A stretch of DNA of 64,000 nt, taken from Candidatus Omnitrophota bacterium. Its GTDB lineage: Bacteria > Omnitrophota > Gorgyraeia > Zapsychrales > Zapsychraceae. The notes under the pieces were generated by a model. The model did no database searches. It worked only from the letters and a program-made list of their open reading frames with translations, and was not told the DNA's origin. The stretch spans positions 5,355 through 69,354 of the forward strand of contig JANQMA010000013.1 in NCBI GenBank assembly GCA_028280285.1, written 5' to 3'. This document shows positions 1-64,000 of the stretch, piece by piece. Made by a program: the position numbers and the translations under genes. Every line of letters begins with the position of its first letter. Within the stretch, counting starts at the first letter, position 1.

Positions 1-1219
1 AACGAACGGCACCAAGCAAGATACAGCAAAGATAAACAATACGATAAACCGGAACGGCCTTTGCCCCAAACAAATAATCGGCCGCACGGTCACCATAATA
101 CGACCAGGCAATAATCGTACTGAAGGCAAAAAGAATCGTTCCAATCGAAACCAACCAGCCGGTTCCCGGCATACCTGCCTCAAAAGCAGCTGCGGTTAGC
201 TGCCCCTTTACTGTAGTAATTTCATAGGCCCCGGTGCAAACGATCACAAGCGCTGTAATGCTGCAGACAATAATCGTATCAATAAACGGACCCAACATAG
301 CCACCAATCCTTCACGCACCGGTTCATTGGTCCGGGCGGCCCCGTGGGCCATAGCCGCACTCCCCAAACCTGCTTCATTCGAGAAAAGACCCCGGGCCAC
401 ACCAGCCCGGATCACACCTCCTAAAAGCCCTCCGGAAACAGCTTCAGGTGCAGTAAAAGCGCTGTGAAAAATCAACTGTATCCCCGGAAGAATTAAGGTG
501 TAATTTTTAATAAGAATCGCAAGCCCTGCCAGTATATAAAAAGCACACATAAACGGCACAAGAAAAGAAGCGCACATAGCAATACGTTTTATGCCACCTA
601 AAATAACAAGACCAACTAAAACAACAACAATGATGCCTCCGATAGAACAAAAAGCTCCTACTGCCTCAGACGCATGCCCATTAATAAGCCCATTGGCCGC
701 CGCTACAATGCTATTGATCTGAAACATATTACCAATACCAAAACTCGCGGCAATAGTAAAAAAAGCAAACAGAACGGCAAGCCATTTAAATTGCGGGCCA
801 AGACCCTGTTCAATAAAATGCATTGGCCCACAATGCGCCTCGCCCTTCTCATCAATTGTACGAAATCTAACCGAAAGTGTGCAGCTGGTAAATTTAGTTG
901 CCATCCCGACACAGGCGGTAATCCACATCCAAAAAACAGCCCCGGGACCGCCCATCAAAATCGCAGCCGCTACACCAACTATATTGCCTGTACCGATGGT
1001 TGCTGATAACGCCGTTACAAGTGCTTTAAAGTGTGAAATTTCACCAGGGTCAGAATCTTTATCATATACCCCAAAGAGAACTTTCAGTGCATGCGAAAAA
1101 CCACGCAGCTGTATAATAGACAGTTTAAACGATAAAAATAGACCCGTTCCGACAAGTAAAATCATCAAAGGAGGGCCCCAAACAAAAGAAGCAAATTGTA
1201 AAAGAATATTACTATTCAA
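1..1219 (-). CDS. Alanine/glycine:cation symporter (AGCS family), partial; C-terminus lies beyond position 1
   Basis: Reverse-strand translation is open from about 1219 (TTG start; no ATG before the in-frame stop at 1223-1225) to the window edge. It is polytopic and contains the AGCS-type stretches GPPLMILLVGTGLFLSFKL, TGNIVGVAAAILMGGPGAVFWMW and AMAHGAARTNEPVREGL. It is absent from the ORF track because its stop is outside the window. Confidence 0.8.
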   Translation of the reverse strand, partial: MNSNILLQFASFVWGPPLMILLVGTGLFLSFKLSIIQLRGFSHALKVLFGVYDKDSDPGEISHFKALVTALSATIGTGNIVGVAAAILMGGPGAVFWMWITACVGMATKFTSCTLSVRFRTIDEKGEAHCGPMHFIEQGLGPQFKWLAVLFAFFTIAASFGIGNMFQINSIVAAANGLINGHASEAVGAFCSIGGIIVVVLVGLVILGGIKRIAMCASFLVPFMCAFYILAGLAILIKNYTLILPGIQLIFHSAFTAPEAVSGGLLGGVIRAGVARGLFSNEAGLGSAAMAHGAARTNEPVREGLVAMLGPFIDTIIVCSITALVIVCTGAYEITTVKGQLTAAAFEAGMPGTGWLVSIGTILFAFSTIIAWSYYGDRAADYLFGAKAVPVYRIVYLCCILLGAVR

Positions 1220-1243
1220 TAATTAGTTTTTATTTTGGAAGGT

Positions 1244-1747
1244 TTAACGATTTCGCTGACGTTCTTTTAACTCGCGCAGTCTATCTTCTCGTTCTCGTTT
1301 TCGTTTTTCAATACGTTGTTTTCTCTCTAGCTTTTCAAGATACTCTTCATGCTCTCTCAACTTACGTGCTTGCTCTTTTTCAGCCCGCTTGCGCTCTATT
1401 TCCATTTTTTTTAATTTTCTTTCTCTATTTTTTTCGACCTTTTTTGTATCGCGTTCTTCTTTAATATCTAAAAAGAAATCTTTTTCTTCTTCCTGCTCGA
1501 TTTCTTTTTCCCGCCACTTATATAACCATAAAATCTTTTCCTCCGCCGTTGCCCCTCTCCAGGATTTCTCCTTTTCGAGTCGATATCCTTGTTTAATCTC
1601 AAATGGAACAATATCAAGGTCCTCGCCAAACTTTTCAATAACAGCCGTCTTTTTATCATCAATACGATCTTCCTCTTCAGCTAAAGCCAAATCACTCAGC
1701 TGGAAAAAAAGGAAATACCCTAATATGAATATCAGATATTTTTTCAT
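1244..1747 (-). CDS. Secreted protein with an extremely charged ER/K-rich single alpha-helix region
   Basis: N-terminal signal peptide (MKKYLIFILGYFLFFQLSDLALA) followed by about 110 aa of alternating E/K/R (ERKRAEKEQARKLREHEEYLEKLERKQRIEKRKRERE). No catalytic motifs seen. Confidence 0.5.
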   Translation of the reverse strand: MKKYLIFILGYFLFFQLSDLALAEEEDRIDDKKTAVIEKFGEDLDIVPFEIKQGYRLEKEKSWRGATAEEKILWLYKWREKEIEQEEEKDFFLDIKEERDTKKVEKNRERKLKKMEIERKRAEKEQARKLREHEEYLEKLERKQRIEKRKREREDRLRELKERQRNR

Positions 1748-1780
1748 AACCTCTCCTAGTACTACTAGAAGTATAATAGA

Positions 1781-2206
1781 TCAAATGGATTCTGCCCAGG
1801 CCAAGATCTGTGCCTTGATCTGATCGCGTATCCGCTCAGTTTCCGCCAAACGCTTTTCATCACTGCCGCTCAGCGCCGATGGGTCGGGAAAACCGATATG
1901 GACACGCGCACCGCTTCCAGGAAAAACCGGGCAGCGCTCAGCGCTCGCTTCATCACAGACAGTGATAATATAGTCATACGTGCGCCCTTCATCGATAAAA
2001 TCCCGGGCACTGTTTGTTGTATTTTGAGATATATCGATACCGACATTCGCCATGGCTTTAACAACAAACGGATTGAGTTGGCCTGGCTCAATCCCGGCAC
2101 TTTCGGCAACAAATTTATCGGCCGCAAAATGGTTGATAAACGCCTCAGCCATTTGGCTGCGCGCACTGTTATGAATACAAACAAATAATACTTTTTTCTG
2201 ACTCAT
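1781..2206 (-). CDS. arsC: Arsenate reductase (thioredoxin-coupled, LMW-PTP fold)
   Basis: P-loop VCIHNSARSQMAE (a CX5R motif) plus a downstream Cys pair TVCDEASAERCP with the 7-residue spacing typical of Cys82/Cys89 in Trx-coupled ArsC. The probable start is the internal MSQKKVLFV, which gives a 2-4 nt overlap with crcB upstream. Confidence 0.7.
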   Translation of the reverse strand: MSQKKVLFVCIHNSARSQMAEAFINHFAADKFVAESAGIEPGQLNPFVVKAMANVGIDISQNTTNSARDFIDEGRTYDYIITVCDEASAERCPVFPGSGARVHIGFPDPSALSGSDEKRLAETERIRDQIKAQILAWAESI

Positions 2207-2589
2207 TTGACCGCCCCTCCAATAAGATGCCCCAGGAAAATAGCCCCGATGCAAAGAACAAAATTAAGCAATATATTGAGAAAAGCCACAAACGCTTCTC
2301 CTTCGATAAAAAGATGATGTGTATCCCGCGAAAAACTAGAAAATGTTGTAAACCCGCCCAAAAGCCCAACAAACAAAAATAAATCAAGATTTTTAGGAAA
2401 CACTCCTTCTTTAATTAAAAAATATTCAAAGAAAAATCCAAACAAAAATGACCCGATAACATTAACCGTAAGCGTTGCGAGTGGAAAACCGGTTAATAGC
2501 GAAACCCGTGCCGCCACACAATTAACCCCGAAGCGCAAAATAGATCCGACAAATCCCCCACAGCCAACCGCAATAATATGCCCTATCAC
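2203..2589 (-). CDS. crcB: Fluoride ion channel CrcB/FluC
   Basis: 128 aa with four transmembrane helices and the hallmark GGFTTFSSF motif. Confidence 0.85.
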   Translation of the reverse strand: MIGHIIAVGCGGFVGSILRFGVNCVAARVSLLTGFPLATLTVNVIGSFLFGFFFEYFLIKEGVFPKNLDLFLFVGLLGGFTTFSSFSRDTHHLFIEGEAFVAFLNILLNFVLCIGAIFLGHLIGGAVK

Positions 2590-3509
2590 GTGACATCAAT
2601 CCTTTCCGGCATTTTGTTAAGTAAAAACGCAATCACGACACCACTTAAAAAAAGTAATATGGCAAAACATAAATGGGCATCTAGATGTGGAATAATATTC
2701 ACCTGTTCAAGCGGAATAATTTTTCCATGGCGGCCTTCCATAAAAGAAATTGTGTCCTTCCATGGCCAAATCTTAGGAAGTGATCCTGCAATAATCCCCA
2801 AAATAGCTGCAATGGTTAGGTCATGATATTTTTTAAATAGCCAGCTCAGCACACGCACTATGCTCAAAACACCACAAAATATTCCTGAGACAAAAACAAG
2901 CAAAACAACAAAATCCTTTTGATCAATGGCCTCAATAATATTTCGATATTGTCCGAGCAGAAGCAGAATAAATGATCCGGAAATACCCGGCAATATCATC
3001 GCACTTATGGCAATAAAACCGCTTATAAAAATCATAAGAAGCGAATCACCGCTAAATACAGGTTTCTGGATCACAATCCACCATGCCCCCATCGCAAATA
3101 ATACGGCTGTCAAAGACAGTTTCGTATCCCATTGTTTGATCAGTTTCGCAATAAGCGGGATGGTCGCAATAATCAGTCCAAAGAAAAACGCAAAGAGAAA
3201 CTGTGGCTCATTCGCAAGAAGCCATTTCAAAATCTTCGAAAGACAAATAATGGCTGTAATAATCCCTACGACTAAATTAAGCAAAAACTTCCAATGGGCA
3301 TGCGCCAGCGCCTTTTCAAGCTGCAAAGTAAACACATATTTAAAAAACATCCAGTCAAAAGACTTAATCGCCTTAATAAATGATTCGTAAATGCCAAGCA
3401 TTAAAGCAATTGTCCCCCCGGATATACCGGGAATAATATCGGCAATGCCCATGCAAAAGCCTTTAAGAAACAAGATGAATGAAAATTTATGCTTCATTGG
3501 TTCAACCAC
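2586..3509 (-). CDS. Polytopic membrane protein, DUF368/PopT-like (candidate undecaprenyl-phosphate recycling transporter)
   Basis: 307 aa with about 8 transmembrane helices. It shows an internal duplication with two GISGGT/GISGSF motifs (GIADIIPGISGGTIALMLG and AMILPGISGSFILLLLG). It overlaps crcB by 4 nt. Confidence 0.55.
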   Translation of the reverse strand: MVEPMKHKFSFILFLKGFCMGIADIIPGISGGTIALMLGIYESFIKAIKSFDWMFFKYVFTLQLEKALAHAHWKFLLNLVVGIITAIICLSKILKWLLANEPQFLFAFFFGLIIATIPLIAKLIKQWDTKLSLTAVLFAMGAWWIVIQKPVFSGDSLLMIFISGFIAISAMILPGISGSFILLLLGQYRNIIEAIDQKDFVVLLVFVSGIFCGVLSIVRVLSWLFKKYHDLTIAAILGIIAGSLPKIWPWKDTISFMEGRHGKIIPLEQVNIIPHLDAHLCFAILLFLSGVVIAFLLNKMPERIDVT

Positions 3510-5062
3510 TCTTTAATGTCATTGGAATATTGATAAGGGATATTGTTGCGTTTTAAAATATGCTCGGTAATAGTCTGAATATTTTTGGTCGGAAGAATGA
3601 TCCGTGCATTATCTTGTGTATCAAAGATAATATGTTTATCTCTTTTAGAAATTTCGGTTATTTTTTGAATAAACCCTTTAAACGAGTTAATCTTCTCTCC
3701 ATTCACCGTTTCAACAATCGCCGGTCCATAGTTATGATAACCGGTGTTCACATCGTCAGGTAAAACACGCAAAAGAACAACTTTCCGATCTACTTTTTCT
3801 GCGTTAAGACGCCCCCGTCCCACCAAATAATGAAGCAGATTATTAGGCGCCTTTTCAAACCACCGATTCCCCCATGACTTTAATAAATCTGTTGTTAAAA
3901 CAGTAAAGACAAGCCCGCCATAAATGTAATAAGGAGGCCGGTCATAATGGTGTGGATGCGGGACAAGCGAAACAAAAGGTTTCAATGGAAATATAATCTG
4001 CTTTTTACGCCCGTCTCTGACAATATCAAGCTTAATGTTTTCTCCTACTTGCTTTTCAGCAACCAAATGGGGCAGCGCCAAACGTTCGGTCTCACGGAAT
4101 ACAAATGTTCCATCCTCCCCGATAGGCACATTATTAATTTTTAAAATAATGTCATTTTCTTGTAAAAAGCCGTCGGCTGATGAAAAAGGGATGACTTTGG
4201 TCACTAAAATGCCGCCTTCTTTATCTGTAATTTTAAAAAATTGGCGCAATGTCGGATTATCGGTACTATTATAATCAATGCCGATCATCGGGAAACCATC
4301 GTACACATCATCTTTAAAGTCATCAAAAAAATGCCGGATAATCGGGGCAGGTATCATGTAACCGATATTCTGTCCGCTTTGCAGCCGCTGCATAGCAACG
4401 CCTACCATTTTACCGTTCTGCACCACCGGTCCACCGCTATTGCCCGGATTAATCGCCGCATCAATCTGTACAGTTAAGAGTTTTCGCGCACTCAAAGAAT
4501 ACGCCGTTAACTCAACCCGTGAGACAACACCTTCGGTGATAGAGAGCTTATCCCCGCCTTGAGGATAACCCAAAACAGTGACCGTATCCTGCAACTGCGG
4601 CAAATCACCGATCTTAAGGGGCGTTACATCATCAAAAAAAGATTTATCCTCAACTTTCAGCAAGGCTAAATCACAATCATGTCCAATCGCAATAACCTTA
4701 GCTGTATATTTTTTGGAATCATTATTTTTCTTAACTTGAACAAATGTCGCATCGGAAACAACATGCGCATTGGTAAGAATTTTGTTTCCCTCAATAATCG
4801 CCCCAGAACCCCCGGAGGCGGAAGATCCCTTTGATTGCCAGGGTCTATAATAATCCATTCTGTTTGCTGTTACAAACACCTTAACAACACTATTTTTAAT
4901 ATTCTCTTGGGCGCATGTATTGTGAGGATAAAGAAAAAAACTGAAAAGTATTACTAAACTGAAAAAAGCCGCATGACAGGCTTTAGTGCGCCTGTAAAAT
5001 GCGCTTGATTCGCTGTATTTGCTCCTGCGGCAGGTTATAGTGGGAGGTGTTGATTTCATCAA
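3494..5062 (-). CDS. Trypsin-like serine protease, HtrA/DegP (S1C) family
   Basis: Catalytic triad contexts TNAHVV (His), DLALLKV (Asp) and GNSGGPVV (Ser), with an N-terminal hydrophobic signal/anchor and a PDZ-like C-terminal region. The listed start overlaps the upstream gene stop (4983) by 80 nt, so the true start is probably downstream or an alternative start and remains uncertain. Confidence 0.8.
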   Translation of the reverse strand: MMKSTPPTITCRRSKYSESSAFYRRTKACHAAFFSLVILFSFFLYPHNTCAQENIKNSVVKVFVTANRMDYYRPWQSKGSSASGGSGAIIEGNKILTNAHVVSDATFVQVKKNNDSKKYTAKVIAIGHDCDLALLKVEDKSFFDDVTPLKIGDLPQLQDTVTVLGYPQGGDKLSITEGVVSRVELTAYSLSARKLLTVQIDAAINPGNSGGPVVQNGKMVGVAMQRLQSGQNIGYMIPAPIIRHFFDDFKDDVYDGFPMIGIDYNSTDNPTLRQFFKITDKEGGILVTKVIPFSSADGFLQENDIILKINNVPIGEDGTFVFRETERLALPHLVAEKQVGENIKLDIVRDGRKKQIIFPLKPFVSLVPHPHHYDRPPYYIYGGLVFTVLTTDLLKSWGNRWFEKAPNNLLHYLVGRGRLNAEKVDRKVVLLRVLPDDVNTGYHNYGPAIVETVNGEKINSFKGFIQKITEISKRDKHIIFDTQDNARIILPTKNIQTITEHILKRNNIPYQYSNDIKEWLNQ

Positions 5063-8000
5063 ACTTCAAATCAAGATTGCTTTTGATTTTTTTCAGCCGG
5101 AAAGCGATCTGCTCTCTTGTATAGCTATTGATATTAGCTTGATTTTGCAAAGACCGCAACAAATCTAGTTCTTTTTTTAAATCTTTTATTTCTGTCTTTA
5201 AATCATCTAAATTCGTCTGTGTTTTATTGAGCGCTTCATCCTTCTCAAATAACTCCGTCTGCACCAAAGTCAACTGTTCTTCAAGGGTTGAAATATTAGC
5301 TAAATTATCCTTAATTTCTCCCCTTGCTTCAGCCAACTCCTCCTTATAAATGCCTAATATGCCTTCTAACTCATCGATTTGTTCGTTTTTTAATTTAACC
5401 TGATTGCTGAAACTTGCTGCTTTGGAGGCCACTTTTTCGTGAGACGATAACTCATCTTTTAATTTTTTCACAGCATTTTTTCGCAAGGCCAGTTGTTCAA
5501 CAGTCTCAGTATGTTTTTTATTTAACTTATCGTACTTTTTATTAATCTGATCCAGGACTTTTTGATGAACTTTAATATCTTTTTCTTTTTCCTCAACTAA
5601 CCTTTGATGCTCAGCAGAAGCTTCTTTATTGGCTGTTCGAAGATTGCGAAGCTTTACTTTTAAATCTTTCAAATTTTTATTAACTTTAGCTAATTCAACG
5701 GTTTCCCGACCGCTCATTTCAACTTGCGGCTGATTATTACTAAGGAGCATGTTTTGTTGTTTAAGCTGTGCTATTTCCTGTTTTTGTTGTTTAATAATCT
5801 TTTCTTTTCTTAAAAGTCTTTCGGTCTTTTTCTTGTTGGCTAACTGAATATTTTTCAAATTGTCTTTTACTTTTTCGAAATATTTTTTTGTTTTAGCGAG
5901 CTTTTCTATTATCTTTGCATCTTTGGCACTATATGCCCTGTTCTTACTAAGTTGTGCATTTTTTTCTTTCAGTGCAATAATTACCTGCGATTGTCTCTTA
6001 ATGATTTCATCTTTTTCAGCAAGCTTAGAAACATTCTCTTTATTTATATCCTGTGCATTTTTTATTTCTTTGTTTAAGCTTTTTGCAATTCTCTTATTGC
6101 CTGCAAGCTGCGCCTTCTTGATTTCTTCTTTTAACTCTTTCAAACGCTCATTGGCTTCAGCTAACTTTTTTGTTATCTCACCATTAACATCCACTCTTTT
6201 TTCTTTTTGTGATGGCTCTATGGCTTTTTTCTTAAGAGCGGCAATTTGTTTCGACTGTTTTTCAATCAGCCTACTTTGCTCTAAAACCTTTGCCGCTTCT
6301 TTTTTTCTGGATAATTGAACGCCTCTGATTTCTTCCTTTAAATCTTTTAAACGCCGACTAGTCTCAGCCAACTTCTTGACCGTCTTTTCGTTAACATCCG
6401 CCTGCATTTCTTCTTTTGCCGGCACTTGTTGCGACGCATTTTTCTTTTTAAACGCAGCGATTTGCCGCAACTGCTTCTTAATCAGGCTGCTTTGTTCCAA
6501 AACCTTTGCTGCCTCTTTTTTTCTGGCCAGTTCAACACTTTTAATTTCTTCCTTTAAAGCGCTTACATATTCGTTGGCTTTAGCCAACTTTTTTGCGGCT
6601 TGAATTTCATCAATGGATCGACCTTCATTTTGTTTTAACTGTGTATTTTTATCCTTAAGTGCTAAAATTTCCTGTGATTGCTGTTCAACGATCTCTTCCT
6701 GTTTAGACAGCTGCACGGTTAATTTTTTTATTTTTTTCTCAAAAGATTTATTAACGTTTTTGATTTCTTTTTCTAATTGTTTTTTCTTTTTTCTTTGTGC
6801 TATTTGTAAAGCGTTCATCTTTGTTTTCAACTGTTTAAACGATACTTCTAATTCATTATATTTAGAAATTTCAAGATCTAAAGATTCACGCTTTTCTTCT
6901 AATTGTGTCTTTAACCGCTTGATATTTTTTTCATACTGACTGATATCATCGCCTTTCTCTTTTAACTCTGCCTTTTTCGTCCGAGTGGGTGTATTGCGCG
7001 ATGCCTCGAGTTCACGAATCTCAGATTGCAAATGGCGTAAGGCAATATCTTTCGTTTCTATTTTAACGCGATATTCCGCTACCTCTCCCTGCAACTTTAG
7101 AATCTCATCGCTTTTTTGGAATAAAGTCCTACTTCGCCCCTTTTGGGCATTCACGACCTCATTAAGCTCAAGGGCTTTACGCTCAACCATTTTTTGACTG
7201 AGCTTTAATTGCGTATCAATCCGTTCTATTTCAAGATCATGAGCTTGCGTGGCCTTCAATAAGCTATCTTGCAAAGTATTAATTTCATCTGTTTTTTCCT
7301 TGATGATTTCCTGGCCTAGGGTAAAGCGGGCTGTAAACTCCTCTAGCTCGCTCTTCAAAGCCGCAATTTTTAAATCTTGTTGCTCCATTGATCTAGCTCT
7401 TTCTGCAGTCTCAAGAGTTAAATCAACAATTTCTCCCTGCATTCTGTCGATTTGCTCATCTTTTGAATCTGCCATGGAGCGCAACATATCATATTTAACC
7501 TCAGCCTGCTTGATCTCACTTTTTAATGCGTCAAACATTTTGGCCTCAGCCACTTCATTGTCTCTGCTTTTAACAATGGCAATTGTTTGGCGCTTAGACA
7601 AATCAATGCCATCTTCTGTATAAAAACGTTTTGCATAGGCACCGCCCCCCATACGCTGAGGCGAATCATACTTTTGTTTTAAATACTTATTTTTGATATT
7701 GAGAATATCGCCATATTGAACAAAAAGCTGGGTTTTCAAATCCGCCAAATAGTCATTTTTTTCCATAAGGACGGCATTAACGTCGGCCAAAAGCATCCCC
7801 TCATGTTCATCTAAGTAACTTGGTTTTGATTGATCCATTTGGGTAAACTCAATATTTTTGAGTTTTTGATTAAACACTTCCGGATCAACCCCTTTATGTA
7901 GAAGCCGCCTTTTCAAAAGCTCAATATTTTCACCTATTGTTTTTATTTCATACTGCAGAAGTGAATTGACAGTAAGCAAATCCCTGAACTGATAAAGCAG

Positions 8001-8324
8001 TATCTGGTAATCAGCGGGCACAGAAGGATCTTTGAGAAGTTCAGTTAGAGCATTTTGCGCATCTGTATTGGCTGGATCGATAACAAGCACTTGAACAATT
8101 GCATCAATAGACTCATCCACCTTATTGGCCTTAAACATTCGTTCACTGTCTTCCTTGAGAGCAGCAATGATATTGACGCGGGAAGATTCTGCAGCAGGCA
8201 CATACGTCATGTTGATGGCAAGCATAAGGCCCAATATCACAAAAGTTGTTGTAGAAGTGAGGTTTAACATTGGACAGAAAGTATAACATGTGATTACACG
8301 AGGGGCAAGGCGTGGAAGGATCAC
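4983..8324 (-). CDS. Large (1113 aa) membrane-anchored coiled-coil protein with internal tandem repeats
   Basis: N-terminal hydrophobic segment, then about 1000 aa of K/E/Q-rich heptad-like sequence. A roughly 71-aa unit (EEIKSVELARKKEAAKVLEQS.LI.KQ..QIAA.KKK) is repeated about 2.5 times, which corresponds to about 213-bp DNA repeats near 6100-6600. Confidence 0.6.
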   Translation of the reverse strand: MILPRLAPRVITCYTFCPMLNLTSTTTFVILGLMLAINMTYVPAAESSRVNIIAALKEDSERMFKANKVDESIDAIVQVLVIDPANTDAQNALTELLKDPSVPADYQILLYQFRDLLTVNSLLQYEIKTIGENIELLKRRLLHKGVDPEVFNQKLKNIEFTQMDQSKPSYLDEHEGMLLADVNAVLMEKNDYLADLKTQLFVQYGDILNIKNKYLKQKYDSPQRMGGGAYAKRFYTEDGIDLSKRQTIAIVKSRDNEVAEAKMFDALKSEIKQAEVKYDMLRSMADSKDEQIDRMQGEIVDLTLETAERARSMEQQDLKIAALKSELEEFTARFTLGQEIIKEKTDEINTLQDSLLKATQAHDLEIERIDTQLKLSQKMVERKALELNEVVNAQKGRSRTLFQKSDEILKLQGEVAEYRVKIETKDIALRHLQSEIRELEASRNTPTRTKKAELKEKGDDISQYEKNIKRLKTQLEEKRESLDLEISKYNELEVSFKQLKTKMNALQIAQRKKKKQLEKEIKNVNKSFEKKIKKLTVQLSKQEEIVEQQSQEILALKDKNTQLKQNEGRSIDEIQAAKKLAKANEYVSALKEEIKSVELARKKEAAKVLEQSSLIKKQLRQIAAFKKKNASQQVPAKEEMQADVNEKTVKKLAETSRRLKDLKEEIRGVQLSRKKEAAKVLEQSRLIEKQSKQIAALKKKAIEPSQKEKRVDVNGEITKKLAEANERLKELKEEIKKAQLAGNKRIAKSLNKEIKNAQDINKENVSKLAEKDEIIKRQSQVIIALKEKNAQLSKNRAYSAKDAKIIEKLAKTKKYFEKVKDNLKNIQLANKKKTERLLRKEKIIKQQKQEIAQLKQQNMLLSNNQPQVEMSGRETVELAKVNKNLKDLKVKLRNLRTANKEASAEHQRLVEEKEKDIKVHQKVLDQINKKYDKLNKKHTETVEQLALRKNAVKKLKDELSSHEKVASKAASFSNQVKLKNEQIDELEGILGIYKEELAEARGEIKDNLANISTLEEQLTLVQTELFEKDEALNKTQTNLDDLKTEIKDLKKELDLLRSLQNQANINSYTREQIAFRLKKIKSNLDLKFDEINTSHYNLPQEQIQRIKRILQAH

Positions 8325-8353
8325 AAATATTAGTCTTGCAACAACTTACAATC

Positions 8354-8851
8354 CTAATATTGGTTTTTGGCCAATTTACGCCTAAAGGCCGGCCAATAAT
8401 CTTCCCCTAATATATAACCTGTACAATTGTAGGACCCGCAGTGGCAGGGGTGATCCTCGTAACTATCGAGGTCATACCCGTAATTGTAGCTCAATTCCTC
8501 ACCTTTTTTGATGTCACGCAGAGCCACAATCCAGATTTTTCCCTTAATAATGTCTGATTCGCAATTAGGATCACAAGAATGGTTAATGTAACGGGCGGTA
8601 TTGTATTTGACATGCCCATCAATATCATGTTTTTTATTTAATGTAAAAATATAGACTGCACCCAGCTCAGGATTCTTTTTATTCTCCTCAAGAGGAATAT
8701 CTGCCCTTCTATCAGATTCCGCTTTCGTGATCCGCTCACCAACATATTCAATAATTTTGGTTCCTTCTTTAATATTCTTCTTGGCATAAATGCCAATGCC
8801 ATGAATATATGATTTTGAAACACGGATATACGGACTTGTTGTAGGCTTCAT
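8354..8851 (-). CDS. SET-domain protein (putative protein-lysine methyltransferase) with a post-SET Cys cluster
   Basis: Motifs IHGIGIYA (GxG), RYINHSCDPNC (NHSC), ELSYNYGY (ELxY/DYG) and post-SET HPCHCGSYNC. Confidence 0.8.
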   Translation of the reverse strand: MKPTTSPYIRVSKSYIHGIGIYAKKNIKEGTKIIEYVGERITKAESDRRADIPLEENKKNPELGAVYIFTLNKKHDIDGHVKYNTARYINHSCDPNCESDIIKGKIWIVALRDIKKGEELSYNYGYDLDSYEDHPCHCGSYNCTGYILGEDYWPAFRRKLAKNQY

Positions 8852-8878
8852 AGTGTTTGCTCGTTTTCTATTAATGGA

Positions 8879-9241
8879 TTAATGACTGTCGATAATCTCG
8901 GAAAGTTTTTCAATCGTGCTTGGCTTGGCAATAAATTCATGCCCGCCAATTTTCCCCCCTTGGGAGACAACCTCATCGGCCCTGACTGTCGCTGTTAAAA
9001 AGATAACAGGGATATTTTTTATTTCGGAGTTATCTTTTATTTGAATCGCAATATCCGGACCCTCTAAATCAGGCATAATGACATCAAGGAGAATAAGATC
9101 CGGTTGTATTTTTAAAATTTCTTGGATGGCCAGTGTCGCACTGTTAACAGCAAAAACTTCATATTTGCCGGTTGCTTCCAAATTAAGCTTTAACATGTCA
9201 GTGAAGCTTTTTTCATCATCAATTAAAAGAATTTTTTTCAT
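8879..9241 (-). CDS. Single-domain response regulator (CheY-like receiver)
   Basis: LLIDDEKSF...DLILLDVIMPDLEGPD...KP receiver signature; 120 aa. It overlaps the upstream kinase by 4 nt (ATGA-type coupling). Confidence 0.8.
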   Translation of the reverse strand: MKKILLIDDEKSFTDMLKLNLEATGKYEVFAVNSATLAIQEILKIQPDLILLDVIMPDLEGPDIAIQIKDNSEIKNIPVIFLTATVRADEVVSQGGKIGGHEFIAKPSTIEKLSEIIDSH

Positions 9242-10446
9242 TGATCCTCACTTGCTTTAAAAATTAGGCTGATTGTTGCTCCTGTCGTGTCGTTATTTTT
9301 AGCACTAATAAAAGCATCGTGCCTGTCCATTATATTCTTAACAACCGAAAGCCCAAGCCCAACGCCGCCTTTGGCCCGTTTGGTCGTAAAAAACGGCTCA
9401 AAAATATGCTTTAATTTATCAGCCTCAATACCGCATCCGTCATCCTGAATCTGAATAATCACTACAGCCTGAGAATTATCCGTATTGCGCCCATCAAACG
9501 TGCCGCAAGTATTTTTTGCCTCAGCCATGGTTGAGGCGAATGTTTTAATCACAATGGCGCCGTTTTTATCAATGGCATGTTCGGCATTTAAAAGAACATT
9601 TAAAATGACCTGATCAATACGATTAGAATCAACGCTGATATTTGGAAGATTCTTCGTATATTCTTTCTTTATTTTAATAAGTTTTTTTTCAAATTGGAAG
9701 GAAATTAAACTTAAAGATTTATCGATCAAATCGTTTATATTGACGAGCTTTGTTTCAACCTCCTTGAGCGCCGCAAAATCTAAAAGATCCATAATGATAT
9801 TATCCGCCCTCTGTGTTGCTTCTCTGATATTATTCACCACGGTATCAAAATTTTTATTGTCGGACTTCACATGGTCCGATAAATAAGTCACCCCGTAAAG
9901 AATAGTGGAAAGCGGATTTTTAACTTCATGGGCAATGCCTGTAGCCAGGCCTCCAACAACCTTCATCTTTTCGGCCTCAATTAAATGCTCTTGCGCTTCT
10001 TGCAAAGCCGTATAAGCGCTCTTTAATTCCGCTTCAATTCTTTTTCGCTCAATGGCATAGTAAATAGTTTTACTGAGAATGTAGGCTGTATACATTCCCT
10101 TAACAAGAAAATCTTCAGCCCCCGCCGCAACGGCCTTAAGCCCCATTTCTTCTTCATTCGCCCCTGTATTAACCACAATAGGCAGCTCAGGAGCTATACG
10201 CGAAATTTGTGTGACCGTATCAATCCCGGCACTATCAGGCAGGTTTAGATCAAGGATAATCGCATCATAAGATTTTTGCCCTATAAACTGCAAGGCCTCA
10301 GAGACAGTGCCTGCCGTATCCAAATCTTTAACAATATGCGCCATGTTTTTAAGCATGGATTCTAAAAGGCGCGTATCAACGGGATTATCTTCAGCGATAA
10401 GAAGGGTAAGCGGTTTTTGTTGATTATTTTCAACGGACAAGGTCAC
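9238..10446 (-). CDS. Hybrid sensor histidine kinase (N-terminal receiver + HisKA + HATPase_c)
   Basis: Receiver LLIAEDNPVDTRLL...ILDLNLPDSAG; H-box GIAHEVKNPLSTI; ATPase G-boxes DDGCGI and GGVGLGLS. Confidence 0.85.
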   Translation of the reverse strand: MTLSVENNQQKPLTLLIAEDNPVDTRLLESMLKNMAHIVKDLDTAGTVSEALQFIGQKSYDAIILDLNLPDSAGIDTVTQISRIAPELPIVVNTGANEEEMGLKAVAAGAEDFLVKGMYTAYILSKTIYYAIERKRIEAELKSAYTALQEAQEHLIEAEKMKVVGGLATGIAHEVKNPLSTILYGVTYLSDHVKSDNKNFDTVVNNIREATQRADNIIMDLLDFAALKEVETKLVNINDLIDKSLSLISFQFEKKLIKIKKEYTKNLPNISVDSNRIDQVILNVLLNAEHAIDKNGAIVIKTFASTMAEAKNTCGTFDGRNTDNSQAVVIIQIQDDGCGIEADKLKHIFEPFFTTKRAKGGVGLGLSVVKNIMDRHDAFISAKNNDTTGATISLIFKASEDQ

Positions 10447-10447
10447 A

Positions 10448-10879
10448 TTAGCCTCTTATTGTTTCATCAACCAAGTTGTTGTGACTGCCAATAACAACCC
10501 AATGGGCTTCATTCTTTTTCCATGTCATTGTATAGCGGCGGATTACTCTTTTCCCACCTTCAACATTTTTTTCGATCGTAAAGATAAAATATTGCACAAT
10601 GGCAATATCATCATGAATTTCAATCGCAATCGGCCGAAGTTCACAAATGATAATCTCCGTCGATTTGGTCCAGAACCCAACCCATTTTTCAAGCCATGGG
10701 CGATCGATATTGATCGGACTTTCGTGGCCAAACCCTAGAAAGTCAGGGTGGATATACTTGATAAACTCATCCACACGTTTACTGATGAGATGTTCCCAAT
10801 GTTTTTCAATCGAATCCCAAACGCTGTTTTGTTCATCCGTCCAATCGGAAGGTTTATTTGAAGTTAAATCAGACATCAC
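10448..10879 (-). CDS. Hypothetical protein, possibly NTF2/SnoaL-like fold
   Basis: 143 aa, rich in Trp/His and soluble. It is the first gene of the kinase/regulator operon, separated from the kinase by a 1-nt gap. Its composition resembles NTF2-like proteins, but no definitive motif is present. Confidence 0.35.
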   Translation of the reverse strand: MMSDLTSNKPSDWTDEQNSVWDSIEKHWEHLISKRVDEFIKYIHPDFLGFGHESPINIDRPWLEKWVGFWTKSTEIIICELRPIAIEIHDDIAIVQYFIFTIEKNVEGGKRVIRRYTMTWKKNEAHWVVIGSHNNLVDETIRG

Positions 10880-10934
10880 GCCTCCTCAATTATTGATAAA
10901 ATTCACTCAATCTTAACAGATCATCTATTAGGTT

Positions 10935-11339
10935 TCAATGCTCTTCTAAGGCGCCCTTAATCTGATCGGCCATGGCCGCAAGCTCTTCTTGTCCGGCCTC
11001 TTTGGCATTGGCAAAATTTAAATCAGGTATTCCGCTTATCGGGATTAAATGAATATGCGTATGCGGCACCTCTAAGCCGGCAACCATAAGGCCTACCCTT
11101 TTTTGTGGGGTTACCTGATCAATAGCCTTGGCGACTTTTTTAGCAAAAATCAATATGCCGCCTAAAGTCTCCTCATCATTATCAAATATATAATCAATCT
11201 CTCTTTTAGGAATAACTAATGTGTGGCCCGGGTTAATTGGTTTGACATCCAAAAAAGCAAAAAAACGCTCATCTTCTAAAATCTTATGGCACGGTATTTC
11301 ACCTTGAATAATTTTTGTAAAAAGTCCGGACATGCCCAC
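10935..11339 (-). CDS. HIT-family (histidine triad) nucleotide hydrolase
   Basis: HTHIHLIP histidine-triad motif plus the N-terminal FxKIIxGEIP region. Confidence 0.85.
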   Translation of the reverse strand: MGMSGLFTKIIQGEIPCHKILEDERFFAFLDVKPINPGHTLVIPKREIDYIFDNDEETLGGILIFAKKVAKAIDQVTPQKRVGLMVAGLEVPHTHIHLIPISGIPDLNFANAKEAGQEELAAMADQIKGALEEH

Positions 11340-11344
11340 CCTCC

Positions 11345-12136
11345 TTACTTATTTTTATCTTCCTCTTCAAAGACAGGAAATTTACCTATTAAAGCATTTT
11401 CAACTAAATCTTTAACCTTTTCACTAAAATTTGATGATAAAATCCACTCTAAATACCCTCTATCTTTTTTGACCAACTCTTGCAGACTATATTTGCCCGC
11501 ATACTTACCGAACATGACATACAATTTTTTGTTCCACCAGCGGAATTTACGATTATCATCATAAAATTCAGAAGACGGCTTATAATTAAATTGACCTAAA
11601 TCATCCAGGCCTCCATCAGCTCCGATATATTGATCAACTTGTTGAGTCAGAATATCAAGCGTAGCCTCGGTATCCGCCATGGCCGAATGGGCATTTTCCA
11701 ATCTCTTATCACAATAAAATTTGTAAGCCGCTGTTAAATCACGCGGCTCTTTAAGATGATATATTTTTTGTGCATCAAACACCTTATGCGTTTGCCATTT
11801 AAACTCCAGCCCCCCTTCATTGCATTCACGTTCCAGGAGCGGCAAATCAAACCGGATTAAATTAAACCCTGCCAAATCAGACTCGCCGATAAAGTCAATC
11901 ACTTCCTGGGCCAAATCCTTAAAAACGGGCGCATCATGCACATCCGCATCGGTAATACCTGTTAACAGTGTTACGTCTTTGGGGATTGATATTTGAGGAT
12001 TAACGCGTTTTTCGTATGTTTGCCTCTGACCGTCACGTGTGACTTTGATAAGCGCGATCTCGATTATTTTGTCCCTTTCAACCCATGTACCGGTGGTCTC
12101 TAAGTCTAAAACAACCAAATCATTAGTCAATTGCAT
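11345..12136 (-). CDS. DEDDh 3'-5' exonuclease (DnaQ/epsilon-like) with C-terminal extension
   Basis: Exo I motif VVLDLETTG, Exo III motif HSAMADTEAT (H-x4-D); 263 aa. Confidence 0.8.
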   Translation of the reverse strand: MQLTNDLVVLDLETTGTWVERDKIIEIALIKVTRDGQRQTYEKRVNPQISIPKDVTLLTGITDADVHDAPVFKDLAQEVIDFIGESDLAGFNLIRFDLPLLERECNEGGLEFKWQTHKVFDAQKIYHLKEPRDLTAAYKFYCDKRLENAHSAMADTEATLDILTQQVDQYIGADGGLDDLGQFNYKPSSEFYDDNRKFRWWNKKLYVMFGKYAGKYSLQELVKKDRGYLEWILSSNFSEKVKDLVENALIGKFPVFEEEDKNK

Positions 12137-12158
12137 GCTGTACCTTTCTATGCTGCGG

Positions 12159-12204
12159 AATAAAAAACCCCGGCCGCTTTGCTGTACAAAGCGAAGCAGC
12201 CGGG
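12159..12204 (-). terminator. Rho-independent terminator downstream of the cold-shock gene
   Basis: Minus-strand hairpin CCCCGGCtgcttcgcttt/aaagcGGCCGGGG (outer 7-bp GC stem plus inner GCTTTG/CAAAGC stem), followed by a U-run (plus-strand A6 at 12161-12166). Confidence 0.6.
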
Positions 12205-12220
12205 GTTGGATAAAACTTAT

Positions 12221-12421
12221 CTAAATGCGCACAACGTTTTGTGCTTGATCGCCTTTTGGCCCATCAATAACTTCAAATTCAACATCCTGACCTTCGTCAA
12301 GCGACTTGTATCCTTCCCCTTGGATTGCGGAATAGTGAACAAAGACATCACTTCCTTCCTCATTGGTAATAAACCCATATCCTTTAGGATTGCTAAACCA
12401 TTTTACTTTCCCTTTGGCCAT
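12221..12421 (-). CDS. Cold-shock protein (CspA family)
   Basis: 66 aa; [16 protein letters not shown] (RNP1) and VFVHYSAI (RNP2). Confidence 0.95.
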
Positions 12422-12456
12422 TTGACGTCTCCTCTGTTAATCATTGTACTTGTGTT

Positions 12457-12503
12457 CAAACAAAAACCCCAGTCGCTTTGTCGCCTAAGCAAAGCAGCCG
12501 GGG
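12457..12503 (-). terminator. Second, sequence-related terminator-like hairpin (rnd terminator and/or attenuator in the csp leader)
   Basis: Hairpin CCCCGGCTGCTTTG...CAAAGCGACTGGGG on the minus-strand RNA, followed by UUUUUGUUU. It shares AAGCAGCCGGGG and CGCTTTG blocks with the 12159-12204 hairpin. Confidence 0.5.
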
Positions 12504-12616
12504 AAAATTGATCACATCTAAAACTAAAACAAACTTGTTTAACAAACGTTCCATAAATAATTCTGTATCAGCGTTTTATCTGTTATCAGTATCGCGAAAA
12601 TAGAAAGTATTGTCAA

Positions 12617-13774
12617 TTAAATATTCACAAATTTTACTTCAAAACTCCCAATACTCTCGAACACTTCCTTCAAAATATCTTTTTGCCAGCTCATTAAATC
12701 TACCTTTTTAAAGGCCGCCTTAAAACCTAAATTTTTTTGCATTTTAAGAAATATCGTCAAATCGCTATTCGAAACAATTAAAGAAGGCCTTAAGCCGAGA
12801 TCTTTTGCCTTTTTATTTATCTGCGATTTAACTAAAGTAAAATACTCTTTACTAATAACCCTGACAGGCCTTTCCTCTGTTTTTTTCTCCGGCCATTTTT
12901 CCTGTGGCATTTGCGCTGCCTTTTCTAATTGCTTTAAAATGCTTACATGATAATCCTGCTTCACATTTTTAGGCACTTTAAACTCATGTCGAATAATTTT
13001 AGAGCGACACTGTACGGCAATTTGAGTAAATCGCAAAAGAAATTGATTCGACATAATTTTAAAACTCGGCTTATCCTGTTTTCGCGCCTCCTGATCTCTC
13101 CATGTCCATAGATGCTTTAAATAATTAAGCTCTTTACGTTCGAGAACTCCTGACCCTTTAATGCGCCAGACTTCTTCCCGTTTTTTTTGAACTTTAACCG
13201 ACCGGGCAACTTTTTGACACCACTCTTCATGCCAGGACTCACGCCCCAATTCTTTCAACTTTTCTTTCAGCATGCGGTGTAAGTCAATTAAATACGCAAC
13301 ATCTGTCCCAGCGTACAACAATTGTTTTTCTGATAATGGACGCTTACCCCAATTGGATTTCTGACTTGATTTAGAGATAGTTTGATCGAAATATTCTTCG
13401 AGAAGTGCGGCAAGACTAAAGGCCGTATTACCTAATAATTCCGCAGCAAGCATGGTGTCAAATACGCCTACTTGCGGATCAAATCCGTAATGGATATAAA
13501 GCATACGCAAATCATAGTCAGCCCCGTGGAGTACAAGCAACTTGTCTTTGAGGCATGCAAAAAGATCCTGACAATTTAAATCATCTAAAGGATCAATAAT
13601 AAAAATATTTTGTGAAGTGGCTAACTGGATAAGACATACTTTATCCTTGTACGAATAAAGGCTGCTCCCTTCGGTATCAAGAGCGATCACAGACTCGGCG
13701 CCAATACGTGCAATACATTGATCGAGAAGCTCTTTCGAGTCAACATACGTATAGTGAACATCCGCCACAGACAT
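12617..13774 (-). CDS. rnd: Ribonuclease D (3'-5' exonuclease + HRDC)
   Basis: DEDDy exonuclease motifs IALDTEGSSL and LIQLAT, with Y-x3-D near AGTDVAYL; C-terminal HRDC-like region; 385 aa. Confidence 0.8.
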   Translation of the reverse strand: MSVADVHYTYVDSKELLDQCIARIGAESVIALDTEGSSLYSYKDKVCLIQLATSQNIFIIDPLDDLNCQDLFACLKDKLLVLHGADYDLRMLYIHYGFDPQVGVFDTMLAAELLGNTAFSLAALLEEYFDQTISKSSQKSNWGKRPLSEKQLLYAGTDVAYLIDLHRMLKEKLKELGRESWHEEWCQKVARSVKVQKKREEVWRIKGSGVLERKELNYLKHLWTWRDQEARKQDKPSFKIMSNQFLLRFTQIAVQCRSKIIRHEFKVPKNVKQDYHVSILKQLEKAAQMPQEKWPEKKTEERPVRVISKEYFTLVKSQINKKAKDLGLRPSLIVSNSDLTIFLKMQKNLGFKAAFKKVDLMSWQKDILKEVFESIGSFEVKFVNI

Positions 13775-13779
13775 AACGA

Positions 13780-15150
13780 TTATGCCTTCTCTTTAAAATA
13801 CTGGTCAACGAGCTTGACCGCAGCGCCAGTATAGGCATCAGGAGTCAATTGTTTCATCGTCTCTTTGACATCTTCGGGAACGCATTTAAGCGAATCAATA
13901 AACACCGCTAATTCAGACGCAGTTATTTTAGATCCCCGTGTCAATTCTTTAAGTTTCTCATAAGGATTCTCTTCGCCGTAAACACGCATAACCGTTTGAA
14001 CCGGCTCTGCCAGAAGCTCCCAATTAACCTCTAACTCTTTGGCTATAACATCTTTACTAATATCAACTTTGTTGAGTCCTTTAAGCGTCGACTTAACCCC
14101 AAGCAAAACATATCCGAACACAGCGCCTAAATTTCGCAAAACCGTGCTGTCTGTCAAATCCCTTTGCATACGCGAATTAAGCAGCTTAACCGCCATATGA
14201 TTCATAAGTGCAATCGCCAACCCCAGATTACCTTCTGCATTCTCAAAATCAATCGGATTTACCTTGTGTGGCATGGTGGATGAACCCACTTCACCACTTT
14301 TAAGCTTCTGTTTAAAATAATTGATAGATATGTAGTTCCACATATCCCGATCCAAATCAATGATAATCGAAGAAAGCCGCACAAGGCTGTGCAGTATGCG
14401 AGCGATATAGCTGTAAGAATTGATCTGTGTGGTGTATTTAAGCTGTTTAAGCCCTAGGTATTCTTTGAGAAAAGTTTGTGTCTGCGCAGGCCAGTCAATA
14501 TCCGTATATGCAGCTAAATGCGCATTAAAGTTACCTGTTGCTCCATTGATTTTACCTTCAACCGCTATACCATTAAGAAGAATCAGTTCATCGTTTATAC
14601 GGGCGGCAAAATTGATAAATTCTTTACCCACGGTTGTTGGACTCGCTGGCTGACCATGCGTGCGCGACATCATGGCAATATTTTTATTATCATGGGCCAA
14701 TTGTTCTAATTTAATTAAAAGCGCCTCCAGTTCCTTTACAACAACCCCCCGCCCCTCTTGGATCATTAAACAATAGGCCAAATTATTAATATCCTCGGAG
14801 GTGCAGGCAAAATGAACCCACTCTTTAATCGAAGAAAGCCCTAATGCATCCAACTGCTCCTTGATATAGTACTCAACCGCCTTAACATCATGATTGGTTG
14901 TTGCCTCGATGGCTTTAATGGCCGCTGCGCTTTCACCATCAAATTTATCCGCAATAGATAAGATATTTTTATAATCTGCATCCGCCGCTTCAAATAAGTT
15001 GAGCCCTTTGGAAAGAAACACCAGCCACTGGCATTCCACATAAACACGACGTTTATGCAGACCAAACTCGGAAAATATAGGCGTTAATTCCTTTATTTTG
15101 TCACAATAACGCCCGTCTAACGCACTTAACGATTGGATATTCTCATTCAT
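13780..15150 (-). CDS. purB: Adenylosuccinate lyase
   Basis: 456 aa; fumarate-lyase signature GSSTMPHKVNPIDFENAEGN; N-terminus SALDGRY typical of PurB. Confidence 0.9.
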   Translation of the reverse strand: MNENIQSLSALDGRYCDKIKELTPIFSEFGLHKRRVYVECQWLVFLSKGLNLFEAADADYKNILSIADKFDGESAAAIKAIEATTNHDVKAVEYYIKEQLDALGLSSIKEWVHFACTSEDINNLAYCLMIQEGRGVVVKELEALLIKLEQLAHDNKNIAMMSRTHGQPASPTTVGKEFINFAARINDELILLNGIAVEGKINGATGNFNAHLAAYTDIDWPAQTQTFLKEYLGLKQLKYTTQINSYSYIARILHSLVRLSSIIIDLDRDMWNYISINYFKQKLKSGEVGSSTMPHKVNPIDFENAEGNLGLAIALMNHMAVKLLNSRMQRDLTDSTVLRNLGAVFGYVLLGVKSTLKGLNKVDISKDVIAKELEVNWELLAEPVQTVMRVYGEENPYEKLKELTRGSKITASELAVFIDSLKCVPEDVKETMKQLTPDAYTGAAVKLVDQYFKEKA

Positions 15151-15245
15151 TGATTATGTATCTTTATTTAGGCTTTTTATCAACTAATCAAAGCTATGTT
15201 AAAATTATGAACATCAATTTTAACTGATATATATAGAAAGTCAAA

Positions 15246-16334
15246 TTAAGGTTTGCGGGCTTGATCCAAAAACTTCATAATCTCAGCCACGACAATCTTA
15301 TTGCCTTTTTCATTCAAATGAAAGTCACGCGGCGGGCCATTATAAAGCTCTAAAACATTGTCTTTATGTGCTTTAAATACCTCGATCAGATTAATATAAG
15401 CAATTTGATTAACCTCAAGGAAATTAATTAAGATGTCTTCATGACGGTTTTGTGGTTGATCAAAGACAGAAACCAACTCCGGCTGAATCAGATAAATCAT
15501 TGTAATACCTCGATCACTTAAATACCGGTGAATCTGCCCTAAATAGGCTAAATGCTCCTGCCAATACGGCGCTAAATCATCTGCATAAGGATCCCTAATG
15601 GATTGACAGGCATGATAATGCCATGACGCATAAAGGGAATCTTCAAGTGTACCGTGCTCTTCTTTGAGTATGTTCTTAACGCGGGGATCATCAATCTTAC
15701 TCAACCAGCGGTTATATTTAGACTGCACATATAGTCCTAAAATAGAACGGAAAAAATTAGATTTCACCCACCACTTTTCAGGAGCATCATTTTTAATCTC
15801 TTCATAAAAAGGCACCTCTCGGCGCAAATCGTCTAAATCATTTCCAAAAAAGTTTATAATAACAATGTGCGGATCAAGCTGAATGCCTTTTTCTTTTAAA
15901 TAATACCAATGATCTTTAATGCCCGTATTTCCAATTCCGGCATTCAGCACAAGCGTACCGGTACTATTTAATTCTTGTTGAAGCAAATAAGGATACGTTT
16001 TATCATCATCAACAAATAGTCCAAACGTAAAGGAATCACCTATGCAGAGAATTCTTTGCTTGTATTCATCCGGATTCTTAAACGAGCTTATAACACCTGT
16101 ATCTCTTAAACCCAAATCATTGATCGTCGCTTCATACGGTTTATGCCCGGGAAATAGAAGACGTTTTTGTTGATTCGGCTCAAAATATCCGAAACTCAGC
16201 TTTGCGCTTTTTTCATCAACCATATCCAATTTGAAATAGTTGTTTCCGGCAAATAGACCACAAAAAAGTTCAATCGCAATAAATAAAACACCCCAAATAA
16301 AAAACAGAAAAAATAATGGTTTTAGTATTTTCAT
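15246..16334 (-). CDS. Membrane-anchored SGNH/GDSL-family hydrolase
   Basis: N-terminal transmembrane helix, block I ILCIGDSFTFG (GDS), block III GxND (FFGNDLDD). It overlaps the upstream radical SAM gene by 4 nt. Confidence 0.65.
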   Translation of the reverse strand: MKILKPLFFLFFIWGVLFIAIELFCGLFAGNNYFKLDMVDEKSAKLSFGYFEPNQQKRLLFPGHKPYEATINDLGLRDTGVISSFKNPDEYKQRILCIGDSFTFGLFVDDDKTYPYLLQQELNSTGTLVLNAGIGNTGIKDHWYYLKEKGIQLDPHIVIINFFGNDLDDLRREVPFYEEIKNDAPEKWWVKSNFFRSILGLYVQSKYNRWLSKIDDPRVKNILKEEHGTLEDSLYASWHYHACQSIRDPYADDLAPYWQEHLAYLGQIHRYLSDRGITMIYLIQPELVSVFDQPQNRHEDILINFLEVNQIAYINLIEVFKAHKDNVLELYNGPPRDFHLNEKGNKIVVAEIMKFLDQARKP

Positions 16335-17698
16335 TTTTTTGTAAACGGGAAGGTCTGGCAGGAGCTACACAAAGATTTTTCTTCCATGCATAAATAAAGT
16401 TTGACATCAGAGTGGTGCTGACGAATCCATTTAGTCATATTTTGATAGATAGTTGAACGGGTACGGTGATCATAACGTATCTTTTGATCATGACCCAAAA
16501 TCATTTCTTCATCTAATATAGTATTATCCGGAAAACGGTTTTCAATTGCTTTACGTAAACTGTTGGTCATGCGCAGCGTCCCCAAACTGAGCCAGGCAAT
16601 ACTTTTGGGAGAAATATTTTTATAGATCGTATCTATAATACGTTTATACTCCTTTTCAGCGCCTTCGTATTGAAAAATCGGATCAAAATGAAAGCCAACA
16701 GAATACCCTGCCTGGGCGCATTTAACCGCTGCCGCTATCCTCTCGTCAAAACTGGCCGTAAAATGTTCAATGCTGTTGGTTATTCGTGATGTGTTAATAC
16801 TCCAGGCGATAACAATATTCGCTGCCGCCTTGACCTTAAACAAGTTATCTATATTCACACTTTTTGTTTTAAATTCAAACTGACTACGGGGATAACCACG
16901 GAAAAACTCAACAATCTTTGGAGAATACTCTGTGATATGATCAAAGACAAGCGAATCGCTATACTCCCCACTTCCGATCCGAATATCTTGCCGGTATTTT
17001 TTAAATTCCTCAAAGAAATCATCAATATTCCCCGGTAAAACAATTCCAGGGGCATTAATAAAACCCTGTAGATAACAATAACTGCAGTCAAATGCACAAC
17101 CACTTCCCAAATTGACAATGTGCAGCCCGCAGGCAACTGTATGCGGTGAACATGGGCAATTTTTAAAAAAATCATATTTTTCACGCACAATATAAAAATG
17201 ATCGAGACGATTATTATAGTCTTTAATAGAATAGGATTTATTTTGAATAAACTGATTATACTGATCGATCACATGTGTTTTGGCCTGAGGAAAGTGTTGT
17301 TTAACACGCTTGGCTAAATCACTCGTTTCAACCTCTTTTTCAATATAGATGTTGGCTGGAGACAAAGTGCGCTTGGAAACATCGGCTTTTAAATCAGGGT
17401 CAATATCCACTTTACCCAAATAAAAATCTTTGGCCGGATATACTTTGCTTAGTGTGGGATACCGCCTGCTGACAAGGGCTTTTTTAACATCATGAAAATT
17501 AAGGCCACTAGTTGGCATTTGATCAATAATATCCCTCGCCTTAAATCCGTCGCGCTTGGTGATTTCATACAGCAGCCGGGCAATTTGGATCTGTTTTGTT
17601 TCCCCAAAATGGGCGAAAGAAGTCGCTACAATATTGTTAAGTTCTTTAATATCAGTCATAAATGAAAATTGGCGTTTAACAGGAAGGTATATTACCAC
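16331..17698 (-). CDS. Radical SAM protein, spore-photoproduct-lyase-like (COG1533-type), with a roughly 190-aa N-terminal extension
   Basis: CxxxCxxC cluster GCAFDCSYCYLQG at about residue 200. Overall length (455 aa) and downstream conservation are consistent with an SPL/DNA-repair radical SAM protein. Confidence 0.65.
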   Translation of the reverse strand: MVIYLPVKRQFSFMTDIKELNNIVATSFAHFGETKQIQIARLLYEITKRDGFKARDIIDQMPTSGLNFHDVKKALVSRRYPTLSKVYPAKDFYLGKVDIDPDLKADVSKRTLSPANIYIEKEVETSDLAKRVKQHFPQAKTHVIDQYNQFIQNKSYSIKDYNNRLDHFYIVREKYDFFKNCPCSPHTVACGLHIVNLGSGCAFDCSYCYLQGFINAPGIVLPGNIDDFFEEFKKYRQDIRIGSGEYSDSLVFDHITEYSPKIVEFFRGYPRSQFEFKTKSVNIDNLFKVKAAANIVIAWSINTSRITNSIEHFTASFDERIAAAVKCAQAGYSVGFHFDPIFQYEGAEKEYKRIIDTIYKNISPKSIAWLSLGTLRMTNSLRKAIENRFPDNTILDEEMILGHDQKIRYDHRTRSTIYQNMTKWIRQHHSDVKLYLCMEEKSLCSSCQTFPFTKK

Positions 17699-17727
17699 TC
17701 CTCGGGCTATTTAGGGGAATTTTTTGT

Positions 17728-18849
17728 TCAGCACTCTTTAAATAAAATACCGCCTTTTTCTGTCTGTTTAACCTCAAGCAGTGCCGCATCAGCTGTTTTA
17801 ATCAATTTTTTCGGGCTAATATTTTTGCCCGGAACAAATTGTGAAACACCAAAACTAGCGGAAACTTTGATTTTTTTTCCATCATGTTCAAAACTCAAAT
17901 TTTTAATCACATCAGAAATTGATATTAAGCGGTTGACGATTTGCTCAGGCTCTCCATCTCCAAAAAGCATCATAAACTCATCACCCCCGTAACGTCCGAT
18001 ATCTGTGCCTTCACGTACAGATTGTTTAACTGTCTTGATAATTTTTTTAAGAACAGCATCTCCAAATGTGTGACCTAAAGTATCATTTAAGTCTTTAAAA
18101 TGATCAATATCAAATATGATGAAATAAAACCCTTCATCGGTAAATATTGATTTTGTAATCCTTCGCTCCAGTCTTTTAATAAAATGTTTACGATTAAACG
18201 TTTGTGTCAGCCCGTCAATTTCGGCTTCCGTTTTAGCAGCCTCATAAGATCGCTCAAGCTTCTCTTCGCTTTCACGCAGCTTTTCACGTATCACAAACTC
18301 TTTTTCATACTGATTAGCATAAAGATTGCCGATGATGGCCATAAAAATCATTGTGGAGGTGAGAAAAAATAATGCATGAAACAAATAAAATAAGTCCACA
18401 GTTGCCGGCGACAAAAGCGTTGCAATAACATACATCGCCAGAATCCCAACATAGATGACAATGTTATACCCGGTGCGGAAACTATTAGCCATGAACATTC
18501 CTATAACAACCAGATTTAAACCCTGATAATAAGGACTAACAGAACCCTCCGTTATATTGATCATCAGACAAATACCGCCGGCTGTAAAAATACCGACAAA
18601 AATACAAAGCCACACAGCATATCGCGTAAAGTTGCTAAGTAAGGTCAAACAATAAATCGCCAATAAACCTGCCGTTACCGCCAGACGAATAATAAAAAAT
18701 AGGGCCAGAGGATAATTGCCATAGATAAAAAAGTCTAGAGCAAAAAAGGAAAGATACAAAACAATCGCAACTATTAACGCCAAACGTAGCCGGATAGTCG
18801 TTATTAAATTAATTTCTGTTAAGTATTTTGTTTGGAGCTGTTTATTCAC
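17728..18849 (-). CDS. Membrane-bound diguanylate cyclase (GGDEF)
   Basis: Five to six N-terminal transmembrane helices; GGDEF active site RYGGDEF; conserved DxLT and KxxND regions. Confidence 0.85.
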   Translation of the reverse strand: MNKQLQTKYLTEINLITTIRLRLALIVAIVLYLSFFALDFFIYGNYPLALFFIIRLAVTAGLLAIYCLTLLSNFTRYAVWLCIFVGIFTAGGICLMINITEGSVSPYYQGLNLVVIGMFMANSFRTGYNIVIYVGILAMYVIATLLSPATVDLFYLFHALFFLTSTMIFMAIIGNLYANQYEKEFVIREKLRESEEKLERSYEAAKTEAEIDGLTQTFNRKHFIKRLERRITKSIFTDEGFYFIIFDIDHFKDLNDTLGHTFGDAVLKKIIKTVKQSVREGTDIGRYGGDEFMMLFGDGEPEQIVNRLISISDVIKNLSFEHDGKKIKVSASFGVSQFVPGKNISPKKLIKTADAALLEVKQTEKGGILFKEC

Positions 18850-18888
18850 TTCTGTATCCCAGATGAGGGCAAATAGACGAAATCAACT

Positions 18889-19662
18889 TCAGCCTAAGCG
18901 GAAGGCTTCATTGACACTTTTCAAAATCTCTGCCGGGTTAATATATTCAATTAGAGTTGTGACATTTGTTTTTTGGGAAACAGTTTGTAAAATTTGTTTT
19001 GCTTGCAAGGACGACTTATCAGGCGTATAAAGCACGCAGTTTATTTTAGCTGTTTTGGCCATTTGATAAAGACGCAACACCAGCAAATCTCCTGGAATAT
19101 CATCGAGGTTAAGCGCAACAAGCGCTATATCCGGCTGAAGGCCTATCATCTCCTCTATCGCCTCTATTCCGGAAGCAGAAGTACGGACGGCATAACCGTC
19201 GTTTTTAAACATCGCTTCAATATCTTCAAGCACATTCGCATCACTTTCAACAATAAAGACATCCTTCCCCACTTTGACCTTGCCTGCATCCCGGTCTTGA
19301 AAAACAGCCTTAATCTCATCTAAAATTTGTTGCGGGCTATAAGGTTTTGCAATAAAACCGGCTACATTAAGCTCCATAAACATTTTCTCCATATCAGCCC
19401 TGCCGGTTGAAACAAATATGGGATACTTCGGTTGCTCATCATCACAAATCTTTTCATAAAACTCAACGCCGCCCATGTTTGGCATATTAATATCAAGAAT
19501 AATTAGATCCGGGATTTCCGCTTCGGCCACTTCAAGACCTTTAAGCCCATCATTAGCCATACTGACATGAAAGCCGTTTTTTGTCAAAAATGCCTGAAGC
19601 GTTTGGCAAACGTCTTTTTCATCATCAATAATTAAAATTTTCTGAGCCATAAAATACCTCAC
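18889..19662 (-). CDS. Response regulator with two tandem receiver domains (second one degenerate)
   Basis: REC1 ILIIDDEKDV...DLIILDINMPNMGG...AKP; REC2 VFIVESDANV...DIALVALNLDD; no output domain. Confidence 0.75.
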   Translation of the reverse strand: MRYFMAQKILIIDDEKDVCQTLQAFLTKNGFHVSMANDGLKGLEVAEAEIPDLIILDINMPNMGGVEFYEKICDDEQPKYPIFVSTGRADMEKMFMELNVAGFIAKPYSPQQILDEIKAVFQDRDAGKVKVGKDVFIVESDANVLEDIEAMFKNDGYAVRTSASGIEAIEEMIGLQPDIALVALNLDDIPGDLLVLRLYQMAKTAKINCVLYTPDKSSLQAKQILQTVSQKTNVTTLIEYINPAEILKSVNEAFRLG

Positions 19663-19764
19663 GTGAATTAATTAGGTTAATACGTATTTAACACCACTTT
19701 TATGCCGTTTGCAAATGTTTGAAAAGATTTTTTGAGGGGTAATTGGAAAAACGATTTATGGGTG

Positions 19765-19826
19765 AGATAAAACAAATAGGCCTTCACACTATTACATTCC
19801 GCCAGGTATGAGAACGCGTGAAGGCC
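19765..19826 (-). terminator. Candidate intrinsic terminator downstream of the methyltransferase gene
   Basis: 9-bp stem AGGCCTTCAC/GTGAAGGCC (19778-19787 / 19818-19826) with a large loop. A U-rich run follows on the minus strand (plus-strand AAAACAAAT at 19769-19777). Confidence 0.4.
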
Positions 19827-19901
19827 CGACCTCTGTCCTCTTCTTCGCTCTCTATCTTAGCGGTAATTTTTACTTACACAATGCCCAGAATACACCCAAA
19901 A

Positions 19902-20669
19902 CTATCTTTTTTCTACTTTTTGCGCCACTATCATCCAATCCCATGGATACGGATTTCCAAGCCATTTCGGAGGATTATCGGCCTCCTCTTCCCAGCTGTA
20001 CTCAATTTTTTTAATATCTATAACTTTATAGCCATTTTCTGACAAAAATACCGCCAATTCCTCACGCGTAAAACACTTCGTTGGTGTTCCGCCAATATTG
20101 ACTATAGCGTCAACAGCTGAAAAAACATCCTTTTGAAATAAACGATCCATTACCTTAACGCCCTTTGTACGACTGGCGCCATAGCGCATATCAACCCTTA
20201 TCATCGCCTGATAAACATAAATAATAGACTCATACGCAGGAACAATAAAAATGCTTTTGCCTGACGGTTTAGTCGCGCGCCTGACTGAACGCAACATAGC
20301 CAGACGCTTTTTATAAGCAGGGTTGATTAAAGCATTAACACAGAAACTGATATCGGCCTTAAACGGAAATCCTTTTTTAGTATGAAAATCATGACAAAGA
20401 TATTCTATATTGGAAAATGGATTGGTCGTCTGAGCTAATTTAAGAAGATCTTCAGCAAAATCGACGGCATAAACTTTTTTAAACCTTGGGGCAAGATGTT
20501 TCAGCAGGCTACCCGGTCCGCACCCTAAATCGGCAACCTTTAAGCGTGGATTAGCCAGAGCATTTAATTCTTTTTTAAAAACTTCTTTAAGATCTCGCTC
20601 GACTATTTGTAAAACATTGTCTGTGTATTTGCGGGAAAAAGAATTCCAATAATTATTATCCATGCGCAA
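19902..20669 (-). CDS. Class I SAM-dependent methyltransferase
   Basis: Motif I VADLGCGPGSL and motif post-I YAVDF; 255 aa. Confidence 0.75.
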   Translation of the reverse strand: MRMDNNYWNSFSRKYTDNVLQIVERDLKEVFKKELNALANPRLKVADLGCGPGSLLKHLAPRFKKVYAVDFAEDLLKLAQTTNPFSNIEYLCHDFHTKKGFPFKADISFCVNALINPAYKKRLAMLRSVRRATKPSGKSIFIVPAYESIIYVYQAMIRVDMRYGASRTKGVKVMDRLFQKDVFSAVDAIVNIGGTPTKCFTREELAVFLSENGYKVIDIKKIEYSWEEEADNPPKWLGNPYPWDWMIVAQKVEKR

Positions 20670-20674
20670 TCATA

Positions 20675-21127
20675 TTAGTCATCGATGCTGATATCATTGG
20701 GAAAGGCCTTACCTTTACCTGTCTCACAATATTCCTTGAGGCTGAGCATAAAAACAGCCCACTTTGTATTGCAGTGCGCAAAAAAATCAGATTCTTCCGC
20801 CCATCCTGATTGTGCAAACAAAACTTCAGTTTTACCGTCGGCTTCTTCCAAATCAAAGGTCGTAATAGTACCTTTCCATTCCTCTGGGCCTTCCACACAT
20901 TTCCATTTGATAAACTCAGGCGTTACCTCCAAAACTTCCATACCCGGACCACTTTCAGGAAACTTAAAGGTTAATGTTTCCCCCTCCAAGCTTTCCCCCA
21001 CAACGTTTTCTGTCCACCACCCTTTAAGACCGTCGGTAGTCGCAACGGCATCAAAAACTTTCTCCATTGGTGTATTGATTTTTATTTTATGTACTATGTC
21101 TGACATCTTTTGCCCTTTCTTTTTCAA
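20675..21127 (-). CDS. SRPBCC (Bet v1/AHSA1-like) domain protein
   Basis: 150 aa; the pattern (KVFDAVATTDGLKGWW...) matches the AHSA1/START-like superfamily. This is a fold-level call only. Confidence 0.55.
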   Translation of the reverse strand: MKKKGQKMSDIVHKIKINTPMEKVFDAVATTDGLKGWWTENVVGESLEGETLTFKFPESGPGMEVLEVTPEFIKWKCVEGPEEWKGTITTFDLEEADGKTEVLFAQSGWAEESDFFAHCNTKWAVFMLSLKEYCETGKGKAFPNDISIDD

Positions 21128-21140
21128 ATATGTTAAAGCT

Positions 21141-22817
21141 CTAAACTTTTGTTTGTTTTGGAAGTTTGATTGTAAATGTTGTACCTTCTCCTTCCACTGA
21201 TTCTACACTCAATTCACCTCCATGTTTTTGAATGATTTCATAACTGATACTTAATCCCAATCCTGTTCCCTCCCCAACAGGTTTTGTGGTAAAAAAAGGA
21301 TCGAAAATCTTATCTAATTTATCTTTGGGAATACCGATGCCGTTATCACTTAAACGAATACTCACATCATGCTCATCCTCTAAAGTTTCGATAATAATAT
21401 TTCCTTTTTCTTTCATGGCTTGATAGGCATTGATCAACAAATTTAAAATAACCTGTCCTAACTTTTGGACATTGCATTTAACGGGACTTGTGGTGTTATA
21501 TTTTTTAATAAGTTCGGCCTTGCCTGTCACCTCACTGGTCACAAGACTAAGCACTCCTTCAATAACCTCTTTAACCACTACATATTCCATTTCTCCTTTA
21601 TCTTCCCGGGCAAATCCGCGTAAATCGAGCACAATCTTTTTAACACGCTCAAGCCCAACCTTGGTCTCATCAATCAATACATTCATATCTTTTGTGATTG
21701 TATCAAAATTCGTCTCCTTTATATATGTTTTAATTTCTTTTAACCGGGTCTTGGCTTCAGAAATTTGATCAGCCTCAATCAGTTGTATTAATTCCATTGT
21801 CTTTTGTTGGACTTCATTAAAAATTTGACAATACTCCTCTAAAATCTGAATATTGTTAAAAACAAATCCGACTGGATTATTGATCTCATGCGCAACCCCG
21901 GCGGCCAATTGTCCGATGGATGCCATTTTCTCCGATTGAATCAATTTTGATTGCGCTATCTGTAACTGCCGGTTTTTTTTAAGCAAATCGTGATGGGCCT
22001 GTTCAATCTGAATGATCTTCGATCTTAATGTATAAACCATTTTACTAATAGACTCTGCCAACGTTCCCATTTCATCAGGCCTATCACGAAGCGATTTATC
22101 CACTTCTATTTTAAGATCTCCGTCGGCTATTTTATGCGCCAAAACCGATAGCATAACAACCGGTTGAGTAATCTTCCCGGACATAATCACAGCAAAAATA
22201 ATGCAGCCGAAAATAATACAAAAAATAAGCGGTACTCCAATAAACAAAGCCAACCTATTATTGCTATCGATTGTCTTTTGAAGCATTGTGGCATGATTAA
22301 GCTCAGAGACAATTAAAGCCTCAACACTTTCTTCTACAGAGCGCTTAATCTGATTGGCCTCTTCATAGTATTGAGAAAGTGCAATCGAACTGCCTTGTTG
22401 CACATCCTCAATTCCTTTATCACACTTAGCAATCAGATCATCGACAGTTTTTTTCGTTTTCTGATAGGCCATTTTACTTTTATAATCAACAATCGTCCCT
22501 TCCAGTTTTCTAAGAAGCTCCTTAAGCTCCTTTGTCTTTTGCCGGTATTCATTGCGGAAATTCACATTATGAATATTTTTAGCCGAAAAATAATAGGCCA
22601 AAATAGTATCCGAAACACTATTTAAAATCCTATGCTGCATATCTAAATTGCGGGTAATTTGTCGATAAGTCTGAAATATTTTGAAATGATATAACGCGGT
22701 AACGGCAATACCCGCCGTCATGGCCATGACAATAATCAAAAAGGCGATCACTAAGGTCTTGCGGATATGCGCTGATCTTAAATAACTTTTGGGTTTTTTG
22801 ACTTGGTTTTCAAGCAC
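21141..22817 (-). CDS. Sensor histidine kinase (TM-sensor-TM-HAMP-HisKA-HATPase_c)
   Basis: Two transmembrane helices flank a periplasmic region of about 150 aa. H-box [13 protein letters not shown]; G-boxes DNGIGI and GTGLGLS. Confidence 0.85.
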
Positions 22818-22933
22818 TGATAATGGCGTAAATTATCTATATTTAGTAATTATTAGGTAAAATTATTATAATACCCATTAATAGCAGTACAATGAAATAT
22901 ATATATAAATTAAGATAAGATTAGAGCCGTGGA

Positions 22934-25900
22934 TTATAGCATAAGAGCTTGTTCAAGTGACTCTTCATGTCTGACATGCATACGATTCTTTTGGCCGTCA
23001 TTGAGGCCCAAGAGTTGCGGCAGGTTATTGATAGGCGTGATTTGAAGGACTTGTGGAATCAAGCCGGGGATTTCAATACTTTGCAGCTGGGCCGGATCAA
23101 TAGCAAAATCCAAATCAACACCAACCCCTTGGCTCTCTAATTCAAGGAAATCAGGGTTAAAGTCAATACCACCTTGTTTAAGATCTGAAATAGTAGCCTC
23201 ATCATTATGGGCCTTCGTCGGTGAACGGACAGCTATTTCAGGATATGGACTATCTTGTAGGTCCTTTTCAGTAACTTGTGGTAATCTTATTTCTATTTCG
23301 GTTCCAGTATTTTTATCTGATTGAATACTTAATTTTCCGCCATTTTTACTCACATCAAGATCAAGCGCTGCTAATCCCATGCCCGTTGCCTGCCCAAAAG
23401 AAACACGATACCAATTGCCATCCTCATCTTGAAAATCAGTTTCTTTATTATAAGAATAATGCAACACATTCTCAATGTCATCTGTGTCCATTCCGATTCC
23501 ATTATCTTTAATCTTAACAACTACTTCACTTGTTTTTTCATCAAAGGAGGCAGATAAACGCACCTTTCCTCTAACATGACTCCCTCCGTGTTTTTTGACA
23601 CGATCAGGATAAACGGCATTGAAACTGACATATTCTCCAGTTTCTTCAAAACCATCATTAATTTTTTTTAGCTTTTGTGCAGCAACAGCAAATTTACCAT
23701 TTCTTGTCGCCTGGATCAACGACGCTCTAAATCGTTTAGGGTGTGTTAAAATTGTTAACTTTTCCTCATCTTGAATATTAACTTCAATTTCCTCTACAGC
23801 ATCTGAACCGAGAAGTGACTCCATAGAATCAAAATCTCTGTTTGTGTGTACTATCTTATTTTTTGTGGATCTTAAAATATCTGCCAAGTTCACATGAGAA
23901 AGAATGAGACCATGACGTGTCCTTTCATCAATTGTCAGGGCTCTCATACGATCATATCGCTCCCCGATAAATCCACTCAGCCAATCAATTTTAGCCAAAA
24001 TATCTGAAACCTTTTTAAGGGTTCTCGGGTCGTCACTTAAATCAAACGAATCGCGCACACTATCCGTACTAGCCGCCTCAAAAGATTTTTTAAATGAAGG
24101 AAACCCTTCACTATTCGTAACATCTTCAGGTAACCCTTCTATCATTTTAGGCGTGATAACAGCTTTGATAAACCGCCTTAGTGCTTTCGCAGCAACCTCC
24201 TCATCACCTTTTCCAAAATGTTTTTTTCCATTTCGCAGATGCCTGTTAAATCGCCCACGATTAATATTATTGATAACCCAGTCTAAATTAGCCATTTTAC
24301 TTAGAGCAAAATCCGTTCCGACAATATCATCAAACTCCCCCCACAAAATACGCATTTGTCTGAAAATTTCCAGCATATCCTGCTGTAAGTAGATCGCGAG
24401 TGTCGCTTTTTCTAAAATACCCCCTTTGTGTGTAATTTCATAATCGTGCAAATAATCTGCATATGTTGCCGGATAGTATCTGCGCTTGATTAATTCCTCA
24501 TAAGCTGGCAAAGGCTGTTTGGACATATATTGAATCATAGCCCCGCCTGCAGTCTGCACCATTTGAAAAAATCGATCTAAACCATTCTTGCGCGCACTAC
24601 CGACTGTGCCGCCGCCAATAATAGCGATTTTTTTGCCTTTTTGACTATCCATAAACAAAAGAACCTTATCAATAAGAAGCGTATCGAACCTTCCCGTTGC
24701 AATTTCTTCATTAATCCGGTCTCTTGGGAAAGGTGGCACGACCTCTCCATTTTTCGCTATGAACTCTTCAAATAACACACGATTAAAAAAATCGATTCCC
24801 GCTTGAGGCACATTTACATACATAGCCGGCAAAAAGCTGTCTCCCTTCAGACCTATATACTCCTTTTTTTGATCTCGCTTATTAACCCCCGAAGGCCCAT
24901 TAAGAAGTCCGAAATTCAGATCCTTAATATTTTCTATATGCTCCCAAATAGCCTCAGGAGAAACCATATGGAATTTCCAATTATTTTCGACTTGTTCGCT
25001 AGGTCTGGCAATTCTAAAACTTGTTTCTACTAAATCATTCGGCGCAATCTTCTTGTCTTTAAATACCAGTGATTTCGGAAAATTTAACTTACTCCTGACA
25101 TCAGGATTTTTAATAAAAGCATCAATCGCGTGTTGTAAAAATTTGTCGCGATCACCTTCGTTTTTTACCCTAAAATCGATATTGCGCACAAATGGCGCTG
25201 AGCCTTCAACAGCATCCAATGCTTTATATAAAATAATCGCCGGCTGCCCGCCTAGAGGAAGATATTTCATGGTTGGTAAAGAACGCAAGTTTTGATACAT
25301 TAGAAACAATTTTTCTTTAATGCTCTTGTCACTTTTGCCATTTAACCAAGCGAACTCCAAAACATTCATATGCTCCTCAGCTTCCTTCATTTCCTTGGCC
25401 ATGACATAACCCATAACAGCGGGGGTGTCCTCATCTAAGCCCATTGAAGCATCGCGCCGATGGGCCGTTCCCATAGCATCTATAACATGTAAAACAGAAT
25501 GTTGAAGCAGTTTACGACGAAACTCCATATGCTTATCATAGGCATCCTCTAATTTATCAAGCCCCTTATAATAAACGGTAAAAAAATGAACAAGGGCACG
25601 ATATTGCTGAGTAAGATCGTTTGAGTCAAAATATTCAATATATTTCTCAAATGTTGAAGGCGCCAAATGCCTGACATGTCGAGGGATGTTTTCATTCCAC
25701 CTGTAGATATCGTTAAAAGCTCCTAAAACAAAACTTTGCGTCGATCTGATTTGATGCTCAAAATTAGAATTACTTTGCAGAATATTTTCATATATGTTAG
25801 TGAAAATTTTTATTCTATCCAGATTAAGCATATCTGATGGTAATGCTGCCCGGGCTTCTAATATATTTTTTTCAAACTCCTCTAGAGATTTTTCTAAGAT

Positions 25901-28900
25901 TTGCTCTTCCTCAATAAAACGTATATCTTCTCCCATAACAAGCTCGCCATTTTGCATTTCATTATGCATGAAATCTGCTATTTGATATGGTGCATGAACG
26001 CCTTCGAAAAAATGAACCTTTACTTCTTTACCCATCAACTCACTTAGCACCTTTTGCGCAAAAGGAGCAATAGGCCTATTTGTGTATTTTTCAAAATATT
26101 TCTTTTTAATCTCATCATATACGCGTCGCTTCTCCTCGAATCCTTCAGATTCGAACTCTTTAATCAATCTTTCATTTCTTTCTATTTCACCCAATACGTA
26201 TTCATAATGAGCACTCTCAATTCCCTTTTCCTTCATTTCTTTTGATATCTTTGTACGGTGGTTTTCAGCTTTTTGAGGATTTATATTTTCATTTTCCAAC
26301 GCCGTCTTTCTTTTATTTAATACCTTCCGCCTCTTTTGCAACATCGGCAAATAATCACGCATCTCTTTATTAATTTCATCTAAAGGCCTCCCATTATGAG
26401 AAATAACAAAAGCTTTGGCTCCGGCTTCCAGTGCCTGTTTAATTGTGGGTAAGGCAGCCATAAAACGCGCATCAGCATCAATTTTCCCGTTTTTCGCAAC
26501 ACCATTCAAATCGAGACGAATAGTAATAATCTTTCCTTCGATCACAATATTAGGAACATTTTTAAGCTCTAACGCCCTTAAGAGCTCATACAATGTCTTT
26601 TGCTCAAAAATATCTGAAATAGGCGTGGCACGCACATCTTCGCCAATATAGGCATCGATATAGATCTTTTCAATTTGCGCCTGAAGTTTTTTTACTTTAA
26701 GCAACCTTTTACTTGATTTTTCTAAGGACGACCAAGCACCATCTATTGCATCATTGTATCTTTTTCGAGCCTTTTTAAGTTGCCTCAGCAGCCCTCTTAC
26801 CTTACTTGTACCATTTAAAGCGACAAGCTGCTCTTCGCTTAAGGCTTCATTCAATTTATTGCGTTGCTGCAACTGTTCTTGCGTTAATTCATAAATATCA
26901 GATTCATAAACATTAGCCCGTTTTAATCGGTCTCTTAAAATGTCAATCGCCAAATTTCTCTCCGTCTCTTGAACATGCTCATCCGCCGTTAATTCTACAT
27001 ACTTTTTATTTTTCGCCTTGTCTGTATATTTTTGAAAGTAGACGCCATCCGCTGGACTAACAACCCGATACCCTTTTCTTTTAATCGTATCGGTAGCACC
27101 ATTAAAAATTCGGTAATCAATATGAAAAGGATAGCGCCCATGCTTGTGGCCGACGTGCTTGCCCGCCACCCCTTCTTCAGCCAAAATAGCATCAATTTCA
27201 TATGGCACGATCCAGGGCATATCGTTTGGATTAAAGGCACTTTTCCCATGCAAAGGTTTTCCCAATAATTTATTGCGCATATGCCATAAAGCTAAATTGT
27301 GACGCTCTTTAAGAGAAAATTGTTTTTTATAAAATTTAACTTCTATATCTTCAAGAGAATACCCCTCTTCGTCTTCCCTTAATTGAACAAGAGGTAAGGC
27401 CATTTTGTACCACTCATTAAATTTACTCACAAAACTATCAGGAATTTCATTCAGTGAATTATATTTTCCAAGCTCTTCGGCCAACTCTCTTTGAATTCTT
27501 AAAACATTCTCAATGGCTATCCGGTCATCCGGCTCATTAACATGTTTAGCCAAATCGCCATACACACTCTCCGTTGAAAACTCATGCGTATCTAAGATAA
27601 ACCGGGCAATTTCCAAAAGATTGATTTTGTTTCTATATTCTTCTTCATTCTCCGTTTTTTCAGGTTGTTTAAATTCCTTATTAAAGACAGCCGACATAAA
27701 ATCAAGTTCCTTGTTGCCGTGATTATAGTGTACTTTGAGCAAATCACGTGTTTCTTCATCATTAGCCATGACATGCAACTTTTGTAATGTGCGAAAGCTT
27801 CGAAAAATGGTTTCCGCCCTTTTTTCTTCAAACCTTGCTCTTTCTACCGGATCCTCAGTTATTTTATCTAAAGGGTAGTTATCCGGAATGGTAATATTAT
27901 CCCCATCCATAATAACTTCTGTTGGCAGACTCCCTTCTTGCTTTGCCATTTTTTGATCTTCTTCCAATATGTTACGCCGCACATGATTTAATACACCACG
28001 GGTAGGACGATACAAACTATGCCCATCTGAAAAAATAAACACCTCGCGAGCTTCGCCAGGACTAACTTGACTTATAACGCGATTAAAATCCTCTTCCATT
28101 TGTGGATGTTTAAAGCGAGGTTTATGCAATGATTGCCCGTTGGCATTACGCAATGTGACATATTTACGCGCCATTTTTTCACGATGGGCTGGAAGCGGCG
28201 GCATAACAACAGCATCATCACTCCGTTCATCTTTTTTCATCTGATAGCGCCCGGAAACCCGCATAAACTGATTGCTCAGTATATTGCGCGACAATTGGAC
28301 CGGCTCAAGGACGGCCGAATCATACGTACTGTGAGAAAGGCCGATGCCACCGGAGAAATATTTACGTGGCATGATTTGTTGGGAAGCAGGGTCGTACTCT
28401 TCTTTGATATAATCGTAAACGCCTTTGCGATAGGCTTGCAGATACTTTTGGTAAACCTCTTCTTTGGAATTTGGCGCGCCGCTTTCTAAGCCTTGGACCT
28501 TATTTTGGTCAGCGTATTTAGCGGTTAAAATTGAACTTTTAAGCTTGTCTTTATACCAAACCGCTAAGATAAACGAATGATAGATTTGACGTAATGCAGC
28601 GAAATGTTTGCCGCGATTAACCTCCTCTTCGATGATAGGCAAAATAACATCTTTCATCACATCTGTTGAAATCTGTGCAATTTTGGATGCGTCTAACTTG
28701 GAAGGATCATGACGCGTAGAATAATCTTCATGGGCATGAAAATAGGCAAAATAATCTTCTTCGGTCATTACCTTTAAATGGCTATAGGTAATAAAAGCCT
28801 TATTCCTATCTTCATAAATCTTGGCTGTCTCCGGTACGATCCAAATTTTGTTGTACGTATTTAATGGAATATCTGCCAAGCCGTGTTGTTGTTCAGCTCT

Positions 28901-29392
28901 TTGCCGGACTTTGTTCCAAAATTTTTGCCCTAATTCGCTTTCGGGGTAAGTTAAAGACGCACTTAATTGCTTTAAGAGATAATCTTGAAGCAACATATTA
29001 CGTCCAAACTCGGTTACTTCAAGCGTCTCGGTTATAATCCTGTCGTCCTCATATGGCGACAGGTTAACCCAGAGCTCTTCTTCGGGGACAGTTAAAGCGG
29101 CTAGAAAATATTTAATTAACTGTTCGGATTCTTTTGAAACATCAAGCTGCTTAAGATTTTCATCCCCAAGATTAAGAATAAAATCAAAAGCAAAGGGTTC
29201 GTTTGGATTTATAATAATTCCATTTAAGACAGGCGGATTATACGGTTGGCTGACTGAAACAAAAACCCCGGGGGCAGGAACAAATACCTCTTGAGCCGCA
29301 GCATAAGAAGCGAATATGGTTTCAAATAAAAATACCCCGGCTATAAATAAAGATAAAACTTGTTTAGAAATCCGTAAGCCCGGCATACCCAT
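22934..29392 (-). CDS. Giant secreted multidomain protein (about 2150 aa): shared N-terminal module, insertion-split phosphoglycerate-kinase-like fold, C-terminal GHKL ATPase domain, shared C-terminal tail
   Basis: Start reassigned to the internal [34 protein letters not shown] (signal peptide). The ORF-track start at 29443 would overlap the upstream giant gene by 80 nt. PGK-like motifs: [80 protein letters not shown]. GHKL motifs: KDNGIGMD and GQATGMGLA. Confidence 0.7.
   Translation of the reverse strand: [2152 protein letters not shown]
23279..23626 (-). other. GHKL/HATPase_c-like ATP-binding domain at the C-terminus of the giant ORF
   Basis: D-x-G-x-G ([10 protein letters not shown]) and G-x-G-x-G-L ([11 protein letters not shown]) boxes, ending in a [10 protein letters not shown] strand. 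Confidence 0.6.
24494..26566 (-). other. Phosphoglycerate-kinase-like fold embedded in the giant ORF (residues about 960-1650), interrupted by coiled-coil insertions of about 90-150 aa
   Basis: The order and spacing of the PGK signature blocks are preserved: R-x-D-x-N / ALPTI / SHxGRP; then SxAP...L.GKEV...RF..EE; then DAxGTAHR; then the IIGGG and TGGG loops. Confidence 0.6.
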
Positions 29393-32300
29393 CGGATATC
29401 TCACTTTCTCTAGTAGCAAGGTTAATTTTATGATTGGCTTCATACTCCTCGGATCTGTATCCTAATAATTCATAAATAGCCTCCTCATCATAAACTTCAT
29501 CTTTTGTTGTGCGGATCGGCGTCTGTTTAAAATCTTGTGTATTAAGCCCCAGCAGTTGCGGAAGATTAACAGGTGTAATATTTTGAATCACCGGAATAAA
29601 CCCTTTAAGATCAAGATAAATATCCGCCGGCTGCTGTGGTAAAGGCAGCGGCACCCCCTTACCATCACGCTTGATTTGCCATTCAAAGAGATCAGGGTTT
29701 AGGTTAATCCCGCCAAGATCGTCTTCTTGCTTTTGCATTGCCGCCTCATCAGCAGCTTCCTGCCCATATTCTTCTGCTGCCTGTGCGGCCATTTGTTCCA
29801 AACGCGCTTCTCTACGTAACGCTGCCAACTGTGCATTAAGCGGAATGTAAATGGTTTGCTCTTCTGTGCTTTGTTGAAAGGTAATATTCGGATCTTGCGA
29901 ATTAGTATCAACAATGTTCAACAAACTTTCAACATCGCCAAATACTTGATTGATAATATCTATACCGTCTTTTTCCAAGAGTGCTTCTCTCCGCTTAAAA
30001 TCATCGGTTAAATCAAGCCACCACGAGGCAACCCATGGCTCATAATACGGCCTGGATTTGATTTTAATTTGTTCCTTGGAATAAGCGTCCAATATGATTG
30101 TCTTGCGATCATCCGTGTTCGTTTTCATAACCTGGAGCATGCTTGACACAAACTCTCTGAACTCTTCAAGAGTAAGTTTTTCATAAAGATCTTTCCAGGT
30201 AACCTTAAAACTTTTCAAGGCCTGATAAATATCCCGTTCAACCCACACATTTTTATTGTCAGAAAGATTTTCTGCTTTAGCCGCTTCAATTAACGCCGCA
30301 AAACCGTGCTCATAATCAAAATTAGGCAAATCCGAATCCGCCTGCTCCTGAAGCATGGTTGCCCCCATCCTTCGGTCTAATGGATCAGCAGACTTAAGCA
30401 GCTCCCTTGGATCGCCTTCAGCTTCGATTCCTAGACGTAAGAAAATATCATCAACAGTAGCCTGATAATTTTCAAAATCCGGAATCGGCTGCCCTGGCTT
30501 TGAAAAATCATACGGAGCAAAGGCAGCAGCAAACTCGACTTCAGGAACATACGTAATCCCGTTGACCTCTATATGCTCGGAATAACCACTTGTTCTCGTT
30601 AAAAGCAACCGCAAGTCACGCTTAATTTCATTATCGAGAAATAGGTCAATTCTGACAGGAGGATTGCTAAAGTCCATATACCTCGGCCCAAGAATCGCGG
30701 CCTGTTTTACAATCTTAGGCGCCTGGTTGATAAACGGTTTAATAAACGCGTGTAAAATACGCGGATCGTTCGGCTCAACATAACTTTTTGACTCCCTGTC
30801 TCTTTCTTCTGGGTTCAACATATAAATTAATGCCTCAAACGCACTAACAGCAACCAGATCATTAGGCGACTCTGTTCTTTTAAATAAATAATCTAATAAT
30901 TCATTAGCATCAACATCCCTTTTAACAAGCAGCTCGATTTTCTCTCTAAAAATTTCGGGGTTAGTTTCAGAGTCTAAGCTATTAAGCAAATTTGTATCGA
31001 TAATATTTACTCCATCCGGCAAAACATCGAATCTATAATCTTTACGTTGTTTAATAAGCTCAACCCCCAGCATGCGCAGTTGATAATTAGGATGGTTTAT
31101 CATCTGTGCAATATCATCAATTGATCTTACATGAAGAAGAATTAACTCATTTAAGTCTCTAATCCTATCGATCCTTTGCCTATGCGGCCGGTCGCGGTTA
31201 ACATTGGCGCCTTCTTTTCCGACATTGCCATCCTGGCGGATTGTATCTCTCCTGCGCACTCCGCCCCCTCTTTCAAAATGCGTCATCCCTAAAGTTGCTT
31301 TATAACGTATATCCTGATTGCCCTCTTCTTCGTATTCCACTGCTTGGCCAACATTTGGAAAAAAGATATCATTCCATATCCTGAGTTTTTGATATAAAGC
31401 AGCCTTCCTGTTAACTACCGCCTCTCCTGATATACGCGCATCTGAATCATTTTCTAAATCATCGATTTCCCTTACAATCTTTTGAGCATAACCCAGAATC
31501 AAATCGAACATTTTGGTGCGTACTTCGACATTTTCATGTTCCGTTCCCTTATGCACAGCTTCTAGCATATCTCGTTCTTCTTGTGTATTATCAGCCAGCC
31601 ATGCCTTTTCCATAAGAATGGCAGCCGGTATATCCGCACGAGGATCAGTATCATCTGCTGTTCTACGACTGAGCACCTCTTTAGCCGGATTACCTTCCAT
31701 GGCCCCCAAAAGACCAAAAACCTCCTCACGAACAAATGATGGGAAATCTTTATGCGTTGCGCCAACTAAATCATCCGATAAAACACCACTTTTAAATGCA
31801 TCATTGACCATACGATCAAAACTAACCTCTTTATCATCTGCATTTAAAAAATTTCGCGCTATTGTTTCTTTTCGATCTTCATCTCGCACAATTGTATTCC
31901 ATAGATCGGCCGATATACGTAACTCTCTTTCAATATTAAGCAACTCCTCGCCCGCCAAAGGAGTCGGATATAAATTAATCAGTGATTCTGGATTAAGCAC
32001 AGCTAATTGTTTACGTAACTCTCTTCTAACATCTACATTAGCATTATTAAGTGCTTGTTCTCCTAGACGCTCATATCGCTCCAATAAATCTATGATGTAG
32101 GAATAAATATCCTGGCGTTGATCTTTAGCTGTTTTGGCCATCTGACTCAGCGCTCTGATATAACGGATTTGTTGGGGGGTTGCTTCAGGCCCTTTAGTTT
32201 GGGATGCCTTTATGACTCCTCTTTCTATAGCCTCAACATCTATTTTATTCGCAATCCAGTTGATTAAATCAATCGTCCGCCCCTCTACTGAAACATCCTT

Positions 32301-35300
32301 AAGCGTCCCTTCAAACTCAACAGGAGCTAAATTATACTGAAACGCATCATATATGGCGTCTCTGGCCGGCTTATCGAATGCATCTTGTCCCATTTTTTTA
32401 AATTCGCGGTCAATGAGATCTTTAAGACTGTTTGTTTCGCGTGTGGGTGGCTCCTGATTAAGCTTGCGTCTTACCTGGCCAAGCGCCTGAATAGCCTGCA
32501 TCTGTGCTGTTCCATATCTTGCAATACGGATATAAGTCAAAACTGTTTCGCGCTGTTTGCCATACTCAATATCTTTGGCACCGCTGCCGAAAAATACATC
32601 CGCCAAAACATTAAGCGCATCAACATCCCCCATAGCTCCTAACTGGCTAAAATGATGCGCAACATTGGAAAGCTCCCCGGAGGCGATGTCAGCAAAAGTA
32701 ATGCCTTTTGGTTGATACCCGTATCTCTTCAGCCCTCCACGAGCAATATCACGTGTAACAGGATCGTTATTTTGCGTATAGGAAAGAAGCATGACAATCC
32801 GTCTTTGCTTTTGCCGTTCTGTCATATCTGCGTGAGGCGGTTCAGCCATCATCGATGCCATAAACTGATTAAAACTGCGTGCATCAAGACTTCTGATCCT
32901 CTTGCGTGCCTCAAGCAATTTTCTTTTGTTAACCCCTAACTCGGAAAAAACGATATCGTAAAACAGTTTAAACCCAACCGATCTTGGATCAATAAATTCG
33001 GTTGAAATATAACTTGCCAGTAAATGTTCCGCCCCCGCATTAAAAAGCGCCGAATAATAGGTCTGATCCTCCATGCGGTCTAACGCCAGACCAAAAGAAT
33101 TAAGATACAGTAAGCTCTCTTTATCTTGTAGCCCCTTAGCTCTAGCTTGCGCCAATTGATAAATAGCATTTTCAATTATGCTTGTTGTGCCACGCAAGAC
33201 CCGCATAGAAAGAGTTGGGTTATATTCACGGTGTTTTTTCACCAGTGCTTTTTGTGATAAACGCCAATCATTTTCCGTATGAAGCCGGTAGGCCTGTGCG
33301 GCCCTTTCTCTAACCAGTGGATCGGAGTCCCACATCGCATCAATCAAAGCCTGTTTGGCTACCGCCCCACGTACATACGCCAGACGCGTCACCGCCTCGA
33401 TTCTATACTGAACCTTTTCATGTAGCGTTGCAATGCGGGCTAACAATTCCCGCGCCGGTTTACGTACCGGCCTTGCCAATAAACGTGCAGTGCTTACGGC
33501 AAGCCCATAATTTAAATTATCGAGTTCTAACTCATATTCACCTTCAACCCGCACCCAGGGATTGCTCGGAAGGCCTGGCGCAGCAATCGGTCTGGTTATG
33601 TCAATCGTAAAATCTCTCCCTGAAAAGATGAATGATTCGCGGTCTAGATCTGCCCCGCGCAAATTGAGTTCAAAACGCAGACGCTCATGAGCTCTGTCCG
33701 ATAAGGTAGCAACCGTTGCATATCTAGATAATGTTTTTCTATCTCGGTCATAAATCCAATAGGAATCATTCGACATAAACAAAAGCGCGTCGAATGCAGC
33801 CTCAACCTCAATATCATTGTCTGCTCTATTATTGAGCAAAAACCGTTCAATGCCCTCAAAATTAGCCGCTCTTTTACCCTTTATAAATAAAAACGACTCA
33901 CTACGAAGCCCTGAAATCCTTAAGGCCTGAGCAACGGCAAAAGGACTATTACTTTTCTCAATGGTTTCGATCAGAAGCCTGCTGGTATTTTTAGTACGCG
34001 AGCGTTCTAACCATTTACTCACAATCCTTTTTATTGTCTCATTTGTCCCCCCAAGCAAATCAATCAGTCCGCGGACAATGCTTTCGTCTAAATCATTTTT
34101 TGGAAAGAGCTCTGTATATCTTTCAAGCCAGGCATCAGCATACTCCGCAGATTGCGGCCGGTCGCGCATGGCATTGACCATAACAATCGCCGCTTGCCTG
34201 CCTTTTTCTCTGGCCGCATCAGGATTCGCTTTATATGCTTCTTGAAATAATCTATCTAATTCAATTAACTCTTTCAGCGTTTTAGAATCATTTTTTGTCC
34301 GTAAATACTCCTCGATATTATCTTGTGCAATCAAGCTGTCGACATCTGTTATTTCTTCTCTCTGCTGGTAAATTTCCAAATCCCTTGGAGCCGCTTCAAG
34401 AGCCGAACCTCCCGCTACAGCCGTCGCGACAGCAAGCTTGGCGGCCACCGCACCACTTTTTGCGCTTTTTAACAAGCCTGTTATTGCTGCAGCATCAGAA
34501 GCACCGATGAGCTCATTAGCTCTGCTTTCAAGCTCCTTCTTATTATATTTATAGTCTCCTTTATCTTCTCCCTGCTCAGGAAGCTTAATAAAAACGTCTT
34601 CTGTCAGTTTTTGGAACATATAAATAATCAAGTTCTCATAAATATAATAAAAGTCATCCCCGGCCAGCTCCGATAAAAAGACTCGTGTTTTCCCTTTATC
34701 TAAACGGAAATTCGCAAGCCCCATTTTTTCAAACGGTATTTTGGACGCCACTTCCTGCATATGTCGGACTTTTTTTAAATCACTTTCCTCAACATCCTCA
34801 AAATCTTCTTTTTTGAGACTATCCGGAGATTCAATGTCAAAAACTTCAAGCAATAGACGCCCGGCCTCTTCGGTGCCCACATTAACCAGGGCCCTGGCCG
34901 CCATAAGCGTATAAATCATTTTTTCGAAATCAAAAAATGCAATTGTTCCGTTTGGCAAAAGATACTTGCGATAAATCGGCACAAGCCAATTTAAATTGCT
35001 TATCTGTGGGCTTTTGGACTGACGAAAGGATTCATGATAATTTTTGTACTTGCCCGGCGTTTGCGTAAAATAATCGGCAAAATATTGATAAACGGTCTCG
35101 ACTCTACTTGTCTTATTGTCAATTTTCCTGTCAACCACACTCCAAAGCTCTTCGCTTCTTTTATCGATTAATTCATCAAATTTTTCCCGTATGAGTTTAT
35201 CATTATCTTGATCTTTTTTCTTAAACAATCCCCTGATGCTGCGTAATATCCTCTCGACTTCCGCATCTCTCTGTTCACTTAAAACAGGCTCTCTTAGCTC

Positions 35301-38300
35301 CGTTCTTCTCACACCCACACGAGCCGATCTATCCCTTCGCGACCTAATATTAGCCACAAGGTTGTCCTCTTTTGTTTTTTTACGGTTAAAATATCTATTA
35401 ACCAAAATCTTTTGATCTTGCAGTTTTTTAATTGTTTTAAGAAGACTGAGCAGCCACCTACTTTTTTTATCTTTCGCTTTAACAATATTCTCAATAATTT
35501 TTTTTGGTAGTTTTTTTGGATAATTCGCTTCAATTTTTTCAATAAATTTTCGTTTGGCAGCACCACTAAAGCTCTTGCGATAACCCCAAACGAGAACTCC
35601 ACTTAAAAGAAGCACCGTGATCATAGTAGGCACAGTATTTTTAAAAACCTCTTCATTATATGCTTTAGCCTTTAGCCAGCTTTGAAATACAGGATCCCCG
35701 CTGGCGTCCGGGTACACAGAAACAAAGGCCAATAATTCCCCATCTGTTTTAAACTGTTCAGGCTCACTTTTGGCAATCGCCAATATATCCGCATAAAACT
35801 CTTTGATCCTTTGCTCACTGTTTGCCTCTAGGCTATGTAACAGTGTGGTCACATCTTCAATCATGGGTGTCAGTCCCATAGGCTGAATATGCATGTGAAG
35901 ACGAGTAAGGGCTTTACGCTCTTCAACCGGAAGCCTTATGTACGCCTTAAGGTACGCAGCATGCATGTCCTCTTTTTTGACATCTGTATTCTTAAAATAA
36001 TACTCCTTCGCCATCCACAAATAATCATTAAGATCCTCATTGTCGGTTCTTGGCGCTTTCTCAGCCAAAACATAATTTGTTTTAAAAGCCTCTCTGCGCA
36101 CACGAGGCGATTCATGTAAAGTGAACTCAAGCACTAAAGTAAATAACGTTTTATCTCCCAGCTGTTTGATAGCCTCTAAAACATAAAAAGCAAAGGTATT
36201 TCTTCTATCAAGAACATCACGCTTGACATCGGATTGCCGATAAAACCTGAGGATCCCGGAAAGACTGTCTTGCGCTGCAACAGGAAGCGGAACGCGATAC
36301 AACCCGATAATAGAAAAATAGGCAATAAGTATGGCAACGGCAATGCCAACACCTATCATGGTAATTCTTTGTATCGAATCAAGGGTTAAGTCCCAACTCC
36401 TATCCCCTTCGTTGCGTTCATTTATTTTGTTAAATTTTTTGTTTGTTTTTACTTTACTTCTCCAATCACGAAACCTTTTCCATTGCCGTCCGGGCCATTG
36501 CCATAAGGTTGCTAAAGCAGATAGCATAGCATTATCCTTAGTTGGCGGCTTCTCATGCAGACTTTCATCGATATCGCGTAAAATATTGACTAATTGTAAT
36601 TGTTGAGAGCGCTCAGGTACTTCTACAATTGTGGCAATAGTTATATCTTGATCAGTTTTTTTTGATTGAGCCTCCGACTCAGTATTAGCCTGTCCTTTTT
36701 GTTTTTTATCAAAATCAATCTGGTCAATTATCCCTTGTATCTCGGTCGCCCCCCCTGTCACGATCATAAAAATAGTCTTTTCCGATTCCATCATCCTAAG
36801 TAATTGCCCGGAGACAGTATCTTGAGAGCTTATTTGATTTTTTTTCTTAAAAACCTGCAGCTGTGCGAGTGTTGTTGCACGTTGAGGATAAATGTATTCA
36901 ATACGTTCAATCCCAAATCGGTTAAACACTTCCGCTGTATATTGAACGGCATTGGCTGGAATAACTAATAATGTCTTGGACCCATCAGCAATGCCGTTAT
37001 AATGACCTTCTGTAAACCCCTTTTCTTTATAAAACGTTTCATGAAATGCAAATTGATTTTTAACCTTTTGCCAAATCGCCAACTCCTCAAAATAGCGCGC
37101 TTTATCTTCCACATCACCTTCTATAGCTTGAGGGATTACATCGACAAATCTTTGAATATCCATTGAATTGACGCGCATTCGTAACGCAAGGAGTGCAACT
37201 GCCTTTCTTTCTTCATAGGTAAGTGAACCATAATAATCCGTCAAGATTTCATAAACCAGGCCATTTAAAAAGTCTCTTAATTCGGTATCAGTCTCTAAAT
37301 CAACTGCGGATTTGCCCGTTTGCTGTTCATACTGTTGCAGCTCCTCGGCCGTGGACTCCCATCGGGTAAGATTGGTGAAGATATCATTGAGCTCTGTATC
37401 AAGTATCATATTCTGAGCGGCTAGATACTCCATAAGCGGCATAAGTGCAGGAACAACAATAGACTTAAGCTGTACCCCGACAGCTTCCACACCTTCTTTT
37501 TGTTTATCCAGTGTTTGATTTTTTTGCAGAACATTAACCAAATTGATAAGATATCCAGACATTGACAAATTATCCGCCGCCCCCTCAATAATGAGATTTT
37601 CAACAAGCTCATGCGGAAGGCGCGCCTTGTACCTGCCTGTCTTTTCTTCAAAACTCAAATCCCTTGAATCCTGTGGAACAAGAAATTCCCCCAGGCTTGG
37701 GGTGCCCAATACAATAAAGGCTGTCATAAGCGTTGCATTTGCTAATGTAAGGCGTATAGAAGCCCCGTACACAAACCGATAAAGCCAACTTTTTTCTTCA
37801 ACCACCGGGCGAGATCTGACATAAAAAGCCCCTAAAAAAAGTACAATTAACGCTCCAATGACAACGGAAACTGTTCCTGCCCTTATATCTTCTTTAAGGG
37901 TTTTAATTATTTTGAAAAAAAACACGTCTGTATTATTGGACATCCACCTCCCGTAACTGTTTTCAAACCAGTACATCGAACTTATCGCTTTATATACAAA
38001 TCCGTCTCTTAATGCAGCTGTTCTACTTTGGTTTTTAATATTTTGCTCCTCAGCGGCTATGCGCTGCCTTGTCAGTCGTTTAAAATTCTCTAACCTTTCT
38101 TCGTCACTTAAGCCATTGTCAGGTTTATTTTTGAGCAATTTATCTGAAAATACCCACATTTCATCTTTGACTGCCTTTCTAAGATCATTGGAAGGCCGCC
38201 GCAATAATTCCACGGTTTTTTGTAAAGCCTTTGGGTCAACCCCTCTGGCATACTCCTGTCTAAAAGCAAGATTAGAAATAACATTCTTCACAACAGGATC

Positions 38301-40049
38301 CGTCAGATCTGATACCGATTCGTCACGCGCAATCATTGGATGAAAAGCATCCATCGCCGACTGAAAATATTCCGTTTGCTCCTCTGTAAAGTCATCATAA
38401 GTTAGATTATTGTATAAAGTAATCGACTTTTGTCTTTTCTCAAGAAGCTCCGCATAAATATCAACTTCTTCATATTGAGGTGGATTGGTAATAGCCTTAT
38501 GCGGGTAAGCTATAAAAGAAAGCGCACCCCAAGCACTAGCTAGCGCAACTAACACACTTCCGACAAGATAAGCAGGTGTTAATGCAAATCGTTTTACCTT
38601 TCTTGGCCTATCTACAACCGCATTATCAACTTCGTTTTTTTCTTCAGGCGCCGTAACTTCAATAACTTCCTGTATCGGCTCAACATCTAGATCAGCCTTT
38701 TTGATTTCCTGAAATTTTTCTTCAGCAGTTTTATTCTCAGGTGCATCGTTACTTTGCCAACTCATACGCACCTGTGTATTAATATCCAGCGATGCTGTTC
38801 CTTTTTTGCCCCCATTATCTTTTGTCACCTCAACCAGGCGGGTGTTGACGCGCGAAACATTTTCATCGCTTTGGGCAAAGCTAAATTTTTGCCCCCAATT
38901 CAAATTATCAAAATCCGTTTCAATCCGGACATTGGTATCCCCAAACGCAGGATTGGCCAGCGCCTGCAAATCAAGCCCGCCAGAGAAGTATTTCCGTGCC
39001 ACAATTTCCTGTTTTTGCGGATTGTACTCTTCCCTGATCAAATCAAAGACGCCTTGCTTAAACCCTTCAAGGTAGTGATCATAAATCTTCCGGCTGATTT
39101 GCTTGTCTTCTGTATCAACGCCTTCTGTTTTGCCGCGATCCACATAAAGCTGACTTAATAAACTCGTCTTAAGCTTTTTCTTATACCAGCCGGCAAGGAC
39201 CAAAGAATGAACAATCTGTCTTAATGACGCGAATGCCTCGCCATGGTTGATCTCATGCTCAATTTCCGGAATAATCACTGCGCGGACAATATCAGAAATG
39301 TTGGATGCCGCCGGCTCATCGCTAAGCCGGGCATGATTGGTATTTTTATCCGAGACCACATAATCTTCTTCCAGCATGGCCTTAAGCGTGCATTCAACCA
39401 CATAGGCGCTTGTGCCGTCCTCATAGATCGTTGCTTTATCGGGGACAATCCACACCTTATTAAAGGCATTGACCGGCATATTTTGATCACCGTATTGAGC
39501 GTGAATGCGTTCGTTGATACGCTCCCAAAGTTTGGCGCCAATCGAATCGGTTGTGTCATCCGGATACATCAAAGAGGCTGTCATCTGCTTAAGGACATAA
39601 TCCTGAGCCAGCACATCGCGCCCCATCAATGTATCGCCAAAAGAATCGGCAATGATGCGATCAGGCTCATCGGGCGAAAGGTTGACCCATAACTCGTTTT
39701 CGGGAATGGTTAGTGAGGCAAGAAAGTATTTGATTAACTTTTTGGCTTCGGCTTGAAAGCCTTGATCATTATTAAAATTAGTATCTCCATGATCAATAAT
39801 AAAATCAAGCTCCAAAGGATTTTCCGGATGGACGATCACGCCACGCATGAACATCGGTGTCATCGGGGCAGACTGAGTCATCATTTCCCCGACAGGAGGC
39901 AGTTTTAACACATGCGCTGGTTGTGGAACAGGAAGGCTTTGGGCCTGGGCATACTCAGGGCCAATAATTGACTGCACACCAAAGGTAAGCAGCAAAATAT
40001 AAACAATCCCCTTAAAAGAAATACTTTTTTTGTGATTTTGGAATAACAT
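29364..40049 (-). CDS. Giant (3561 aa) signal-peptide-bearing, multi-pass membrane alpha-solenoid protein; shares N-terminal module and C-terminal tail with the downstream giant ORF
   Basis: Signal peptide MLFQNHKKSISFKGIVYILLLTFGVQSIIG. At least 5 hydrophobic transmembrane-like helices are scattered through the protein (e.g. LVGSVLVALASAWGALSFIAY, TVSVVIGALIVLFLGAFYV, MIGVGIAVAILIAYFSIIGLY, TMITVLLLSGVLVWGY). It carries HEAT/PBS-type repeats (DSDPLVRERAAQAY) and is predominantly helical. No catalytic motif recognised. Confidence 0.7.
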   Translation of the reverse strand: MLFQNHKKSISFKGIVYILLLTFGVQSIIGPEYAQAQSLPVPQPAHVLKLPPVGEMMTQSAPMTPMFMRGVIVHPENPLELDFIIDHGDTNFNNDQGFQAEAKKLIKYFLASLTIPENELWVNLSPDEPDRIIADSFGDTLMGRDVLAQDYVLKQMTASLMYPDDTTDSIGAKLWERINERIHAQYGDQNMPVNAFNKVWIVPDKATIYEDGTSAYVVECTLKAMLEEDYVVSDKNTNHARLSDEPAASNISDIVRAVIIPEIEHEINHGEAFASLRQIVHSLVLAGWYKKKLKTSLLSQLYVDRGKTEGVDTEDKQISRKIYDHYLEGFKQGVFDLIREEYNPQKQEIVARKYFSGGLDLQALANPAFGDTNVRIETDFDNLNWGQKFSFAQSDENVSRVNTRLVEVTKDNGGKKGTASLDINTQVRMSWQSNDAPENKTAEEKFQEIKKADLDVEPIQEVIEVTAPEEKNEVDNAVVDRPRKVKRFALTPAYLVGSVLVALASAWGALSFIAYPHKAITNPPQYEEVDIYAELLEKRQKSITLYNNLTYDDFTEEQTEYFQSAMDAFHPMIARDESVSDLTDPVVKNVISNLAFRQEYARGVDPKALQKTVELLRRPSNDLRKAVKDEMWVFSDKLLKNKPDNGLSDEERLENFKRLTRQRIAAEEQNIKNQSRTAALRDGFVYKAISSMYWFENSYGRWMSNNTDVFFFKIIKTLKEDIRAGTVSVVIGALIVLFLGAFYVRSRPVVEEKSWLYRFVYGASIRLTLANATLMTAFIVLGTPSLGEFLVPQDSRDLSFEEKTGRYKARLPHELVENLIIEGAADNLSMSGYLINLVNVLQKNQTLDKQKEGVEAVGVQLKSIVVPALMPLMEYLAAQNMILDTELNDIFTNLTRWESTAEELQQYEQQTGKSAVDLETDTELRDFLNGLVYEILTDYYGSLTYEERKAVALLALRMRVNSMDIQRFVDVIPQAIEGDVEDKARYFEELAIWQKVKNQFAFHETFYKEKGFTEGHYNGIADGSKTLLVIPANAVQYTAEVFNRFGIERIEYIYPQRATTLAQLQVFKKKNQISSQDTVSGQLLRMMESEKTIFMIVTGGATEIQGIIDQIDFDKKQKGQANTESEAQSKKTDQDITIATIVEVPERSQQLQLVNILRDIDESLHEKPPTKDNAMLSALATLWQWPGRQWKRFRDWRSKVKTNKKFNKINERNEGDRSWDLTLDSIQRITMIGVGIAVAILIAYFSIIGLYRVPLPVAAQDSLSGILRFYRQSDVKRDVLDRRNTFAFYVLEAIKQLGDKTLFTLVLEFTLHESPRVRREAFKTNYVLAEKAPRTDNEDLNDYLWMAKEYYFKNTDVKKEDMHAAYLKAYIRLPVEERKALTRLHMHIQPMGLTPMIEDVTTLLHSLEANSEQRIKEFYADILAIAKSEPEQFKTDGELLAFVSVYPDASGDPVFQSWLKAKAYNEEVFKNTVPTMITVLLLSGVLVWGYRKSFSGAAKRKFIEKIEANYPKKLPKKIIENIVKAKDKKSRWLLSLLKTIKKLQDQKILVNRYFNRKKTKEDNLVANIRSRRDRSARVGVRRTELREPVLSEQRDAEVERILRSIRGLFKKKDQDNDKLIREKFDELIDKRSEELWSVVDRKIDNKTSRVETVYQYFADYFTQTPGKYKNYHESFRQSKSPQISNLNWLVPIYRKYLLPNGTIAFFDFEKMIYTLMAARALVNVGTEEAGRLLLEVFDIESPDSLKKEDFEDVEESDLKKVRHMQEVASKIPFEKMGLANFRLDKGKTRVFLSELAGDDFYYIYENLIIYMFQKLTEDVFIKLPEQGEDKGDYKYNKKELESRANELIGASDAAAITGLLKSAKSGAVAAKLAVATAVAGGSALEAAPRDLEIYQQREEITDVDSLIAQDNIEEYLRTKNDSKTLKELIELDRLFQEAYKANPDAAREKGRQAAIVMVNAMRDRPQSAEYADAWLERYTELFPKNDLDESIVRGLIDLLGGTNETIKRIVSKWLERSRTKNTSRLLIETIEKSNSPFAVAQALRISGLRSESFLFIKGKRAANFEGIERFLLNNRADNDIEVEAAFDALLFMSNDSYWIYDRDRKTLSRYATVATLSDRAHERLRFELNLRGADLDRESFIFSGRDFTIDITRPIAAPGLPSNPWVRVEGEYELELDNLNYGLAVSTARLLARPVRKPARELLARIATLHEKVQYRIEAVTRLAYVRGAVAKQALIDAMWDSDPLVRERAAQAYRLHTENDWRLSQKALVKKHREYNPTLSMRVLRGTTSIIENAIYQLAQARAKGLQDKESLLYLNSFGLALDRMEDQTYYSALFNAGAEHLLASYISTEFIDPRSVGFKLFYDIVFSELGVNKRKLLEARKRIRSLDARSFNQFMASMMAEPPHADMTERQKQRRIVMLLSYTQNNDPVTRDIARGGLKRYGYQPKGITFADIASGELSNVAHHFSQLGAMGDVDALNVLADVFFGSGAKDIEYGKQRETVLTYIRIARYGTAQMQAIQALGQVRRKLNQEPPTRETNSLKDLIDREFKKMGQDAFDKPARDAIYDAFQYNLAPVEFEGTLKDVSVEGRTIDLINWIANKIDVEAIERGVIKASQTKGPEATPQQIRYIRALSQMAKTAKDQRQDIYSYIIDLLERYERLGEQALNNANVDVRRELRKQLAVLNPESLINLYPTPLAGEELLNIERELRISADLWNTIVRDEDRKETIARNFLNADDKEVSFDRMVNDAFKSGVLSDDLVGATHKDFPSFVREEVFGLLGAMEGNPAKEVLSRRTADDTDPRADIPAAILMEKAWLADNTQEERDMLEAVHKGTEHENVEVRTKMFDLILGYAQKIVREIDDLENDSDARISGEAVVNRKAALYQKLRIWNDIFFPNVGQAVEYEEEGNQDIRYKATLGMTHFERGGGVRRRDTIRQDGNVGKEGANVNRDRPHRQRIDRIRDLNELILLHVRSIDDIAQMINHPNYQLRMLGVELIKQRKDYRFDVLPDGVNIIDTNLLNSLDSETNPEIFREKIELLVKRDVDANELLDYLFKRTESPNDLVAVSAFEALIYMLNPEERDRESKSYVEPNDPRILHAFIKPFINQAPKIVKQAAILGPRYMDFSNPPVRIDLFLDNEIKRDLRLLLTRTSGYSEHIEVNGITYVPEVEFAAAFAPYDFSKPGQPIPDFENYQATVDDIFLRLGIEAEGDPRELLKSADPLDRRMGATMLQEQADSDLPNFDYEHGFAALIEAAKAENLSDNKNVWVERDIYQALKSFKVTWKDLYEKLTLEEFREFVSSMLQVMKTNTDDRKTIILDAYSKEQIKIKSRPYYEPWVASWWLDLTDDFKRREALLEKDGIDIINQVFGDVESLLNIVDTNSQDPNITFQQSTEEQTIYIPLNAQLAALRREARLEQMAAQAAEEYGQEAADEAAMQKQEDDLGGINLNPDLFEWQIKRDGKGVPLPLPQQPADIYLDLKGFIPVIQNITPVNLPQLLGLNTQDFKQTPIRTTKDEVYDEEAIYELLGYRSEEYEANHKINLATRESEISDGYAGLTDF

Positions 40050-40227
40050 GCTTAAACCCAGCCCCCAGAAAGTCCTTTACTACTATTTATAATATATATA
40101 AGTAAGATGATAATTGTGTGAAAGTAGTGTGACTTTCGTGTGAAAAAACACACTTTTACCCGAGACTTACCAGGACAAGCCAGGACACATATGGACAAAT
40201 AATACGACTCTGAAAGGTTTTAGGTTA

Positions 40228-40272
40228 TGGGTTTTAGGTTTCAGCCTCCTAACACCCAACACCTAAAACCTT
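40228..40272. repeat. 10-bp perfect inverted repeat GGTTTTAGGT...ACCTAAAACC immediately 3' of surface protein A
   Basis: Stem GGTTTTAGGT (40228-37) / ACCTAAAACC (40263-72); TAGG/CCTA-rich. Confidence 0.4.
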
Positions 40273-43200
40273 AAGGATTAGGATGGGTTATATGACCTTC
40301 TTGATCGACCAAATATATTTGGCCATAGTAGTAAATCTTCCACGCCGGATAAAAGAAGCTCCCCTCGATATAAACCAACTCCAGCTCAGCCCCTTGCATC
40401 ATTGTACGAATAAATTCTCTTCGTTCTTTGCGCGTTAAATCTTTTTGCAATAACTTTGATAAAAGACGCAGTGCTTTGCGTTTATTAACCGGCAAATATT
40501 TAATCGGTTCGCGAACCCAGGTGACTTCACGAAAAGCACCACTATCGGCATCAACAATGGCGATGACAACTGTTCTTTTCTTTAATGTTTTTCTTAGCTT
40601 TTTAAATATTTGTTTTTTCTCTTTGCGTTCTTCTCCGCTACGCAGCTTTACACTATCAGAATCATCATCTTTAAATTCGGTCACTGTTCGTGTCATACGC
40701 TCCTTCAACTTATCTTCATCCAACGGCTTATCAAACGCAACCAGATAGTAATCGCCTTTTTCCGACGAGACATAAAGCGGCTTGCGCGCAATAGTGTTTT
40801 TAAATATTTGCGCAAAGTCTTCGTCGTATGGAACCAATTGCTCTTCAATGCCATCCACGGCCGCTTGAATAATAACAAATGCATCTTCATCAATGTGATC
40901 ACGCACATAAACATTTTTTTCTGAACCATTTTCGAGCTCAATTGTTTTAAGTTGTAGGAAATTTTCAATGCGCTTTTTAAAACGAGGTTTGGCTTTAACA
41001 ACCCGCGCTTTATTTTCTGTTTTGGGCGGCTCAACAACCGCAACAAATTTGTTGAAATTTTGTTCTGTTGGATCAATTTTAGTCAACGGCAAATAATAAT
41101 TTTGGACAAACTGCTCGGCCGTTACAAATGTATTTTCACCAATACCTGACGGGGCTGGATCATTGATCCAAAAGCCGTGAATACCATAATCCTCGGCGGT
41201 AAAAGGGTCGTCCGTAGCCCGAACCCCTTTGACAACAACCCAGTTATTATAGTCCCCGCCAAACGGCACAGCTGCCGGAATATACACCGGATGACCGTCA
41301 ACACCCGATCCAAACGGATTGTCGCTCCCGCCACCAGCGGGATAAGACACCCATTTAGCAATTTCATTAAGTGCTTCTTCTTGAGTTGCAAGTGACTTCA
41401 TGCCGAAGTTGTAATGATAAGGAACAAAATCCGGATCGAGATTCTGAATCACTTTCCAAAGCCCGCGCATATCAAGGGCATTTAAATCGTCATTTACGCC
41501 GTAGTTAAACGGCTCGCCGAATTGAAATAATAGCTCCTGATTGCTGAGCTGCTCATCAAACAATTCCGGCGGACCATCTGGATGGTCGAACCGGTTCCAC
41601 CACATATATTGAATCAACATCTTGGCCACCGCCGGACCGCTGAATTTTTCAACCGGATCAGTACCGTTATCAAGCGACCGGACATACGGAAACTTATCGG
41701 CATTAAGAACAAAGTCTTCTGACTCAACCTCAATGAAAAAACTTTGTGTATCCGTGCCGCCATTGCCGTCATCGGCAGTGATAGTTAATTCGTACTTGCC
41801 GATATCTTCTTCCTTAGGCGTCCATTCAAAAAGACCGGTTGTGCCGTCAAAAGACGCATCGCCTGGCAGATTATTGAGCGCAAGAGCTACACTATCGCCA
41901 TCTTCATCGAAAACGCTGATAGTAAAACTCAAGGTTTGACCGACTTTAATTGTTTGATCACCAGGCCCATCGATCACAGGCGGCGCATTAACAACGATAT
42001 TTTTAACCGTTAAGGTAATTGTCTCAAAATCTTCTAATTCTCCGTCGCTGACAGTAAAAGTGATTTGATATGTGCTGTCTTCATCGAGCTCCGGGGCATT
42101 GGCAATAAATGTGTTATCAACAAAGCTCATCCAAGACTCAAGACCTTGGGCTGAAAAGATTAAAGTATCTCCATCAGGATCAGAACCACTAAGTGTAAAA
42201 TTAAGTGAAGCACCTTCATTAACGTTCTTATCACCAATTGAATCGAGCATTGGCGCTCGGTTAACATTACCTACACTGATTGTAATTGTTTCACTATCAG
42301 TGAGAGACCCATCGCTCGCTGTAAACGTAACACTATAATTACCTTCATCGCCAACGTCAGGATTCGCCGCAAAAGAAGTACCATCAAAGCTCATCCAATC
42401 TTCAAGGGCATTTGTTGAAATACTAACCCCATCGCCATCCGGGTCAGAGGTCGTTACATTAAAACTCAAATTACCGCCCTCTTCGACACTTTTATTGCCA
42501 ATCGTATCCAATACCGGCGCACGGTTTGTATTATTCACCGTTATGACAATAGTCTCTGCATCTGTGCCGCCGTTACCATCATCCGCTGTAAACGTAACAT
42601 TGTAGCTACCCGCATCATTAAAACCAGGGGTAGCCGAAAAGCTAGAACCATCAAAACTCATCCATGATACAAGACCTGAAGCTTCAATGATCACATCATC
42701 CCCATCCAGATCCGTTGCATTAACAGTGAAGTTTAATACTTCCGATTCATTAACAGACCTATTACCAATCGCACCTAAGACAGGCGGTGTATTACTAAAC
42801 TTATCAGTGACAGTAATTGTGATCGTTTCTGAATCTGTTCCGTCACGCCCATCATCCACCGTAAAGGTTACATCATATGCACCGGATTGCGTGGTCGTTG
42901 GTGTCCAGGTAAAGATGCGCGTGGCCGTATCAAAAATTGCACCGACGGGAAGATTGGTTGCCGAAAAAGAAAGCGGGTCGCTGTCAGCGTCTGACCCCGA
43001 AACAGTGAACCTAAGAAGCCCTTCTTCCTCAACCGTCTTATCTCCGATTGAGTTTAGTACCGGCTGAGTGTTAGCTTTTGCTGTAACCGTTATAGTAATT
43101 GTCTCTGAGTCCGTGCCGCCGCCACCGTCGCTGACATTAAATGTCACTTGATGTGTGCCGACCTGGGATGCAAGCGGCGTCCAGAAAAATGTATTGGTGG

Positions 43201-44107
43201 TTGTATTAAAGCTGGCGCCGATCGGCAGACTCGGTGAAGAAAATGATAAAGGATCACTATCAGGGTCTGTGGCCGTCACAGTAAAACTTAGATTACTTTC
43301 TGCCTCAACATTTTTATTTCCTATAGCATCCATTTGCGGTGGATTGTTGGGCTTGTCATTGACCGTAATGGTAATTGTTTCTGAGTCTGTGCCACCGCGG
43401 CCATCACTTACTTTAAATAGAACTTGATAGATGCCGGATTGATTGTCAGTCGGAGTCCAAGAAAACATCCTGCTATTTGCATCAAAAACAGCGCCTATTG
43501 GCAAAAACTCGGCTGAAAAAGTTAACGGATCATTATTAGGATCATTCGCACTAACCGTAAACGCCAACTCGCTTTCTTCATCAATCTCTTTATTCCCGAT
43601 GGAATCAAGAATAGGGCTCGCATTACCACCGCCACCGCCGGCAACCGTCACAGAACCATTTACTATGTTTTCAACACTGGCCGTTGCTGACTGATCACTT
43701 AAATCAAATTGAAGAAGATTAATAGGGGTTGTGCCCGTGGGTGCTGTATTTTTGATTTTAAATGTAAAAACCAATGCCTCGCCAGATACATCCGACACGG
43801 CGGAAAAGCTGAATTGCGTTACAATAACTTCTCCTTCTTCAGGAGAATGAGAATTACTGGCAAAGTCAGGAAACGTGGAACCATTCTCAACAGAAACAAA
43901 CTCCAAAACATCTTTATCCCAAGACAACTTGGTATCTATCCCGATGACATCAAGGTCATTATCCGAAAATTGAAGAGTTATGGTAATCTCATCACCCGGC
44001 ATACCGGACGCACTCGAAAGCTCTCCATCATAAGCAAAGGCATTAGCCGTCAAGGCAATGAAAAATAAACTAAGGAAAAGTATTTTTTTCACGAAAGCTC
44101 TATTCAC
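40271..44107 (-). CDS. Giant surface protein A (1278 aa): signal peptide, cohesin-like domain, 7 He_PIG (Ig-like) repeats, conserved C-terminal domain
   Basis: Signal peptide MNRAFVKKILFLSLFFIALTANAFA; cohesin-like YDGELSSASGMPGDEITITLQFSD...ALVFTFKIKN...NGSVTV. Repeats of the form P.LD.IGNK.V.E...L.FTVSA.DPD.DPL.FSA..LP.GA.FD..T..F.WTP...Q.G...V.F.VSDG.GGTDSETITITV. It overlaps the next gene (B) by 8 nt. Confidence 0.75.
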   Translation of the reverse strand: MNRAFVKKILFLSLFFIALTANAFAYDGELSSASGMPGDEITITLQFSDNDLDVIGIDTKLSWDKDVLEFVSVENGSTFPDFASNSHSPEEGEVIVTQFSFSAVSDVSGEALVFTFKIKNTAPTGTTPINLLQFDLSDQSATASVENIVNGSVTVAGGGGGNASPILDSIGNKEIDEESELAFTVSANDPNNDPLTFSAEFLPIGAVFDANSRMFSWTPTDNQSGIYQVLFKVSDGRGGTDSETITITVNDKPNNPPQMDAIGNKNVEAESNLSFTVTATDPDSDPLSFSSPSLPIGASFNTTTNTFFWTPLASQVGTHQVTFNVSDGGGGTDSETITITVTAKANTQPVLNSIGDKTVEEEGLLRFTVSGSDADSDPLSFSATNLPVGAIFDTATRIFTWTPTTTQSGAYDVTFTVDDGRDGTDSETITITVTDKFSNTPPVLGAIGNRSVNESEVLNFTVNATDLDGDDVIIEASGLVSWMSFDGSSFSATPGFNDAGSYNVTFTADDGNGGTDAETIVITVNNTNRAPVLDTIGNKSVEEGGNLSFNVTTSDPDGDGVSISTNALEDWMSFDGTSFAANPDVGDEGNYSVTFTASDGSLTDSETITISVGNVNRAPMLDSIGDKNVNEGASLNFTLSGSDPDGDTLIFSAQGLESWMSFVDNTFIANAPELDEDSTYQITFTVSDGELEDFETITLTVKNIVVNAPPVIDGPGDQTIKVGQTLSFTISVFDEDGDSVALALNNLPGDASFDGTTGLFEWTPKEEDIGKYELTITADDGNGGTDTQSFFIEVESEDFVLNADKFPYVRSLDNGTDPVEKFSGPAVAKMLIQYMWWNRFDHPDGPPELFDEQLSNQELLFQFGEPFNYGVNDDLNALDMRGLWKVIQNLDPDFVPYHYNFGMKSLATQEEALNEIAKWVSYPAGGGSDNPFGSGVDGHPVYIPAAVPFGGDYNNWVVVKGVRATDDPFTAEDYGIHGFWINDPAPSGIGENTFVTAEQFVQNYYLPLTKIDPTEQNFNKFVAVVEPPKTENKARVVKAKPRFKKRIENFLQLKTIELENGSEKNVYVRDHIDEDAFVIIQAAVDGIEEQLVPYDEDFAQIFKNTIARKPLYVSSEKGDYYLVAFDKPLDEDKLKERMTRTVTEFKDDDSDSVKLRSGEERKEKKQIFKKLRKTLKKRTVVIAIVDADSGAFREVTWVREPIKYLPVNKRKALRLLSKLLQKDLTRKERREFIRTMMQGAELELVYIEGSFFYPAWKIYYYGQIYLVDQEGHITHPNP

Positions 44108-47100
44108 TGTTTTCTTCAGTAGTTACATTATGGTTATGATCGACGATGTGGGTCTCACCATTAAAGGACACCCTCCAGCTCGGATAGTATACTTCCCCTG
44201 TATTAATCAACTCGGCCTCAGCTCCATTGATATTATTTACACCAAGGTGATCGGCAACTATCTGTAATGCATCAGCCGACTTAACCGGCAAGTAATTGAC
44301 AGGCCCCTGCGTCCATGTGATTTCCCTCAACTTTCCTGCAGAAGCATCAATAATCGCAACAGCTATGACGCCGTTTTGATCTACTGCTTCATCTGAAGGA
44401 GTAAAGGAAACAATGTAGTAATCACCTGTTTGTGATTTAACGAATAACGGCAGATTAACTTCAACATCTTTAAGTAGTTCAGCTAATCGTTCATCATACG
44501 CGACAACCTCACCCGTTACACGATCAGTAGCCGCACGGATTAATTCTTCGCTGTCTTCAACGGCGTAACTTAGCTGAGCCGTTTGCTCAACCACAGTACC
44601 GTATCCTCCTAAAGTCCCAGAATCAATCAACGATACATAGCGACCCCGGTTCGGATCATTGAGTGTGACATCAGTCAATGGAGCAACATAGTTCGCCGCA
44701 AACTCCTCGGCTGTGACATACGCTTGCTGGCCCAGTCCTGTAACGTGTGGATTCATAATCCAGAAACCATGAATGCCGTACTCTGCAGCCGCACTTGGAT
44801 TATCTGTTGCACGAACACCTGTAACCACAACCCAGTTGTCATAACTTCCTCCAACCGGCACTGCCGCCGGTACATACACCGGATGACCTTCACCCTGACC
44901 TATCTCTGTTGCCAGAAGATTAGCAATGTCGCTTAAAGCTTCTCGCTTAGACGTACGGCTGGCAATTATCCAATCGTAATTATACGGTGTATATGCCGGA
45001 TCAAGGTTTTGTAGTACGGTCCATAGACCCTGAGCATCCAGGCGGTCAAGCGTCTGATTAACCGCGTAGTTTTCCACCTGACCGAAATCAAATAAGGCCA
45101 ATTGATCGTTATGAACTTTTTCTGCATCTGTTGCAGGACCTTCTGGATTAACGTCTGCATTCCACCATAGATAATCTAATATCATCTGCGCTGCTGCTGT
45201 CGCACTATACTGCTTAATCAATTCATCTTCAGTTATTGTTTCTTCTTGCGCTGCAAAGCTTGCCTGCACATCTTCAACCGGCTCTAACTCCAAGCCCTTT
45301 GAACTGATTGCCGGCACATTAGAGAGGTTATTCGTAAATCCTTGTGCAGTGCTTGTCTCATATCGAACCGCTCCATCCGTCTGCCAATCCTGATTCACAA
45401 ACGACCAGACTTGCGCATAGACCGGATTACCGTTTAAAGGAATCTCAACTGTTGCCTGGGTTTGAAGACCAGCACTTTGGGAATAAATATCGGTTCCACC
45501 CGGCGTTGTTCCAATGGCAAACCAGTATTGTGCGGCATTGTTTTTCTGTTTCCAACTAAAAGTAACAGGAGAACTATTTAACGTCGAGCCCGGCTCAGGC
45601 GATGTTATCTGAGGATTATTTTCCGTATTGTACTGAACCGCCCCATCGCTCAGCCAATCCTGATTCACAAACGACCAGACTTGTGCATAGACCGGACTGC
45701 CGTTTAGAGGAATCTCAACTGTTGCCTGGGTCTGAAGACCAGCACTTTGGGAATAAATATCGGTTCCACCCGGCGTTGTCCCAATGGCAAACCAATATTG
45801 TGCGGCATTGTTTTTCTGTTTCCAATTAAAAGTAACAGGAGAACTATTTAACGTCGAGCCCGGCTCAGGCGATGTTATCTGCGATACAACCTCCGTATTA
45901 TATTGAATTGTTCCTTCTGTCTCCCAAACACCGTTCATTAATGTCCAGACCTGCGCATAGACCGGATTACCGTTTAAAGGAATCTCAACTGTTGCCTGGA
46001 TCTGAAGACCGGCACTTTGGGAATAAATATCGGTTCCACCCGGCGTTGTCCCAATGGCAAACCAATACTTTTGCACTCCTGATGTACTTGTCCAACTGAA
46101 TGTTACAGGCGAAGAGCTTAAAGTTGTCCCTGGTGATGGCGATGTTATTTGGGAGGCCTCAGCACCTGGATTCACCGTGATTGTAATCGTCTCTGAATCT
46201 GTAAGTTGTCCGTCGCTGACAGTAAATGTGACGCTATGATTACCAGCGTGTGCATTCGTAGGCACCCATCTAAACATTTTATTGCTTTGGGTAAATTCGG
46301 CACCAGGAGGTAAATTTTGTGCCGAGTATGTCAACGTATCTCCATTTGGATCAGTCGCGCTTATCGTAAAGCTCATATTTTGATTCGCATTAACGGACCT
46401 ATTGCCAATGGGTGCTAGTACCGGGGCCTGCTGCGGCACCGCTTCGACTGTAATGGAAACAATTTGTGCATCTGTACCGCCATTACCGTCACTTACATTA
46501 AACGTTACATTGTGTGTACCGATTTGACTGGCCGTTGGAAACCATCTAAACAGATTAGATTGTGCATTAAATTCGGCACCCGAAGGCAAATTTTGCGCTG
46601 AGTATGTTAGCACGTCGCCATCATCATCCGTAGCACTGACAACAAAATTAACATTATCGCCAACCCTGGCCGTCTTGTTTGGTATATTGTTAAGTACCGG
46701 CGGGCTGTTGAGTCCATTGACAGTGATCGTTATTGTTTGAGAAGAGCTTCCTCCATTAATATCGGAGGCAACAAATGTGACTTCGTGCACACCTTCCTGG
46801 TCAAATGTTGGCCGCCAAGAGAAAAATCCGCTAAATGAATTTACAACCGCGCCTTGTGGCATTTGTGCGCCGTATAATACTGTGCTGCCCTCTGGATCAT
46901 TAGCCTTAACAGTAAATGTTAATCTTTCCCCTATAGTAATTACTTGATTGCCAATCGGCTCAAAGAGGGGCGGAAGATTGCCATCGCGCTCTATAACAGT
47001 TATAGTAATCGTCTCTTCATCCGTACCGCCCTCTATGTCGCCGGCGATAAGCGTAATTTCATGTATACCTACTTGATCATCGGTTGGCTGCCAAGAGAAG

Positions 47101-48845
47101 GCACCGAATATATTCAAAACAGCTCCCTCTGGTAAATTGTTTGAACCGTATATGACAACGTTTCCATCAGGATCGGTTGCTTTTATGGTAAAAAACAATG
47201 TTTGACCGGCCTTGGCCGTCTTATCGCCTATCGGCTCCAGAATAGGCGGAAGATTGCCTCCGGCACCTGTAACTGTGATTGTAATCGTTTCAGAGTCGGT
47301 TAACTCACCATCACTAACATTGAATGTCACATCATGTGTACCAATTTGATTTGAACTAGGAGTCCAGCTGAATGTACGCGTGCTTGAATTAAAATCAGCC
47401 CCTGACGGAATTCCATTGGCTGAATAGCTGAGTGTATCTCCATCAGGATCCGTTGCGCTAATGGTAAAATTTAAACTGCTGTCTGCTGCAACATTTTTAT
47501 TTCCAATACCTGCCAAAACAGGCGCCCTGTTTTGTTGTGAAGTAACTGTGATCGTAATTGTTTCCGAATCCGTATCTTGACCATCGGTTACACTAAAGGT
47601 TACTTGATGGGTACCGGCTTGATTAGAAGTCGGCGTCCAATTAAATGTTCGCGTGTTTGGGTTAAAATCAGCGCCTGAAGGAGCATTGTCTGCTGAATAG
47701 GTAAGCGGATCTCCGTCTAAATCGGTTGCACTGATAGTAAAATTTAGATTATTTTCTGCCTGAACATTTTTATTACCTATAGTTGCTAACTCCGGCGGAT
47801 TATTTGGCTCCGAAGTAACTGTGACCGTGACTATTTCAAAATCTGTATCCTTGCCATCAGTTACGCTGAATGTTATATCGTGTGTGCCAATTTGAGCTGC
47901 CGTTGGCGTCCAACTGAATGTCCGTGTAGTTGGATTAAAGGCAGCACCCGTCGGTGTGTTTTCAGCAGAATACGTTAATACATCCCCTGCGTCCGGATCA
48001 ATCGCATTAATAGGGAAACTCAAATTATTGCCTGCCTGGACACTTTTATTGCCTATCGTTTGCAACACCGGCGGATTATTAACCGCTTCTGTAACCGTAA
48101 TCGTAATCGTCTCGGAATCTGTGCCGCCAGCACCATCATTAACATTAAAAATTACATCATGTGTCCCGATATCATTAATGCTTGGCGTCCAATTAAAGAT
48201 TCTTGTCGTTGGATTAAAGACGGCGCCAGTTGGTGTATTTTGGGCCGAATAAGTCAATGTGTTTCCATCAGGGTCGGTTGCACTGATAGTAAAATTTAAA
48301 TTGGCACCTACTTGAACACTTTTATCCCCAATCGCCGCTAATACTGGCGGTCGGTTTACCGAGCCCCCGGTTATTGTGATTTTTCCATCTGTACGGCTTG
48401 TCGCACTTGTTGTTGTCGTATCACTAAAGTCATATAATTCAAAACCAAGCGGTGTATCTCCACCCGGTGCATTGGCCTTAACCGTAAAACGTAATTTAAG
48501 CGATTCACCATTACCGTTGGTTGATACAGGAAGAGTTCCAAATTGAACAACAATCAATCTGTTAGCATTATTTGAGTCAACTAAGGCGGTAACATTAGTT
48601 AACTGAGCCGTATCGGCCCCGGCCACGGCACTGTCAAATGTAAGCACATTTGAGTCAAAAGTGACCACTGTATCGATACCTGCTAAGGCATCGGTGATAC
48701 CTCCCGCGTTGGTATAGTTGACCGAGATCTCAACCGTCTCTCCAGGGTCAGCTGTAGTACTAGATAGCGCACCCTCAAAGGCTAGTGCATTTGTGCTTAG
48801 CAATAATGTGAAGAATAAACTAAAAGATGCAATTAACTGTTTCAT
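44100..48845 (-). CDS. Giant surface protein B (1581 aa): signal peptide, cohesin-like domain, 8 He_PIG repeats, 3 near-identical 90-aa beta-repeats, conserved C-terminal domain
   Basis: Cohesin-like FEGALSSTTADPGETVEISVNYTNAGG...TFDSNVLTFDSAVAG...SLKLRFTVKANAPGGDTPLGF...DGKITIT. C-terminal domain ...HPVYVPAAVPVGGSYDNWVVVTGVRATDNP...YYPSWRVSFNGETHIVDHNHNVTTEE. Confidence 0.75.
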   Translation of the reverse strand: MKQLIASFSLFFTLLLSTNALAFEGALSSTTADPGETVEISVNYTNAGGITDALAGIDTVVTFDSNVLTFDSAVAGADTAQLTNVTALVDSNNANRLIVVQFGTLPVSTNGNGESLKLRFTVKANAPGGDTPLGFELYDFSDTTTTSATSRTDGKITITGGSVNRPPVLAAIGDKSVQVGANLNFTISATDPDGNTLTYSAQNTPTGAVFNPTTRIFNWTPSINDIGTHDVIFNVNDGAGGTDSETITITVTEAVNNPPVLQTIGNKSVQAGNNLSFPINAIDPDAGDVLTYSAENTPTGAAFNPTTRTFSWTPTAAQIGTHDITFSVTDGKDTDFEIVTVTVTSEPNNPPELATIGNKNVQAENNLNFTISATDLDGDPLTYSADNAPSGADFNPNTRTFNWTPTSNQAGTHQVTFSVTDGQDTDSETITITVTSQQNRAPVLAGIGNKNVAADSSLNFTISATDPDGDTLSYSANGIPSGADFNSSTRTFSWTPSSNQIGTHDVTFNVSDGELTDSETITITVTGAGGNLPPILEPIGDKTAKAGQTLFFTIKATDPDGNVVIYGSNNLPEGAVLNIFGAFSWQPTDDQVGIHEITLIAGDIEGGTDEETITITVIERDGNLPPLFEPIGNQVITIGERLTFTVKANDPEGSTVLYGAQMPQGAVVNSFSGFFSWRPTFDQEGVHEVTFVASDINGGSSSQTITITVNGLNSPPVLNNIPNKTARVGDNVNFVVSATDDDGDVLTYSAQNLPSGAEFNAQSNLFRWFPTASQIGTHNVTFNVSDGNGGTDAQIVSITVEAVPQQAPVLAPIGNRSVNANQNMSFTISATDPNGDTLTYSAQNLPPGAEFTQSNKMFRWVPTNAHAGNHSVTFTVSDGQLTDSETITITVNPGAEASQITSPSPGTTLSSSPVTFSWTSTSGVQKYWFAIGTTPGGTDIYSQSAGLQIQATVEIPLNGNPVYAQVWTLMNGVWETEGTIQYNTEVVSQITSPEPGSTLNSSPVTFNWKQKNNAAQYWFAIGTTPGGTDIYSQSAGLQTQATVEIPLNGSPVYAQVWSFVNQDWLSDGAVQYNTENNPQITSPEPGSTLNSSPVTFSWKQKNNAAQYWFAIGTTPGGTDIYSQSAGLQTQATVEIPLNGNPVYAQVWSFVNQDWQTDGAVRYETSTAQGFTNNLSNVPAISSKGLELEPVEDVQASFAAQEETITEDELIKQYSATAAAQMILDYLWWNADVNPEGPATDAEKVHNDQLALFDFGQVENYAVNQTLDRLDAQGLWTVLQNLDPAYTPYNYDWIIASRTSKREALSDIANLLATEIGQGEGHPVYVPAAVPVGGSYDNWVVVTGVRATDNPSAAAEYGIHGFWIMNPHVTGLGQQAYVTAEEFAANYVAPLTDVTLNDPNRGRYVSLIDSGTLGGYGTVVEQTAQLSYAVEDSEELIRAATDRVTGEVVAYDERLAELLKDVEVNLPLFVKSQTGDYYIVSFTPSDEAVDQNGVIAVAIIDASAGKLREITWTQGPVNYLPVKSADALQIVADHLGVNNINGAEAELINTGEVYYPSWRVSFNGETHIVDHNHNVTTEENSE
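45348..46160 (-). repeat. Three tandem near-identical ~270-bp (90-aa) coding repeats inside surface protein B
   Basis: Protein units QITSPEPGSTLNSSPVTF.WKQKNNAAQYWFAIGTTPGGTDIYSQSAGLQTQATVEIPLNG.PVYAQVW...W...GAV.Y.T repeated three times. Shadow ORFs on the plus strand (45344, 45602, 45872) recur with a 258-270 bp period, which shows high DNA identity. Confidence 0.85.
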
Positions 48846-48871
48846 TTTCTAACCTACCCCCGAACCCAACT

Positions 48872-51800
48872 TTATTCAATACTTTCTTCAGTAGTGACAT
48901 TATGGTTGTGATCAACAATGTGGGTCTCACCATTAAAGTACACCCTCCAGCTTGGATAGTATACTTCCCCTGTATTGATCAACTCAGCTTCAACCCCACC
49001 TAACTCACTTACTCCAATCTTATCACTCACTAATTGAAGCGCTGTTTCAAGATCCATCGGTTCATAATCAACCGCCTCTAAACTCCATGTCACTTCCTTT
49101 AATACACCACTCTGGGCATCAACCGCCGCAACAGCAATCACGCCCTTCTGACCCGTTGCCTCATCTTTCACAGTAAACGGCACTATATAGTAGTCGCCAT
49201 TCGCATCTGTAACAACCACCGGCAACTTCGCTCCGACACTCTTAAATACTTCCGCTAACCCTTCATCATATGCTACCACTTCATCCAACACTCCCGCAAG
49301 AGCTGCTGAAACCAACCTGTTAGCTTCCGTTATACTGTAATTGAGCCGATACACACTCTGTGTACTGCCATTAACTTCCACCTCCGTAAATACTTGCTCT
49401 ATATTAATCGGTGTATCAAGTTGTGTCTCTAACTCAGCAACAGATCCTCTGCGACTTCCTTCAATAGCTGCATCTACAATCGATACGTATCGACCATAAT
49501 GAGGATCTTCTATGGCTGTTTCTGTTAGTGCTGTAATATAGTTATCAGCAAATTCCTTTGCTGTCACGTACACTTTTTCTCCTGGCCCCTTAACCTGTGG
49601 ATTATTGATCCAGAAGCCGTTGATTTTATACTTTTCTGCTTCACTTGGATTATCTGTTGCGCGGACACCCGTTACCACCACCCACTGATCATAGCCTCCT
49701 TTAACAGGAACCGCCGCCGGTACATACACAGGATGCCCTTCTACTTGACCGACTTCTGTGGCTAGAAGATTAGCGATATCGCTTAATACTTCTTCTTTGG
49801 AGGCGCGATCAGTAATGACCCAATTGTAATTGTATAAATCACTCTCAGGGCCGTAGATTTGAAGCACTTCTTTTAGCCCCTTAGCGTCTAGGCGATTAAG
49901 TTCACTGTTGGCGGTATAGTTTTCCCATTGTCCTTCATCGAACAGAGTGATTTGATTGTTGTATGTTTCTTCTGCGTCTATGACCGGACCTTCTGGATTA
50001 ACGTCTGCATTCCACCACAGATAATCTAATATCATCTGCGCTGCTGCTGTCGCACTATACTGCTTAATCAATTCATTTTCAGTTATTGTTTCTTCTTGCG
50101 CTGAAAAGCTTGCCTGCACATCTTCAACCGGGTCTAACTCCAAGCCCTTTGAACTGATTGCCGGGACATTAGTCAGGTTGTTGAAAAACACTCCTGTCGT
50201 TGATGTTTTATATTCAACGGTACCCGTTGTCTCCCATGCTCCATCGATCAACGTCCAGAGTTGAGCATATAATGGATCTCCTGTTATTGGAAGACTCAAT
50301 TCAGGGGTTGATTGTGTTTCAACGCCCTCCTCTACTTCTATACCAAAGGTTTGGAGATAGATTCCGTTTTTTGCTGTCCCGATCGCAAACCAATATTTTT
50401 TTGCATCAGGTGACGCATTGAATGTAAAGGTTTGTTTCTCTTCAGTCAATGTTGTTCCGGGCGTTGGTGATTGTATTTCCGATATAACCGGTGGAAGATT
50501 TTCTGTTTGATATTCAACAGAGCCGGTTGTCTTCCACACACCATCGATGAGTGTCCATACTTGGGCATAAACGGGATTACCGGTTAATGGAACTCTAAGT
50601 GCAGGTGTTTCTGTCTCAAGCCCCATGCTAAACGAATGCAGATCAGTTCCACCCGCAACTGTCCCTAAAGCAAACCAGTATTGCCGTGCATCAGGGGATT
50701 CGGTGATTGTGAACACTTGTTTCTTCTCAGACAATGTCGTTTCTGCGGTCGGCGACTTAATCTCAGCCACAATGTCCGGAACATTTTCTGTTTGATATTC
50801 AACGCTGCCGGTTGTCTTCCACACACCATCAATGAGTGTCCACACTTGCGCATAAACAGGATTACCGGTTAATGGAATTTTAACCTCAGGTGTTTGTGTT
50901 TCAAGTTTCATACTAAACGACTGCAGATCAGTACCGCCCGCAACCGTTCCGAGCGCAAACCAGTATTCTGATGCATCAGGCGATTCAGTAATCGTGAATG
51001 CTTGTTTTTTGTTCGATAGCGTTGTTCCAGATGTCGGTGTTTGTATTTCTGAGATCACATCCGGAATATTCTGTGTCGTGTATTCAACAGCACCTGTTGT
51101 TTCCCACACATTATCAATGAGCGTCCACACTTGCGCATAAACAGAATTACCTGTCAACGGCACACTAAGCTCAGGTGTTGCTATAGTTTCCACATCGTTT
51201 TGGACAGGAATACCGAAAGAGTGTAAATCCGTTCCGCCTTCAGTTGTCCCGAGCGCAAACCAATATTGCTCTGCATCAGGCGATGCCGTTATTGTAAAGA
51301 TCTGTTTCTTTTTCGATAGCGCTATCGCCGTTGTTGGCGATTCAATTACAGAAATTATAGACCCCTCCGTAACAGTGATGGTGATCGTTTCCGAATCAGT
51401 CAACTCTCCGTCACTTACATTGAAGGTAACCATGAAGGTACCGGCTTGATCGACGGCCGGCATCCAGTTAAATGTACTTGGAGCAACTTCGTTAAAAGTC
51501 GCGCCTTCCGGTAGATTTTGGGCAGTAATATTTAACGGGTCTAGATCTGGGTCGGTTGCATCTACTATAAAAGTTAATAAGCGCCCCGTTTGTACTGATT
51601 TATTGCCAACCGGCGTGAGAACCGGCGGCCGGTTACCTATCACCGTTATTGTGATTGTTTCAGAATCTGTGCCACCATTACCATCGTCAACACTAAATAT
51701 TACATCATGTGTACCGATATCATTAATGGTTGGCGTCCAGCTAAATGTGCGCGTGGTTGAATCAAAATTCGACCCTGCAGGCGCATCTTCAGCAGAAAAA

Positions 51801-52660
51801 GTCAAATTATCTTCATCTTCATCGGTTGCATTAATAATGAAATTCAAATTATTTCCCACTTGTACTGATTTATTGCCAATGGCTTCCAACACCGGATCAG
51901 TGTTTGGTTTTTCAGTGACTGTGATTGTAATTGTTTCAGAATCAGTGCCGCCATTCCCATCATCAACACTAAACGTTACATCATACGTTCCGACATCATC
52001 AATGGTCGGCGTCCAGCCGAATACTTGCGTATCCACATCAAACTCCGCACCGGTTGGCAGATTTTCTGCCTTAAACGTTAAGTCATCTTCATCCGGATCA
52101 GTCGCACTAATAGTAAAGTTCAAACTGCGTCCAGCCTCCACACTTTGATTGTCAATTGGGTCCAAAACAGGATCTTGATTAACCCCGGTAACCGTAACTT
52201 TTCCGTTAGTAAGATTTGTTGCGCTTGTTGTTTGCGTGTCACTAAAATCATATAAACCAAAATTAAGCGGAGTATCGCCTCCCGGGGCGTTCGCTTTAAT
52301 CGTAAATTTAACCTTTGCCGACTCTCCGCTACCACTTATTGATATTGGAGTAAATCCAAACTGTGTGATAATTAATCTATTATCATCATTCGTATCTATT
52401 AAAGCAGTGACGCCTAGTTGAGCCGTGTCCGCTCCTGCCGAAACACTATCATAGGTAAGCACACTGGAATCAAAATTAATAACTGTATCAATCCCTGCCA
52501 GGGCATCGGTAATATCCCCTGCACCGGTATATGTCACCGAAACTTCAACCGTTTCTCCTGGATTTCCAGATACGCCGGATATTGCCCCATCGAAAGCCAA
52601 AGCTTCCGCCGTAATAATCAAACTGGCAATCATTATTAAAACAAAGAATATTTTTTTCAT
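48872..52660 (-). CDS. Giant surface protein C (about 1262 aa): signal peptide, cohesin-like domain, 3 He_PIG repeats, 5 divergent ~95-aa beta-repeats, conserved C-terminal domain
   Basis: Start reassigned to MKKIFFVLIMIASLIITAEALA (signal peptide). Cohesin-like FDGAISGVSGNPGETVEVSVTYTGAGD.... The C-terminal domain and the tail YYPSWRVYFNGETHIVDHNHNVTTEE are almost identical to those of protein B. Confidence 0.75.
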   Translation of the reverse strand: MKKIFFVLIMIASLIITAEALAFDGAISGVSGNPGETVEVSVTYTGAGDITDALAGIDTVINFDSSVLTYDSVSAGADTAQLGVTALIDTNDDNRLIITQFGFTPISISGSGESAKVKFTIKANAPGGDTPLNFGLYDFSDTQTTSATNLTNGKVTVTGVNQDPVLDPIDNQSVEAGRSLNFTISATDPDEDDLTFKAENLPTGAEFDVDTQVFGWTPTIDDVGTYDVTFSVDDGNGGTDSETITITVTEKPNTDPVLEAIGNKSVQVGNNLNFIINATDEDEDNLTFSAEDAPAGSNFDSTTRTFSWTPTINDIGTHDVIFSVDDGNGGTDSETITITVIGNRPPVLTPVGNKSVQTGRLLTFIVDATDPDLDPLNITAQNLPEGATFNEVAPSTFNWMPAVDQAGTFMVTFNVSDGELTDSETITITVTEGSIISVIESPTTAIALSKKKQIFTITASPDAEQYWFALGTTEGGTDLHSFGIPVQNDVETIATPELSVPLTGNSVYAQVWTLIDNVWETTGAVEYTTQNIPDVISEIQTPTSGTTLSNKKQAFTITESPDASEYWFALGTVAGGTDLQSFSMKLETQTPEVKIPLTGNPVYAQVWTLIDGVWKTTGSVEYQTENVPDIVAEIKSPTAETTLSEKKQVFTITESPDARQYWFALGTVAGGTDLHSFSMGLETETPALRVPLTGNPVYAQVWTLIDGVWKTTGSVEYQTENLPPVISEIQSPTPGTTLTEEKQTFTFNASPDAKKYWFAIGTAKNGIYLQTFGIEVEEGVETQSTPELSLPITGDPLYAQLWTLIDGAWETTGTVEYKTSTTGVFFNNLTNVPAISSKGLELDPVEDVQASFSAQEETITENELIKQYSATAAAQMILDYLWWNADVNPEGPVIDAEETYNNQITLFDEGQWENYTANSELNRLDAKGLKEVLQIYGPESDLYNYNWVITDRASKEEVLSDIANLLATEVGQVEGHPVYVPAAVPVKGGYDQWVVVTGVRATDNPSEAEKYKINGFWINNPQVKGPGEKVYVTAKEFADNYITALTETAIEDPHYGRYVSIVDAAIEGSRRGSVAELETQLDTPINIEQVFTEVEVNGSTQSVYRLNYSITEANRLVSAALAGVLDEVVAYDEGLAEVFKSVGAKLPVVVTDANGDYYIVPFTVKDEATGQKGVIAVAAVDAQSGVLKEVTWSLEAVDYEPMDLETALQLVSDKIGVSELGGVEAELINTGEVYYPSWRVYFNGETHIVDHNHNVTTEESIE

Positions 52661-52706
52661 TATATTTTCCTCGATTGATAACAGCTTTGATCGAATCATA
52701 TATTAT

Positions 52707-52920
52707 TTATTCTTCCACTGGAAATTTATCGATAAATGTCACTGTAAATTGTGCAATTAACGCCGCATCCAGAGCATTGATTCTTCCGTCACCGCTTACA
52801 TCCGCACGCACTTGCGCATCCGGATCAAGCGTAATGAATGTAACGGTATGCTGCGCCGTTAATGCCGCATCAAGCGCATTAATTGTTCCATTATTATTGA
52901 CATCGCCATAAGCGATATCG
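52707..52920 (-). other. Dockerin module (two 22-residue F-hand segments)
   Basis: GDVNNNGTINALDAALTAQHTVTFITLDPDAQVRADVSGDGRINALDAALIAQFTVTFI. Confidence 0.8.
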
Positions 52921-55334
52921 CCGCCACTATTACTGAAACCTGGTGTGGTATCGGGCAAATCAAACTTTTTACGTGTTTGTGAACCATCCGAAACACTGCC
53001 AAAAGACTGATTTGGCAACAAAAATTCTTTTGGCATAGTTGATATCGGGGCGTTATTCCTGTTTAGAAGCTCTATAACCTCACCTTCATTGTTAATTTGA
53101 AAATTTGTATGATAAGGCTGTGAATCGCTGTTAAGATTGGAAGCAAATACAAGAACAAACTCACCTGCACCCAAGGTGTGGGGAATTGGAAATGTCCATA
53201 CGTCTTTTTCATCACGCAGTTTAAGCCCCTTTAATTCAACGCTGAGAGGACCTTTATTATAAATTTCGATCCAGTCCTGAGGGATATTATTCTCATCCGT
53301 GTGACCACCTGTCGTGGTAGCAGATGAAAGCTCATTTATCACAAGCTGATTAGCTTCAGGGAGAGGATCTTCGCTGCTGTCTTCATTGGGATCCCTTGGT
53401 GTCGCATTAGTAAATACTTGAAACGAGACAGCCCCATCCGATGTGCGACCATAAGACTCATCCGGATTAAGGGCAGGTATTGGTATAGGCCCTCCAATAG
53501 GAGTTTTATCAGCATTTAAAAGCTTTAGTTGTTCACCTCCGAGTGCAAGTCCGAAATTAGTATGAAATTCTTGATTACCTTCTCCATTACCTTCGATCCG
53601 ATTTTTATCGGATGCCCAGATCAGTAAACGCTCAAGTCCGCCTAAAAGCTTTTGCGGAAATCTCCAATAAGTTCCTTGTTCATCCTGAAATAAAAGCCCT
53701 TCTAACTCAACTTGTCCACCTGAGGTATTATAAATTTCAATCCAGTCATTTTTCTGCCCATCACTGTCCAGAAAGGTACTATTGTTGTTTGAGACCTCAT
53801 TGATCACAATATTAGTTAATTCTGCCCGTGAAGGATAATCGTTGAAGTTGCGATTAGCGTCATCAGGTGTCGGCGAATTCCATAATCTAAAGGCTCCATC
53901 ATGATTAGAAGAAAGCCCCCAAGAAGTGTCCTCAGCCATTGGACTAACTGGAACAGCTTCAATAATCGTGTTGCCAGCATCTGAATTCATAAAAATAACC
54001 GTTCCGCCCTCATTCTTTTTAATAGAGAAATTGGTATGCGCTTCTTTCTTTCCTTGGGCATTGGTAAAAACCCCATTATCCCCGGAAAGGAAAACAACCA
54101 AATATTTTTGACTTTTAATTTCAATGCCGGAATTAGCCGGGAAAGCCCATATTTTTGAGCCATCGCTAATCTTTAGACCGTCCATAGAAATATCTTTGTC
54201 AGGACTCGTATTGTAAAATTCCACCCAATCATTGTAGTCATTTTCATAGTCACGCAGGCCGCTTTCATTGGCGATATTAATTTCGTTGATAATGATAAGG
54301 TCGGCGTTCGGATTCGCTCCGCCACCACCTGGCGTGCTTGGGTTTTTCTCACCCGGTGTCGGGGTTTGAATATTGGCCAATTGACCGACATCATCAAGCC
54401 GGCCCCAGGAAGTATTCGGGGGGATTCGTTCAACAACAAAGTCATCCACTGTAGGCGTTCCATCCGTATTTAACAGTTTTAGCGTCTCTCCTTCTGCCGT
54501 TATTTCAAAATTAGTATGAAGTCCGCCATTCATTTGTGTGGGGTGTTTATCTGAGGCAAATACAACCAAATGCTGCTTGGGACCAATATCCACATCCGGA
54601 AAGACCCACTGCTTACTGTTATCTGCTACGCGTAATCCTTTAAGGTTAACCGTAATGCTGCCATGTTCATTGTAAAGCTCAAACCAGTCATAAAACTTAC
54701 CGTCCTCAGCCTCATGACCATTTGTATTAGATGAAACTACCTCGTTGATTCTAACAAATTGCGCGTTTTGAACCAGAGGTGTTTGTGTGCTGATGTTAGA
54801 AGCTTTTATACTGGGCGTAGGCATTCGGACAAGTTGCGAACCACCATCCTGCGAACGACCGTATGATTCATCGGTTGCTGCTTGGAGTGTCGTCATACGG
54901 TCAACTTCATCCCCATCTGAATTTTTAAGTATAACCGTATCTCCGTTTGCACTTATTTTAAAAGGTAGGGAGTCACCTGTTAAACAATTGTCTCGATCAT
55001 TGGCCCAAAAAACCTTCCAGTTACCATCTTCACCCATTGTTTGACCTGCTCCAATAATTTGACCAGACGGAATCGTGTAGGTTCCCCCACCAGCATCCTC
55101 CAACACCCAATTTTGTAAATTAACGGCAACACCCCCGGTATTATAAAGTTCAATCCAGTCGGAATGATCCCCGCATGGATCTAAATAATCAGAAGATATT
55201 GTTCCACTATTAGAGGCCATGATCTCATTAATCACAATGTCTGCGTTTGCATTTGTTGATAAGGTAAGGAGAAAAGCTAAAATAAATACGGTCTGTTTAA
55301 TCATCGATTTTACATGGTTTACTTTGTCGTTCAT
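52707..55334 (-). CDS. Secreted protein with five lamin-tail domains (LTD) and a C-terminal type-I dockerin
   Basis: Signal peptide, then five repeats of INE(I/V)...DWIE(L/I)YN...L.GW.L.D......FP...(L/I)..G..LV(V/F). C-terminal duplicated Ca-binding segments DVNNNGTINALDAALTAQ and DVSGDGRINALDAALIAQ (D-x-N/D-x-N/D-G-x-x-N-x-x-D, then AAL.AQ). Confidence 0.8.
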   Translation of the reverse strand: MNDKVNHVKSMIKQTVFILAFLLTLSTNANADIVINEIMASNSGTISSDYLDPCGDHSDWIELYNTGGVAVNLQNWVLEDAGGGTYTIPSGQIIGAGQTMGEDGNWKVFWANDRDNCLTGDSLPFKISANGDTVILKNSDGDEVDRMTTLQAATDESYGRSQDGGSQLVRMPTPSIKASNISTQTPLVQNAQFVRINEVVSSNTNGHEAEDGKFYDWFELYNEHGSITVNLKGLRVADNSKQWVFPDVDIGPKQHLVVFASDKHPTQMNGGLHTNFEITAEGETLKLLNTDGTPTVDDFVVERIPPNTSWGRLDDVGQLANIQTPTPGEKNPSTPGGGGANPNADLIIINEINIANESGLRDYENDYNDWVEFYNTSPDKDISMDGLKISDGSKIWAFPANSGIEIKSQKYLVVFLSGDNGVFTNAQGKKEAHTNFSIKKNEGGTVIFMNSDAGNTIIEAVPVSPMAEDTSWGLSSNHDGAFRLWNSPTPDDANRNFNDYPSRAELTNIVINEVSNNNSTFLDSDGQKNDWIEIYNTSGGQVELEGLLFQDEQGTYWRFPQKLLGGLERLLIWASDKNRIEGNGEGNQEFHTNFGLALGGEQLKLLNADKTPIGGPIPIPALNPDESYGRTSDGAVSFQVFTNATPRDPNEDSSEDPLPEANQLVINELSSATTTGGHTDENNIPQDWIEIYNKGPLSVELKGLKLRDEKDVWTFPIPHTLGAGEFVLVFASNLNSDSQPYHTNFQINNEGEVIELLNRNNAPISTMPKEFLLPNQSFGSVSDGSQTRKKFDLPDTTPGFSNSGGDIAYGDVNNNGTINALDAALTAQHTVTFITLDPDAQVRADVSGDGRINALDAALIAQFTVTFIDKFPVEE

Positions 55335-55491
55335 GACAATAATTCCCTTTTCTTTTTTGAAATGATTAAATCGAAATTTAATTCTTCAGGCAGTATTTTC
55401 CCCCAATACCGCGCAGTCTTCGGATTCTACACTTCAACTATAATTTTCCTATATGAAAACCGTATGGCAATTATGTGAAAATACTGTGAAA

Positions 55492-56766
55492 CTAAAACTT
55501 GACCTGAATGTCTCCCTGATAAATTCGCTCAGGAAACTCTAAGGAGGAGTCGGAATTGATTTTTTTCGCATGGTAGTATGAAAGATTCGCCGTGACATTC
55601 GGCGCTAAACCAATGGTTAACTTACCATCATAGCCTTTAATTCCCGTCTGACCTTCATAGCGGTTAGAATTAGGGAATATGTCCGGAAACGCATCTTGTT
55701 CAAGGTGTGAGTATTGGCCTGTAAACTGCCAGTCGCCAAGGTATTTAACTTTTTGATTACCAAATTTAAGCCCTACTGACCAGGCTTTGTTGATTTTATC
55801 CGGCGCATCGTCATTTCTAAACCAGTCGCCGAATATCGCGATACGTTTAAATTCCTCATGTATCATTTTGCGATAACCTAGTTCAACAGAACCGCCCGAC
55901 ACCCTGAAGTTGTGTGATAAACTACCGGTACAATTCGTCCCGAATAGAGTTAAACCTGAGTTGCTGCATGCTGTGTCGTCGAGCCGCTTTCCTTTTAAAT
56001 GACGAAATTCATAGAAAGTTCCCGCCACCTTTGCATCAAAATCATTTATTTCAACCCCAACGCCCCCTTGTCCATAGATAAGCATCGGATCTTCTGTCGA
56101 AGCAGACAGTTCATCAATAGCCAGGCCGCCGGCATTACCAAATACCGTCACCTTTCTACCTATATTTTTTTCAAGGTGAAGAGCACCACCTTCCGGATTA
56201 ATATCACTGTCCCACAATAATGTTGTCGGTTTCCATATATAATCGTCTGCCTTCCATTTACCACCGACCACTTTCACCCATGGAAACGGTTTGTATTCCA
56301 AAAATCCATAATCAAGGCGTATGTCGGCTTTATCAAAGCTATCAGTAAAAGTCACATTGCCTGAACGTGAATCACCACTGCCGGTTGTAATCCCAATGCC
56401 GCCGGTGATATGTTTATTAATGCGCGAAATCAGACCTATACGCGCACGCAGACGTCCACGCTGACGGCTATCATCAATTCCTTTGCGTTTTTCATATTGA
56501 GTACGAAGACGAATGTCTCCTTTAAGCTCAATGCGCTGTACCCATTGGGGAAGACTAATGAGCCTTCCTTCAACCATATGCTCGGCCACATAACGCTTGG
56601 TTTTGTCTTTTAAAATCGTTGCCTCAATTTCGGACAAATATCCTTTGTCGACTAATTTTTCAATCAAAAGGTCATTATCGGAAATTTGCGCGTAACTTGT
56701 GGAAGGAAATACGGCGGCACCTGCAAGCAGTACGATAAAGATATATTGTAAAATTTTTATTTTCAT
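55492..56766 (-). CDS. Outer-membrane beta-barrel protein (porin-like), C-terminal Phe
   Basis: Signal peptide MKIKILQYIFIVLLAGAAVFPSTSYA, N-terminal helical/coiled segment, alternating amphipathic beta-strand pattern, and C-terminal ...QGDIQVKF (terminal aromatic residue typical of BAM substrates). Confidence 0.6.
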   Translation of the reverse strand: MKIKILQYIFIVLLAGAAVFPSTSYAQISDNDLLIEKLVDKGYLSEIEATILKDKTKRYVAEHMVEGRLISLPQWVQRIELKGDIRLRTQYEKRKGIDDSRQRGRLRARIGLISRINKHITGGIGITTGSGDSRSGNVTFTDSFDKADIRLDYGFLEYKPFPWVKVVGGKWKADDYIWKPTTLLWDSDINPEGGALHLEKNIGRKVTVFGNAGGLAIDELSASTEDPMLIYGQGGVGVEINDFDAKVAGTFYEFRHLKGKRLDDTACSNSGLTLFGTNCTGSLSHNFRVSGGSVELGYRKMIHEEFKRIAIFGDWFRNDDAPDKINKAWSVGLKFGNQKVKYLGDWQFTGQYSHLEQDAFPDIFPNSNRYEGQTGIKGYDGKLTIGLAPNVTANLSYYHAKKINSDSSLEFPERIYQGDIQVKF

Positions 56767-56835
56767 AAGATGTCGTTATCACAGTTGTCTACCCTTGGAA
56801 ACTCAAACACAAAGTATTTGAATAAAACAGGATTA

Positions 56836-59800
56836 TTATTTAAGTATAATGGTTAAATCTGTGGCAGTTAAAACAGTGCTTGCGCTGTCAACAAAGACCC
56901 TCCTCTTTTGCCCCGAGTTAATGGTTGTTCCTTGAAAAATTTCTATGTCTTCAAATATAAAGTAATTTGAATCTTGATCTAAAACGGCATAATCGCTCAA
57001 CACAATCATTGCATTCGTATTATTTTCAATTTCTAAATATTGTGATCCAATCTCTGTTACAACAATATCTTCTTGCGCATTAACCACGCCTCCTAACACA
57101 ATATCGCTGTTATTATCAGTAGATGCACTATCATCCGATGATTGTGATTGATCAGTTTGATCTTCCTGGGTGTTCTCTGCAGCCGTTTCTTCTGTCTGCT
57201 CTGTTGGTTCAGGCATCTGTTCTTCGATAGGTGTTCCCATTTCACTTGACTCTTCCGGCTCTGAAGCAGACGTATTATCTGCGCTTATATCTGTTTGCTC
57301 TGCTTCGGCCTGTACCACTACTTGTGTCTGATATGTCCTCACATCACCGCCTATCCACTCACCATTAACTTTCGTCCACAAACGGGCAAAAACATTGGCA
57401 CCATCCTGCGGCAAACCAGCGGCCAATATATTTAAATCGGTTGTCCCTCCTGAAAAAATAAAATCAGCCGATACACGCGTTGTAAAGATAGAAAATTTGC
57501 GTCCAATATTGAGTTGATATTCCTCGGCATTATTCTCTGCACTCCATGTAAACACTTGCTCTGAACCGCTCAAAGTCGAATTGTCGGCTGGTGTTTGAAT
57601 CTCAGCCGGTTTGGCCGGCTCCACATATTTATTAAAATCCCCCGGTGTCGCCTGATCAAATGATCTAAATATGGTTGATCCATCTGGGAAACGGCCACCG
57701 CTATTGTCACTCGCAATAGTTTGCACTTCAGATAATGTAATCTGATCAATAATATCTATACCATTGCGTTCAACGAGGATGACAGGCTCATCGGATGATA
57801 TTTTAAAACTTGTATGCAAATTCCCTGAAGGATCCCTTTTATCTTTACCCGAGGCATAAAGGATTAAAAACTCTCCCGGACCTATGGAAACACTTGGAAA
57901 CTTCCATTTGGTTAGATTATCTTCACTATCCGTAATGTAGCTGTCCGTCAAATCAATTGTTTGTGTGGTCGTGTTATAAAGTTCAATCCAATCTTGTTCT
58001 TCTAAATCCTCATCAAGCATTTTTTTATCGCCACTATTGACGATTTCATTGATCACTATTTCCGCAGCAGGTGCCGCAGCATCTTCTTCAAAATTAGCAG
58101 TCACGGTAATATTTTTATTTGGAAAGATTGTGTGAACCGGGTTATCAACAATGGTTGAATCGACTGTGAAATTAACAAAACGAAAACCGCGGTTATTCTG
58201 AGCTGCAATCTTAAGTGGTACATCGTTAAAATATTGCCCCGTCCCGTCCAATTGAGCTTTAAATATTTCCGCATCTAGTTGTATCGTTCCACCTTCTTCA
58301 GGAAATGAACGAAAAGTAATCGTACTTGAACCGCTTAAATTAAAAAAGCTTTCAACATAACCACGCATTTCAGCCGGACGGTCTTGAAGAAAACTAACCA
58401 AATGATTAACATTGCTGCGCCAATCACCTTCTGTAAGCAATCCAGCAGCCCATAGATTAAGATGATAAGAAACCCACGGCGCGATTTTTTGCTCGGTTTG
58501 ACGCACAAAGGCAATAGCATTATCGGAACTAAACGTCCCGTTTAAAAGCGCATCAAATTTGCGAATAAAGGCATTTTTAAATTCTATATTCTGAAGAAGC
58601 GGCGCAAGCAATTTGGAATTGTGATTGAGAATACTTAACGAATCGATATGCATAATCGAATCGGCTAATCCAAAAGCTGAATCAAAATCATAATTATAGG
58701 TATGAAATGGTCCCGGTGTCTCCCCTTTTGGGGCATCGCGCCAAAACGCCAAATTGTTTGTTGCAAAATCAATATTTCCGGCAATAATTTGGGCCACCAT
58801 ACCGGAAAGAAAACTCTTTAAATGAAGACGCTGTTTAACATAATTGTAATTTGATTGATTGTTCAGGTTGTTTGCTTGCATAAAATCAATTAAGGCAAAA
58901 AAGTCATCCAAACCTTTTCGTCCGCCAGCTTCAATAGCGCTTTCACTCACTTCTTCATATTCCGCCTGACCAAGATCATAAAAATTTCCGAAAACGGCTG
59001 TGTTATCACTCCGTACAAACACATCCTCAAAATCATTATCCCGCAAAACAATCATGTCCACATCATCATCATCAACTTCCGGATGATTCGCTTCAATCGT
59101 TGAGTTATCACGCTTTTCACTTATATTAACCATACCAAAATTAAATCCATTGATTACAACAAGGATTGCCCCGCCATCAAACCGCATTTCAAAATCTTCA
59201 TCCGTACGGCATAATTCCGCCATAAGCGTATTACGAATACCCAAAGTCGGTTTAAAAAGCGGCTCAGGCTTGGTGGTTTTGACACTATCTTGATTATTGT
59301 TACGCACCTGATAGTGACGATACTTTGTAATCGGCTTATTTAAGACCTCTCCGACAAAATGCGAATGCATCGGATCAACATCTTCATTCGCGGAGATCTT
59401 AAACGGACGCATCCACTCATTACGTGAGCTGGCCCCAATAACTTGAATTTCCGCATCTTGAGAAAAGACTTGCACCCCTTCAGCATTAAAGTATTCGACA
59501 TGCATCGGACGACGCTGTTTTCTTTGTAAATTCGGTGAAGTATCTGGCGTATCCCCACTTCCTGGGAAAATACCGATCCCAGGATCCCATAAATTGTCAT
59601 ATTCCGTTGTAATCGCAAGAACAGGCAGTCCCTTGGCATCAAAATTGATGAAATAAGTCTGCCCGGCCGGTCCACTATTGGCATAGCCGCCTCTAGAGGC
59701 GATCGCGCGGATAGTGGTTGTCTTTGTCACAGTAATCGGTCCGTTATATTTTTGAGAATTTGTGGTAGGAGCTGTTCCGTCAAGCGTGTAAAAAATTTCG

Positions 59801-60393
59801 GCACCTAAAGTGTTTGTTGAAAGACTAACTGTTATGTTGGAATCATAAAATCCACCGCCTTGTGAAAACTGCGGCCGGGAAACCATTGGTGCTCCGTTAG
59901 CCGCTCCTGGTGTAGGCTCACGGAACAAAAGGTGCTCTCCTGTTGTATGCTTACCGAATGATAAGTTACGTGGAATGGCGTCATAATCAATTCTGCTGAC
60001 AATCTGTCCAAACGGGTCCGTTAAAATAACAGCGTCGTCATCATCGGAAAGTCTAAAATTTGTATGGAAATTCGGTGGCGGCGGATCTGTTCTATCTTTG
60101 TTAGATGCAAAAACAACCAGGTATTCACCTGGTTGAATGATATAACTTGGGAAAACCCAGTGGCCAATTGACCCGTCATCATCAGCCAGCCCCCAACCTG
60201 CTAGATCAACAGGGGTTGAGCCATTGTTATAAAGCTCGATCCAATCGGAAGAATCTCCATCTGCATCAAAAAAAATTGTGTTTGATGTAGTGATTTCATT
60301 GACAACAACGTTGGCATGGGCATTCGCTGTAAACACAGCAAAAAATATTGCCAAAAAAGTTGTTAGGAAAGTTGTGCGAGTCCTGCTGTCCAT
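56836..60393 (-). CDS. Secreted LTD / CotH-kinase-like / LTD protein (1185 aa) with beta-repeat and acidic low-complexity linker
   Basis: Signal peptide. LTD1 VVVNEITTSN...DWIELYNNGSTPVDLAGWGL. Fn3/CHB_HEX_C-like FYTLDGTAPT. CotH-like core with HTYNYDFDSAFGL (compare CotH WDxDxxFG). LTD2 IVINEIVNSG...DWIELYNTT. One beta-repeat resembling those of proteins B and C (...ANVFARLWTKVNGEW...). A D/E/S/T-rich linker. Confidence 0.7.
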   Translation of the reverse strand: MDSRTRTTFLTTFLAIFFAVFTANAHANVVVNEITTSNTIFFDADGDSSDWIELYNNGSTPVDLAGWGLADDDGSIGHWVFPSYIIQPGEYLVVFASNKDRTDPPPPNFHTNFRLSDDDDAVILTDPFGQIVSRIDYDAIPRNLSFGKHTTGEHLLFREPTPGAANGAPMVSRPQFSQGGGFYDSNITVSLSTNTLGAEIFYTLDGTAPTTNSQKYNGPITVTKTTTIRAIASRGGYANSGPAGQTYFINFDAKGLPVLAITTEYDNLWDPGIGIFPGSGDTPDTSPNLQRKQRRPMHVEYFNAEGVQVFSQDAEIQVIGASSRNEWMRPFKISANEDVDPMHSHFVGEVLNKPITKYRHYQVRNNNQDSVKTTKPEPLFKPTLGIRNTLMAELCRTDEDFEMRFDGGAILVVINGFNFGMVNISEKRDNSTIEANHPEVDDDDVDMIVLRDNDFEDVFVRSDNTAVFGNFYDLGQAEYEEVSESAIEAGGRKGLDDFFALIDFMQANNLNNQSNYNYVKQRLHLKSFLSGMVAQIIAGNIDFATNNLAFWRDAPKGETPGPFHTYNYDFDSAFGLADSIMHIDSLSILNHNSKLLAPLLQNIEFKNAFIRKFDALLNGTFSSDNAIAFVRQTEQKIAPWVSYHLNLWAAGLLTEGDWRSNVNHLVSFLQDRPAEMRGYVESFFNLSGSSTITFRSFPEEGGTIQLDAEIFKAQLDGTGQYFNDVPLKIAAQNNRGFRFVNFTVDSTIVDNPVHTIFPNKNITVTANFEEDAAAPAAEIVINEIVNSGDKKMLDEDLEEQDWIELYNTTTQTIDLTDSYITDSEDNLTKWKFPSVSIGPGEFLILYASGKDKRDPSGNLHTSFKISSDEPVILVERNGIDIIDQITLSEVQTIASDNSGGRFPDGSTIFRSFDQATPGDFNKYVEPAKPAEIQTPADNSTLSGSEQVFTWSAENNAEEYQLNIGRKFSIFTTRVSADFIFSGGTTDLNILAAGLPQDGANVFARLWTKVNGEWIGGDVRTYQTQVVVQAEAEQTDISADNTSASEPEESSEMGTPIEEQMPEPTEQTEETAAENTQEDQTDQSQSSDDSASTDNNSDIVLGGVVNAQEDIVVTEIGSQYLEIENNTNAMIVLSDYAVLDQDSNYFIFEDIEIFQGTTINSGQKRRVFVDSASTVLTATDLTIILK

Positions 60394-60403
60394 AGAGATA
60401 TCT

Positions 60404-60419
60404 AATAACCGGTTATTAT
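60404..60419. promoter_or_regulatory. Perfect 16-bp palindrome TAATAACCGGTTATTA immediately upstream of the LTD-CotH gene start
   Basis: Self-complementary 16-mer located 11-26 nt upstream of the ATG at 60393, overlapping the expected ribosome-binding region. Confidence 0.4.
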
Positions 60420-60498
60420 TTATCTCTATGATATATATTTAATGTGAACTTTATGTGACAAAGCTGCAAAAGGTGTGTGAATAGTGCAGATTTTTTAT

Positions 60499-61416
60499 TT
60501 ATTCAGATTTATCATTACCTAAATCATTATTTTGCAGTAGTTTATGTAAATCTTCATTTCTCTCAAGCAATTCACGCGTCTGTTTCTGTAAAGCCTCATT
60601 AACCTCGACTAAATCCTTTACCTGATTAATCAAAAAATAATACTCTTCCCGCATTTCACGATTGGAGAAATTTTCTTGACCGGCCGGCTCTTGTGGACTC
60701 GACACATAGTCAGATTCTGGTATTAAGTCATGCTGGGCAATTAAATCCGTCAATTGCTGATCAAAGGTTTCATCCCAGAGCTGAAGTGTTATATGCGCCT
60801 TATTTAATTCCTCATCATAGATCTCAGGATCATCGGCTAATATACGTTTCATTAAAATACTATGATAGGCCAGCAAATGCTCATAATAGCCCAGCATTGT
60901 CGCGACAAGATCTTCGGTCAAAGCTATGGGCTTAATGCCGGCCACTTTGTTTTTGGCCTCTTCAATGTAGTGCATCACCTCAAGCAGCAGGGTTAATGTT
61001 TTTTCATGATCGCGTGTTTTTTGAGCCTCTTCTAAAAGCACGATAAACTGTTCTAAAAAAAGATCCAGCTCCTGATCGATATCAACAATTTCGAGGAGCG
61101 CTTTACCTATTGTTAATTCCGAAGGCCCGACGTTCCTTTGAGGGATAATGGGCACAAGAGCATCTTCTTTTGGCTCCGGATCAAAGGTTTCTTGCCCTTC
61201 TGGTATGCGCTGGGAAATCTCATCCTTACTGATAAAAATAAAAGGAGGTGTTAGATATTCCGAAAAACTTGCCTTAAAATAATTGTCTTTTTCTTTTACG
61301 ACATAAGCATGGATGTCTTCCCCCGACTTCATCCGAAAAGTATCGGCCAAGATATTTGATGTACTCAGGATAAGCATTCCTGTAAAAATTAATGTTATCA
61401 TTGCTTGTGATTTCAT
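60499..61416 (-). CDS. Hypothetical secreted protein with C-terminal coiled coil
   Basis: Signal peptide MKSQAMITLIFTGMLILSTSNILA; no recognisable enzymatic motifs. Confidence 0.5.
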   Translation of the reverse strand: MKSQAMITLIFTGMLILSTSNILADTFRMKSGEDIHAYVVKEKDNYFKASFSEYLTPPFIFISKDEISQRIPEGQETFDPEPKEDALVPIIPQRNVGPSELTIGKALLEIVDIDQELDLFLEQFIVLLEEAQKTRDHEKTLTLLLEVMHYIEEAKNKVAGIKPIALTEDLVATMLGYYEHLLAYHSILMKRILADDPEIYDEELNKAHITLQLWDETFDQQLTDLIAQHDLIPESDYVSSPQEPAGQENFSNREMREEYYFLINQVKDLVEVNEALQKQTRELLERNEDLHKLLQNNDLGNDKSE

Positions 61417-61458
61417 TTTTTTATTTCAATCCAACCATTATTATGTTAAATATGTTTC

Positions 61459-62088
61459 ATGCAAAAGATTTCACTCAATCTACTTCTCTTTACTATCGGC
61501 ATTTGCTTCTTTGCCCATGCCCAAAATCTTTCATCTGAGTATTCTCCTTTAAATCCAGACGGCTCTGTGAACGCCCTCATTGAAATACCGGCGGGCACCA
61601 ATGAAAAATGGGAGCTGTCCAAAGACACACAAACAATCGCGCTAGAACATAAAAACGGCAAACCACGCATTATTCAATACCTTGGCTACCCCGGTAATTA
61701 CGGCATGGTACCTCAAACTTTGCTTGCTGAAGATCAAGGCGGTGATGGTGATCCGCTCGACATTCTTGTGATCGGCGCACCCGCCAAACGCGGAGATATT
61801 ATTCCGGCCAAACTGCTTGGCGTTTTAAAACTTCTCGATGATAATGAACAAGATGACAAATTGATTGCCGCCATGCCTGATTCAGTTTTCGCCAATCTTA
61901 ATTCCCTCGAGGAATTAGATCGTGGTTTCCCCGGCACTCTATCAATTCTTCAAACATGGTTTACTTATTATAAGGGGCCGAACGGCGGCATGGTCTTTAA
62001 AGGTTTCGGCACGCGCGAGGAAGCCTTAGCGATTCTTAACAAAGCTTCTGTTCCACAAACTCTTTCTGCTACTCAACAAACCAATTGA
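61459..62088 (+). CDS. ppa: Family I inorganic pyrophosphatase with N-terminal signal peptide
   Basis: PPase signature DGDPLDILV within EDQGGDGDPLDILVIG, plus N-terminal MQKISLNLLLFTIGICFFAHAQ. It is the only plus-strand gene; its 3' end overlaps gspG convergently by 20 nt. Confidence 0.8.
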   Translation: MQKISLNLLLFTIGICFFAHAQNLSSEYSPLNPDGSVNALIEIPAGTNEKWELSKDTQTIALEHKNGKPRIIQYLGYPGNYGMVPQTLLAEDQGGDGDPLDILVIGAPAKRGDIIPAKLLGVLKLLDDNEQDDKLIAAMPDSVFANLNSLEELDRGFPGTLSILQTWFTYYKGPNGGMVFKGFGTREEALAILNKASVPQTLSATQQTN

Positions 62089-62488
62089 CAATATCATCCT
62101 TACTTTGAACGCCATCAGATCCTAAAGAAGACAAGTCATACGACTCGGTATTTTGGACGCCCGGGGCAACATAGACATATTCTCTTTGCCAGGGATCACG
62201 AGGAAGAGCCTTCTTTTTAAGATAGGGCCCATCCCATCCTCCCGCACCGGAAGGCTTAACCAGCAAGGCCTTTAACCCTTCATTAGTTGTGGGATACTGA
62301 CCAACATCCAGTTCGTACATATCAAGCGCAACGGAAAGATTGGCTTCGATGTCTGCCCTGGCCGCAGATATACGGGCCTTCTCGCCCTTGCCGGCCAAAT
62401 TCGGCACAACCATGGCTGCCAAAACACCAATGATAATGACAACCAATAATATTTCAACAAGGGTGAATCCCTTTGTGTTATTTTTCAT
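62069..62488 (-). CDS. gspG: Type II secretion / type IV pilin-like major pseudopilin
   Basis: Prepilin N-terminus KGFTLVEILLVVIIIGVLAAMVVPNL (cleavage/methylation site G|FTLVE); GspG-like body RADIEANLSVALDMYELDVGQYPTTNEGLKALL...GWDGPYL. Confidence 0.85.
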   Translation of the reverse strand: MKNNTKGFTLVEILLVVIIIGVLAAMVVPNLAGKGEKARISAARADIEANLSVALDMYELDVGQYPTTNEGLKALLVKPSGAGGWDGPYLKKKALPRDPWQREYVYVAPGVQNTESYDLSSLGSDGVQSKDDIVNWFVE

Positions 62489-62552
62489 CTTTATCTCCTC
62501 TGTAGTCCTTTTGAATTATAAATTGTTCGTTATACAATGCAAGTAGTATTTT

Positions 62553-62620
62553 GATCGTAATTGGTATTTGGTAATTAGTAATTGGAACGCTAATTACCAT
62601 TTACCAATTACCAACTACCA
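62553..62620. promoter_or_regulatory. Long imperfect inverted repeat built from GGTAATT/AATTACC heptads
   Basis: GTAATTGGTATTTGGTAATTAGTAATTGG-aacgc-TAATTACCATTTACCAATTACCAACTACC. It overlaps the cobB stop codon (62608-62610) and lies upstream of gspG (start 62488). Confidence 0.45.
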
Positions 62621-63363
62621 TTCATTATTACCTTACCCATCGTCTCACCAATCGATCCTTCGATTTTCAAATCCGCGAGATGATCAAGCGGTGTTTCTGA
62701 GTTTGTGATGATCGCTAAAAGCGCCCCATGACGCTTGGCCTCTCGTGGAATCGATGCTGCCGGCTCAACAAGCAAACTTGATCCCAGCACCAGCATAAAA
62801 TCGCATTCGCAGGCATGCATAAAGCATTGATCCAAGACATCAGGATCAAGCCGTTGACCAAAAGAAACCGTATTTGGTTTTAAAAACCCGTCGCACTTTT
62901 CACAAAGGGGAATTGTATCTCCGCCTTTAATTCTTTCATACGCATATTCCCACGACTTAATATCGCCGCATGTCAAACAGATCACCTCACGGCTTGTGCC
63001 ATGAATTTCAAGGGTTTTATCCGGTGCGCTTCCCGCCATTTGATGCAGTCCATCGATGTTTTGGGTGATAAGCGCGCGGAGCTTGCCTTGTTTCTCCAAT
63101 TCAACAATGGCTTTGTGTCCGGCATTGGGTTTGGCGTCTTTGTTTTCCTCGAATAAAGCGAGCTTGCGCTCCCAATAAAGTTTACGCTTTACTTCATCAG
63201 CCAAAAATTCTTGAATGGTTACCGGTTGAAACCGCTCCCAAATTCCGCCTTGTGAACGAAAATCACTGATCCCGCTTTCGGTTGATATCCCGGCGCCGGT
63301 AAAGACGACGATTTGTTTGGATTGGTCGATGAAACGTTTTAATGTATTAATTTGATCAAGCAT
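62608..63363 (-). CDS. cobB: NAD-dependent protein deacylase, Sir2 family
   Basis: GAGISTESGISDFRSQGGIW; Zn ribbon CLTCG...CEKCDG; HG motif (EIHGT). Confidence 0.85.
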   Translation of the reverse strand: MLDQINTLKRFIDQSKQIVVFTGAGISTESGISDFRSQGGIWERFQPVTIQEFLADEVKRKLYWERKLALFEENKDAKPNAGHKAIVELEKQGKLRALITQNIDGLHQMAGSAPDKTLEIHGTSREVICLTCGDIKSWEYAYERIKGGDTIPLCEKCDGFLKPNTVSFGQRLDPDVLDQCFMHACECDFMLVLGSSLLVEPAASIPREAKRHGALLAIITNSETPLDHLADLKIEGSIGETMGKVIMNGSW

Positions 63364-63372
63364 TGATAATCA

Positions 63373-63477
63373 GTGTTCTGTGTTCTATCGCAGGAAATGA
63401 TAAACGGTGTTCAGTGTTCATTTATGAACGAACACCGAACACAAATTATAGTTTTACTTAGCTAGAACACCGAACAC
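63373..63477. promoter_or_regulatory. Symmetric array of four 13-bp GTGTTCnGTGTTC elements (two forward, two reverse)
   Basis: GTGTTCTGTGTTC at 63373, GTGTTCAGTGTTC at 63407, GAACACCGAACAC at 63430 and GAACACCGAACAC at 63465. The inner pair forms a 13-bp inverted repeat with a 10-nt spacer. It lies between cobB (start 63363) and the GATase gene (stop 63483). Confidence 0.5.
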
Positions 63478-63482
63478 TCTAT

Positions 63483-64000
63483 TTAATTCCGCGTTTCATA
63501 CAAATGAATCATGGTATCAAGCATCGTTGGGTCTTGAGTTCCACTCGTTGATAAGGCGTCTTCTCCTTGATCTTCAAGCAACCTTTTAGGCATTTCCATC
63601 GATTCAACAGCAATGGGTTTATAAAAAGAAATCCGCCGTCCTTTTTGAAGCCTAGCCAAAGTATTATTGGGAAACTCCACCCAGTTATATTTATCATCCG
63701 GAACGGTTGATGTGACCGCTGCAATATCAAGCTTATCATCCATCAAATAATAAAGGCTTGTGCCTTTGCGAAACGCCCAAATACTCATCCCATCACTTAA
63801 AAAGAAATTGAGATAACGCCTGCCTTCTCCTAGTATTGCGTATAATTGGCTTAAGGCCGCATTAATGCCTTGCTCAACATCCCCGCGTGATTGCTCAATC
63901 ATTTTAAGCAGATAAATAAAATAGAGTTCGGAATCTATCCAGCTCTTGGGCGGGGCGTGGTCACACACCTCTGGTTTATTTTTGGTTAAATACTCCTCCC
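63483..64000 (-). CDS. Class-II glutamine amidotransferase-like protein (YafJ-type), 5' end probably outside the window
   Basis: The conserved C-terminal part resembles GATase_4/YafJ-like proteins (DSELYFIYLL...NFFLSDGMSIWAFR...LYY). The reading frame stays open to the window edge, and the listed start is a GTG. Confidence 0.45.
   Translation of the reverse strand, partial: EEYLTKNKPEVCDHAPPKSWIDSELYFIYLLKMIEQSRGDVEQGINAALSQLYAILGEGRRYLNFFLSDGMSIWAFRKGTSLYYLMDDKLDIAAVTSTVPDDKYNWVEFPNNTLARLQKGRRISFYKPIAVESMEMPKRLLEDQGEDALSTSGTQDPTMLDTMIHLYETRN

Follow-up and report, generated by a model that had tools for sequence, protein, structure and literature searches.

The window, that is, the whole 64,000-nucleotide stretch of DNA that was analysed, carries a 38-kb series of giant- and surface-protein genes that is real and is conserved in relatives. 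With moderate confidence, we read this block as a segment of a Pho-type phosphate-starvation regulon that encodes a surface-displayed phosphorus-acquisition system. Pho-type regulation of the block, predicted from the gene neighborhoods of relatives and from a putative binding site, is well supported; the biochemistry of phosphorus acquisition is what we infer from there. Neither PhoB nor any pst or pho gene is encoded in the window itself, which counts against this reading, and the link with phosphate is carried by the relatives and by the predicted binding site.

The features of the block are collected in Table 1. Domains were called with Pfam at curated cut-offs, and families such as GspG were assigned with NCBIfam models. 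The eleven ORFs of an earlier sequence-only reading are all present at their coordinates, together with the domains and signal peptides that it had listed. By inspection and Kyte-Doolittle hydropathy, every product begins with basic residues, a hydrophobic segment and an A-x-A-like site. The block had been described as encoding exported proteins only. The signal peptides agree with this, but giant 2 is not simply exported, as its four to five internal hydrophobic helices predict a polytopic membrane protein. The genes do lie on the minus strand; nearly the entire 64-kb window does, and co-orientation is therefore no marker of the block. Intergenic gaps, put at 220 nt at most, reach 221 nt, and instead of several 8-nt overlaps the block has a single one (44100-44107); giant 2 and giant 1 overlap by 29 nt (M18 start, deposited 2152-aa model) or by 80 nt. 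Upstream of the block, the pyrophosphatase gene is where it was said to be, but on the opposite strand, between GspG and the block, from which it is transcribed divergently. Downstream, a HAMP-HisKA-HATPase kinase gene follows giant 1 on the same strand after only 116 nt, so that spacing does not set this edge of the block. The kinase was considered as a PhoR and rejected: its best NCBIfam match is the "T2SS_HK" subfamily (below the cut-off), and PhoR scores far lower.

Table 1. Genes, predicted regulatory sites and RNA hairpin of the block and its upstream edge (window coordinates).
Feature	Position	Strand	Evidence or remarks
Inorganic pyrophosphatase with signal peptide	61459..62088	+	PF00719, E 4.6e-33; N-terminal hydrophobic segment
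Secreted hypothetical protein of ~305 aa, first gene of the cassette	60499..61416	-	No Pfam or NCBIfam family
Pho-box-like site P1, GTCACA-N5-TTCACA	60443..60459	-	Intergenic, 49 nt upstream of the LTD-CotH ATG; exact match
LTD-CotH: secreted LTD - CHB_HEX_C/Fn3_assoc - CotH kinase-like - LTD protein	56836..60393	-	LTD 131 bits, CotH 76.7, CHB_HEX_C_1
Outer-membrane porin Porin_5	55492..56766	-	PF16930 132.8 bits; C-terminal ...VKF
Pho-box-like array P2: TTCACA, TTCACA, GCCATA, TTCATA, 11-bp period	55452..55490	-	Upstream of LTD5-dockerin; exact pair 55474-55489
LTD5-dockerin: LTD x5 and C-terminal type-I dockerin	52707..55334	-	LTD 227 bits (5 stretches), Dockerin_1 49.3 bits
Paralogue C: cohesin - Ig repeats - conserved C-terminal domain	48872..52699	-	Cohesin 36.9 bits, He_PIG/Big_9
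Paralogue B: cohesin-like N-terminus - 8 Ig repeats - conserved C-terminal domain	44100..48845	-	He_PIG 334 bits
Paralogue A: cohesin - 7 Ig repeats - conserved C-terminal domain	40271..44107	-	Cohesin 45, He_PIG 241.8 bits
Strong RNA hairpin straight after the paralogue A stop codon	40214..40272	-	MFE -31 kcal/mol
Pho-box-like array P3: TTCACA, GTCACA, TTCACA, ATCATC, 11-bp period	40106..40144	-	Two overlapping exact matches
Giant 2, 3561 aa: signal peptide, N-domain, 4-5 predicted TM helices, HEAT, C-motif	29364..40049	-	
Giant 1, 2152-2169 aa: signal peptide, N-domain, PGK-like with long insertions, orphan GHKL ATPase, C-motif	22934..29392	-	

Three promoter regions, upstream of LTD-CotH, LTD5-dockerin and giant 2, contain (G/T)TCACA units in tandem, repeating every 11 bp. 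Exact TCACAN6TCACA pairs occur five times in the window vs. 0.07 expected, and none of 100 shuffles gave more than one match. Although only 4.7% of the window is intergenic, four of the five pairs are found there, all of them on the coding strand and upstream of block genes; the housekeeping half of the window has no such pair. P3 lies 56 nt ahead of the ATG of giant 2, and an AT-rich -10-like stretch follows it. A PHO box consists of two or more tandem 11-nt direct-repeat units that overlap the -35 region ahead of a gene, for example CTGTCAT in E. coli and GTTCACC in S. coelicolor (PMC4415409). The arrays of the window, with 2-4 units placed 49-117 nt upstream of ATGs, agree with this definition. 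The block also resembles the Pho regulons of E. coli (PhoB/PhoR), B. subtilis (PhoP) and Streptomyces (PhoP) in that 11-nt direct repeats replace the -35 element of several promoters. Upstream of the window's own pyrophosphatase, ~305-aa hypothetical and porin genes no sites were found, which counts against Pho control; the porin is probably co-transcribed with LTD-CotH.

The idea that the whole block forms a single operon does not survive. Three separate arrays of promoter-like sites are present, and the hairpin between cohesin A and giant 2 (z = -4.88; none of 200 shuffles folds as well) is probably a terminator parting transcription units. Consensus scans for sigma-70 promoters and intrinsic terminators over the block stayed at the shuffle background and carry no operon information.

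Conservation of the block as a unit had been proposed as a check and was examined in relatives. Few loci came out of the collection scans (two from genome contigs, four from metagenome contigs), and synteny therefore rests on 11 distinct loci. Orthologous cassettes recur despite rearrangement, so the objection that homologues might be scattered fails. The recurring genes encode the pyrophosphatase, the ~305-aa hypothetical, LTD-CotH, a porin, an LTD protein, cohesin/Ig proteins and giants with a shared N-domain. Loci of the window type, with pyrophosphatase, hypothetical, CotH, Porin_5 and a family giant, are L002/4, L003/5, L007, L008, and L019. The hypothetical's homologues lie between pyrophosphatase and LTD-CotH in all of these, and in L002/4, L003/5, L008, and L019 the pyrophosphatase orthologues are placed as in the window. 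These genes apparently form one conserved, co-regulated cell-envelope system. That unrelated genes for large secreted proteins merely sit side by side on the leading strand would suit the co-orientation of the whole window and the background-level promoter and terminator scans. It is extremely unlikely, being contradicted by synteny and motif data: gene content is kept across the 11 loci despite rearrangement, the shared regulatory motif is limited to cassette genes, and one relative has a domain fusion between cassette proteins.

The relatives also supply the phosphate genes. In L006, the order is phoBR, Porin_5-pstS, phoU, pstCAB, phoU, followed by LTD-CotH, Porin_5, LTD-dockerin and cohesins. 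In L009-13 and L020, Porin_O_P, LTD-CotH and PstS are followed by PhoB, Ppx and CHAD, and in L022, LTD-CotH has Ppx and CHAD nearby. Allowing at most one mismatch, the window and eight related loci contain 24 motif matches in 17.9 kb of intergenic DNA vs. 9 in 204.7 kb of coding DNA. All the intergenic matches precede LTD-CotH, an LTD/dockerin gene, a family giant, a pyrophosphatase, a phoB-like regulator, Porin_5-pstS, pstC or Porin_O_P. Sites equivalent to P1 are found upstream of LTD-CotH orthologues in L002/4, L006, and L007 (degenerate in L008 and L019), and sites equivalent to P2 upstream of LTD genes in L002/4, L006, and L007. TCACA-N6-TCACA precedes the pyrophosphatase orthologues of L003 and L008, and the operator lies upstream of Porin_O_P-CotH-PstS in L009-13. 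Hence, as in known Pho regulons, core phosphate genes of relatives (pstS, pstC and, in a manner suggesting autoregulation, the regulator's own gene) stand behind the same sites.

The repeats could be bound by another OmpR-family regulator than PhoB, a point that counts against the Pho reading. The block would then encode a surface coat or adhesion system, with the proximity of pst/pho genes incidental or reflecting a broader envelope-stress regulon. For both response regulators beside the cassette in relatives PhoB is the best match, but they stay below its trusted cut-off (262 and 257 vs. 296 bits), with the CreB, RpaB and BaeR models close behind, and the block has no organic-phosphate hydrolase. 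Nevertheless, we hold such a regulator to be quite unlikely: the motif precedes Porin_5-pstS, pstC and the regulator's own gene in L006, and four further lineages have Porin_O_P-LTD-CotH-PstS units that stand behind the motif or carry PstS. Moreover, PstS (243-245 bits vs. 206.6) and PhoU (167 vs. 130) of relatives pass curated cut-offs, and the sensor kinase passes that of the phosphate sensor PnpS (425 vs. 400).

The sequence-only reading had proposed a specialised attachment or predation/epibiont organelle, tied to a type II secretion system (T2SS) or pseudopilus through the adjacent GspG. Several observations suit this idea. Omnitrophota have been proposed to live as predators or epibionts, with giant proteins mediating the contact with the host, and giant genes have been reported near T2SS/T4P-like loci (PMC10066038; bioRxiv 10.1101/2023.11.21.568195; 10.64898/2026.06.07.730766). 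The long Ig-repeat, cohesin-dockerin and LTD proteins are adhesin-like, and L023 has a tandem array of family giants with pilin-like and secretin genes at a distance of 6-9 kb. GspG itself is a genuine major pseudopilin (139 aa, TIGR01710 136.6 vs. 88.85 bits, N-methylation motif), and it does stand alone: no other gsp/pil gene, be it GspC-F or GspH-M, gspD/E/F or minor pseudopilins, is present among the window's annotated ORFs or in 3.4 kb outside it. Its link with the system, however, does not hold. None of the 10 related distinct loci has a GspG homologue, the opposite-strand pyrophosphatase gene separates GspG from the block, overlapping the GspG 3' end convergently by 20 nt, and GspG has no shared regulatory site. 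Neither conserved beside the cassette nor co-transcribed with it, GspG is a neighbor of the block and not a component. The organelle also fails as an organising idea, as the sites and the relatives' neighbors share a phosphate theme (pstSCAB, phoU, phoBR, Porin_O_P, ppx, CHAD) and not one of secretion or pili. Attachment has no specific support in this analysis and we regard the organelle as unlikely, even if the two readings are compatible, since phosphate starvation could induce attachment.

We now turn to the components of the putative Pho segment. LTD-CotH has sixteen orthologues with 39-55% identity, from Omnitrophota wherever named, and no sequence match in the PDB. Its CotH domain lies well above the PF08757 cut-off of 23.8 bits, and the LTD-CHB_HEX_C-CotH architecture is widespread among secreted proteins. 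Each of the 11 distinct loci has a porin, either Porin_5 or Porin_O_P, next to LTD-CotH, and the porin of the window has a homologue (E 2.6e-89) in the pstS-paired, Pho-box-preceded Porin_5 of L006. One other lineage has an operon in which LTD-CotH is joined by DUF4956 and by a protein with a VTC polyphosphate-polymerase domain; a CotH-VTC-membrane protein trio has been described in S. intermedius (bioRxiv 10.1101/2024.04.20.589940). The genomic link with (poly)phosphate genes is common to these systems and to the window cassette, but here the partners are a porin and PstS or pyrophosphatase instead of VTC, and unlike for CotH of B. subtilis, an atypical protein kinase, the context is not a spore coat. 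Secreted phosphoesterases and nucleases are typical companions of LTD domains (PMC6085458). Two observations count against the Pho reading: CotH has a kinase fold and is not a hydrolase, and an Ignavibacteriales genome has LTD-CotH amid T9SS glycoside hydrolases, with no phosphate genes.

The second group of genes carries cohesin (PF00963) and type-I dockerin (PF00404) modules on separate, adjacently encoded secreted proteins, above the respective cut-offs of 24.1 and 22.9 bits. Paralogues A, B, and C are mutually paralogous, and the cohesin-like assignment of B is based on 56% identity of its N-terminal 487 aa to C. The pairing of dockerin with cohesin is backed by L004, where an orthologue joins LTD x5 straight to Ig repeats and the conserved C-terminal domain and has neither dockerin nor cohesin. 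This C-terminal domain of ~400 aa, common to A, B, C and proteins in L004, L006, and L007, has no Pfam match even at E up to 1 and no PDB sequence match, and AF2 on the three paralogues alone gave a pLDDT of 36, too low to be of use. By mere impression from the alignment, it shows a papain/C39-like pattern in which the Cys position is substituted.

Cohesin and dockerin modules may evoke a cellulosome-like complex degrading extracellular polymers, and cellulosome-like assemblies have been proposed for other uncultured phyla (PMC8542988). Such a complex is very improbable here. Cellulosomes combine a tandem-cohesin scaffoldin with several dockerin hydrolases and a CBM, whereas each scaffold protein of the block has one cohesin and the sole dockerin subunit carries five LTD binding modules in place of enzymes. 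Pfam finds no CAZyme, glycoside hydrolase, peptidase or CBM domain in the block, and in this Gram-negative envelope the conserved C-terminal domain stands in place of SLH or sortase anchors.

Both giants are members of a very large family that is specific to Omnitrophota and has no Pfam or NCBIfam model. Its members share a signal peptide, an N-domain of ~330 aa (residues ~40-370), a variable enzyme cargo and, close to the C-terminus, a C-motif of ~60 aa (GGIDxNP...NLPxLLG). Both ends are present in 119 of 121 members, and the N-domain, found in 8,294 representative clusters at 50% identity, is always N-terminal. These bookends may serve as a lineage-specific signal for sorting or anchoring. 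Both window giants match both family HMMs (for giant 2, E 4.8e-137 for the N-domain and 1.3e-19 for the C-motif). Giant 2, whose cargo is HEAT_2, has 46% identity over 447 aa to the giant after the cassette in L004. Giant 1 has no internal TM helix; its PGK (94.9 bits), which keeps the 3-phosphoglycerate-site motifs, is accompanied by HATPase_c (39.1 bits). Family members flank the cassette in six loci, and are directly upstream of it in L002, L003/5, and L019, the first two being confirmed PGK and HATPase_c orthologues. The giant 1 orthologues of L002 and L003 carry their own Pho-box-like arrays. That the whole N-domain family is Pho-regulated was considered and rejected, as a PGK-bearing member in the tandem giant array of L023, from another Omnitrophota genome, has no sites; this also counts against the Pho reading.

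The window giants share with the "Archaeovorins" and long multi-enzyme proteins of Omnitrophota (bioRxiv 10.1101/2023.11.21.568195; 10.64898/2026.06.07.730766) the phylum, a signal peptide, a predicted location of most of the protein outside the cytoplasm, and a cargo repertoire of HEAT, HATPase_c, PPDK_N and glycolytic-enzyme domains. Archaeovorins are, however, characterised by tens of thousands of residues (more than 30 kaa, against 2.2 and 3.6 kaa here), numerous TM helices, a divergent SecA/DEAD domain and a T2SS-like locus ahead of them. The window giants have no Pfam match to SecA/DEAD, and no multi-gene T2SS-like locus adjoins them. Conversely, the N-domain/C-motif bookends, the cassette linkage and the Pho-type sites appear in neither preprint.

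From these elements, the following model can be proposed. A PhoB-type winged-helix response regulator would bind the tandem (G/T)TCACA units 11 bp apart and switch on at least three transcription units, namely LTD-CotH with the outer-membrane porin, LTD5-dockerin with the three cohesin-Ig scaffold paralogues, ending at the strong hairpin, and giant 2 with giant 1. The products would leave the cytoplasm via Sec. The lone dockerin protein, with its five lamin-tail domains, would dock on the N-terminal cohesins of the long Ig-repeat proteins, yielding fibrils that display LTD modules, an assembly suggested by sequence features and by the fused gene of one relative. The LTD-CotH enzyme and the LTD modules may then capture or process a phosphorus-rich extracellular substrate, candidates being polyphosphate, nucleic acid or phosphorylated surface polymers. 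Orthophosphate would be released by the secreted pyrophosphatase and let in by the porin for a Pst system encoded elsewhere. Both giants, with the PGK-like/GHKL pair and the HEAT repeats as cargoes, would be recruited to the same regulon, probably to bind or transfer phosphorylated compounds at the envelope.

Like known Pho regulons, this set of genes includes an outer-membrane porin and a secreted phosphoanhydride hydrolase. It differs from them in its members, which are LTD-CotH, a cohesin-dockerin scaffold for LTD modules and two fusion proteins of several kiloresidues; in the literature searched, none of these was found described as belonging to a Pho regulon. The sites of the block are predicted from sequence. 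The block has no alkaline phosphatase and, besides the pyrophosphatase, no recognisable phosphatase, nuclease or phosphodiesterase. This counts against the Pho reading, as does the location of ATP-dependent domains (PGK, GHKL, CotH) outside the cytoplasm, where there is no evident nucleotide supply. A bolder version, which we consider improbable, makes the cassette and the giants a phosphate-starvation-induced extracytoplasmic phosphoryl-transfer system. Its parts would be the CotH kinase fold, the secreted pyrophosphatase and the exported PGK-like, PPDK-like and GHKL cargoes, and its substrates polyphosphate from the environment or phosphorylated metabolites caught on the LTD-bearing fibrils. 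If true, this would be an extracellular kinase-type chemistry independent of cytoplasmic ATP, and would give a first physiological role to secreted LTD-CotH and to a subset of the N-domain family with its more than 8,000 clusters.

Finally, three gene sets without known function, secreted LTD-CotH proteins of many phyla, non-cellulosomal cohesin-dockerin pairs and the enzyme-fusion giants of Omnitrophota, have members here that stand behind predicted regulator sites, the same that in relatives precede pstS, pstC and phoB. The analysis also defines a very large protein family with conserved bookends and no public model, and for at least some Omnitrophota giants the default reading would shift from "predation tool" towards the acquisition of a nutrient, phosphorus.

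The gene block described in the sequence-only reading was confirmed, its coordinates by an ORF map and its domain calls by Pfam (see the table). All the products have signal-peptide-like N-termini, as judged by inspection and hydropathy, and giant 2 contains 4-5 internal transmembrane (TM) helices. The block does lie on the minus strand, but this does not set it apart: nearly all of the window has that orientation, and the genes of the other half (two-component, GGDEF and metabolic) are no exception. Moreover, a single 8-nt overlap is present rather than several. GspG, upstream of the block, scores above the TIGR01710 cut-off. Its proposed association with the block was not upheld, since no GspG homologue was found in any of the related loci and since the pyrophosphatase gene, which overlaps that of GspG convergently, intervenes.

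Features of the block and their positions in the window
Feature	Position	Strand	Remark
Secreted hypothetical, ~305 aa	60499-61416	minus	first in transcription order
LTD-CHB_HEX_C-CotH-LTD (LTD-CotH)	56836-60393	minus	Pfam
Porin_5 barrel	55492-56766	minus	Pfam
Five LTDs + type-I dockerin (LTD5-dockerin)	52707-55334	minus	Pfam
Three cohesin-Ig-repeat paralogues	48872-52699, 44100-48845, 40271-44107	minus	
Their C-terminal domains, ~400 aa	40274-41665, 44103-45353, 48875-50122		
Giant 2, 3561 aa	29364-40049	minus	HEAT repeats
Giant 1, 2169 aa	22934-29443	minus	PGK-like + GHKL domain
N-domains of the giants	28328-29305, 38955-39953		
C-motifs of the giants	22990-23190, 29540-29720		approximate
Signal-peptide pyrophosphatase	61459-62088	plus	upstream of block
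Site upstream of LTD-CotH	60443-60459		
Array upstream of LTD5-dockerin	55452-55490		
Array upstream of giant 2	40106-40144		

On the same strand, 116 nt downstream of giant 1, lies a TM-HAMP-HisKA-HATPase kinase gene (21141-22817). A PhoR-like identity was rejected for this kinase, the top NCBIfam match being the "T2SS_HK" subfamily model (252 bits, under the cut-off of 450). After it come genes for an AHSA1 protein, a methyltransferase, a double-REC regulator and a GGDEF protein. Elsewhere in the window, a bacterial SET-domain protein (8354-8851; PF00856, 94.9 bits) adjoins a 1113-aa protein (4983-8324) having a weak coiled-coil-type match as its sole family match.

LTD-CotH orthologues (40-55% identity) were compared in 11 distinct loci, and a porin adjoins LTD-CotH in all of them. 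Six loci are of the window type (the window, L002/L004, L003/L005, L007, L008, and L019). They contain, optionally with a family giant (a protein bookended by an N-domain and a C-motif), the pyrophosphatase on the opposite strand, the ~305-aa hypothetical, LTD-CotH, Porin_5, an LTD protein and cohesin/Ig proteins; L007 is devoid of the pyrophosphatase. The PGK-GHKL giant is found upstream of the cassette of genes around LTD-CotH in L002 and L003, vs. at its end in the window. Therefore, the association survives rearrangement. L019 also has a family giant upstream of the cassette, closest to giant 1 by similarity, and L004 has a giant-2-like protein after it.

The five other loci (L006, L009-11, L012/13, L020, and L022) form a phosphate type. 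In L006, the genes for LTD-CotH, Porin_5, LTD-dockerin and cohesin proteins come immediately after phoB-like and phoR/pnpS-like genes, a Porin_5-pstS pair, phoU, pstCAB and a second phoU. L009-11, L012/13, and L020 carry Porin_O_P, LTD-CotH and PstS, and then either PhoB, Ppx, two Tmk genes and CHAD, or other giants. In L022, Ppx and CHAD are near LTD-CotH. PstS and PhoU of these relatives exceed NCBIfam cut-offs, the sensor kinase exceeds the PnpS cut-off, and both response regulators have PhoB as best match.

Reading of the intergenic regions revealed tandem (G/T)TCACA units repeating every 11 bp. The window contains five copies of TCACAN6TCACA for 0.07 expected. Four of these exact sites, all within the block, fall between genes and on the coding strand, upstream of LTD-CotH, LTD5-dockerin and giant 2. 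The fifth (47536-47551, minus strand) falls inside the middle one of the three cohesin-Ig genes, in coding sequence, and may be a chance match or an internal site. Allowing one mismatch adds just two matches in the window, both coding. When the window and eight loci are considered, 24 matches occur in 17.9 kb of intergenic DNA vs. 9 in 204.7 kb of coding DNA, and every intergenic match faces one of the following: a gene of the cassette, a family giant, the pyrophosphatase, phoB, Porin_5-pstS, pstC or Porin_O_P. Separate arrays are also present at the giant 1 orthologues in L002 and L003. No such site was detected close to four genes of the window, those for the pyrophosphatase, ~305-aa hypothetical, porin and downstream kinase. 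In L001, from the same organism beyond the right end of the window, an extra exact match (615-630) falls between two genes, one of ATP-synthase alpha/beta type and one for a PEP-CTERM protein, and has the opposite orientation to both of them. The predicted regulatory arrays have the same architecture as the PHO box (PMC4415409).

Transcription of the block as a single operon was not supported. A hairpin (-31 kcal/mol, z = -4.9) is positioned ahead of the giant 2 array, immediately after the last cohesin gene's stop codon. Together with the three site arrays, it argues that the block would be made up of at least three co-regulated units, and not of one operon.

The two giants have in common an N-terminal region of ~330 aa (43% identity) and a C-terminal motif of ~60 aa (GGIDFNP...NLPQLLGLN), and nothing in between. 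A homologue search gave more than 2,800 proteins in which the same N-domain is fused to widely differing cargoes (PGK, enolase, GAPDH, aldolase, PGM, PGI, PPDK, UbiB kinases, M48 peptidase, methyltransferases, HEAT, HATPase_c). Both bookends are present in 119 of 121 family members, the N-domain always starting at about residue 40; a strong internal TM helix is absent from 101 of the 121. What lies between the bookends varies greatly, most of it being enzymes of cytoplasmic type. Among 1.84 billion representatives, the N-domain profile matched 8,294 clusters (50% identity), 6,693 of them at E <= 1e-30. No covering model of this domain was found in Pfam or NCBIfam, and no significant structural neighbour emerged for its AF2 model (pLDDT 71). 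Exact matches to the sequence came solely from a Logan assembly of SRR20820735 and one NCBI contig. Named homologues of the two giants and of LTD-CotH all belong to Candidatus Omnitrophota/Omnitrophica. The N-domain/C-motif proteins constitute a very large, unmodelled Omnitrophota family.

The PGK-like part of giant 1 has kept the 3-phosphoglycerate-site motifs (RxDxN, DxR, SHxGRP, xxxRF, AHR); long insertions split it, and its nucleotide-binding half can be recognised only weakly. Much longer Omnitrophota giants were described as having the same range of cargoes and a predicted extracellular location (bioRxiv 10.1101/2023.11.21.568195; 10.64898/2026.06.07.730766), in two preprints that mention neither the N/C bookends, nor LTD/CotH, nor phosphate genes. 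In another Omnitrophota genome (L023, 1-25967), tandem family giants (>4952 aa; 1294 aa with HEAT; 1988 aa with PGK) are found beside mutL/mutS, with a small MazE-like gene between giants and pilin-like and secretin genes 6-9 kb downstream. Two phosphate-type loci have other giants after PstS/PhoB genes, in L009 (10741-19116; >6386 aa, with faint LTD and VTC matches) and in L020 (5121-12041; >2307 aa); the N-domain and C-motif are absent from both.

Within the window, only the LTD5 protein carries a dockerin, and each of the three genes after it starts with one cohesin. In L004, the orthologous five LTDs are in one reading frame with Ig repeats and the conserved C-terminal domain, and the fusion protein lacks both dockerin and cohesin. 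By a Rosetta-stone argument, this fusion suggests a single structure built from the LTD5 protein and the Ig stalks. The ~400-aa C-terminal domain common to the three cohesin-Ig paralogues (motifs AAAQMILDYLWWN, GHPVYxPAAVP, WVVVxGVRATD, GFWIxxP, GDYYIV) is also present in L004, L006, and L007. Searches gave no family, PDB match or usable structural model for it. Its pattern seems to resemble that of papain/C39, with a different residue at the Cys position, and the domain may be an anchor.

Conserved linkage, export signals, and cohesin and dockerin modules are directly observed, and operator-like sites are common to block genes and bona fide phosphate genes in relatives. We infer that the system gathers phosphorus. 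LTDs are usually found alongside phosphoesterases and nucleases that are secreted (PMC6085458). In an unrelated lineage (L015, 8001-13202, and L016), a CotH protein of the same architecture (LTD-LTD-CHB_HEX_C-CotH) is encoded in an operon with a VTC polyphosphate-polymerase protein, within 16 nt, and then a DUF4956 protein. This trio is a compact CotH-polyphosphate operon. A trio of CotH, VTC and a membrane protein is known in S. intermedius (bioRxiv 10.1101/2024.04.20.589940), and B. subtilis CotH is reported to polyphosphorylate Ser-rich coat proteins (PMC7821199). Three observations count against a role in phosphorus gathering: the block has no domain of a phosphatase or nuclease, an Ignavibacteriales LTD-CotH sits amid T9SS glycoside hydrolases, and no Pho-like sites were found in the L023 giant array, its PGK-bearing member included.

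The analysis supports a single coherent envelope system; a predation organelle found no specific support. In the literature searched, we found no description of a Pho regulon combined with cohesin-dockerin display and Omnitrophota long fusion proteins. Each of the three is of a known kind, and the block is a variant of them. The organising principle with the most support is Pho-type regulation, with phosphorus acquired at the cell surface.

Follow-up and report, generated by a model that had tools for sequence, protein, structure and literature searches.

A 3561-residue open reading frame on the minus strand of an uncultured Omnitrophota bacterium (29364..40049; ATG start, followed by a stop codon) is one genuine gene, and its product is predicted from sequence and structural modelling to be a non-enzymatic HEAT-type alpha-solenoid scaffold that carries a signal peptide and a number of membrane helices. 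Its position in an adhesion-type gene cluster, its transmembrane (TM) helices, its solenoid and its exported-like composition lead us to infer its role and the side of the membrane on which the solenoid lies: quite possibly, the protein sits in the envelope and anchors or organises an apparatus for surface attachment. The Omnitrophota, nanobacteria that are widespread, depend on hosts and have not been cultivated, possess giant membrane proteins that rank with the largest known and whose function is not understood. A protein of 3.5 kAA would be a tractable small version of these giants, with an anchor or organiser hypothesis that can be put to the test.

The ORF is present where the original prediction had placed it and spans 10,686 nt, or 16.7% of the window (the whole 64-kb stretch of DNA that was analysed), in line with the predicted share of about 17%. 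Per 300-codon window its reading frame holds no stops, whereas the two alternative frames hold 9-44. The excess of GC1 over GC2 and GC3 is uniform along the ORF, and the purine fraction at codon position 1 stays even at 0.59-0.70. An independent Logan assembly made with a second assembler (contig SRR20820735_31581) yields a protein identical to that of the NCBI contig. Three orthologs from other samples (P0002, P0003 and P0004; 3589, 3897 and 4903 aa) are about 22-26% identical to the ORF (P0001) and share its architecture, and head, TM pattern, solenoid and tail are colinear in the ORF and the orthologs of similar length. Together with the uninterrupted frame and the second assembly this colinearity speaks against the chimera or frameshift that had been raised as a possibility, and a concatenation of ordinary genes is excluded since no profile of an ordinary gene matches inside the ORF. 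These four proteins make up the subfamily: a profile built from them retrieved no additional member, and a word-indexed search with the interior only (aa 441-3400) returned the query alone, the index being blind to relatives at 22% identity. No internal repeats were detected by blastp of the protein against itself. Promoter and terminator scans near both gene ends did no better than shuffles, and the window contains no Rfam families or tRNAs.

Hydrophobic segments were called by Kyte-Doolittle (KD) hydropathy in a 19-aa window and by manual inspection, which agree on a signal peptide plus the predicted TM segments. All features given below lie on the minus strand. The secretory signal that had been proposed is borne out as a predicted Sec-type signal peptide (aa 1-36; 39942..40049) with a basic n-region (K7, K8, K13), an h-region at aa 14-30 and a site AQA/QS, where the slash marks the cut; by hydropathy the hydrophobic segment covers aa 12-30 and is followed by AQA/Q. 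It resembles the ...SYA/Q signal of a porin encoded in the same window, and among the 140 relatives examined a hydrophobic N-terminus is kept in 129 and an AxAQ-type motif in 104. The signal is followed by a conserved head (about aa 37-372; 38934..39941) that ends in RKYFSGG, contains the only cysteine of the protein (C220) and is 38-52% identical to 119 relatives. An AlphaFold2 (AF2) model of the head (pLDDT 67) is alpha/beta with long helices; it found no PDB match by fold or by sequence, and Pfam and NCBIfam gave no match to the head. We ruled out a TPS, autotransporter or lipoprotein module, given the lack of a lipobox cysteine and of a Pfam match and the alpha/beta model; nor did Pfam match type V secretion features (TPS beta-helix domain, C-terminal beta-barrel) anywhere in the ORF.

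At the other end lies a conserved tail (aa 3446-3503; 29541..29714) that begins GGINLNP, for a family consensus of GGIDxNP...GF.PVI.NITP...LLGL, and is followed by a variable C-terminal extension (aa 3504-3561; 29367..29540). The tail occurs once and C-terminally in 138/140 relatives. Its hydrophobic 19-mer has a median KD of 1.59 and three prolines, and the roughly 33 residues that follow are net negative in 79% of members. A tail-anchor TM or a CTERM sorting signal was ruled out, the segment being proline-rich and only moderately hydrophobic, with an acidic extension behind it and no NCBIfam match; PEP-CTERM, GlyGly-CTERM, LPXTG and similar C-terminal sorting signals had no NCBIfam matches in the ORF. 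No paper turned up in a literature search on the tail motif in forms such as GGIDLN and GGIDFN. Head and tail had been said to be common to the neighbouring gene, and indeed the adjacent 2169-aa paralog (22934..29443), which overlaps the end of the ORF, is 43% identical in the head over about 330 aa and 47% in the tail over 60 aa. Pfam, NCBIfam and blastp resolve this paralog into head, PGK, HATPase_c and tail; it has no cysteine and measures 2152 aa from the internal Met of the Logan gene call.

Sequence comparison thus assigns the ORF to a very large, multi-copy and apparently Omnitrophota-restricted family, defined by a Sec-type signal peptide, a head of about 330 aa, a tail of about 60 aa and a variable middle. 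The ORF drew 931 matches, nearly all spanning the head alone, and a profile search gave 919 clusters at E<=1e-100. At least 573 loci were found in species-representative genomes, and the best 80 of these all lie in Omnitrophota MAGs or in MAGs titled Planctomycetales or simply ‘bacterium’. Several copies are found per genome, in tandem at 21 of 79 loci, and every ORF has a single head and a single tail, placed at its termini. In the present protein the middle consists of a fast-evolving TM segment of about 1,100 aa and then a HEAT-like solenoid of about 1,900 aa. Elsewhere in the family it carries, despite the signal peptide, PGK, GAPDH (with its catalytic Cys only), TPI, PGM, PPDK, receiver domains, AAA ATPases and helicases; many paralogs thus hold ATP-dependent enzymes of cytoplasmic type, and some paralogs have no TM helix. 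Clustering of 722 flanking ORFs from the 79 loci gave no conserved neighbour; the most frequent cluster reached no more than 7 of them, so that no dedicated transporter or chaperone emerged.

The TM-bearing region (aa 440-1639; 35133..38732) is a sequence orphan: phmmer recovered only the query itself from 1.84 billion representatives and nothing significant from 119 family members. Of this fast-evolving segment only the TM helices (five, or seven in some orthologs) and their basic flanks are conserved. TM-a (aa 488-516; 38502..38588; core 495-513, score 2.01) is preceded by the basic stretch DRPRKVKR. TM-b (aa 726-744; 37818..37874; KD 2.47) and the weaker TM-c (aa 763-791; 37677..37763; KD 1.55) form the arms of a conserved hairpin whose loop, RSRPVVEEKSWLYRF (aa 745-759; 37773..37817), is basic in all four orthologs. 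TM-d (aa 1232-1250; 36300..36356) is the most hydrophobic helix, with a KD of 2.52, and TM-e (aa 1472-1490; 35580..35636; KD 1.63) is followed by the basic stretch RKSFSGAAKRKFIEK. TM-a to TM-e fall in the same MAFFT alignment columns in P0001-P0003, and P0004 has weaker hydrophobic stretches at the columns of TM-a, TM-d and TM-e; because of this shared placement among orthologs only about 22-26% identical, the five helices are unlikely to be chance. Four of the five TM positions originally listed were right. The fifth, 1170-1190, is only a weak 14-aa hydrophobic patch, AMLSALATLWQWPG (d', aa 1174-1187), which with the conserved basic stretch RQWKRFRDWRSKVKTNKKFNK (aa 1188-1208) spans 36426..36530. 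P0003 has an evident TM at the aligned position, and P0004 a hydrophobic stretch. The strongest helix, at 1232-1250, had gone unlisted.

A conserved alpha-solenoid body then extends over about aa 1680-3400 (29850..35012), at about 22% identity to P0002, P0003 and P0004. The AF2 model of aa 1900-3099 (30753..34352), one third of the protein, is of moderate quality (pLDDT 60.9, pTM 0.30) and shows 67% helix in 58 helices of median length 13 aa, with two small beta insertions. An interior that is almost entirely helical, as had been claimed, therefore holds to the extent of this 67%, in the sole stretch tested. The best Foldseek matches of the model in the PDB (CAND1, karyopherins including importin-beta, CRM1, UTP10/UTP20 and SF3B1) reach a probability of 1.00, and the top 50 matches listed are almost all HEAT/ARM-type solenoids, with E down to 4.5e-7 and TM-scores of 0.09-0.19. 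These are docking scaffolds built of short hairpins. At 9-13% identity, and with none of them carrying a signal peptide or TM helices, the likeness is one of fold class only and not of homologous function. HEAT_2 (PF13646) is the only curated family matched (aa 2187-2254; 33288..33491; E=2e-6), marginally at 28.4 bits against a cut-off of 27.7. Scans of 500-aa segments added weak HEAT_2 matches at aa 1290-1323 (36081..36182; E=0.0063) and aa 2766-2805 (31635..31754; E=0.00077), so that only three repeat patches are recognisable in 3,561 aa, with no lyase context. HEAT_2 was found in all four orthologs (best E=1.6e-19), and the HEAT/PBS-lyase motif that had been pointed out, which actually reads LAYVRGAVAKQALIDAMWDSDPLVRERAAQAY (aa 2223-2254), lies inside the first match. 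A long HEAT-like alpha-solenoid is thus supported by the orthologs, the short helices of the model and the Foldseek matches alike. No catalytic domain was found by Pfam or NCBIfam in the ORF, including Pfam on 500-aa segments at E<=5, in agreement with the lack of a catalytic signature noted at the outset.

A conserved, co-directional run of signal-peptide genes ends with this gene, except where further genes lie downstream and it takes the next-to-last or an earlier place. Upstream of it lies a cluster of surface proteins (40271..60393) assigned by Pfam and signal inspection: three cohesin/He_PIG/Big_9 paralogs, a protein with five LTD domains and a dockerin, a Porin_5 protein and an LTD/CotH/CHB_HEX_C_1 protein. 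This cluster is syntenic in the ortholog loci, and all upstream products have signal peptides. Synteny was counted over four loci because the subfamily is known from four members: a Big_9/He_PIG Ig-repeat gene lies directly upstream on the same strand in all four, LTD genes occur in three (the window, L082 and L083), cohesin in two (the window and L083), and CotH and Porin_5 in two (the window and L082) in identical order. In cellulosome-type cohesin-dockerin assemblies a cell-bound scaffoldin provides the anchor. By analogy, the cohesin Ig-repeat proteins and the dockerin LTD protein of the cluster could have a membrane-bound organiser in the ORF product, which differs from a scaffoldin in that Pfam scans gave no cohesin, dockerin or SLH domain. 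In the reading we favour the signal peptide would place the head outside the cytoplasmic membrane, the helices would staple the chain into that membrane and the solenoid would offer a long surface for protein docking. The protein would thereby anchor or organise the attachment apparatus thought to be used by host- or prey-dependent Omnitrophota, a link to the upstream proteins that we draw from synteny alone.

Cysteine content bears on where the protein resides. Sixteen window ORFs in which no N-terminal signal is evident hold 67 Cys in 4957 aa (1.35%, summed) and the upstream surface proteins 0-0.47%; the ORF has a single Cys in 3561 residues and none in aa 221-3561. The window's cytoplasmic rate predicts about 28 for the C-terminal 2,071 aa, where none is observed. 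The composition is thus exported-like, cysteine-purged like that of the window's exported proteins, and the whole head/tail family stands at 0.057% Cys, only catalytic cysteines being spared. Topology gives a less uniform picture. Each of the four orthologs has an odd number of TM helices (5 or 7), from which large soluble domains on both sides of the membrane, as originally proposed, can reasonably be inferred, though the flanking charges conflict: if the signal peptide is cleaved and five helices follow, the basic hairpin loop and the basic stretch before TM-a would both face outward, against the positive-inside rule.

One alternative, which we consider doubtful, is that the protein is a polytopic inner-membrane adaptor or signalling scaffold working inside the cell, its periplasmic head binding or sensing and its cytoplasmic solenoid of about 2,070 aa recruiting partners together with the tail. 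The odd helix number would fit such an arrangement, as would the basic C-flank of TM-e in P0001, P0003 and P0004. P0003, with seven helices, is the only ortholog with a fully self-consistent positive-inside model, head out and C-terminus in; in P0001 and P0002 the extra helices required for a consistent topology are absent or degenerate. An 869-aa mini-member of the family (in locus L006), whose parts are a head, a single TM that is basic on its C-terminal side, HEAT repeats and a tail, would also suit it, as would the histidine kinase, response regulator and GGDEF genes downstream of the ORF in the window, which however are not syntenic at the ortholog loci. The absence of Cys from aa 221-3561 sits badly with a cytoplasmic solenoid, and so do the TM-less paralogs, whose tail would lie outside. 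In addition, the parts of West-Roberts et al. (bioRxiv 10.1101/2023.11.21.568195) used here place the HEAT repeats of giant relatives only in predicted extracellular regions.

It is unlikely that the whole chain is instead exported as a secreted delivery protein or translocator, with head and tail as export or translocation modules and the helices inserting into a prey or host membrane. Delivery would be consistent with the hundreds of paralogs whose conserved bookends enclose a highly variable middle, in many of them with cytoplasm-type enzymes, and also with the family-wide cysteine purge, the conserved hydrophobic hairpin and the predatory or parasitic lifestyle proposed for Omnitrophota. 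Yet helices with a KD of about 2.5 are expected to act as stop-transfer anchors held by the Sec translocon, the basic flanks look inner-membrane-like in P0003, the 79 loci offer no secretion system or other conserved neighbour, and Pfam and NCBIfam scans gave no toxin, RTX or protease domain. MARTX toxins likewise run to thousands of residues, with conserved N- and C-terminal regions bracketing a variable central array; they leave the cell by type I secretion, lack a Sec signal and have glycine-rich RTX-like repeats and a cysteine protease domain. The family may be compared with them in its bookend arrangement, head and tail being analogous to the conserved arms, whereas in the ORF Pfam and NCBIfam found no RTX-type repeats or cysteine protease domain and a Sec-type signal peptide is present. 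A related speculation, which we hold to be improbable, is that Omnitrophota have a polymorphic cargo system in which head and tail serve as constant modules for delivery. Hundreds of paralogs per clade would use the Sec signal, the head and the tail to export ATP-dependent enzymes of cytoplasmic type, and the TM/HEAT ORF would be the membrane docking or translocation part. If true, such cargo delivery or extracellular metabolism would have no described counterpart; cargo would end up on the producer's exterior or inside host or prey cells, with the TM/HEAT member encoded alongside an adhesion apparatus.

That the ORF is a precursor polyprotein, cut after export into a head module, membrane pieces and the solenoid, is very improbable. 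The sharp steps in conservation (38-51% in the head, about 22% in the solenoid and no detectable similarity in the TM region) would fit, and for giant proteins cleavage by embedded C39/S8 peptidase domains is proposed in the parts of West-Roberts et al. considered. Neither the ORF nor its neighbour 22934..29443 has a peptidase domain, however, there is no recognisable repeated cleavage motif, and head and tail are always on one ORF. Lastly, an artefact (an assembly chimera or a frameshift-fused run of ordinary genes), which the great length of an ORF mostly without database matches on a metagenome-assembled contig might suggest, is effectively refuted by the uniform codon periodicity and stop-free frame across 10.7 kb, the same protein from a second assembler, the colinear orthologs and the lack of ordinary-gene profiles inside.

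Among known systems the ORF, itself undescribed, is a smaller relative of the giant membrane/HEAT proteins of Omnitrophota. As far as the portions of these sources used here go, long proteins of the phylum mostly bear a signal peptide or TM helices and HEAT scaffolding and are tied to attachment. The archaeovorins of West-Roberts et al. 2023, typified by a 39,678-aa protein of Velamenicoccus archaeovorus, have a signal peptide and TM helices, HEAT repeats are their most frequent domain, and a part in cell-surface attachment has been proposed for them (10.1101/2023.11.21.568195). Phylum, N-terminal signal peptide, widely spaced TM helices and HEAT repeats are thus common to both. Set against the archaeovorins as described there, the ORF is about ten times smaller (3,561 aa against tens of thousands of residues), has no C39/S8 peptidase, glycosyltransferase or TPR domain even at E<=5 on 500-aa segments, and shows, among the ORFs of at least 150 aa in the 64-kb window, neither PilZ genes downstream nor a locus resembling type II/IV secretion upstream. 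Its head and tail modules are not mentioned in the passages of that paper considered. The ‘SP+TM’ class of Nielsen & Lui 2026 (bioRxiv 10.64898/2026.06.07.730766) combines, in the passages drawn on, a signal peptide and scattered TM helices, both of which are predicted for the ORF by hydropathy, with HEAT ‘scaffolding’, and is flanked by extracellular, pilus or CAZyme-type genes rather than import clusters, as is the ORF. Proteins of that class have at least 10,000 aa according to these passages, and the densest giant has about one TM per 370 aa, compared with five in 3,561 aa, all within aa 488-1490, in the ORF. The same passages hold nothing of the conserved TM pattern, the bookends or the Ig-repeat/LTD/CotH synteny.

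The wider family also bears on where the glycolytic domains of Omnitrophota long proteins work, given its combination of signal peptide, cytoplasm-type enzymes and extreme cysteine purge. Some of its 2-3-kAA proteins are annotated in public records just as ‘phosphoglycerate kinase’ or ‘triose-phosphate isomerase’, which in practice calls for caution in metabolic reconstruction.

The reading frame of the 3561-aa ORF (29364-40049, minus strand, ATG start) is free of stops across eleven consecutive 300-codon windows, the other two frames having 9-44 each. Codon-position composition is uniform along its length (GC1 0.47-0.58, GC2 0.30-0.42, GC3 0.33-0.48), as is the purine bias at position 1 (0.59-0.70), and an identical protein is encoded on an NCBI contig (70,735 bp) and on a contig of a separate Logan assembly (44,270 bp, run SRR20820735). 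Because the coding signal is unbroken and the same protein recurs in a separate assembly, it is very unlikely that the ORF is chimeric or consists of ordinary genes fused by the assembly. The original prediction had named internal stops in read-level data and a concatenation of ordinary genes as grounds for discarding the ORF; its frame holds no stop, and Pfam and NCBIfam revealed no catalytic family, in agreement with the absence of a catalytic signature noticed earlier. The only curated match was HEAT_2 (28.4 bits, cut-off 27.7).

The HEAT motif first picked out by eye falls at aa 2223-2254, within this match; HEAT_2 also matches, more weakly, at aa 1290-1323 and 2766-2805. HEAT_2 was found in 4/4 orthologs, with a best E=1.6e-19. 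An AlphaFold2 model of aa 1900-3099, one third of the protein, was computed from a four-sequence alignment; its mean pLDDT is 60.9, and 476 residues score 70-90. The model contains 67% helix in 58 helices (median length 13) and two small beta insertions. Foldseek comparison of the model with the PDB gave 139 matches at E<=0.001, and the best 50 were nearly all HEAT/ARM-type solenoids (E to 4.5e-7, probability 1.00), including CAND1, RanBP5, karyopherin-beta2, CRM1, UTP10/20, SF3B1 and mTOR. TM-scores of the solenoid matches were low (0.09-0.19), as expected because the superhelices are flexible and the model is moderate. The HEAT-like stretches originally proposed are thus supported by profile and by fold; blastp of the protein against itself detected no recent internal repeats.

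Hydropathy analysis (Kyte-Doolittle, 19-aa window) and inspection agree with the proposed secretory signal, with a signal-like segment at aa 12-30 that has a basic n-region and is followed by AQA|Q. Five strong internal segments were found, TM-a to TM-e, at aa 495-513 (score 2.01), 726-744 (2.47), 763-791 (1.55), 1232-1250 (2.52) and 1472-1490 (1.63). Four of the five helix positions of the original prediction were correct; at the fifth, 1170-1190, there is a weak patch of 14 residues (aa 1174-1187), and TM-d, the strongest helix, had been left out.

The interior of the ORF is common to only three other proteins, P0002 (3897 aa), P0003 (3589 aa) and P0004 (4903 aa), which share 21-24% identity with it across about aa 1680-3500; a profile built from the four proteins recovered no further members. 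For the TM-bearing region (aa 440-1639), neither the 119 family members nor 1.84 billion representatives yielded a relative. When the four proteins are aligned with MAFFT, their hydrophobic helices nevertheless occupy identical columns (TM-a, 600-629; the b/c hairpin, 947-970 and 990-1018; TM-d, 1651-1680; TM-e, 2007-2040), although segments a, d and e are less strongly hydrophobic in P0004. The alignment also preserves four stretches of basic residues: one ahead of TM-a, one in the hairpin loop, one ahead of TM-d and one following TM-e. Since helices and basic stretches are matched in a region otherwise devoid of detectable similarity, the helices are a selected feature within a very fast-evolving sequence.

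The ends of the protein belong to a much larger family. A search of 5.8 billion protein clusters with the ORF gave 931 matches, nearly all limited to the first ~10% of the query, and those named came from Candidatus Omnitrophota/Omnitrophica MAGs or a hydrothermal-vent metagenome. The conserved N-terminal module, or head (~aa 37-372), is 38-52% identical among relatives; the C-terminal tail (aa 3446-3503) carries the motif GGIDxNP...GF.PVI.NITP...LLGL. HMMs built from each detected both in 138 of 140 retrieved proteins, always with a single N-terminal head and a single C-terminal tail. A profile matched 919 protein clusters of the family at E<=1e-100, and a head-alignment scan of species-representative genomes found at least 573 loci, the best 80 of which were all in Omnitrophota MAGs or in MAGs titled 'uncultured Planctomycetales', 'Planctomycetales bacterium' or 'bacterium'. 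Genomes hold several copies (at least seven of the loci listed belong to isolate OFTM38), and 21 of 79 loci have 2-4 head-bearing ORFs. By these searches the family is very large, restricted to Omnitrophota, multi-copy and often tandem. Many MAGs labelled 'uncultured Planctomycetales bacterium' (L006, L007, L009, L012, L014 and others) have typical head-family genes at 46-52% identity and are probably Omnitrophota under a coarse or outdated label.

Head and tail enclose a variable middle spanning 660 to at least 3500 aa in genome loci, the upper figure being bounded by the flank fetched; the longest retrieved protein has 5808 aa. The range of middles is extremely wide: PGK, TPI, GAPDH, enolase, phosphoglucomutase, PGI, aldolases, FBPase, PPDK/PEP synthase, PEPCK, isocitrate lyase, malate synthase, receiver domains, AAA ATPases, one SNF2 helicase and HEAT repeats are among them, and many lack any Pfam match. 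The adjoining gene (22934-29443) is a paralog whose middle holds PGK and HATPase_c. Enzymes or domains of a cytoplasmic, ATP-dependent type (PGK, GAPDH, TPI, PGM, PPDK, PEPCK, receiver domains, AAA ATPases, a helicase) make up many middles, yet a Sec-type signal peptide is present. Several signal-peptide proteins of 2,000-3,000 aa (P0009, P0042, P0077, P0116, P0128 and others) carry the plain public names 'phosphoglycerate kinase', 'triose-phosphate isomerase', 'glucose-6-phosphate isomerase' or 'fructose-bisphosphate aldolase', and pathway-completeness calls in Omnitrophota may rest partly on such embedded domains. Neither Pfam, NCBIfam nor PDB sequences match the head, and its alpha/beta model, of moderate confidence (pLDDT 67), has no Foldseek match in the PDB. 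No conserved neighbour gene of family members was found in the 79 loci. An 869-aa mini-member in L006 (ORF from base 300, frame +) combines a signal peptide and the head with a single TM whose C-flank is basic, clear HEAT repeats of PBS-lyase type, an acidic DDADDD stretch and the tail; it follows the same logic as the 3561-aa ORF in its simplest version.

Upstream of the ORF, also on the minus strand, lie, in this order, three cohesin + He_PIG/Big_9 Ig-repeat proteins that are paralogs (40271-52699) and whose last ~450 aa are conserved, an LTDx5 + dockerin protein (52707-55334), a Porin_5 protein (55492-56766) and an LTD/CotH/CHB_HEX_C_1 protein (56836-60393), all with N-terminal signal peptides. 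Cohesin and dockerin within one cluster suggest a cellulosome-like surface assembly. The P0004 locus (L082, 1-29110) reads LTD/CotH/CHB_HEX_C_1, Porin_5, LTD+He_PIG, He_PIG/Big_9, ortholog and two LTD proteins; that of P0002 (L083, 1-9990) reads cohesin/He_PIG/Big_9, LTD, LTD/NosD and ortholog; and at P0003 (L081, 1-2748) the ortholog is preceded by a Big_9/He_PIG protein truncated where the contig ends. An Ig-repeat (Big_9/He_PIG) gene is thus directly upstream in 4/4 loci; three loci have LTD genes, two have cohesin, and two have both LTD/CotH/CHB_HEX_C_1 and Porin_5. The genes downstream lack such conservation among the four. That gene order is kept when proteins are ~22% identical speaks for the ORF being functionally linked with this surface, adhesion-type apparatus.

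Architecture, conserved helices, solenoid and synteny rest on direct observation, whereas the role is an inference: our preferred though tentative reading is that the ORF encodes a non-enzymatic, envelope-embedded scaffold that would anchor or organise the adhesion apparatus encoded upstream. Cysteine content bears on where the solenoid would lie. The ORF has one cysteine, C220, within the head, and 140 family proteins have 229 in 404,663 residues (0.057%), an extreme purge. Low cysteine tracks export in this organism because the upstream signal-peptide proteins have 0-0.47%, against 1.35% (67 in 4957 aa) summed over 16 window ORFs with no evident N-terminal signal, a set that takes in an integral-membrane protein and a HAMP histidine kinase. 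By this proxy the whole 3561-aa chain behaves as exported. Among GAPDH paralogs, P0028 and P0086 have cysteines outside the signal peptide solely within the catalytic SCTT(N/G) motif or next to it, and P0071 (4729 aa) has the catalytic-motif cysteine and three others; P0028 and P0071 have another residue in place of the usual second cysteine of ASCTTNC. Such a pattern suggests that GAPDH-bearing members are active enzymes under strong selection against cysteine, as in exported proteins.

The indications of membrane topology conflict. A cleaved signal peptide, placing the head outside, and five spanning helices would leave the C-terminal 2,070 aa in the cytoplasm, which the basic C-flank of TM-e fits; the same arrangement, however, would turn the basic stretch N-terminal to TM-a and the basic loop of the hairpin outwards. 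Two additional hydrophobic segments, one ahead of TM-a and one ahead of TM-d, occur in both P0003 and P0004, and with seven helices P0003 obeys the positive-inside rule throughout, head out and C-terminus in. The ORF lacks the first extra helix, and the second is merely the weak patch at aa 1174-1187. Against a cytoplasmic solenoid stand the purge of cysteines and the published placing of HEAT repeats of giant relatives in predicted extracellular regions (West-Roberts et al. 2023, 10.1101/2023.11.21.568195). Moreover, most paralogs have no internal TM and others one or two, so the tail cannot lie on one constant side. Among the rival readings, a polytopic adaptor with a cytoplasmic solenoid is rather unlikely in our estimate. 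That the protein is secreted, as the translocator or delivery component of a polymorphic cargo family, is improbable, and a processed polyprotein seems quite improbable. An artefact is hardly credible given the uniform coding signal and the identical protein from the separate Logan assembly.

Giant ORFs with many TM helices have been described in Omnitrophota (Seymour et al. 2023), and the 'Archaeovorins' are such giants, HEAT-rich and including glycolytic domains, with c-di-GMP (GGDEF/PilZ) linked to giant genes (West-Roberts et al. 2023, 10.1101/2023.11.21.568195). A catalogue of 916 long proteins reported a signal peptide and TM in 39%, and HEAT scaffolding (Nielsen & Lui 2026, 10.64898/2026.06.07.730766). 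The ORF resembles these giants in how the protein works, but is smaller, lacks peptidase, GT and TPR domains and, among window ORFs of at least 150 aa, has no secretion/PilZ neighbourhood. Absent from the passages searched are the bookends (no mention by keyword in three Omnitrophota papers), the positionally conserved 5-7-TM module and the synteny with an Ig-repeat/LTD/CotH/porin cluster. The architecture itself would not surprise a specialist; the gene is a tractable entry point, and the surrounding head/tail family the real puzzle.

In the rest of the window, a HAMP histidine kinase, an AHSA1-like protein, a methyltransferase, a response regulator and a GGDEF diguanylate cyclase lie directly downstream of both family genes (17728-22817), with a hybrid kinase further on (9238-10446); no PilZ was found among ORFs of at least 150 aa. 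No tRNA genes, and no Rfam families at gathering score, were detected in the 64 kb. All but one of the large genes are on the minus strand, and GC skew is steadily negative. A 1113-aa ORF (4983-8324) with a hydrophobic N-terminal segment has only a weak coiled-coil-type Pfam match (TMF_TATA_bd) and two cysteines, at least one near the N-terminus, and may be another exported structural protein. A Sir2-family protein (62608-63363, 251 aa) and a stand-alone SET-domain protein (8354-8851, 165 aa) are also encoded, the latter of possible interest given a host-dependent organism.

Follow-up and report, generated by a model that had tools for sequence, protein, structure and literature searches.

The locus examined here raises the question of what a cohesin-dockerin pair does outside a cellulosome. 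In the usual cellulosome logic, large proteins carry the cohesins and smaller partners bear the dockerins. An earlier note on this DNA had described three giant proteins with cohesin-like domains beside a gene ending in a dockerin, and had read them as a protein-protein assembly system with the cellulosome logic reversed. Real modules outside a cellulosome were found, and comparative evidence makes a cognate joint likely; the supposed reversal had to be dropped, since large cohesin carriers with a smaller dockerin partner are the normal arrangement. The novelty was likewise overstated: non-cellulosomal cohesins and dockerins are already on record from ANME archaea (Chadwick et al. 2022, PMC9012536), from Planctomycetes as a hypothetical complex (PMC6461901) and, as later papers cite Peer et al. 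(2009), from all three domains of life, and the locus is therefore a variant on them. For Omnitrophota, reports so far are limited to dockerins (PMC10066038).

The four open reading frames given in the note (40271-44107, 44100-48845, 48872-52660 and 52707-55334) are all present on the minus strand of the window, i.e. the whole 64-kb stretch of DNA analyzed. The genes adjoin as described; their order was corrected, with the dockerin gene lying transcriptionally 5' of all three giants. Packing on the one strand is tight, with intergenic gaps of 46, 26, and 7 nt from the dockerin gene through giants 3, 2, and 1. A scan of 39900-59800 for promoters and terminators gave nothing above shuffled sequence. 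In the direction of transcription, the features are as follows (LTD, lamin-tail domain; CT, an unannotated C-terminal module of about 400 aa common to all three giants).

60499..61416, minus strand: 305-aa protein without a family match, weakly conserved (30% identity) in L002 and L009, where its counterparts take the corresponding place; its membership of the cassette is uncertain
56836..60393, minus strand: 1185-aa LTD/CHB_HEX_C/Fn3_assoc/CotH/Flg_new_2/LTD protein (CotH-LTD protein), whose gene, the first large one in the cassette, is conserved
55492..56766, minus strand: Porin_5 outer-membrane beta-barrel, 424 aa (Pfam PF16930, E 1.9e-38)
52707..55334, minus strand: LTD-dockerin protein, 875 aa, secreted, signal peptide aa 1-31
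about 52926-55241, minus strand: its five LTD
about 52734-52910, minus strand: its C-terminal type-I dockerin (Dockerin_1 49-54 bits; PDB dockerins E about 1e-9)
48872..52660, minus strand: giant 3, 1262 aa, signal peptide; the longest ORF extends to 52699
52178-52594, minus strand: giant 3 cohesin
51365-52177, minus strand: giant 3, three He_PIG Ig repeats
50207-51364, minus strand: giant 3, four unannotated 'YWFA[IL]GT' repeats of about 95 aa each
48875-50206, minus strand: giant 3, C-terminal CT module
44100..48845, minus strand: giant 2, 1581 aa, signal peptide
48360-48779, minus strand: giant 2 cohesin
46167-48359, minus strand: giant 2, about eight He_PIG repeats
45357-46166, minus strand: giant 2, three 'YWFAIGT' repeats
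44103-45356, minus strand: giant 2 CT module
40271..44092, minus strand: giant 1, 1273 aa, signal peptide; the GTG at 44092 is probably the true start, rather than 44107 of the longer ORF
43625-44035, minus strand: giant 1 cohesin
41729-43624, minus strand: giant 1, seven He_PIG/cadherin-like repeats
40274-41728, minus strand: giant 1 CT module

Large HEAT-containing proteins adjoin the locus. Its relatives in other genomes carry the labels Omnitrophota or Planctomycetales, and on these the placement of the bacterium near Omnitrophota/Planctomycetota is based.

The cohesin-like domain directly behind the signal peptide was confirmed in all three giants. Isolated domains of giants 1, 2, and 3 matched PF00963 with 51.2, 37.2, and 43.3 bits (gathering cut-off 24.1 bits) over profile positions 5-139 of 139; the domain of giant 2 was missed in the whole-protein Pfam scan and recovered once isolated. 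Their likeness to type-I cohesins also held, as the domain profile matched 1g1k and 2vn5 over the full length with E of about 8e-10. An AF2 model of the giant 1 domain, the only one modelled, was all-beta (pLDDT 95.6, pTM 0.88), and its best 50 Foldseek matches in the PDB were cohesins with TM values of about 0.75-0.84, in agreement with the nine-stranded beta-sandwich (jelly-roll) of the cohesin fold. These matches include the OlpA and OlpC cohesin-dockerin complexes (3ul4, 4dh2) and, in seventh place, the Archaeoglobus fulgidus cohesin 2xdh. Hence, the N-terminal domains of the giants are genuine type-I-like cohesins.

The dockerin was equally clear. PF00404 (cut-off 22.9 bits) scored 49.3 bits with the whole LTD-dockerin protein and 54.1 bits with the isolated module, and the dockerin profile matched the solved type-I dockerins 1ohz and 2ccl with E of about 1e-9. 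Both 22-residue segments pointed out previously, DVNNNGTINALD and DVSGDGRINALD, are present. In each repeat, a helix comes after an F-hand Ca2+ loop whose positions 1, 3, and 5 are D/N/S and whose position 12 is D; A-L occupies positions 10-11 in both. The module is thus a canonical, genuine type-I dockerin, and its loop residues, which match the F-hand pattern, predict Ca2+ binding. Five lamin-tail domains were detected as reported (Pfam LTD, five stretches, 227 bits). The LTD array comes right behind the signal peptide, and neither a lipobox nor an anchor motif was found in the protein.

A survey of gene order, as the note had proposed, identified an LTD-dockerin gene followed by a cohesin-first gene in five further diverged loci (L002, L153, L005-L007, L008, and L009; LTD bodies 37-43% identical). 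The downstream gene is annotated with PF00963 in L002, and in L153 it matches PF00963 with 54 bits and starts 38 nt 3'. In L005-L007, L008, and L009 its first domain is remotely similar to cohesins (hhalign probability 93%, E 3e-7). As neither the Pfam cohesin model nor a direct PDB profile search returned a cohesin match for these last domains, their homology is drawn from the profile-profile comparison. A first-pass cohesin HMM gave about 25 bits (E about 3e-6); the roughly 100 bits of the iterated HMM are inflated because these domains were in the model. The layout is the same in all six loci: the first gene of the pair closes with the dockerin, and the mature product of the following gene opens with the cohesin.

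Furthermore, the two modules vary together. Dockerins of the window, L002, and L153 (group A) are 41-46% identical to each other and those of L005, L008, and L009 (group B) 50-75%, with 23-34% identity across the groups. The cohesins divide in the same way, with BLAST E values of 1e-21 to 1e-33 inside group A and of 0.003 or worse across groups. The LTD bodies show about 40% identity throughout, both within and across groups.

Other parts of the cassette are conserved as well. Orthologs of the LTD-dockerin protein with 37-41% identity occur in L002, L005-L009, and L011, and giant 1 is the paralog nearest to those of other loci (44-45% identity to the L010 and L011 giants). Four other loci (L002, L009, L011, and L154) have a Porin_5 gene directly before the LTD gene, the protein being 49-53% identical to the counterparts in the first three; homologs of the CotH-LTD protein with about 50% identity take the same position in L002, L009, and L011. 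One dockerin-like tail (P0005) has no downstream cohesin gene, and remoter LTD-dockerin proteins from metagenomes mostly lack an adjoining cohesin. A metagenome scan with the LTD-dockerin alignment found distant LTD/CotH proteins and no further syntenic locus. Word-index homolog searches with the cohesin alignment and with a CT fragment returned nothing, reflecting the sensitivity limit of that index.

A role for the pair is suggested by relatives in which it is missing. L011 (CAYZIY010000005.1) contains the same cassette (CotH-LTD and Porin_5 proteins each 49% identical to those of the window), and its fifth LTD runs directly into He_PIG repeats and then CT with neither dockerin nor cohesin; this fusion crosses a 100-N scaffold gap inside the repeats. 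In L154, Porin_5 is followed by P0009, a complete chain of 1384 aa consisting of a signal peptide, four LTD, three He_PIG, and CT. P0008 and P0011 are further LTD-Ig-CT chains, and the chains of P0009 and P0008 are free of gaps. Both modules are thus missing together from the fused relatives, and the joint therefore seems to stand in for a peptide bond. As the same parts are continuous in relatives, the modules most likely clip the pieces together extracellularly, with no role in cellulose use.

Conserved adjacency, joint switching of subtypes, and fusions in relatives make it likely that the dockerin and the cohesin form a cognate protein-protein joint. We consider it probable that this type-I-like, non-cellulosomal joint splits a conserved secreted protein, composed of LTD array, Ig stalk, and CT, into separate genes. 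One gene encodes a Sec-exported five-LTD protein with a terminal dockerin, and the next three genes encode paralogous Sec-exported proteins with one cohesin, a He_PIG/cadherin-like stalk, and a CT end. After export, the dockerin would bind the N-terminal cohesin of a giant, presumably in a Ca2+-dependent manner. Binding would rebuild the order LTD, stalk, CT non-covalently, as it runs from N to C in the one-chain relatives, with CT basal and the LTD array distal. The CotH-LTD protein and the Porin_5 barrel are further parts of this cassette. What results would most likely be an extended fibre of the envelope or surface, which may serve in adhesion. The window holds three cohesins to one dockerin, which would give a single LTD module a choice of three stalks and bases. 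The cohesin of giant 1 shares just 33-36% identity with its counterparts in giants 2 and 3, so binding to the dockerin of the LTD protein may be restricted to some of the three.

The proposed orientation draws on CT. This module combines a C39/papain-like fold of the alpha+beta type with two following PepSY-like lobes; it matched no family in Pfam or NCBIfam, and a Foldseek search of the PDB with the complete CT model yielded weak matches to PepSY-type propeptides and nothing meaningful beyond. At the expected catalytic positions, as placed by sequence motifs and not by structural superposition, all three giants have Ser in the place of the nucleophile (family: S 30, C 23, T 15 of 78) and Asn instead of the expected His (family: N 60, H 9 of 78). 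With Cys and His so replaced, CT was rejected as an active C39 peptidase. An exhaustive HMM search returned at least 470 clusters of proteins from PVC bacteria and archaea that carry CT C-terminally; of 151 family members scanned, most end with it. A signal-peptide-like N-terminus was seen, by a crude test, in about 76% of full-length members. ANME-1 loci possess both CT and the adjacency of dockerin and cohesin genes.

The opposite orientation, in which the LTD array would serve next to the cell as an anchor or adaptor and the CT-bearing giants would form distal adhesive heads, comes nearer to the picture drawn in the earlier note; we regard this alternative as unlikely. It would agree with the planctosome hypothesis, in which LTD tether to the outer membrane (PMC6461901), and the C39-like pseudo-peptidase fold of CT could serve as a ligand-binding head. 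However, explicit anchor or sorting signals of the CT family follow directly behind CT (T9SS-type-looking tails, judged by eye, in six members and a dockerin in two), and CT is shared by very different N-terminal passengers, among them peptidases, beta-helices, Ig stalks, and cohesins, a pattern typical of a basal module. The LTD array, moreover, has no lipobox or anchor motif after its signal peptide.

A degradative complex of cellulosome or planctosome type, in which the cohesins recruit dockerin-bearing enzymes such as peptidases or lyases encoded elsewhere and the LTD-dockerin protein is one cargo among many, seems decidedly improbable. Complexes of this kind have been proposed for Planctomycetes (PMC6461901) and Cloacimonadota (PMC8542988), some CT-family members elsewhere contain peptidase domains, and in ANME-1 (L018) dockerin genes beside cohesin-like-CT genes carry CARDB and beta-helix/NosD domains. 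Against it, the window encodes no hydrolase and no dockerin other than that of the LTD protein, each carrier has one cohesin only, and the fusion homologs link precisely LTD to stalk and CT. The absence of glycoside hydrolases nearby, already noted before, was borne out for the scanned ORFs of at least 120 aa (8879-9241 and 63483-63968 left out), and dockerin-bearing CAZymes do not occur among these.

That the modules are homologous yet do not bind, the cohesin being a plain Ig-like stalk domain and the adjacency a matter of shared ancestry of the cluster, is very improbable, for although partners have yet to be identified for many non-cellulosomal modules of both kinds (PMC9012536) and P0005 lacks a cohesin neighbour, the placement is fixed in six loci, the subtypes switch jointly, and the fused versions lack both modules.

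The joint between the LTD protein and the giants may matter beyond this locus. Non-cellulosomal cohesins and dockerins are widespread, and it is seldom established who binds whom, and why. Here, a cognate pair can be named from genomes alone: the genes adjoin in six loci, their subtypes switch together, and the same cassette yields homologs in a single chain. Its rationale would be a simple one, a joint in place of a peptide bond within a secreted protein of conserved LTD-stalk-CT layout. With one dockerin and three cohesins, and with two specificity groups, the system is small and directly accessible to tests. The locus also draws attention to two elements that uncultured PVC bacteria and methane-cycling archaea commonly carry and that await characterisation, namely the CT pseudo-peptidase of about 400 aa and the CotH-LTD/Porin_5 cassette. 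A further-reaching reading, which in our judgement is rather doubtful, takes CT as an undescribed envelope-binding pseudo-peptidase of PVC bacteria (Omnitrophota, Phycisphaerae) and archaea (ANME, Methanobacteriota, Thermoplasmatales), combined with a mix-and-match joint. If so, the joint would allow an episymbiotic or predatory bacterium to fit one LTD 'head' to interchangeable stalks and bases and thereby attach to host or prey cells, and cohesin-dockerin would here have evolved for splitting and recombining adhesins, not for enzyme assembly.

Among known systems, a cellulosome was rejected: the giants have one cohesin per protein and no CBM match, where a primary scaffoldin has multiple cohesins and a CBM, and no dockerin-bearing glycoside hydrolase lies within the window. 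Closer in layout are OlpA, OlpC, and SdbA of Clostridium thermocellum, which pair with type-I/II dockerins and have one or few N-terminal cohesins, a long linker, and a distinct C-terminal module; anchoring scaffoldins of this type end in an SLH or sortase cell-wall anchor. The giants resemble them in their single N-terminal cohesin, long stalk, and distinct C-terminal module, in cohesins closest to type-I in both fold and sequence, and in a partner with a C-terminal dockerin of two predicted Ca-binding F-hand repeats. They differ in that no SLH or sortase motif was found in the C-terminal module, which consists of the C39/papain-like pseudo-peptidase and PepSY-like lobes, in the He_PIG Ig stalk, in the non-enzymatic LTD cargo without CAZymes or CBMs, and in the Gram-negative, PVC-type host. 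The C. thermocellum cellulosome also contains LTD/CotH dockerin proteins, Cthe_0239 (LTD-LTD-Fn3-CotH-dockerin) and CseP (Cthe_0044, CotH-dockerin) (PMC6083626). LTD and CotH are tied to a type-I dockerin there as in the window, where the CotH-LTD and LTD-dockerin genes belong to one neighbourhood; unlike there, CotH and dockerin sit on separate proteins.

Omnitrophota are known for dockerin-type giants, 30,000 aa or longer and rich in dockerin and TSP3 repeats, whose non-cellulosomal dockerins were proposed to act as adhesion modules; the accounts of them name no cohesin as partner (West-Roberts et al. 2023 preprint; Seymour et al. 2023). The LTD-dockerin protein shares with them the non-cellulosomal dockerin and the broad lineage, and, as with 'Archaeovorins', large HEAT-containing proteins neighbour the locus. 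With 875 aa, a single dockerin, no TSP3, and identifiable cohesin partners, it was rejected as a giant of this type.

The hypothetical 'planctosome' of Planctomycetes (Nemodlikiaceae; Andrei et al. 2019, PMC6461901) includes an LTD protein; its LTD anchor would carry a cohesin, its adaptor would combine a dockerin with a cohesin, and its cargo would consist of peptidases with dockerins. A host from the PVC superphylum, an LTD protein together with cohesin and dockerin proteins, and the lack of cellulose degradation are common to both. In contrast, the dockerin is here on the LTD protein, and adaptor and peptidase are absent from the locus, so that identity with the planctosome was rejected.

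Finally, the systems of Peer et al. (2009), ANME, and A. fulgidus resemble the present one in their non-cellulolytic hosts and in a proposed function in exterior protein attachment or cell-cell contact. In the publications consulted, neither the LTD array nor CT is described as a partner domain of these systems. Unlike in those systems, the cognate pair can be assigned here from synteny, co-variation, and fusion homologs.

All genes between 22.9 and 61.4 kb of the window are encoded on the minus strand. In the order of transcription, this region carries:

60499-61416, minus strand: unknown protein, 305 aa
56836-60393, minus strand: LTD (lamin-tail domain) / CHB_HEX_C / CotH / Flg_new_2 / LTD protein, 1185 aa
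55492-56766, minus strand: Porin_5 barrel
52707-55334, minus strand: 875-aa protein with five LTDs and C-terminal Dockerin_1
48872-52660, minus strand: giant 3, first of three paralogs
44100-48845, minus strand: giant 2
40271-44092, minus strand: giant 1, third of three paralogs
29364-40049, minus strand: 3561-aa HEAT-containing protein (only a weak HEAT_2 match)
22934-29443, minus strand: 2169-aa protein with phosphoglycerate-kinase (PGK) fragment and HATPase_c

Intergenic gaps from the dockerin gene through the successive giants are 46, 26, and 7 nt. The 3561-aa and 2169-aa genes overlap by 80 nt; the N-terminal ~400 aa of both proteins matched the same region in the related loci L010 and L011 (43-46% identity), which suggests a common N-terminal domain. 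Their homologs follow the cassette of CotH-LTD, Porin_5, and LTD(-dockerin) genes in L010 and L011; an unannotated giant of >3583 aa occupies the corresponding place in locus L154. Both proteins are like the 'Archaeovorin'-type proteins reported for Omnitrophota. A GspG-type pseudopilin gene (T2SSG + N_methyl, 62069-62488) is located directly 5' of the cassette, and the Porin_5 barrel between the CotH-LTD and LTD genes is kept in L002, L009, L011, and L154; export or anchoring could involve either of them. Elsewhere, the window encodes a bacterial SET-domain protein (8354-8851), a spore-photoproduct-lyase-like radical SAM protein (16331-17698), and a cluster of GGDEF, response-regulator, methyltransferase, AHSA1-like, and histidine-kinase genes (17728-22817) lying just downstream of the giants.

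The giants begin with domains resembling type-I cohesins, as the earlier note had claimed, and none of the outcomes it had named as counter-evidence was obtained. In all three, a Sec-type signal peptide is immediately followed by a Pfam Cohesin match; the isolated domains of giants 1, 2, and 3 scored 51.2, 37.2, and 43.3 bits (cut-off 24.1 bits) over profile positions 5-139 of 139. A whole-protein Pfam scan did not report the giant 2 cohesin even at E up to 1, whereas the isolated domain reached 37 bits; a short terminal domain in a long repetitive protein can be hidden from such scans. A profile built from these cohesins matched the solved type-I cohesins 1g1k and 2vn5 (E ~8e-10). Structure prediction agreed: the AF2 model of the giant 1 domain reached a pLDDT of 95.6, and its top 50 PDB fold matches were all cohesins, type I leading and the non-cellulosomal Archaeoglobus cohesin 2xdh among them.

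The adjacent LTD protein ends in a dockerin scoring 49-54 bits in Pfam (Dockerin_1 cut-off 22.9 bits), which matched solved type-I dockerins; its two F-hand segments, DVNNNGTINALD and DVSGDGRINALD, are almost identical. This canonical dockerin, the five LTDs forming the remainder of the protein, and a neighbourhood devoid of glycoside hydrolases had likewise been proposed and were borne out; no such enzyme turned up among the ORFs scanned across the 64-kb window.

LTD-dockerin homologs located on other contigs showed 37-43% identity to the window protein. Labels on relatives, 'Candidatus Omnitrophota' or 'uncultured Planctomycetales', guided the taxonomic placement. In L002, the CotH-LTD, Porin_5, and LTD-dockerin genes directly precede one whose 1324-aa product has a Pfam cohesin, He_PIG repeats, and CT, the conserved ~400-aa C-terminal module of the giants. 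In L153, an LTD-LTD-He_PIG-LTD-dockerin protein is followed after 38 nt by a gene with an N-terminal Pfam cohesin (54 bits). In L005-L007 (a single protein recovered in three samples), L008 (a Tara sample), and L009, the dockerin closing the LTD protein is a shorter variant of 18-26 bits; two of the three exceed the Pfam cut-off. The N-terminal domain encoded downstream was not matched by the Pfam cohesin model, but detected by a first-pass HMM (E ~3e-6) and by profile-profile comparison with window-type cohesins (probability 93%, E 3e-7, 121 columns), pointing to remote homology to cohesins. The LTD bodies are ~38-43% identical to the window protein across all loci, but the dockerins fall into two groups: those of the window, L002, and L153 (group A) share 41-46% identity and those of L005, L008, and L009 (group B) 50-75%, with just 23-34% between groups. 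The cohesins divide in the same way, with BLAST E-values of 1e-21 to 1e-33 within group A and 0.003 or worse between groups. One exception breaks the adjacency rule: the 5xLTD ortholog P0005 (L003 10001-12688) ends in a duplicated dockerin-like segment, GGPDISDLTYLVSYMFSGGP, uncalled by Pfam, and is followed by an AsmA-like gene and no cohesin gene.

Furthermore, some relatives encode the same parts as a single chain. L011 has kept the cassette (CotH-LTD 49.5%, Porin_5 49% identical), with a HEAT giant downstream; its fifth LTD runs straight into He_PIG repeats without a dockerin, and past a 100-N scaffold gap these repeats continue into CT without a cohesin. Identical repeat sequence flanks the gap, and the fusion chain spans it. 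The gene after Porin_5 in L154 encodes P0009, a gap-free protein of 1384 aa comprising a signal peptide, four LTDs, three He_PIG repeats, and CT; P0008 (1421 aa, gap-free) and P0011 also combine LTD, Ig, and CT. Dockerin and cohesin are missing together from these continuous chains. Relative to these chains, the split in the window lies exactly at the dockerin/cohesin position, and such fusions are classic gene-fusion evidence for physical association. Adjacency, subtype co-variation, and fusion homologs thus make a cognate interaction between the window dockerin and cohesin fairly likely.

Over their final 420-485 aa, the giants had no Pfam or NCBIfam family match. The CT modules are located as follows:

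40274-41728, minus strand: CT module, giant 1
44103-45356, minus strand: CT module, giant 2
48875-50206, minus strand: CT module, giant 3

An exhaustive profile search revealed at least 470 CT clusters at 50% identity, with a median distance of 0 to the C-terminus for full-length matches; in nearly all cases the module closes the protein. Hosts in a genome scan were Phycisphaerae/Planctomycetota, Omnitrophota, ANME-1, ANME-2, Methanobacteriota, Thermoplasmatales, Micrarchaeota, and others. The AF2 model (pLDDT 90.3, pTM 0.91) showed a C39/papain-like fold without conserved Cys/His, plus PepSY-like lobes; these two lobes, each of helix plus sheet, make up the C-terminal half and gave weak PepSY-type matches. 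The expected nucleophile position holds Ser in the giants (Ser, Cys, or Thr family-wide) and the expected His position Asn, a residue shared by 60 of 78 family members; because of these residues, the giants' CT is most likely a non-catalytic binding domain.

N-terminal passengers among 40 CT members included Ig stalks, beta-helix/NosD, cohesins (five members), and peptidases of C25, S8, C1, M14, M28, and Trypsin_2 type. A cohesin occurred in just 8 of 152 top members in the first scan and in 11 of 151 with a later, more iterated model. P0125 is scaffoldin-like, with three cohesins alternating with He_PIG repeats, plus CT; P0207 unites cohesin, CT, and dockerin within 606 aa and could self-polymerise; P0166 (= L040) has two dockerins ahead of CT and P0212 one after it. 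In the Methanobacteriota MAG JAZDGT01 (L050-L068, L071), at least 20 genes encode a CT module, and several of them form tandem arrays of 3-4 large genes. At ANME loci (L018 6786-21297 of ANME-1 G60, L038, L027, L019), dockerin-ending genes (in L018 CARDB / beta-helix/NosD / Dockerin_1, Pfam-confirmed) alternate with genes starting with cohesin-like domains, some ending in CT; these cohesin-like calls come solely from a custom HMM, with no match from the Pfam model.

In the proposed mechanism, Sec export would come first; the dockerin of the 5xLTD protein would then insert into the cohesin at a giant's N-terminus, giving a non-covalent chain ordered LTD array, stalk, CT. The CotH-LTD and Porin_5 gene products probably belong to the same process. 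Explicit sorting or anchoring signals, where present, come after CT (tails that by eye resemble the T9SS type, n=6; dockerin, n=2). As the weakest step of the model, we infer that CT is basal and the LTD array distal. One LTD module could pair with any of three stalks and bases, which differ in length. Giant 1, which shares 44-45% identity with the L010/L011 giants, is the ortholog-like copy; giants 2 and 3 contain additional 'YWFAIGT' repeats. These ~95-aa tandem repeats ('YWFA[IL]GT ... VYAQVW'; three at 45357-46166, four at 50207-51364) had no Pfam family match, and the L002 giant has three related ones.

Non-cellulosomal cohesin and dockerin modules were already on record with Peer et al. 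2009 (as cited in PMC6461901, PMC9012536) and were discussed for ANME archaea (PMC9012536) and Cloacimonadota (PMC8542988). A hypothetical 'planctosome' with an LTD protein was put forward for Planctomycetes (PMC6461901), C. thermocellum has its own LTD/CotH dockerin proteins (PMC6083626), and Omnitrophota dockerins were suggested to be adhesins (PMC10066038; West-Roberts preprint). The conserved cassette, a cognate pair assigned from fusion homologs, the LTD cargo, and the CT module are not described in the literature covered by the search. The earlier note had seen a reversal of cellulosome logic in the locus, a claim that did not hold: the giants, each with a single cohesin at the N-terminus, a long linker, and a distinct module at the C-terminus, resemble anchoring scaffoldins.

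Follow-up and report, generated by a model that had tools for sequence, protein, structure and literature searches.

An exported LTD-CotH protein paired with an outer-membrane porin in Omnitrophota: a putative phosphate-linked surface module

The LTD-CotH gene at 56836-60393 (minus strand) of the window, the 64-kb stretch of Omnitrophota DNA analysed here, starts with ATG and encodes an 1185-aa exported multidomain protein (ORF call and Pfam) that combines lamin-tail domains (LTDs) with a CotH kinase fold. We favour, with moderate confidence, the reading that this protein is part of a PhoB-regulon, phosphate-acquisition-linked surface module in the Omnitrophota, and the results suggest a phosphate-scavenging surface system rather than a spore coat. 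In the proposed arrangement, a Sec-exported CotH enzyme domain would be carried by two to three LTD beta-sandwich modules and other binding domains, and its gene would head a unit that includes a 16-strand Porin_5 porin, preceded by a PhoB-type Pho box. This pair would be embedded in a larger surface system bearing the same box, made up of an LTDx5-dockerin protein, three cohesin-headed Ig-repeat scaffoldins and exported giant proteins, and flanked by an exported pyrophosphatase. The LTDs would attach to a polymer or surface that bears phosphate; the CotH domain would then transfer or release phosphoryl groups outside the cytoplasm; finally, phosphate would pass through the dedicated porin to PstS/PstCAB. 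The LTD-CotH architecture itself is common, with more than 1000 homologues annotated as 'CotH kinase family protein', relatives in Omnitrophota/PVC-type MAGs and an identical protein in NCBI/Logan (P0001); the novelty lies in the genomic context. No link between CotH and the Pho regulon was found in the literature searched.

The domain layout is largely that of the preliminary description, which had proposed a signal peptide, two LTDs, a CotH core, an adhesin-type beta-repeat in common with the cohesin proteins and an acidic linker; each of these was recovered. The N-terminus, MDSRTRTTFLTTFLAIFFAVFTANAHA with N as the next residue, has the features of a typical SPase-I signal peptide (aa 1-27, 60313-60393) that would be cleaved after AHA, and the sole hydrophobic segment of the protein spans aa 13-31. 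Two stretches match the LTD family (PF00932, E 2.5e-38, 131 bits in total vs a cut-off of 34.3): LTD 1 at aa ~28-140 (59974-60312, best stretch aa 23-137) and LTD 2 at aa ~776-905 (57679-58068, Pfam stretch about aa 776-900), which also matches LTD 1 by BLASTP at 1.5e-21. The C-terminal ~93 residues (aa 1093-1185, 56839-57117) form a putative degenerate LTD that scores below the same Pfam cut-off (E 8.3e-5, 23.4 bits vs 34.3). Two domains had been overlooked earlier: a CHB_HEX_C_1/Fn3_assoc domain (aa 180-241, 59671-59856; Pfam 8.3e-21/6.9e-17), which also matches a hexosaminidase C-domain in the PDB, and an InlB B-repeat-like domain (aa 717-771, 58081-58245; Flg_new_2, 3.3e-6, 27.4 bits vs a cut-off of 23.6). 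The ~95-aa beta-repeat (aa 905-1012, 57358-57681), for which the Pfam search gave no family, matches four copies in the cohesin protein encoded at 48872-52699 and three in that at 44100-48845 (BLASTP, E 3e-7 to 1.6e-4, 28-31% identity). It is followed by the D/E/S/T/Q/P-rich low-complexity linker (aa ~1013-1090 at 57124-57357, or as far as aa ~1103), delimited by a composition scan.

The complete CotH kinase fold occupies aa ~245-690 (58324-59661). The Pfam match (PF08757, E 3e-21, 76.7 bits vs a cut-off of 23.8) covers aa 412-674 and profile positions 73-320 of 322, and a profile search matched B. cereus CotH 5jd9 at 2.5e-16. Similarly, the AF2 model of this region (pLDDT 90.6) has 5jd9 as its top Foldseek match (E 1.4e-13, TM(target) 0.76, 445 columns), and the alignment extends over the bilobal fold including the N-lobe. 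The catalytic loop N540-I-D542-F-A-T-N-N547 (58753-58776) aligns to NFDGFVHN of the B. cereus protein, and D569-F-D571 (58681-58689), which contains the metal-binding, DFG-like Asp, aligns to WDYD. In this alignment D542 corresponds to D228 of B. subtilis, N547 to the catalytic-loop Asn, and D569 to the first D of WDYD and thus to B. subtilis D251; an offset of 4 reproduces both B. subtilis positions, at which the mutants D228Q and D251A are inactive (PMC7821199). The segment PGPFHTYNYDFDSAFGL, previously taken for the catalytic loop, instead holds D569, and the true loop lies 27 residues upstream. Among 40 diverse homologues, N547 and D569 are invariant and D542 is conserved in at least 90%, so the loss of catalytic residues considered earlier was not found; R364, R387 and E426 are conserved residues of the N-lobe. 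Selection on catalysis is indicated, as all three residues (catalytic Asp, Asn, metal-binding Asp) are kept in sets of 40-112 homologues with 20-55% identity. On these sequence grounds, the product is a predicted catalytically competent CotH-family kinase-fold enzyme. This conservation stands against a non-enzymatic, adhesin- or invasin-like surface protein comparable to Mucorales CotH, in which the kinase fold would serve for binding only. That reading, which we regard as very improbable, draws on the many binding modules (LTDs, Ig-like repeat, B-repeat) and on the proposal that Omnitrophota, with their adhesin-like giant proteins, live as epibionts or predators (PMC10066038).

Compared to the Bacillus CotH spore-coat Ser kinase (PF08757; 5jd9/5jda), the protein has the same atypical kinase fold and the D228/D251 equivalents, but identity is only ~15%, the lineage is diderm and non-sporulating, the protein is exported through a signal peptide, and the chain is ~830 aa longer through the LTD, CHB_HEX_C, B-repeat and Ig-like modules. 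No CotB/CotG-type substrates lie nearby, and the gene context is one of a porin and phosphate genes, not of sporulation. A spore-coat CotH in the strict sense (cytoplasmic, in the mother cell) was rejected on the signal peptide, the Omnitrophota/PVC-type relatives and the porin and cohesin/dockerin neighbours. The earlier placing of LTD-CotH architectures in spore coats was mistaken; documented cases come from cellulosomes (Cthe_0239 of C. thermocellum; PMC6083626) and from many diderm phyla.

Immediately downstream, at 55492-56766 (minus strand), lies the porin-like barrel noticed in the preliminary description. It is a Porin_5 outer-membrane porin (PF16930, E 1.9e-38) with 16 strands and an N-terminal helical stalk in the AF2 model (pLDDT 84.8), and a conserved Arg cluster is present. 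Its best PDB match is OmpM1, followed by OmpF/PorB, and OprP is absent from the top 50 PDB structure matches; thus, phosphate selectivity is putative. Assignment to the phosphate-selective porin O/P family (PF07396) was rejected in view of the PF16930 match and the OmpM1/OmpF-like fold, and the barrel has the fold of a general porin, not of a secretion or anchor barrel. The order of a long-form CotH gene followed by Porin_5 is found in seven Omnitrophota-type loci (the window, L002, L003, L004, L005, L017 and L021).

A short-form CotH gene lies between Porin_O_P (PF07396) and pstS in five sister loci (L006, L008, L012, L022, L023), with PhoB after Porin_O_P, CotH and PstS in three of them, and in a sixth (L013) CotH is followed by pstS alone. 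In L002, a phoBR-pstS-porin-phoU-pstCAB-phoU array directly precedes the CotH gene, and Porin_5 paralogues stand at the head of pstSCAB-phoU operons, as P0131 does in a phoBR-Porin_5-pstSCAB-phoU operon. Linkage to pst/pho genes is present for the L002 orthologue and all informative sister-clade loci, whereas no pst or pho gene lies within the 64-kb window, where the box, the porin and the exported pyrophosphatase carry the phosphate link. The strongest conserved partner of CotH is the porin together with phosphate-uptake genes, not adhesins. This arrangement of porin, secreted enzyme and phosphate-binding protein under a Pho box resembles Pho-regulon outer-membrane modules (OprO/OprP, pstSCAB-phoU, secreted phosphoesterases). 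The sister loci carry a true Porin_O_P family porin, as in the OprO/OprP modules, whereas the window porin is Porin_5; the secreted enzyme differs too, being of the kinase fold and not a phosphatase, nuclease or phosphodiesterase.

The phosphate context is lineage-specific, as genes of this architecture in other phyla have glycoside hydrolases for neighbours. An alternative is that the protein is an accessory enzyme directed at glycans or the cell wall, such as a kinase or phosphotransferase of polysaccharides that would act when host or prey envelopes or polymers are attacked, by analogy with CotH proteins of cellulosomes and of polysaccharide-utilisation contexts. The CHB_HEX_C/Fn3_assoc module is typical of glycosidases, same-architecture homologues lie among T9SS GH43 and GH10 genes (L018) or beside GH2 and a hybrid two-component regulator (L020), and CotH occurs in cellulosomes. 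However, no CAZyme gene is found in the window cluster or in any of 13+ Omnitrophota loci, whose conserved partners are porins and phosphate-uptake genes, and we consider this explanation unlikely.

Another line of evidence for the phosphate-linked reading is a Pho-box-like motif. The direct repeat TTTGTCACATAAAGTTCACATTA (60436-60462, minus strand, PWM 28.6 bits) lies ~50 nt upstream of the CotH ATG, with an additional phased half-site 22 nt upstream, and AGTTTCACAGTATTTTCACATAA (55471-55493, minus strand, 26.4 bits) 140 nt upstream of the LTD-dockerin gene; an array of three to four phased half-sites (40103-40147, minus strand) precedes the gene of a 3561-aa giant protein. The motif TCACA-N6-TCACA agrees with the way a PHO box is defined, by direct repeats of 11 nt (E. 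coli CTGTCAT, Streptomyces GTTCACC; PMC4415409). It occurs five times in the window vs 0.07 expected, and 0 of 100 shuffles reached five. Across 323 kb surveyed, 14 exact sites were found, of which 13 lie in non-coding DNA, 42-431 nt ahead of a gene and on its strand; pst operons and CotH, LTD-dockerin and giant genes are among those that follow. The same box lies upstream of pstSCAB-phoU (L014), of pstC and a porin-pstS pair (L002), and of Porin_O_P-CotH-pstS in L006, L012 and L023. PWM sites outside the training set precede Porin_O_P in L012, an LTD gene in L004 and the pyrophosphatase gene in L005, and the PWM gave no site in L015 or L016, which carry porin paralogues without pst context. 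Upstream of CotH itself, the box is strong in only three of the seven long-form loci and weak in L002 (10.7 bits); the PWM found none in L005 and L021, and the L017 locus includes no sequence upstream of the gene. Weak sites also occur upstream of the short-form L007 and L024 genes. A PhoB-type box ahead of the CotH-porin unit predicts induction under phosphate starvation, although an OmpR-family regulator other than PhoB could be the one that uses this motif.

The cohesin/dockerin genes reported earlier in the same co-directional block were confirmed by Pfam: a protein with five LTD stretches (4e-68) and a type I dockerin (Dockerin_1, 5.8e-13) at 52707-55334, and three tandem cohesin-headed Ig-repeat (He_PIG/Big_9) proteins with a shared C-terminal domain at 40271-52699, all on the minus strand. 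The co-occurrence of this gene order, raised in the preliminary description, was found in five genomes, where CotH, Porin_5, LTDxN-dockerin and cohesin genes follow one another; L017 has CotH-Porin_5-cohesin without the LTD-dockerin gene (46-55% identity). The claim that LTD-CotH belongs to this surface assemblage thus gains from conserved synteny and from the LTD and ~95-aa repeat held in common, but the 1185-aa protein has no Dockerin_1 or Cohesin match in Pfam, which leaves physical membership putative. The same synteny, common modules and intact catalytic residues would fit a structural or regulatory kinase of a cohesin-dockerin adhesin assemblage, phosphorylating surface proteins as CotH does CotB/CotG in the spore coat, independently of phosphate and with the barrel unrelated or anchoring. 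In addition, dockerin-bearing CotH proteins are cellulosome components of undefined function (PMC6083626, PMC12484212, PMC12774918). Cellulosomal CotH proteins (C. thermocellum CseP Cthe_0044 and Cthe_0239, the latter LTD-LTD-Fn3-CotH-dockerin, and anaerobic-fungal CotH) likewise combine extracellular LTD/Fn3_assoc/CotH with a cohesin-dockerin system; unlike them, LTD-CotH comes without a dockerin from a Gram-negative-type host, with no CAZymes, a dedicated porin gene and a Pho-box-like promoter element. Against the adhesin-kinase explanation, besides the missing dockerin and cohesin and the Pho-like boxes upstream, sister-clade orthologues have no cohesin/dockerin neighbours but do have porin and pstS (pstS alone in L013), a substrate-like S/T/D/E-rich segment is found only in the CotH protein itself, and an ATP source is lacking outside the cell. 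We therefore hold it possible but rather doubtful.

As to the reaction itself, extracellular phosphoesterases are the typical fusion partners of LTDs (Mans 2004, as cited in PMC6085458). Like Shewanella ExeM and other LTD-bearing extracellular nucleases/phosphoesterases, the protein carries an N-terminal LTD on an exported enzyme that would act on phosphate-containing substrates, but where those have an EEP, metallo-beta-lactamase or calcineurin-like catalytic domain, it has CotH. Secreted CotH is elsewhere paired with VTC-like polyphosphate polymerase genes (L019; 10.1101/2024.04.20.589940), and the CotH-DUF4956-VTC triads (S. intermedius pel operon, C. perfringens NELoc-2, L019) similarly tie it to (poly)phosphate metabolism; there the partners are the polymerase and a membrane protein, and here porin, PstS/Pst and exported pyrophosphatase. 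On the other hand, an extracellular ATP-consuming kinase is paradoxical under phosphate starvation. To our knowledge, no CotH member releases phosphate.

Extracellular CotH is widespread (cellulosomes, Bacteroidota, Ignavibacteria, streptococcal pel operons and elsewhere), its function is undefined in recent papers, and a kinase outside the cell is deemed puzzling (PMC12774918, PMC12484212). The conserved pairing of CotH with phosphate porins and PstS, taken with the Pho-box signature, offers a concrete, testable physiological context, phosphate starvation, and candidate partners in the porin, the exported pyrophosphatase and the LTD-display proteins. The results further suggest that phosphate regulates some of the surface and giant proteins of the Omnitrophota, a point relevant to the host-dependent lifestyle proposed for this uncultured phylum. 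A bolder and distinctly tentative extension would be a PhoB-controlled surface organelle harvesting phosphorus from polymers or host/prey cells, placing secreted CotH and bacterial LTDs in an extracellular phosphorus economy. LTD capture modules might be held on Ig-repeat scaffoldins via cohesin-dockerin contacts and act with a CotH-fold phosphotransferase, the pyrophosphatase, the porin and giant proteins. If true, this would give non-spore CotH and LTD a first physiological role and the Omnitrophota giant genes a first regulatory cue.

The exported family-I inorganic pyrophosphatase (61459-62088, plus strand; Pfam 4.6e-33) has a signal peptide and is divergent from the cluster, and orthologues with signal peptides lie beside the cluster in L003, L005 and L021. 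Upstream of the CotH gene, a conserved 305-aa exported helical protein is encoded at 60499-61416 (minus strand), with weak orthologues in L003-L005.

The ORF at 56836-60393 on the reverse strand starts with ATG and encodes an exported multidomain protein of 1185 aa (the CotH protein), whose N-terminus is a typical SPase-I signal peptide (…FFAVFTANAHA/NVVVNE) and whose sole hydrophobic segment spans aa 13-31. Pfam places two lamin-tail domains (LTDs) at aa 23-137 and about 776-900 (E 2.5e-38), a CHB_HEX_C_1/Fn3_assoc module at aa 180-241 (E 8e-21), CotH PF08757 at aa 412-674 (E 3e-21) and a divergent InlB B-repeat at aa 717-771 (E 3.3e-6); the signal peptide, LTDs and CotH core of the preliminary description are all present. 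No Pfam family covers aa 905-1012; BLASTP relates this segment to repeats of ~95 aa in two cohesin proteins, four copies in 48872-52699 and three in 44100-48845 (E 3e-7 to 1.6e-4), so that the repeat type earlier described as common to these proteins is indeed shared. An acidic linker follows, with no second such segment in the cluster, and the final ~93 aa, which match the LTD family below threshold (E 8.3e-5), are probably a degenerate third LTD. An NCBIfam search of the CotH protein, the porin encoded downstream and the 305-aa protein encoded upstream returned zero matches.

A profile built from 40 homologues matched B. cereus CotH (5jd9) at 2.5e-16; this structure was reached with the family profile only, since a single-sequence phmmer search of the PDB found the hexosaminidase C-domain alone. 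The AF2 model of aa 240-700 (73 input sequences; pLDDT 90.6, pTM 0.91) has 5jd9 and 5jda as its top PDB matches (E 1.4e-13, TM 0.76), followed far more weakly by HipA and Fam20C. Because the match covers nearly the entire chain, the N-lobe is present though it lies outside the Pfam match. In the profile alignment, N540-I-D542-FATN-N547 pairs with B. cereus NFDGFVHN, and Y568-D569-F-D571 pairs with WDYD; chain indices D224 and D247 become, with 4 added, B. subtilis D228 and D251, and the substitutions D228Q and D251A inactivate B. subtilis CotH (PMC7821199, from which the residue roles are taken). All 40 homologues (24-52% identity) retain N547 and D569, and D542 shows conservation of at least 90%. 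On the basis of this alignment and conservation, PGPFHTYNYDFDSAFGL, which had been read as the catalytic-loop region, is the stretch holding the metal-binding Asp, with the catalytic loop 27 residues N-terminal to it. The CotH identity itself is confirmed by the PF08757 match and the profile match to 5jd9, and the retention of D542, N547 and D569 contradicts the loss of catalytic residues that would mark a pseudokinase.

The LTD-CotH architecture is already known and annotated. The exact protein sequence is present in NCBI and Logan (entry P0001), and 1404 proteins match it at E ≤ 0.001. Most of the matches listed have the LTD-Fn3_assoc/CHB_HEX_C-CotH(-LTD) architecture, are named 'CotH kinase family protein' or 'lamin tail domain-containing protein', and come from Omnitrophota, Bacteroidales, Ignavibacteria, KSB1, Clostridiales and Verrucomicrobia; the nearest genomes are MAGs, either of Candidatus Omnitrophota or labelled 'uncultured Planctomycetia'. 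Dockerin-bearing LTD-CotH proteins such as C. thermocellum Cthe_0239 and CseP are cellulosome components (PMC6083626), and the function of cellulosomal CotH is still called undefined (PMC12484212, PMC12774918). Unlike these proteins, the CotH protein of the window carries neither dockerin nor cohesin. The new element is its gene context.

The barrel gene noted downstream of the CotH gene, 55492-56766, encodes a Porin_5 protein (Pfam, 1.9e-38). Its model (pLDDT 84.8) shows a helical stalk at the N-terminus and a barrel of 16 strands, and best matches OmpM1, then OmpF, OmpU and PorB. From this model, the protein is predicted to be a diffusion porin and not a secretion or usher barrel. The fold search did not support an OprP-like identity, its top matches being OmpM1 and OmpF, so phosphate selectivity would be suggested by context and a near-invariant arginine cluster only; the Arg ladder of the porin comprises R86, R88, R101, R103, R107, R109 and R134.

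In related loci (L002-L024), the closest relatives of the CotH protein (40-55% identity) fall into two forms. The long form (~1170-1280 aa) has an extension after LTD2 and is always followed by Porin_5 (window, L002, L003, L004, L005, L017 and L021); an LTDxN-dockerin gene and then cohesin-Ig genes usually come next, and upstream there are usually a gene for an exported helical protein of ~305 aa and a pyrophosphatase gene in divergent orientation. The short form (~920 aa) ends after LTD2 and occurs in the order Porin_O_P-CotH-PstS (L006, L008, L012, L022 and L023), where the porin belongs to the phosphate-selective family Porin_O_P, PF07396 (6.5e-54), and PhoB follows in three of the five loci. 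The gene order CotH-Porin_5(-LTD-dockerin-cohesin) is conserved in long-form loci; the short-form sister clade has no cohesin or dockerin neighbours. In L013 the order is CotH-PstS, and this is the only sufficiently flanked locus in which no porin gene adjoins the CotH gene. About half of the distinct loci have genes for phosphate uptake or regulation right beside the CotH gene; in L002, the long-form CotH gene directly follows phoB-phoR-(pstS, Porin_5 paralogue)-phoU-pstC-pstA-pstB-phoU. Similarly, the Porin_5 paralogue P0131 (41% identity) is first in a phoBR-Porin_5-pstSCAB-phoU operon flanked by ppk and a phosphodiesterase gene, and pst context is absent around two remoter paralogues. Glycoside-hydrolase surroundings are seen for CotH homologues in other phyla and, together with the CHB_HEX_C module, suggest a glycan-directed role, yet no CAZyme is linked to the CotH gene in Omnitrophota.

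Further details of these loci were observed. Two PstS types are present: the CotH-linked proteins (L002, L006, L008, L012 and L013) are 54-72% identical among loci and 25-31% identical to PstS of the L014 operon. In L017, a 227-aa protein that combines a cohesin with a partial dockerin/EF-hand segment (4627-5310), and which may be an adaptor, is encoded directly after CotH-Porin_5. In L008, a 556-nt gap with GCGCTATGCG repeats separates the porin and CotH genes, and directly upstream of Porin_O_P-CotH-PstS lies a gene (135-6713) for a 2192-aa giant with a weak VTC (polyphosphate polymerase-like) match (27 bits vs a cut-off of 23). In S. intermedius, CotH is paired with a DUF4956 gene and one for a VTC-like polyphosphate polymerase (10.1101/2024.04.20.589940), and the same pairing is found for secreted CotH genes in L019 and C. 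perfringens.

The upstream regions share a direct repeat with an 11-bp period and the consensus ttTCACA.aAa.tTCACATta. Its core, TCACA-N6-TCACA (the box), has five matches in the window, where 0.07 would be expected and where none of 100 shuffles gave more than 1; all five are on the gene strand. One (60443-60458) precedes the start codon of the CotH gene by 50 nt and another (55474-55489) that of the 5xLTD-dockerin gene (52707-55334) by 140 nt; two (40117-40143) belong to an array of 3-4 phased units (40103-40147) ahead of a 3561-aa giant gene, and the fifth (47536-47551) is inside the ORF 44100-48845. The intragenic match scores <12 bits with the extended PWM and is probably a chance match or inert; allowing one mismatch added only intragenic matches at chance level. 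Non-redundant sequence totalling 323 kb holds 14 exact sites; 13 of them fall outside coding sequence, 42-431 nt ahead of a gene on the same strand. Boxes are found upstream of Porin_5-pstSCAB-phoU (L014), of pstC and in the divergent porin-pstS/phoU region (L002), of Porin_O_P (L006, and L023 in a later metagenome scan), of CotH (L003, L004), of LTD-dockerin (L004), of a PGK-domain giant (L003, 42 nt) and of a 2858-aa ORF after pstS (L013). The PWM built from exact sites also recovered sites outside the training set, ahead of Porin_O_P in L012 (18.5 bits), of a second LTD gene in L004 (21.5 bits) and of the L005 exported pyrophosphatase (16.4 bits, about 70 nt upstream), and found zero sites in L015 and L016, which hold Porin_5 paralogues without pst context. 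Upstream of long-form CotH the box scores 28.6 bits in the window, 24.4 in L004 and 21.3 in L003, is weak in L002 (10.7) and is absent from L005 and L021 in the PWM scan; weak sites precede the short-form genes of L024 (14.3) and L007 (12.9). PHO boxes are tandem 11-nt units, with CTGTCAT in E. coli and GTTCACC in Streptomyces (PMC4415409). The architecture of the box fits this definition, and it is a putative PhoB site. A terminator and promoter scan was uninformative, its terminator-like sites being intragenic and at chance level.

Between 40271 and 52699 (reverse strand) lie genes for three tandem proteins, each with an N-terminal signal peptide and cohesin; the cohesin of 44100-48845 was missed by Pfam at full length and scored 4.3e-9 with the N-terminal 170 aa. 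All three share a conserved ~100-aa C-terminal domain (…ELINTGEVYYPSWRV.FNGETHIVDHNHN…) with zero Pfam matches, which may be a cell-anchoring module. According to the preliminary description, the CotH protein belongs to the cohesin-dockerin surface assemblage. This is partly compatible with a phosphate-related role, because the LTD-dockerin/cohesin unit bears the same box; membership itself is weakened by the lack of a dockerin or cohesin in the protein and of such neighbours throughout the sister clade.

The phosphate-related role also has counterparts in the flanking genes. The divergent gene 61459-62088 (+) encodes a family-I inorganic pyrophosphatase with a clear signal peptide (MQKISLNLLLFTIGICFFAHA/QN), a predicted exported PPi-to-phosphate enzyme, and signal-peptide-bearing orthologues adjoin the CotH cluster in L003, L005 and L021. 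Extracellular phosphoesterases are described as the characteristic fusion partners of LTDs (Mans 2004, as cited in PMC6085458). Two giant ORFs, 22934-29443 (2169 aa) and 29364-40049 (3561 aa), both on the reverse strand, overlap by 80 nt. Each has a signal or TM segment at its N-terminus, and the two have in common an N-terminal domain of ~400 aa (45% identity; zero Pfam matches) and the C-terminal motif ITP(I/V)N..LPQLLGLN. The box array sits in the 221-nt gap before the 3561-aa gene and, given the box before the PGK-domain giant of L003, Omnitrophota giant genes may be phosphate-regulated. Of phosphoglycerate kinase, the 2169-aa protein matches the N-domain only (positions 3-128 of the 379 in the profile), and it also matches HATPase_c; regeneration of ATP for an extracellular kinase by this protein is unsupported, as the nucleotide-binding half of PGK was not seen.

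Based on the results presented above, PhoB would induce the CotH unit, the LTDs may tether the protein to a phosphate-bearing polymer or surface assemblage, the CotH domain might transfer or release phosphoryl groups outside the cytoplasm, and phosphate could enter via Porin_5 and then PstS/PstCAB. The chemistry is the weak link of this role: a kinase that spends ATP outside the cell fits poorly with phosphate starvation, and we know of no CotH enzyme that releases phosphate. In the literature searched, nothing relevant was found on CotH with the Pho regulon, on PF16930/Porin_5 or on LTD with Pho, and the Omnitrophota giant-gene papers mention dockerin-bearing giants without CotH, lamin or porin. 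Neither the coupling of LTD-CotH to porins, PstS and a Pho-box signature nor a CotH gene embedded in a cohesin-dockerin/LTD/giant cluster with the same box signature was found there.

Three other genes of the window deserve mention. The 305-aa protein (60499-61416, reverse strand) is exported, mostly helical or coiled-coil and without family matches; its weakly conserved orthologues (26-30% identity) lie immediately upstream of CotH in L003-L005, and its gene may be a separate transcription unit, since it is positioned upstream of the Pho-like box. A spore-photoproduct-lyase-family radical SAM gene (SPL, 5.6e-32) is present at 16331-17698 (reverse strand), in a lineage not known to us to sporulate. 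Finally, a lone T2SS GspG-type pseudopilin gene (62069-62488, reverse strand) converges on the pyrophosphatase gene, with a 20-nt overlap at its 3' end; Omnitrophota are reported to have a T2SS-like locus upstream of giant genes (10.1101/2023.11.21.568195).
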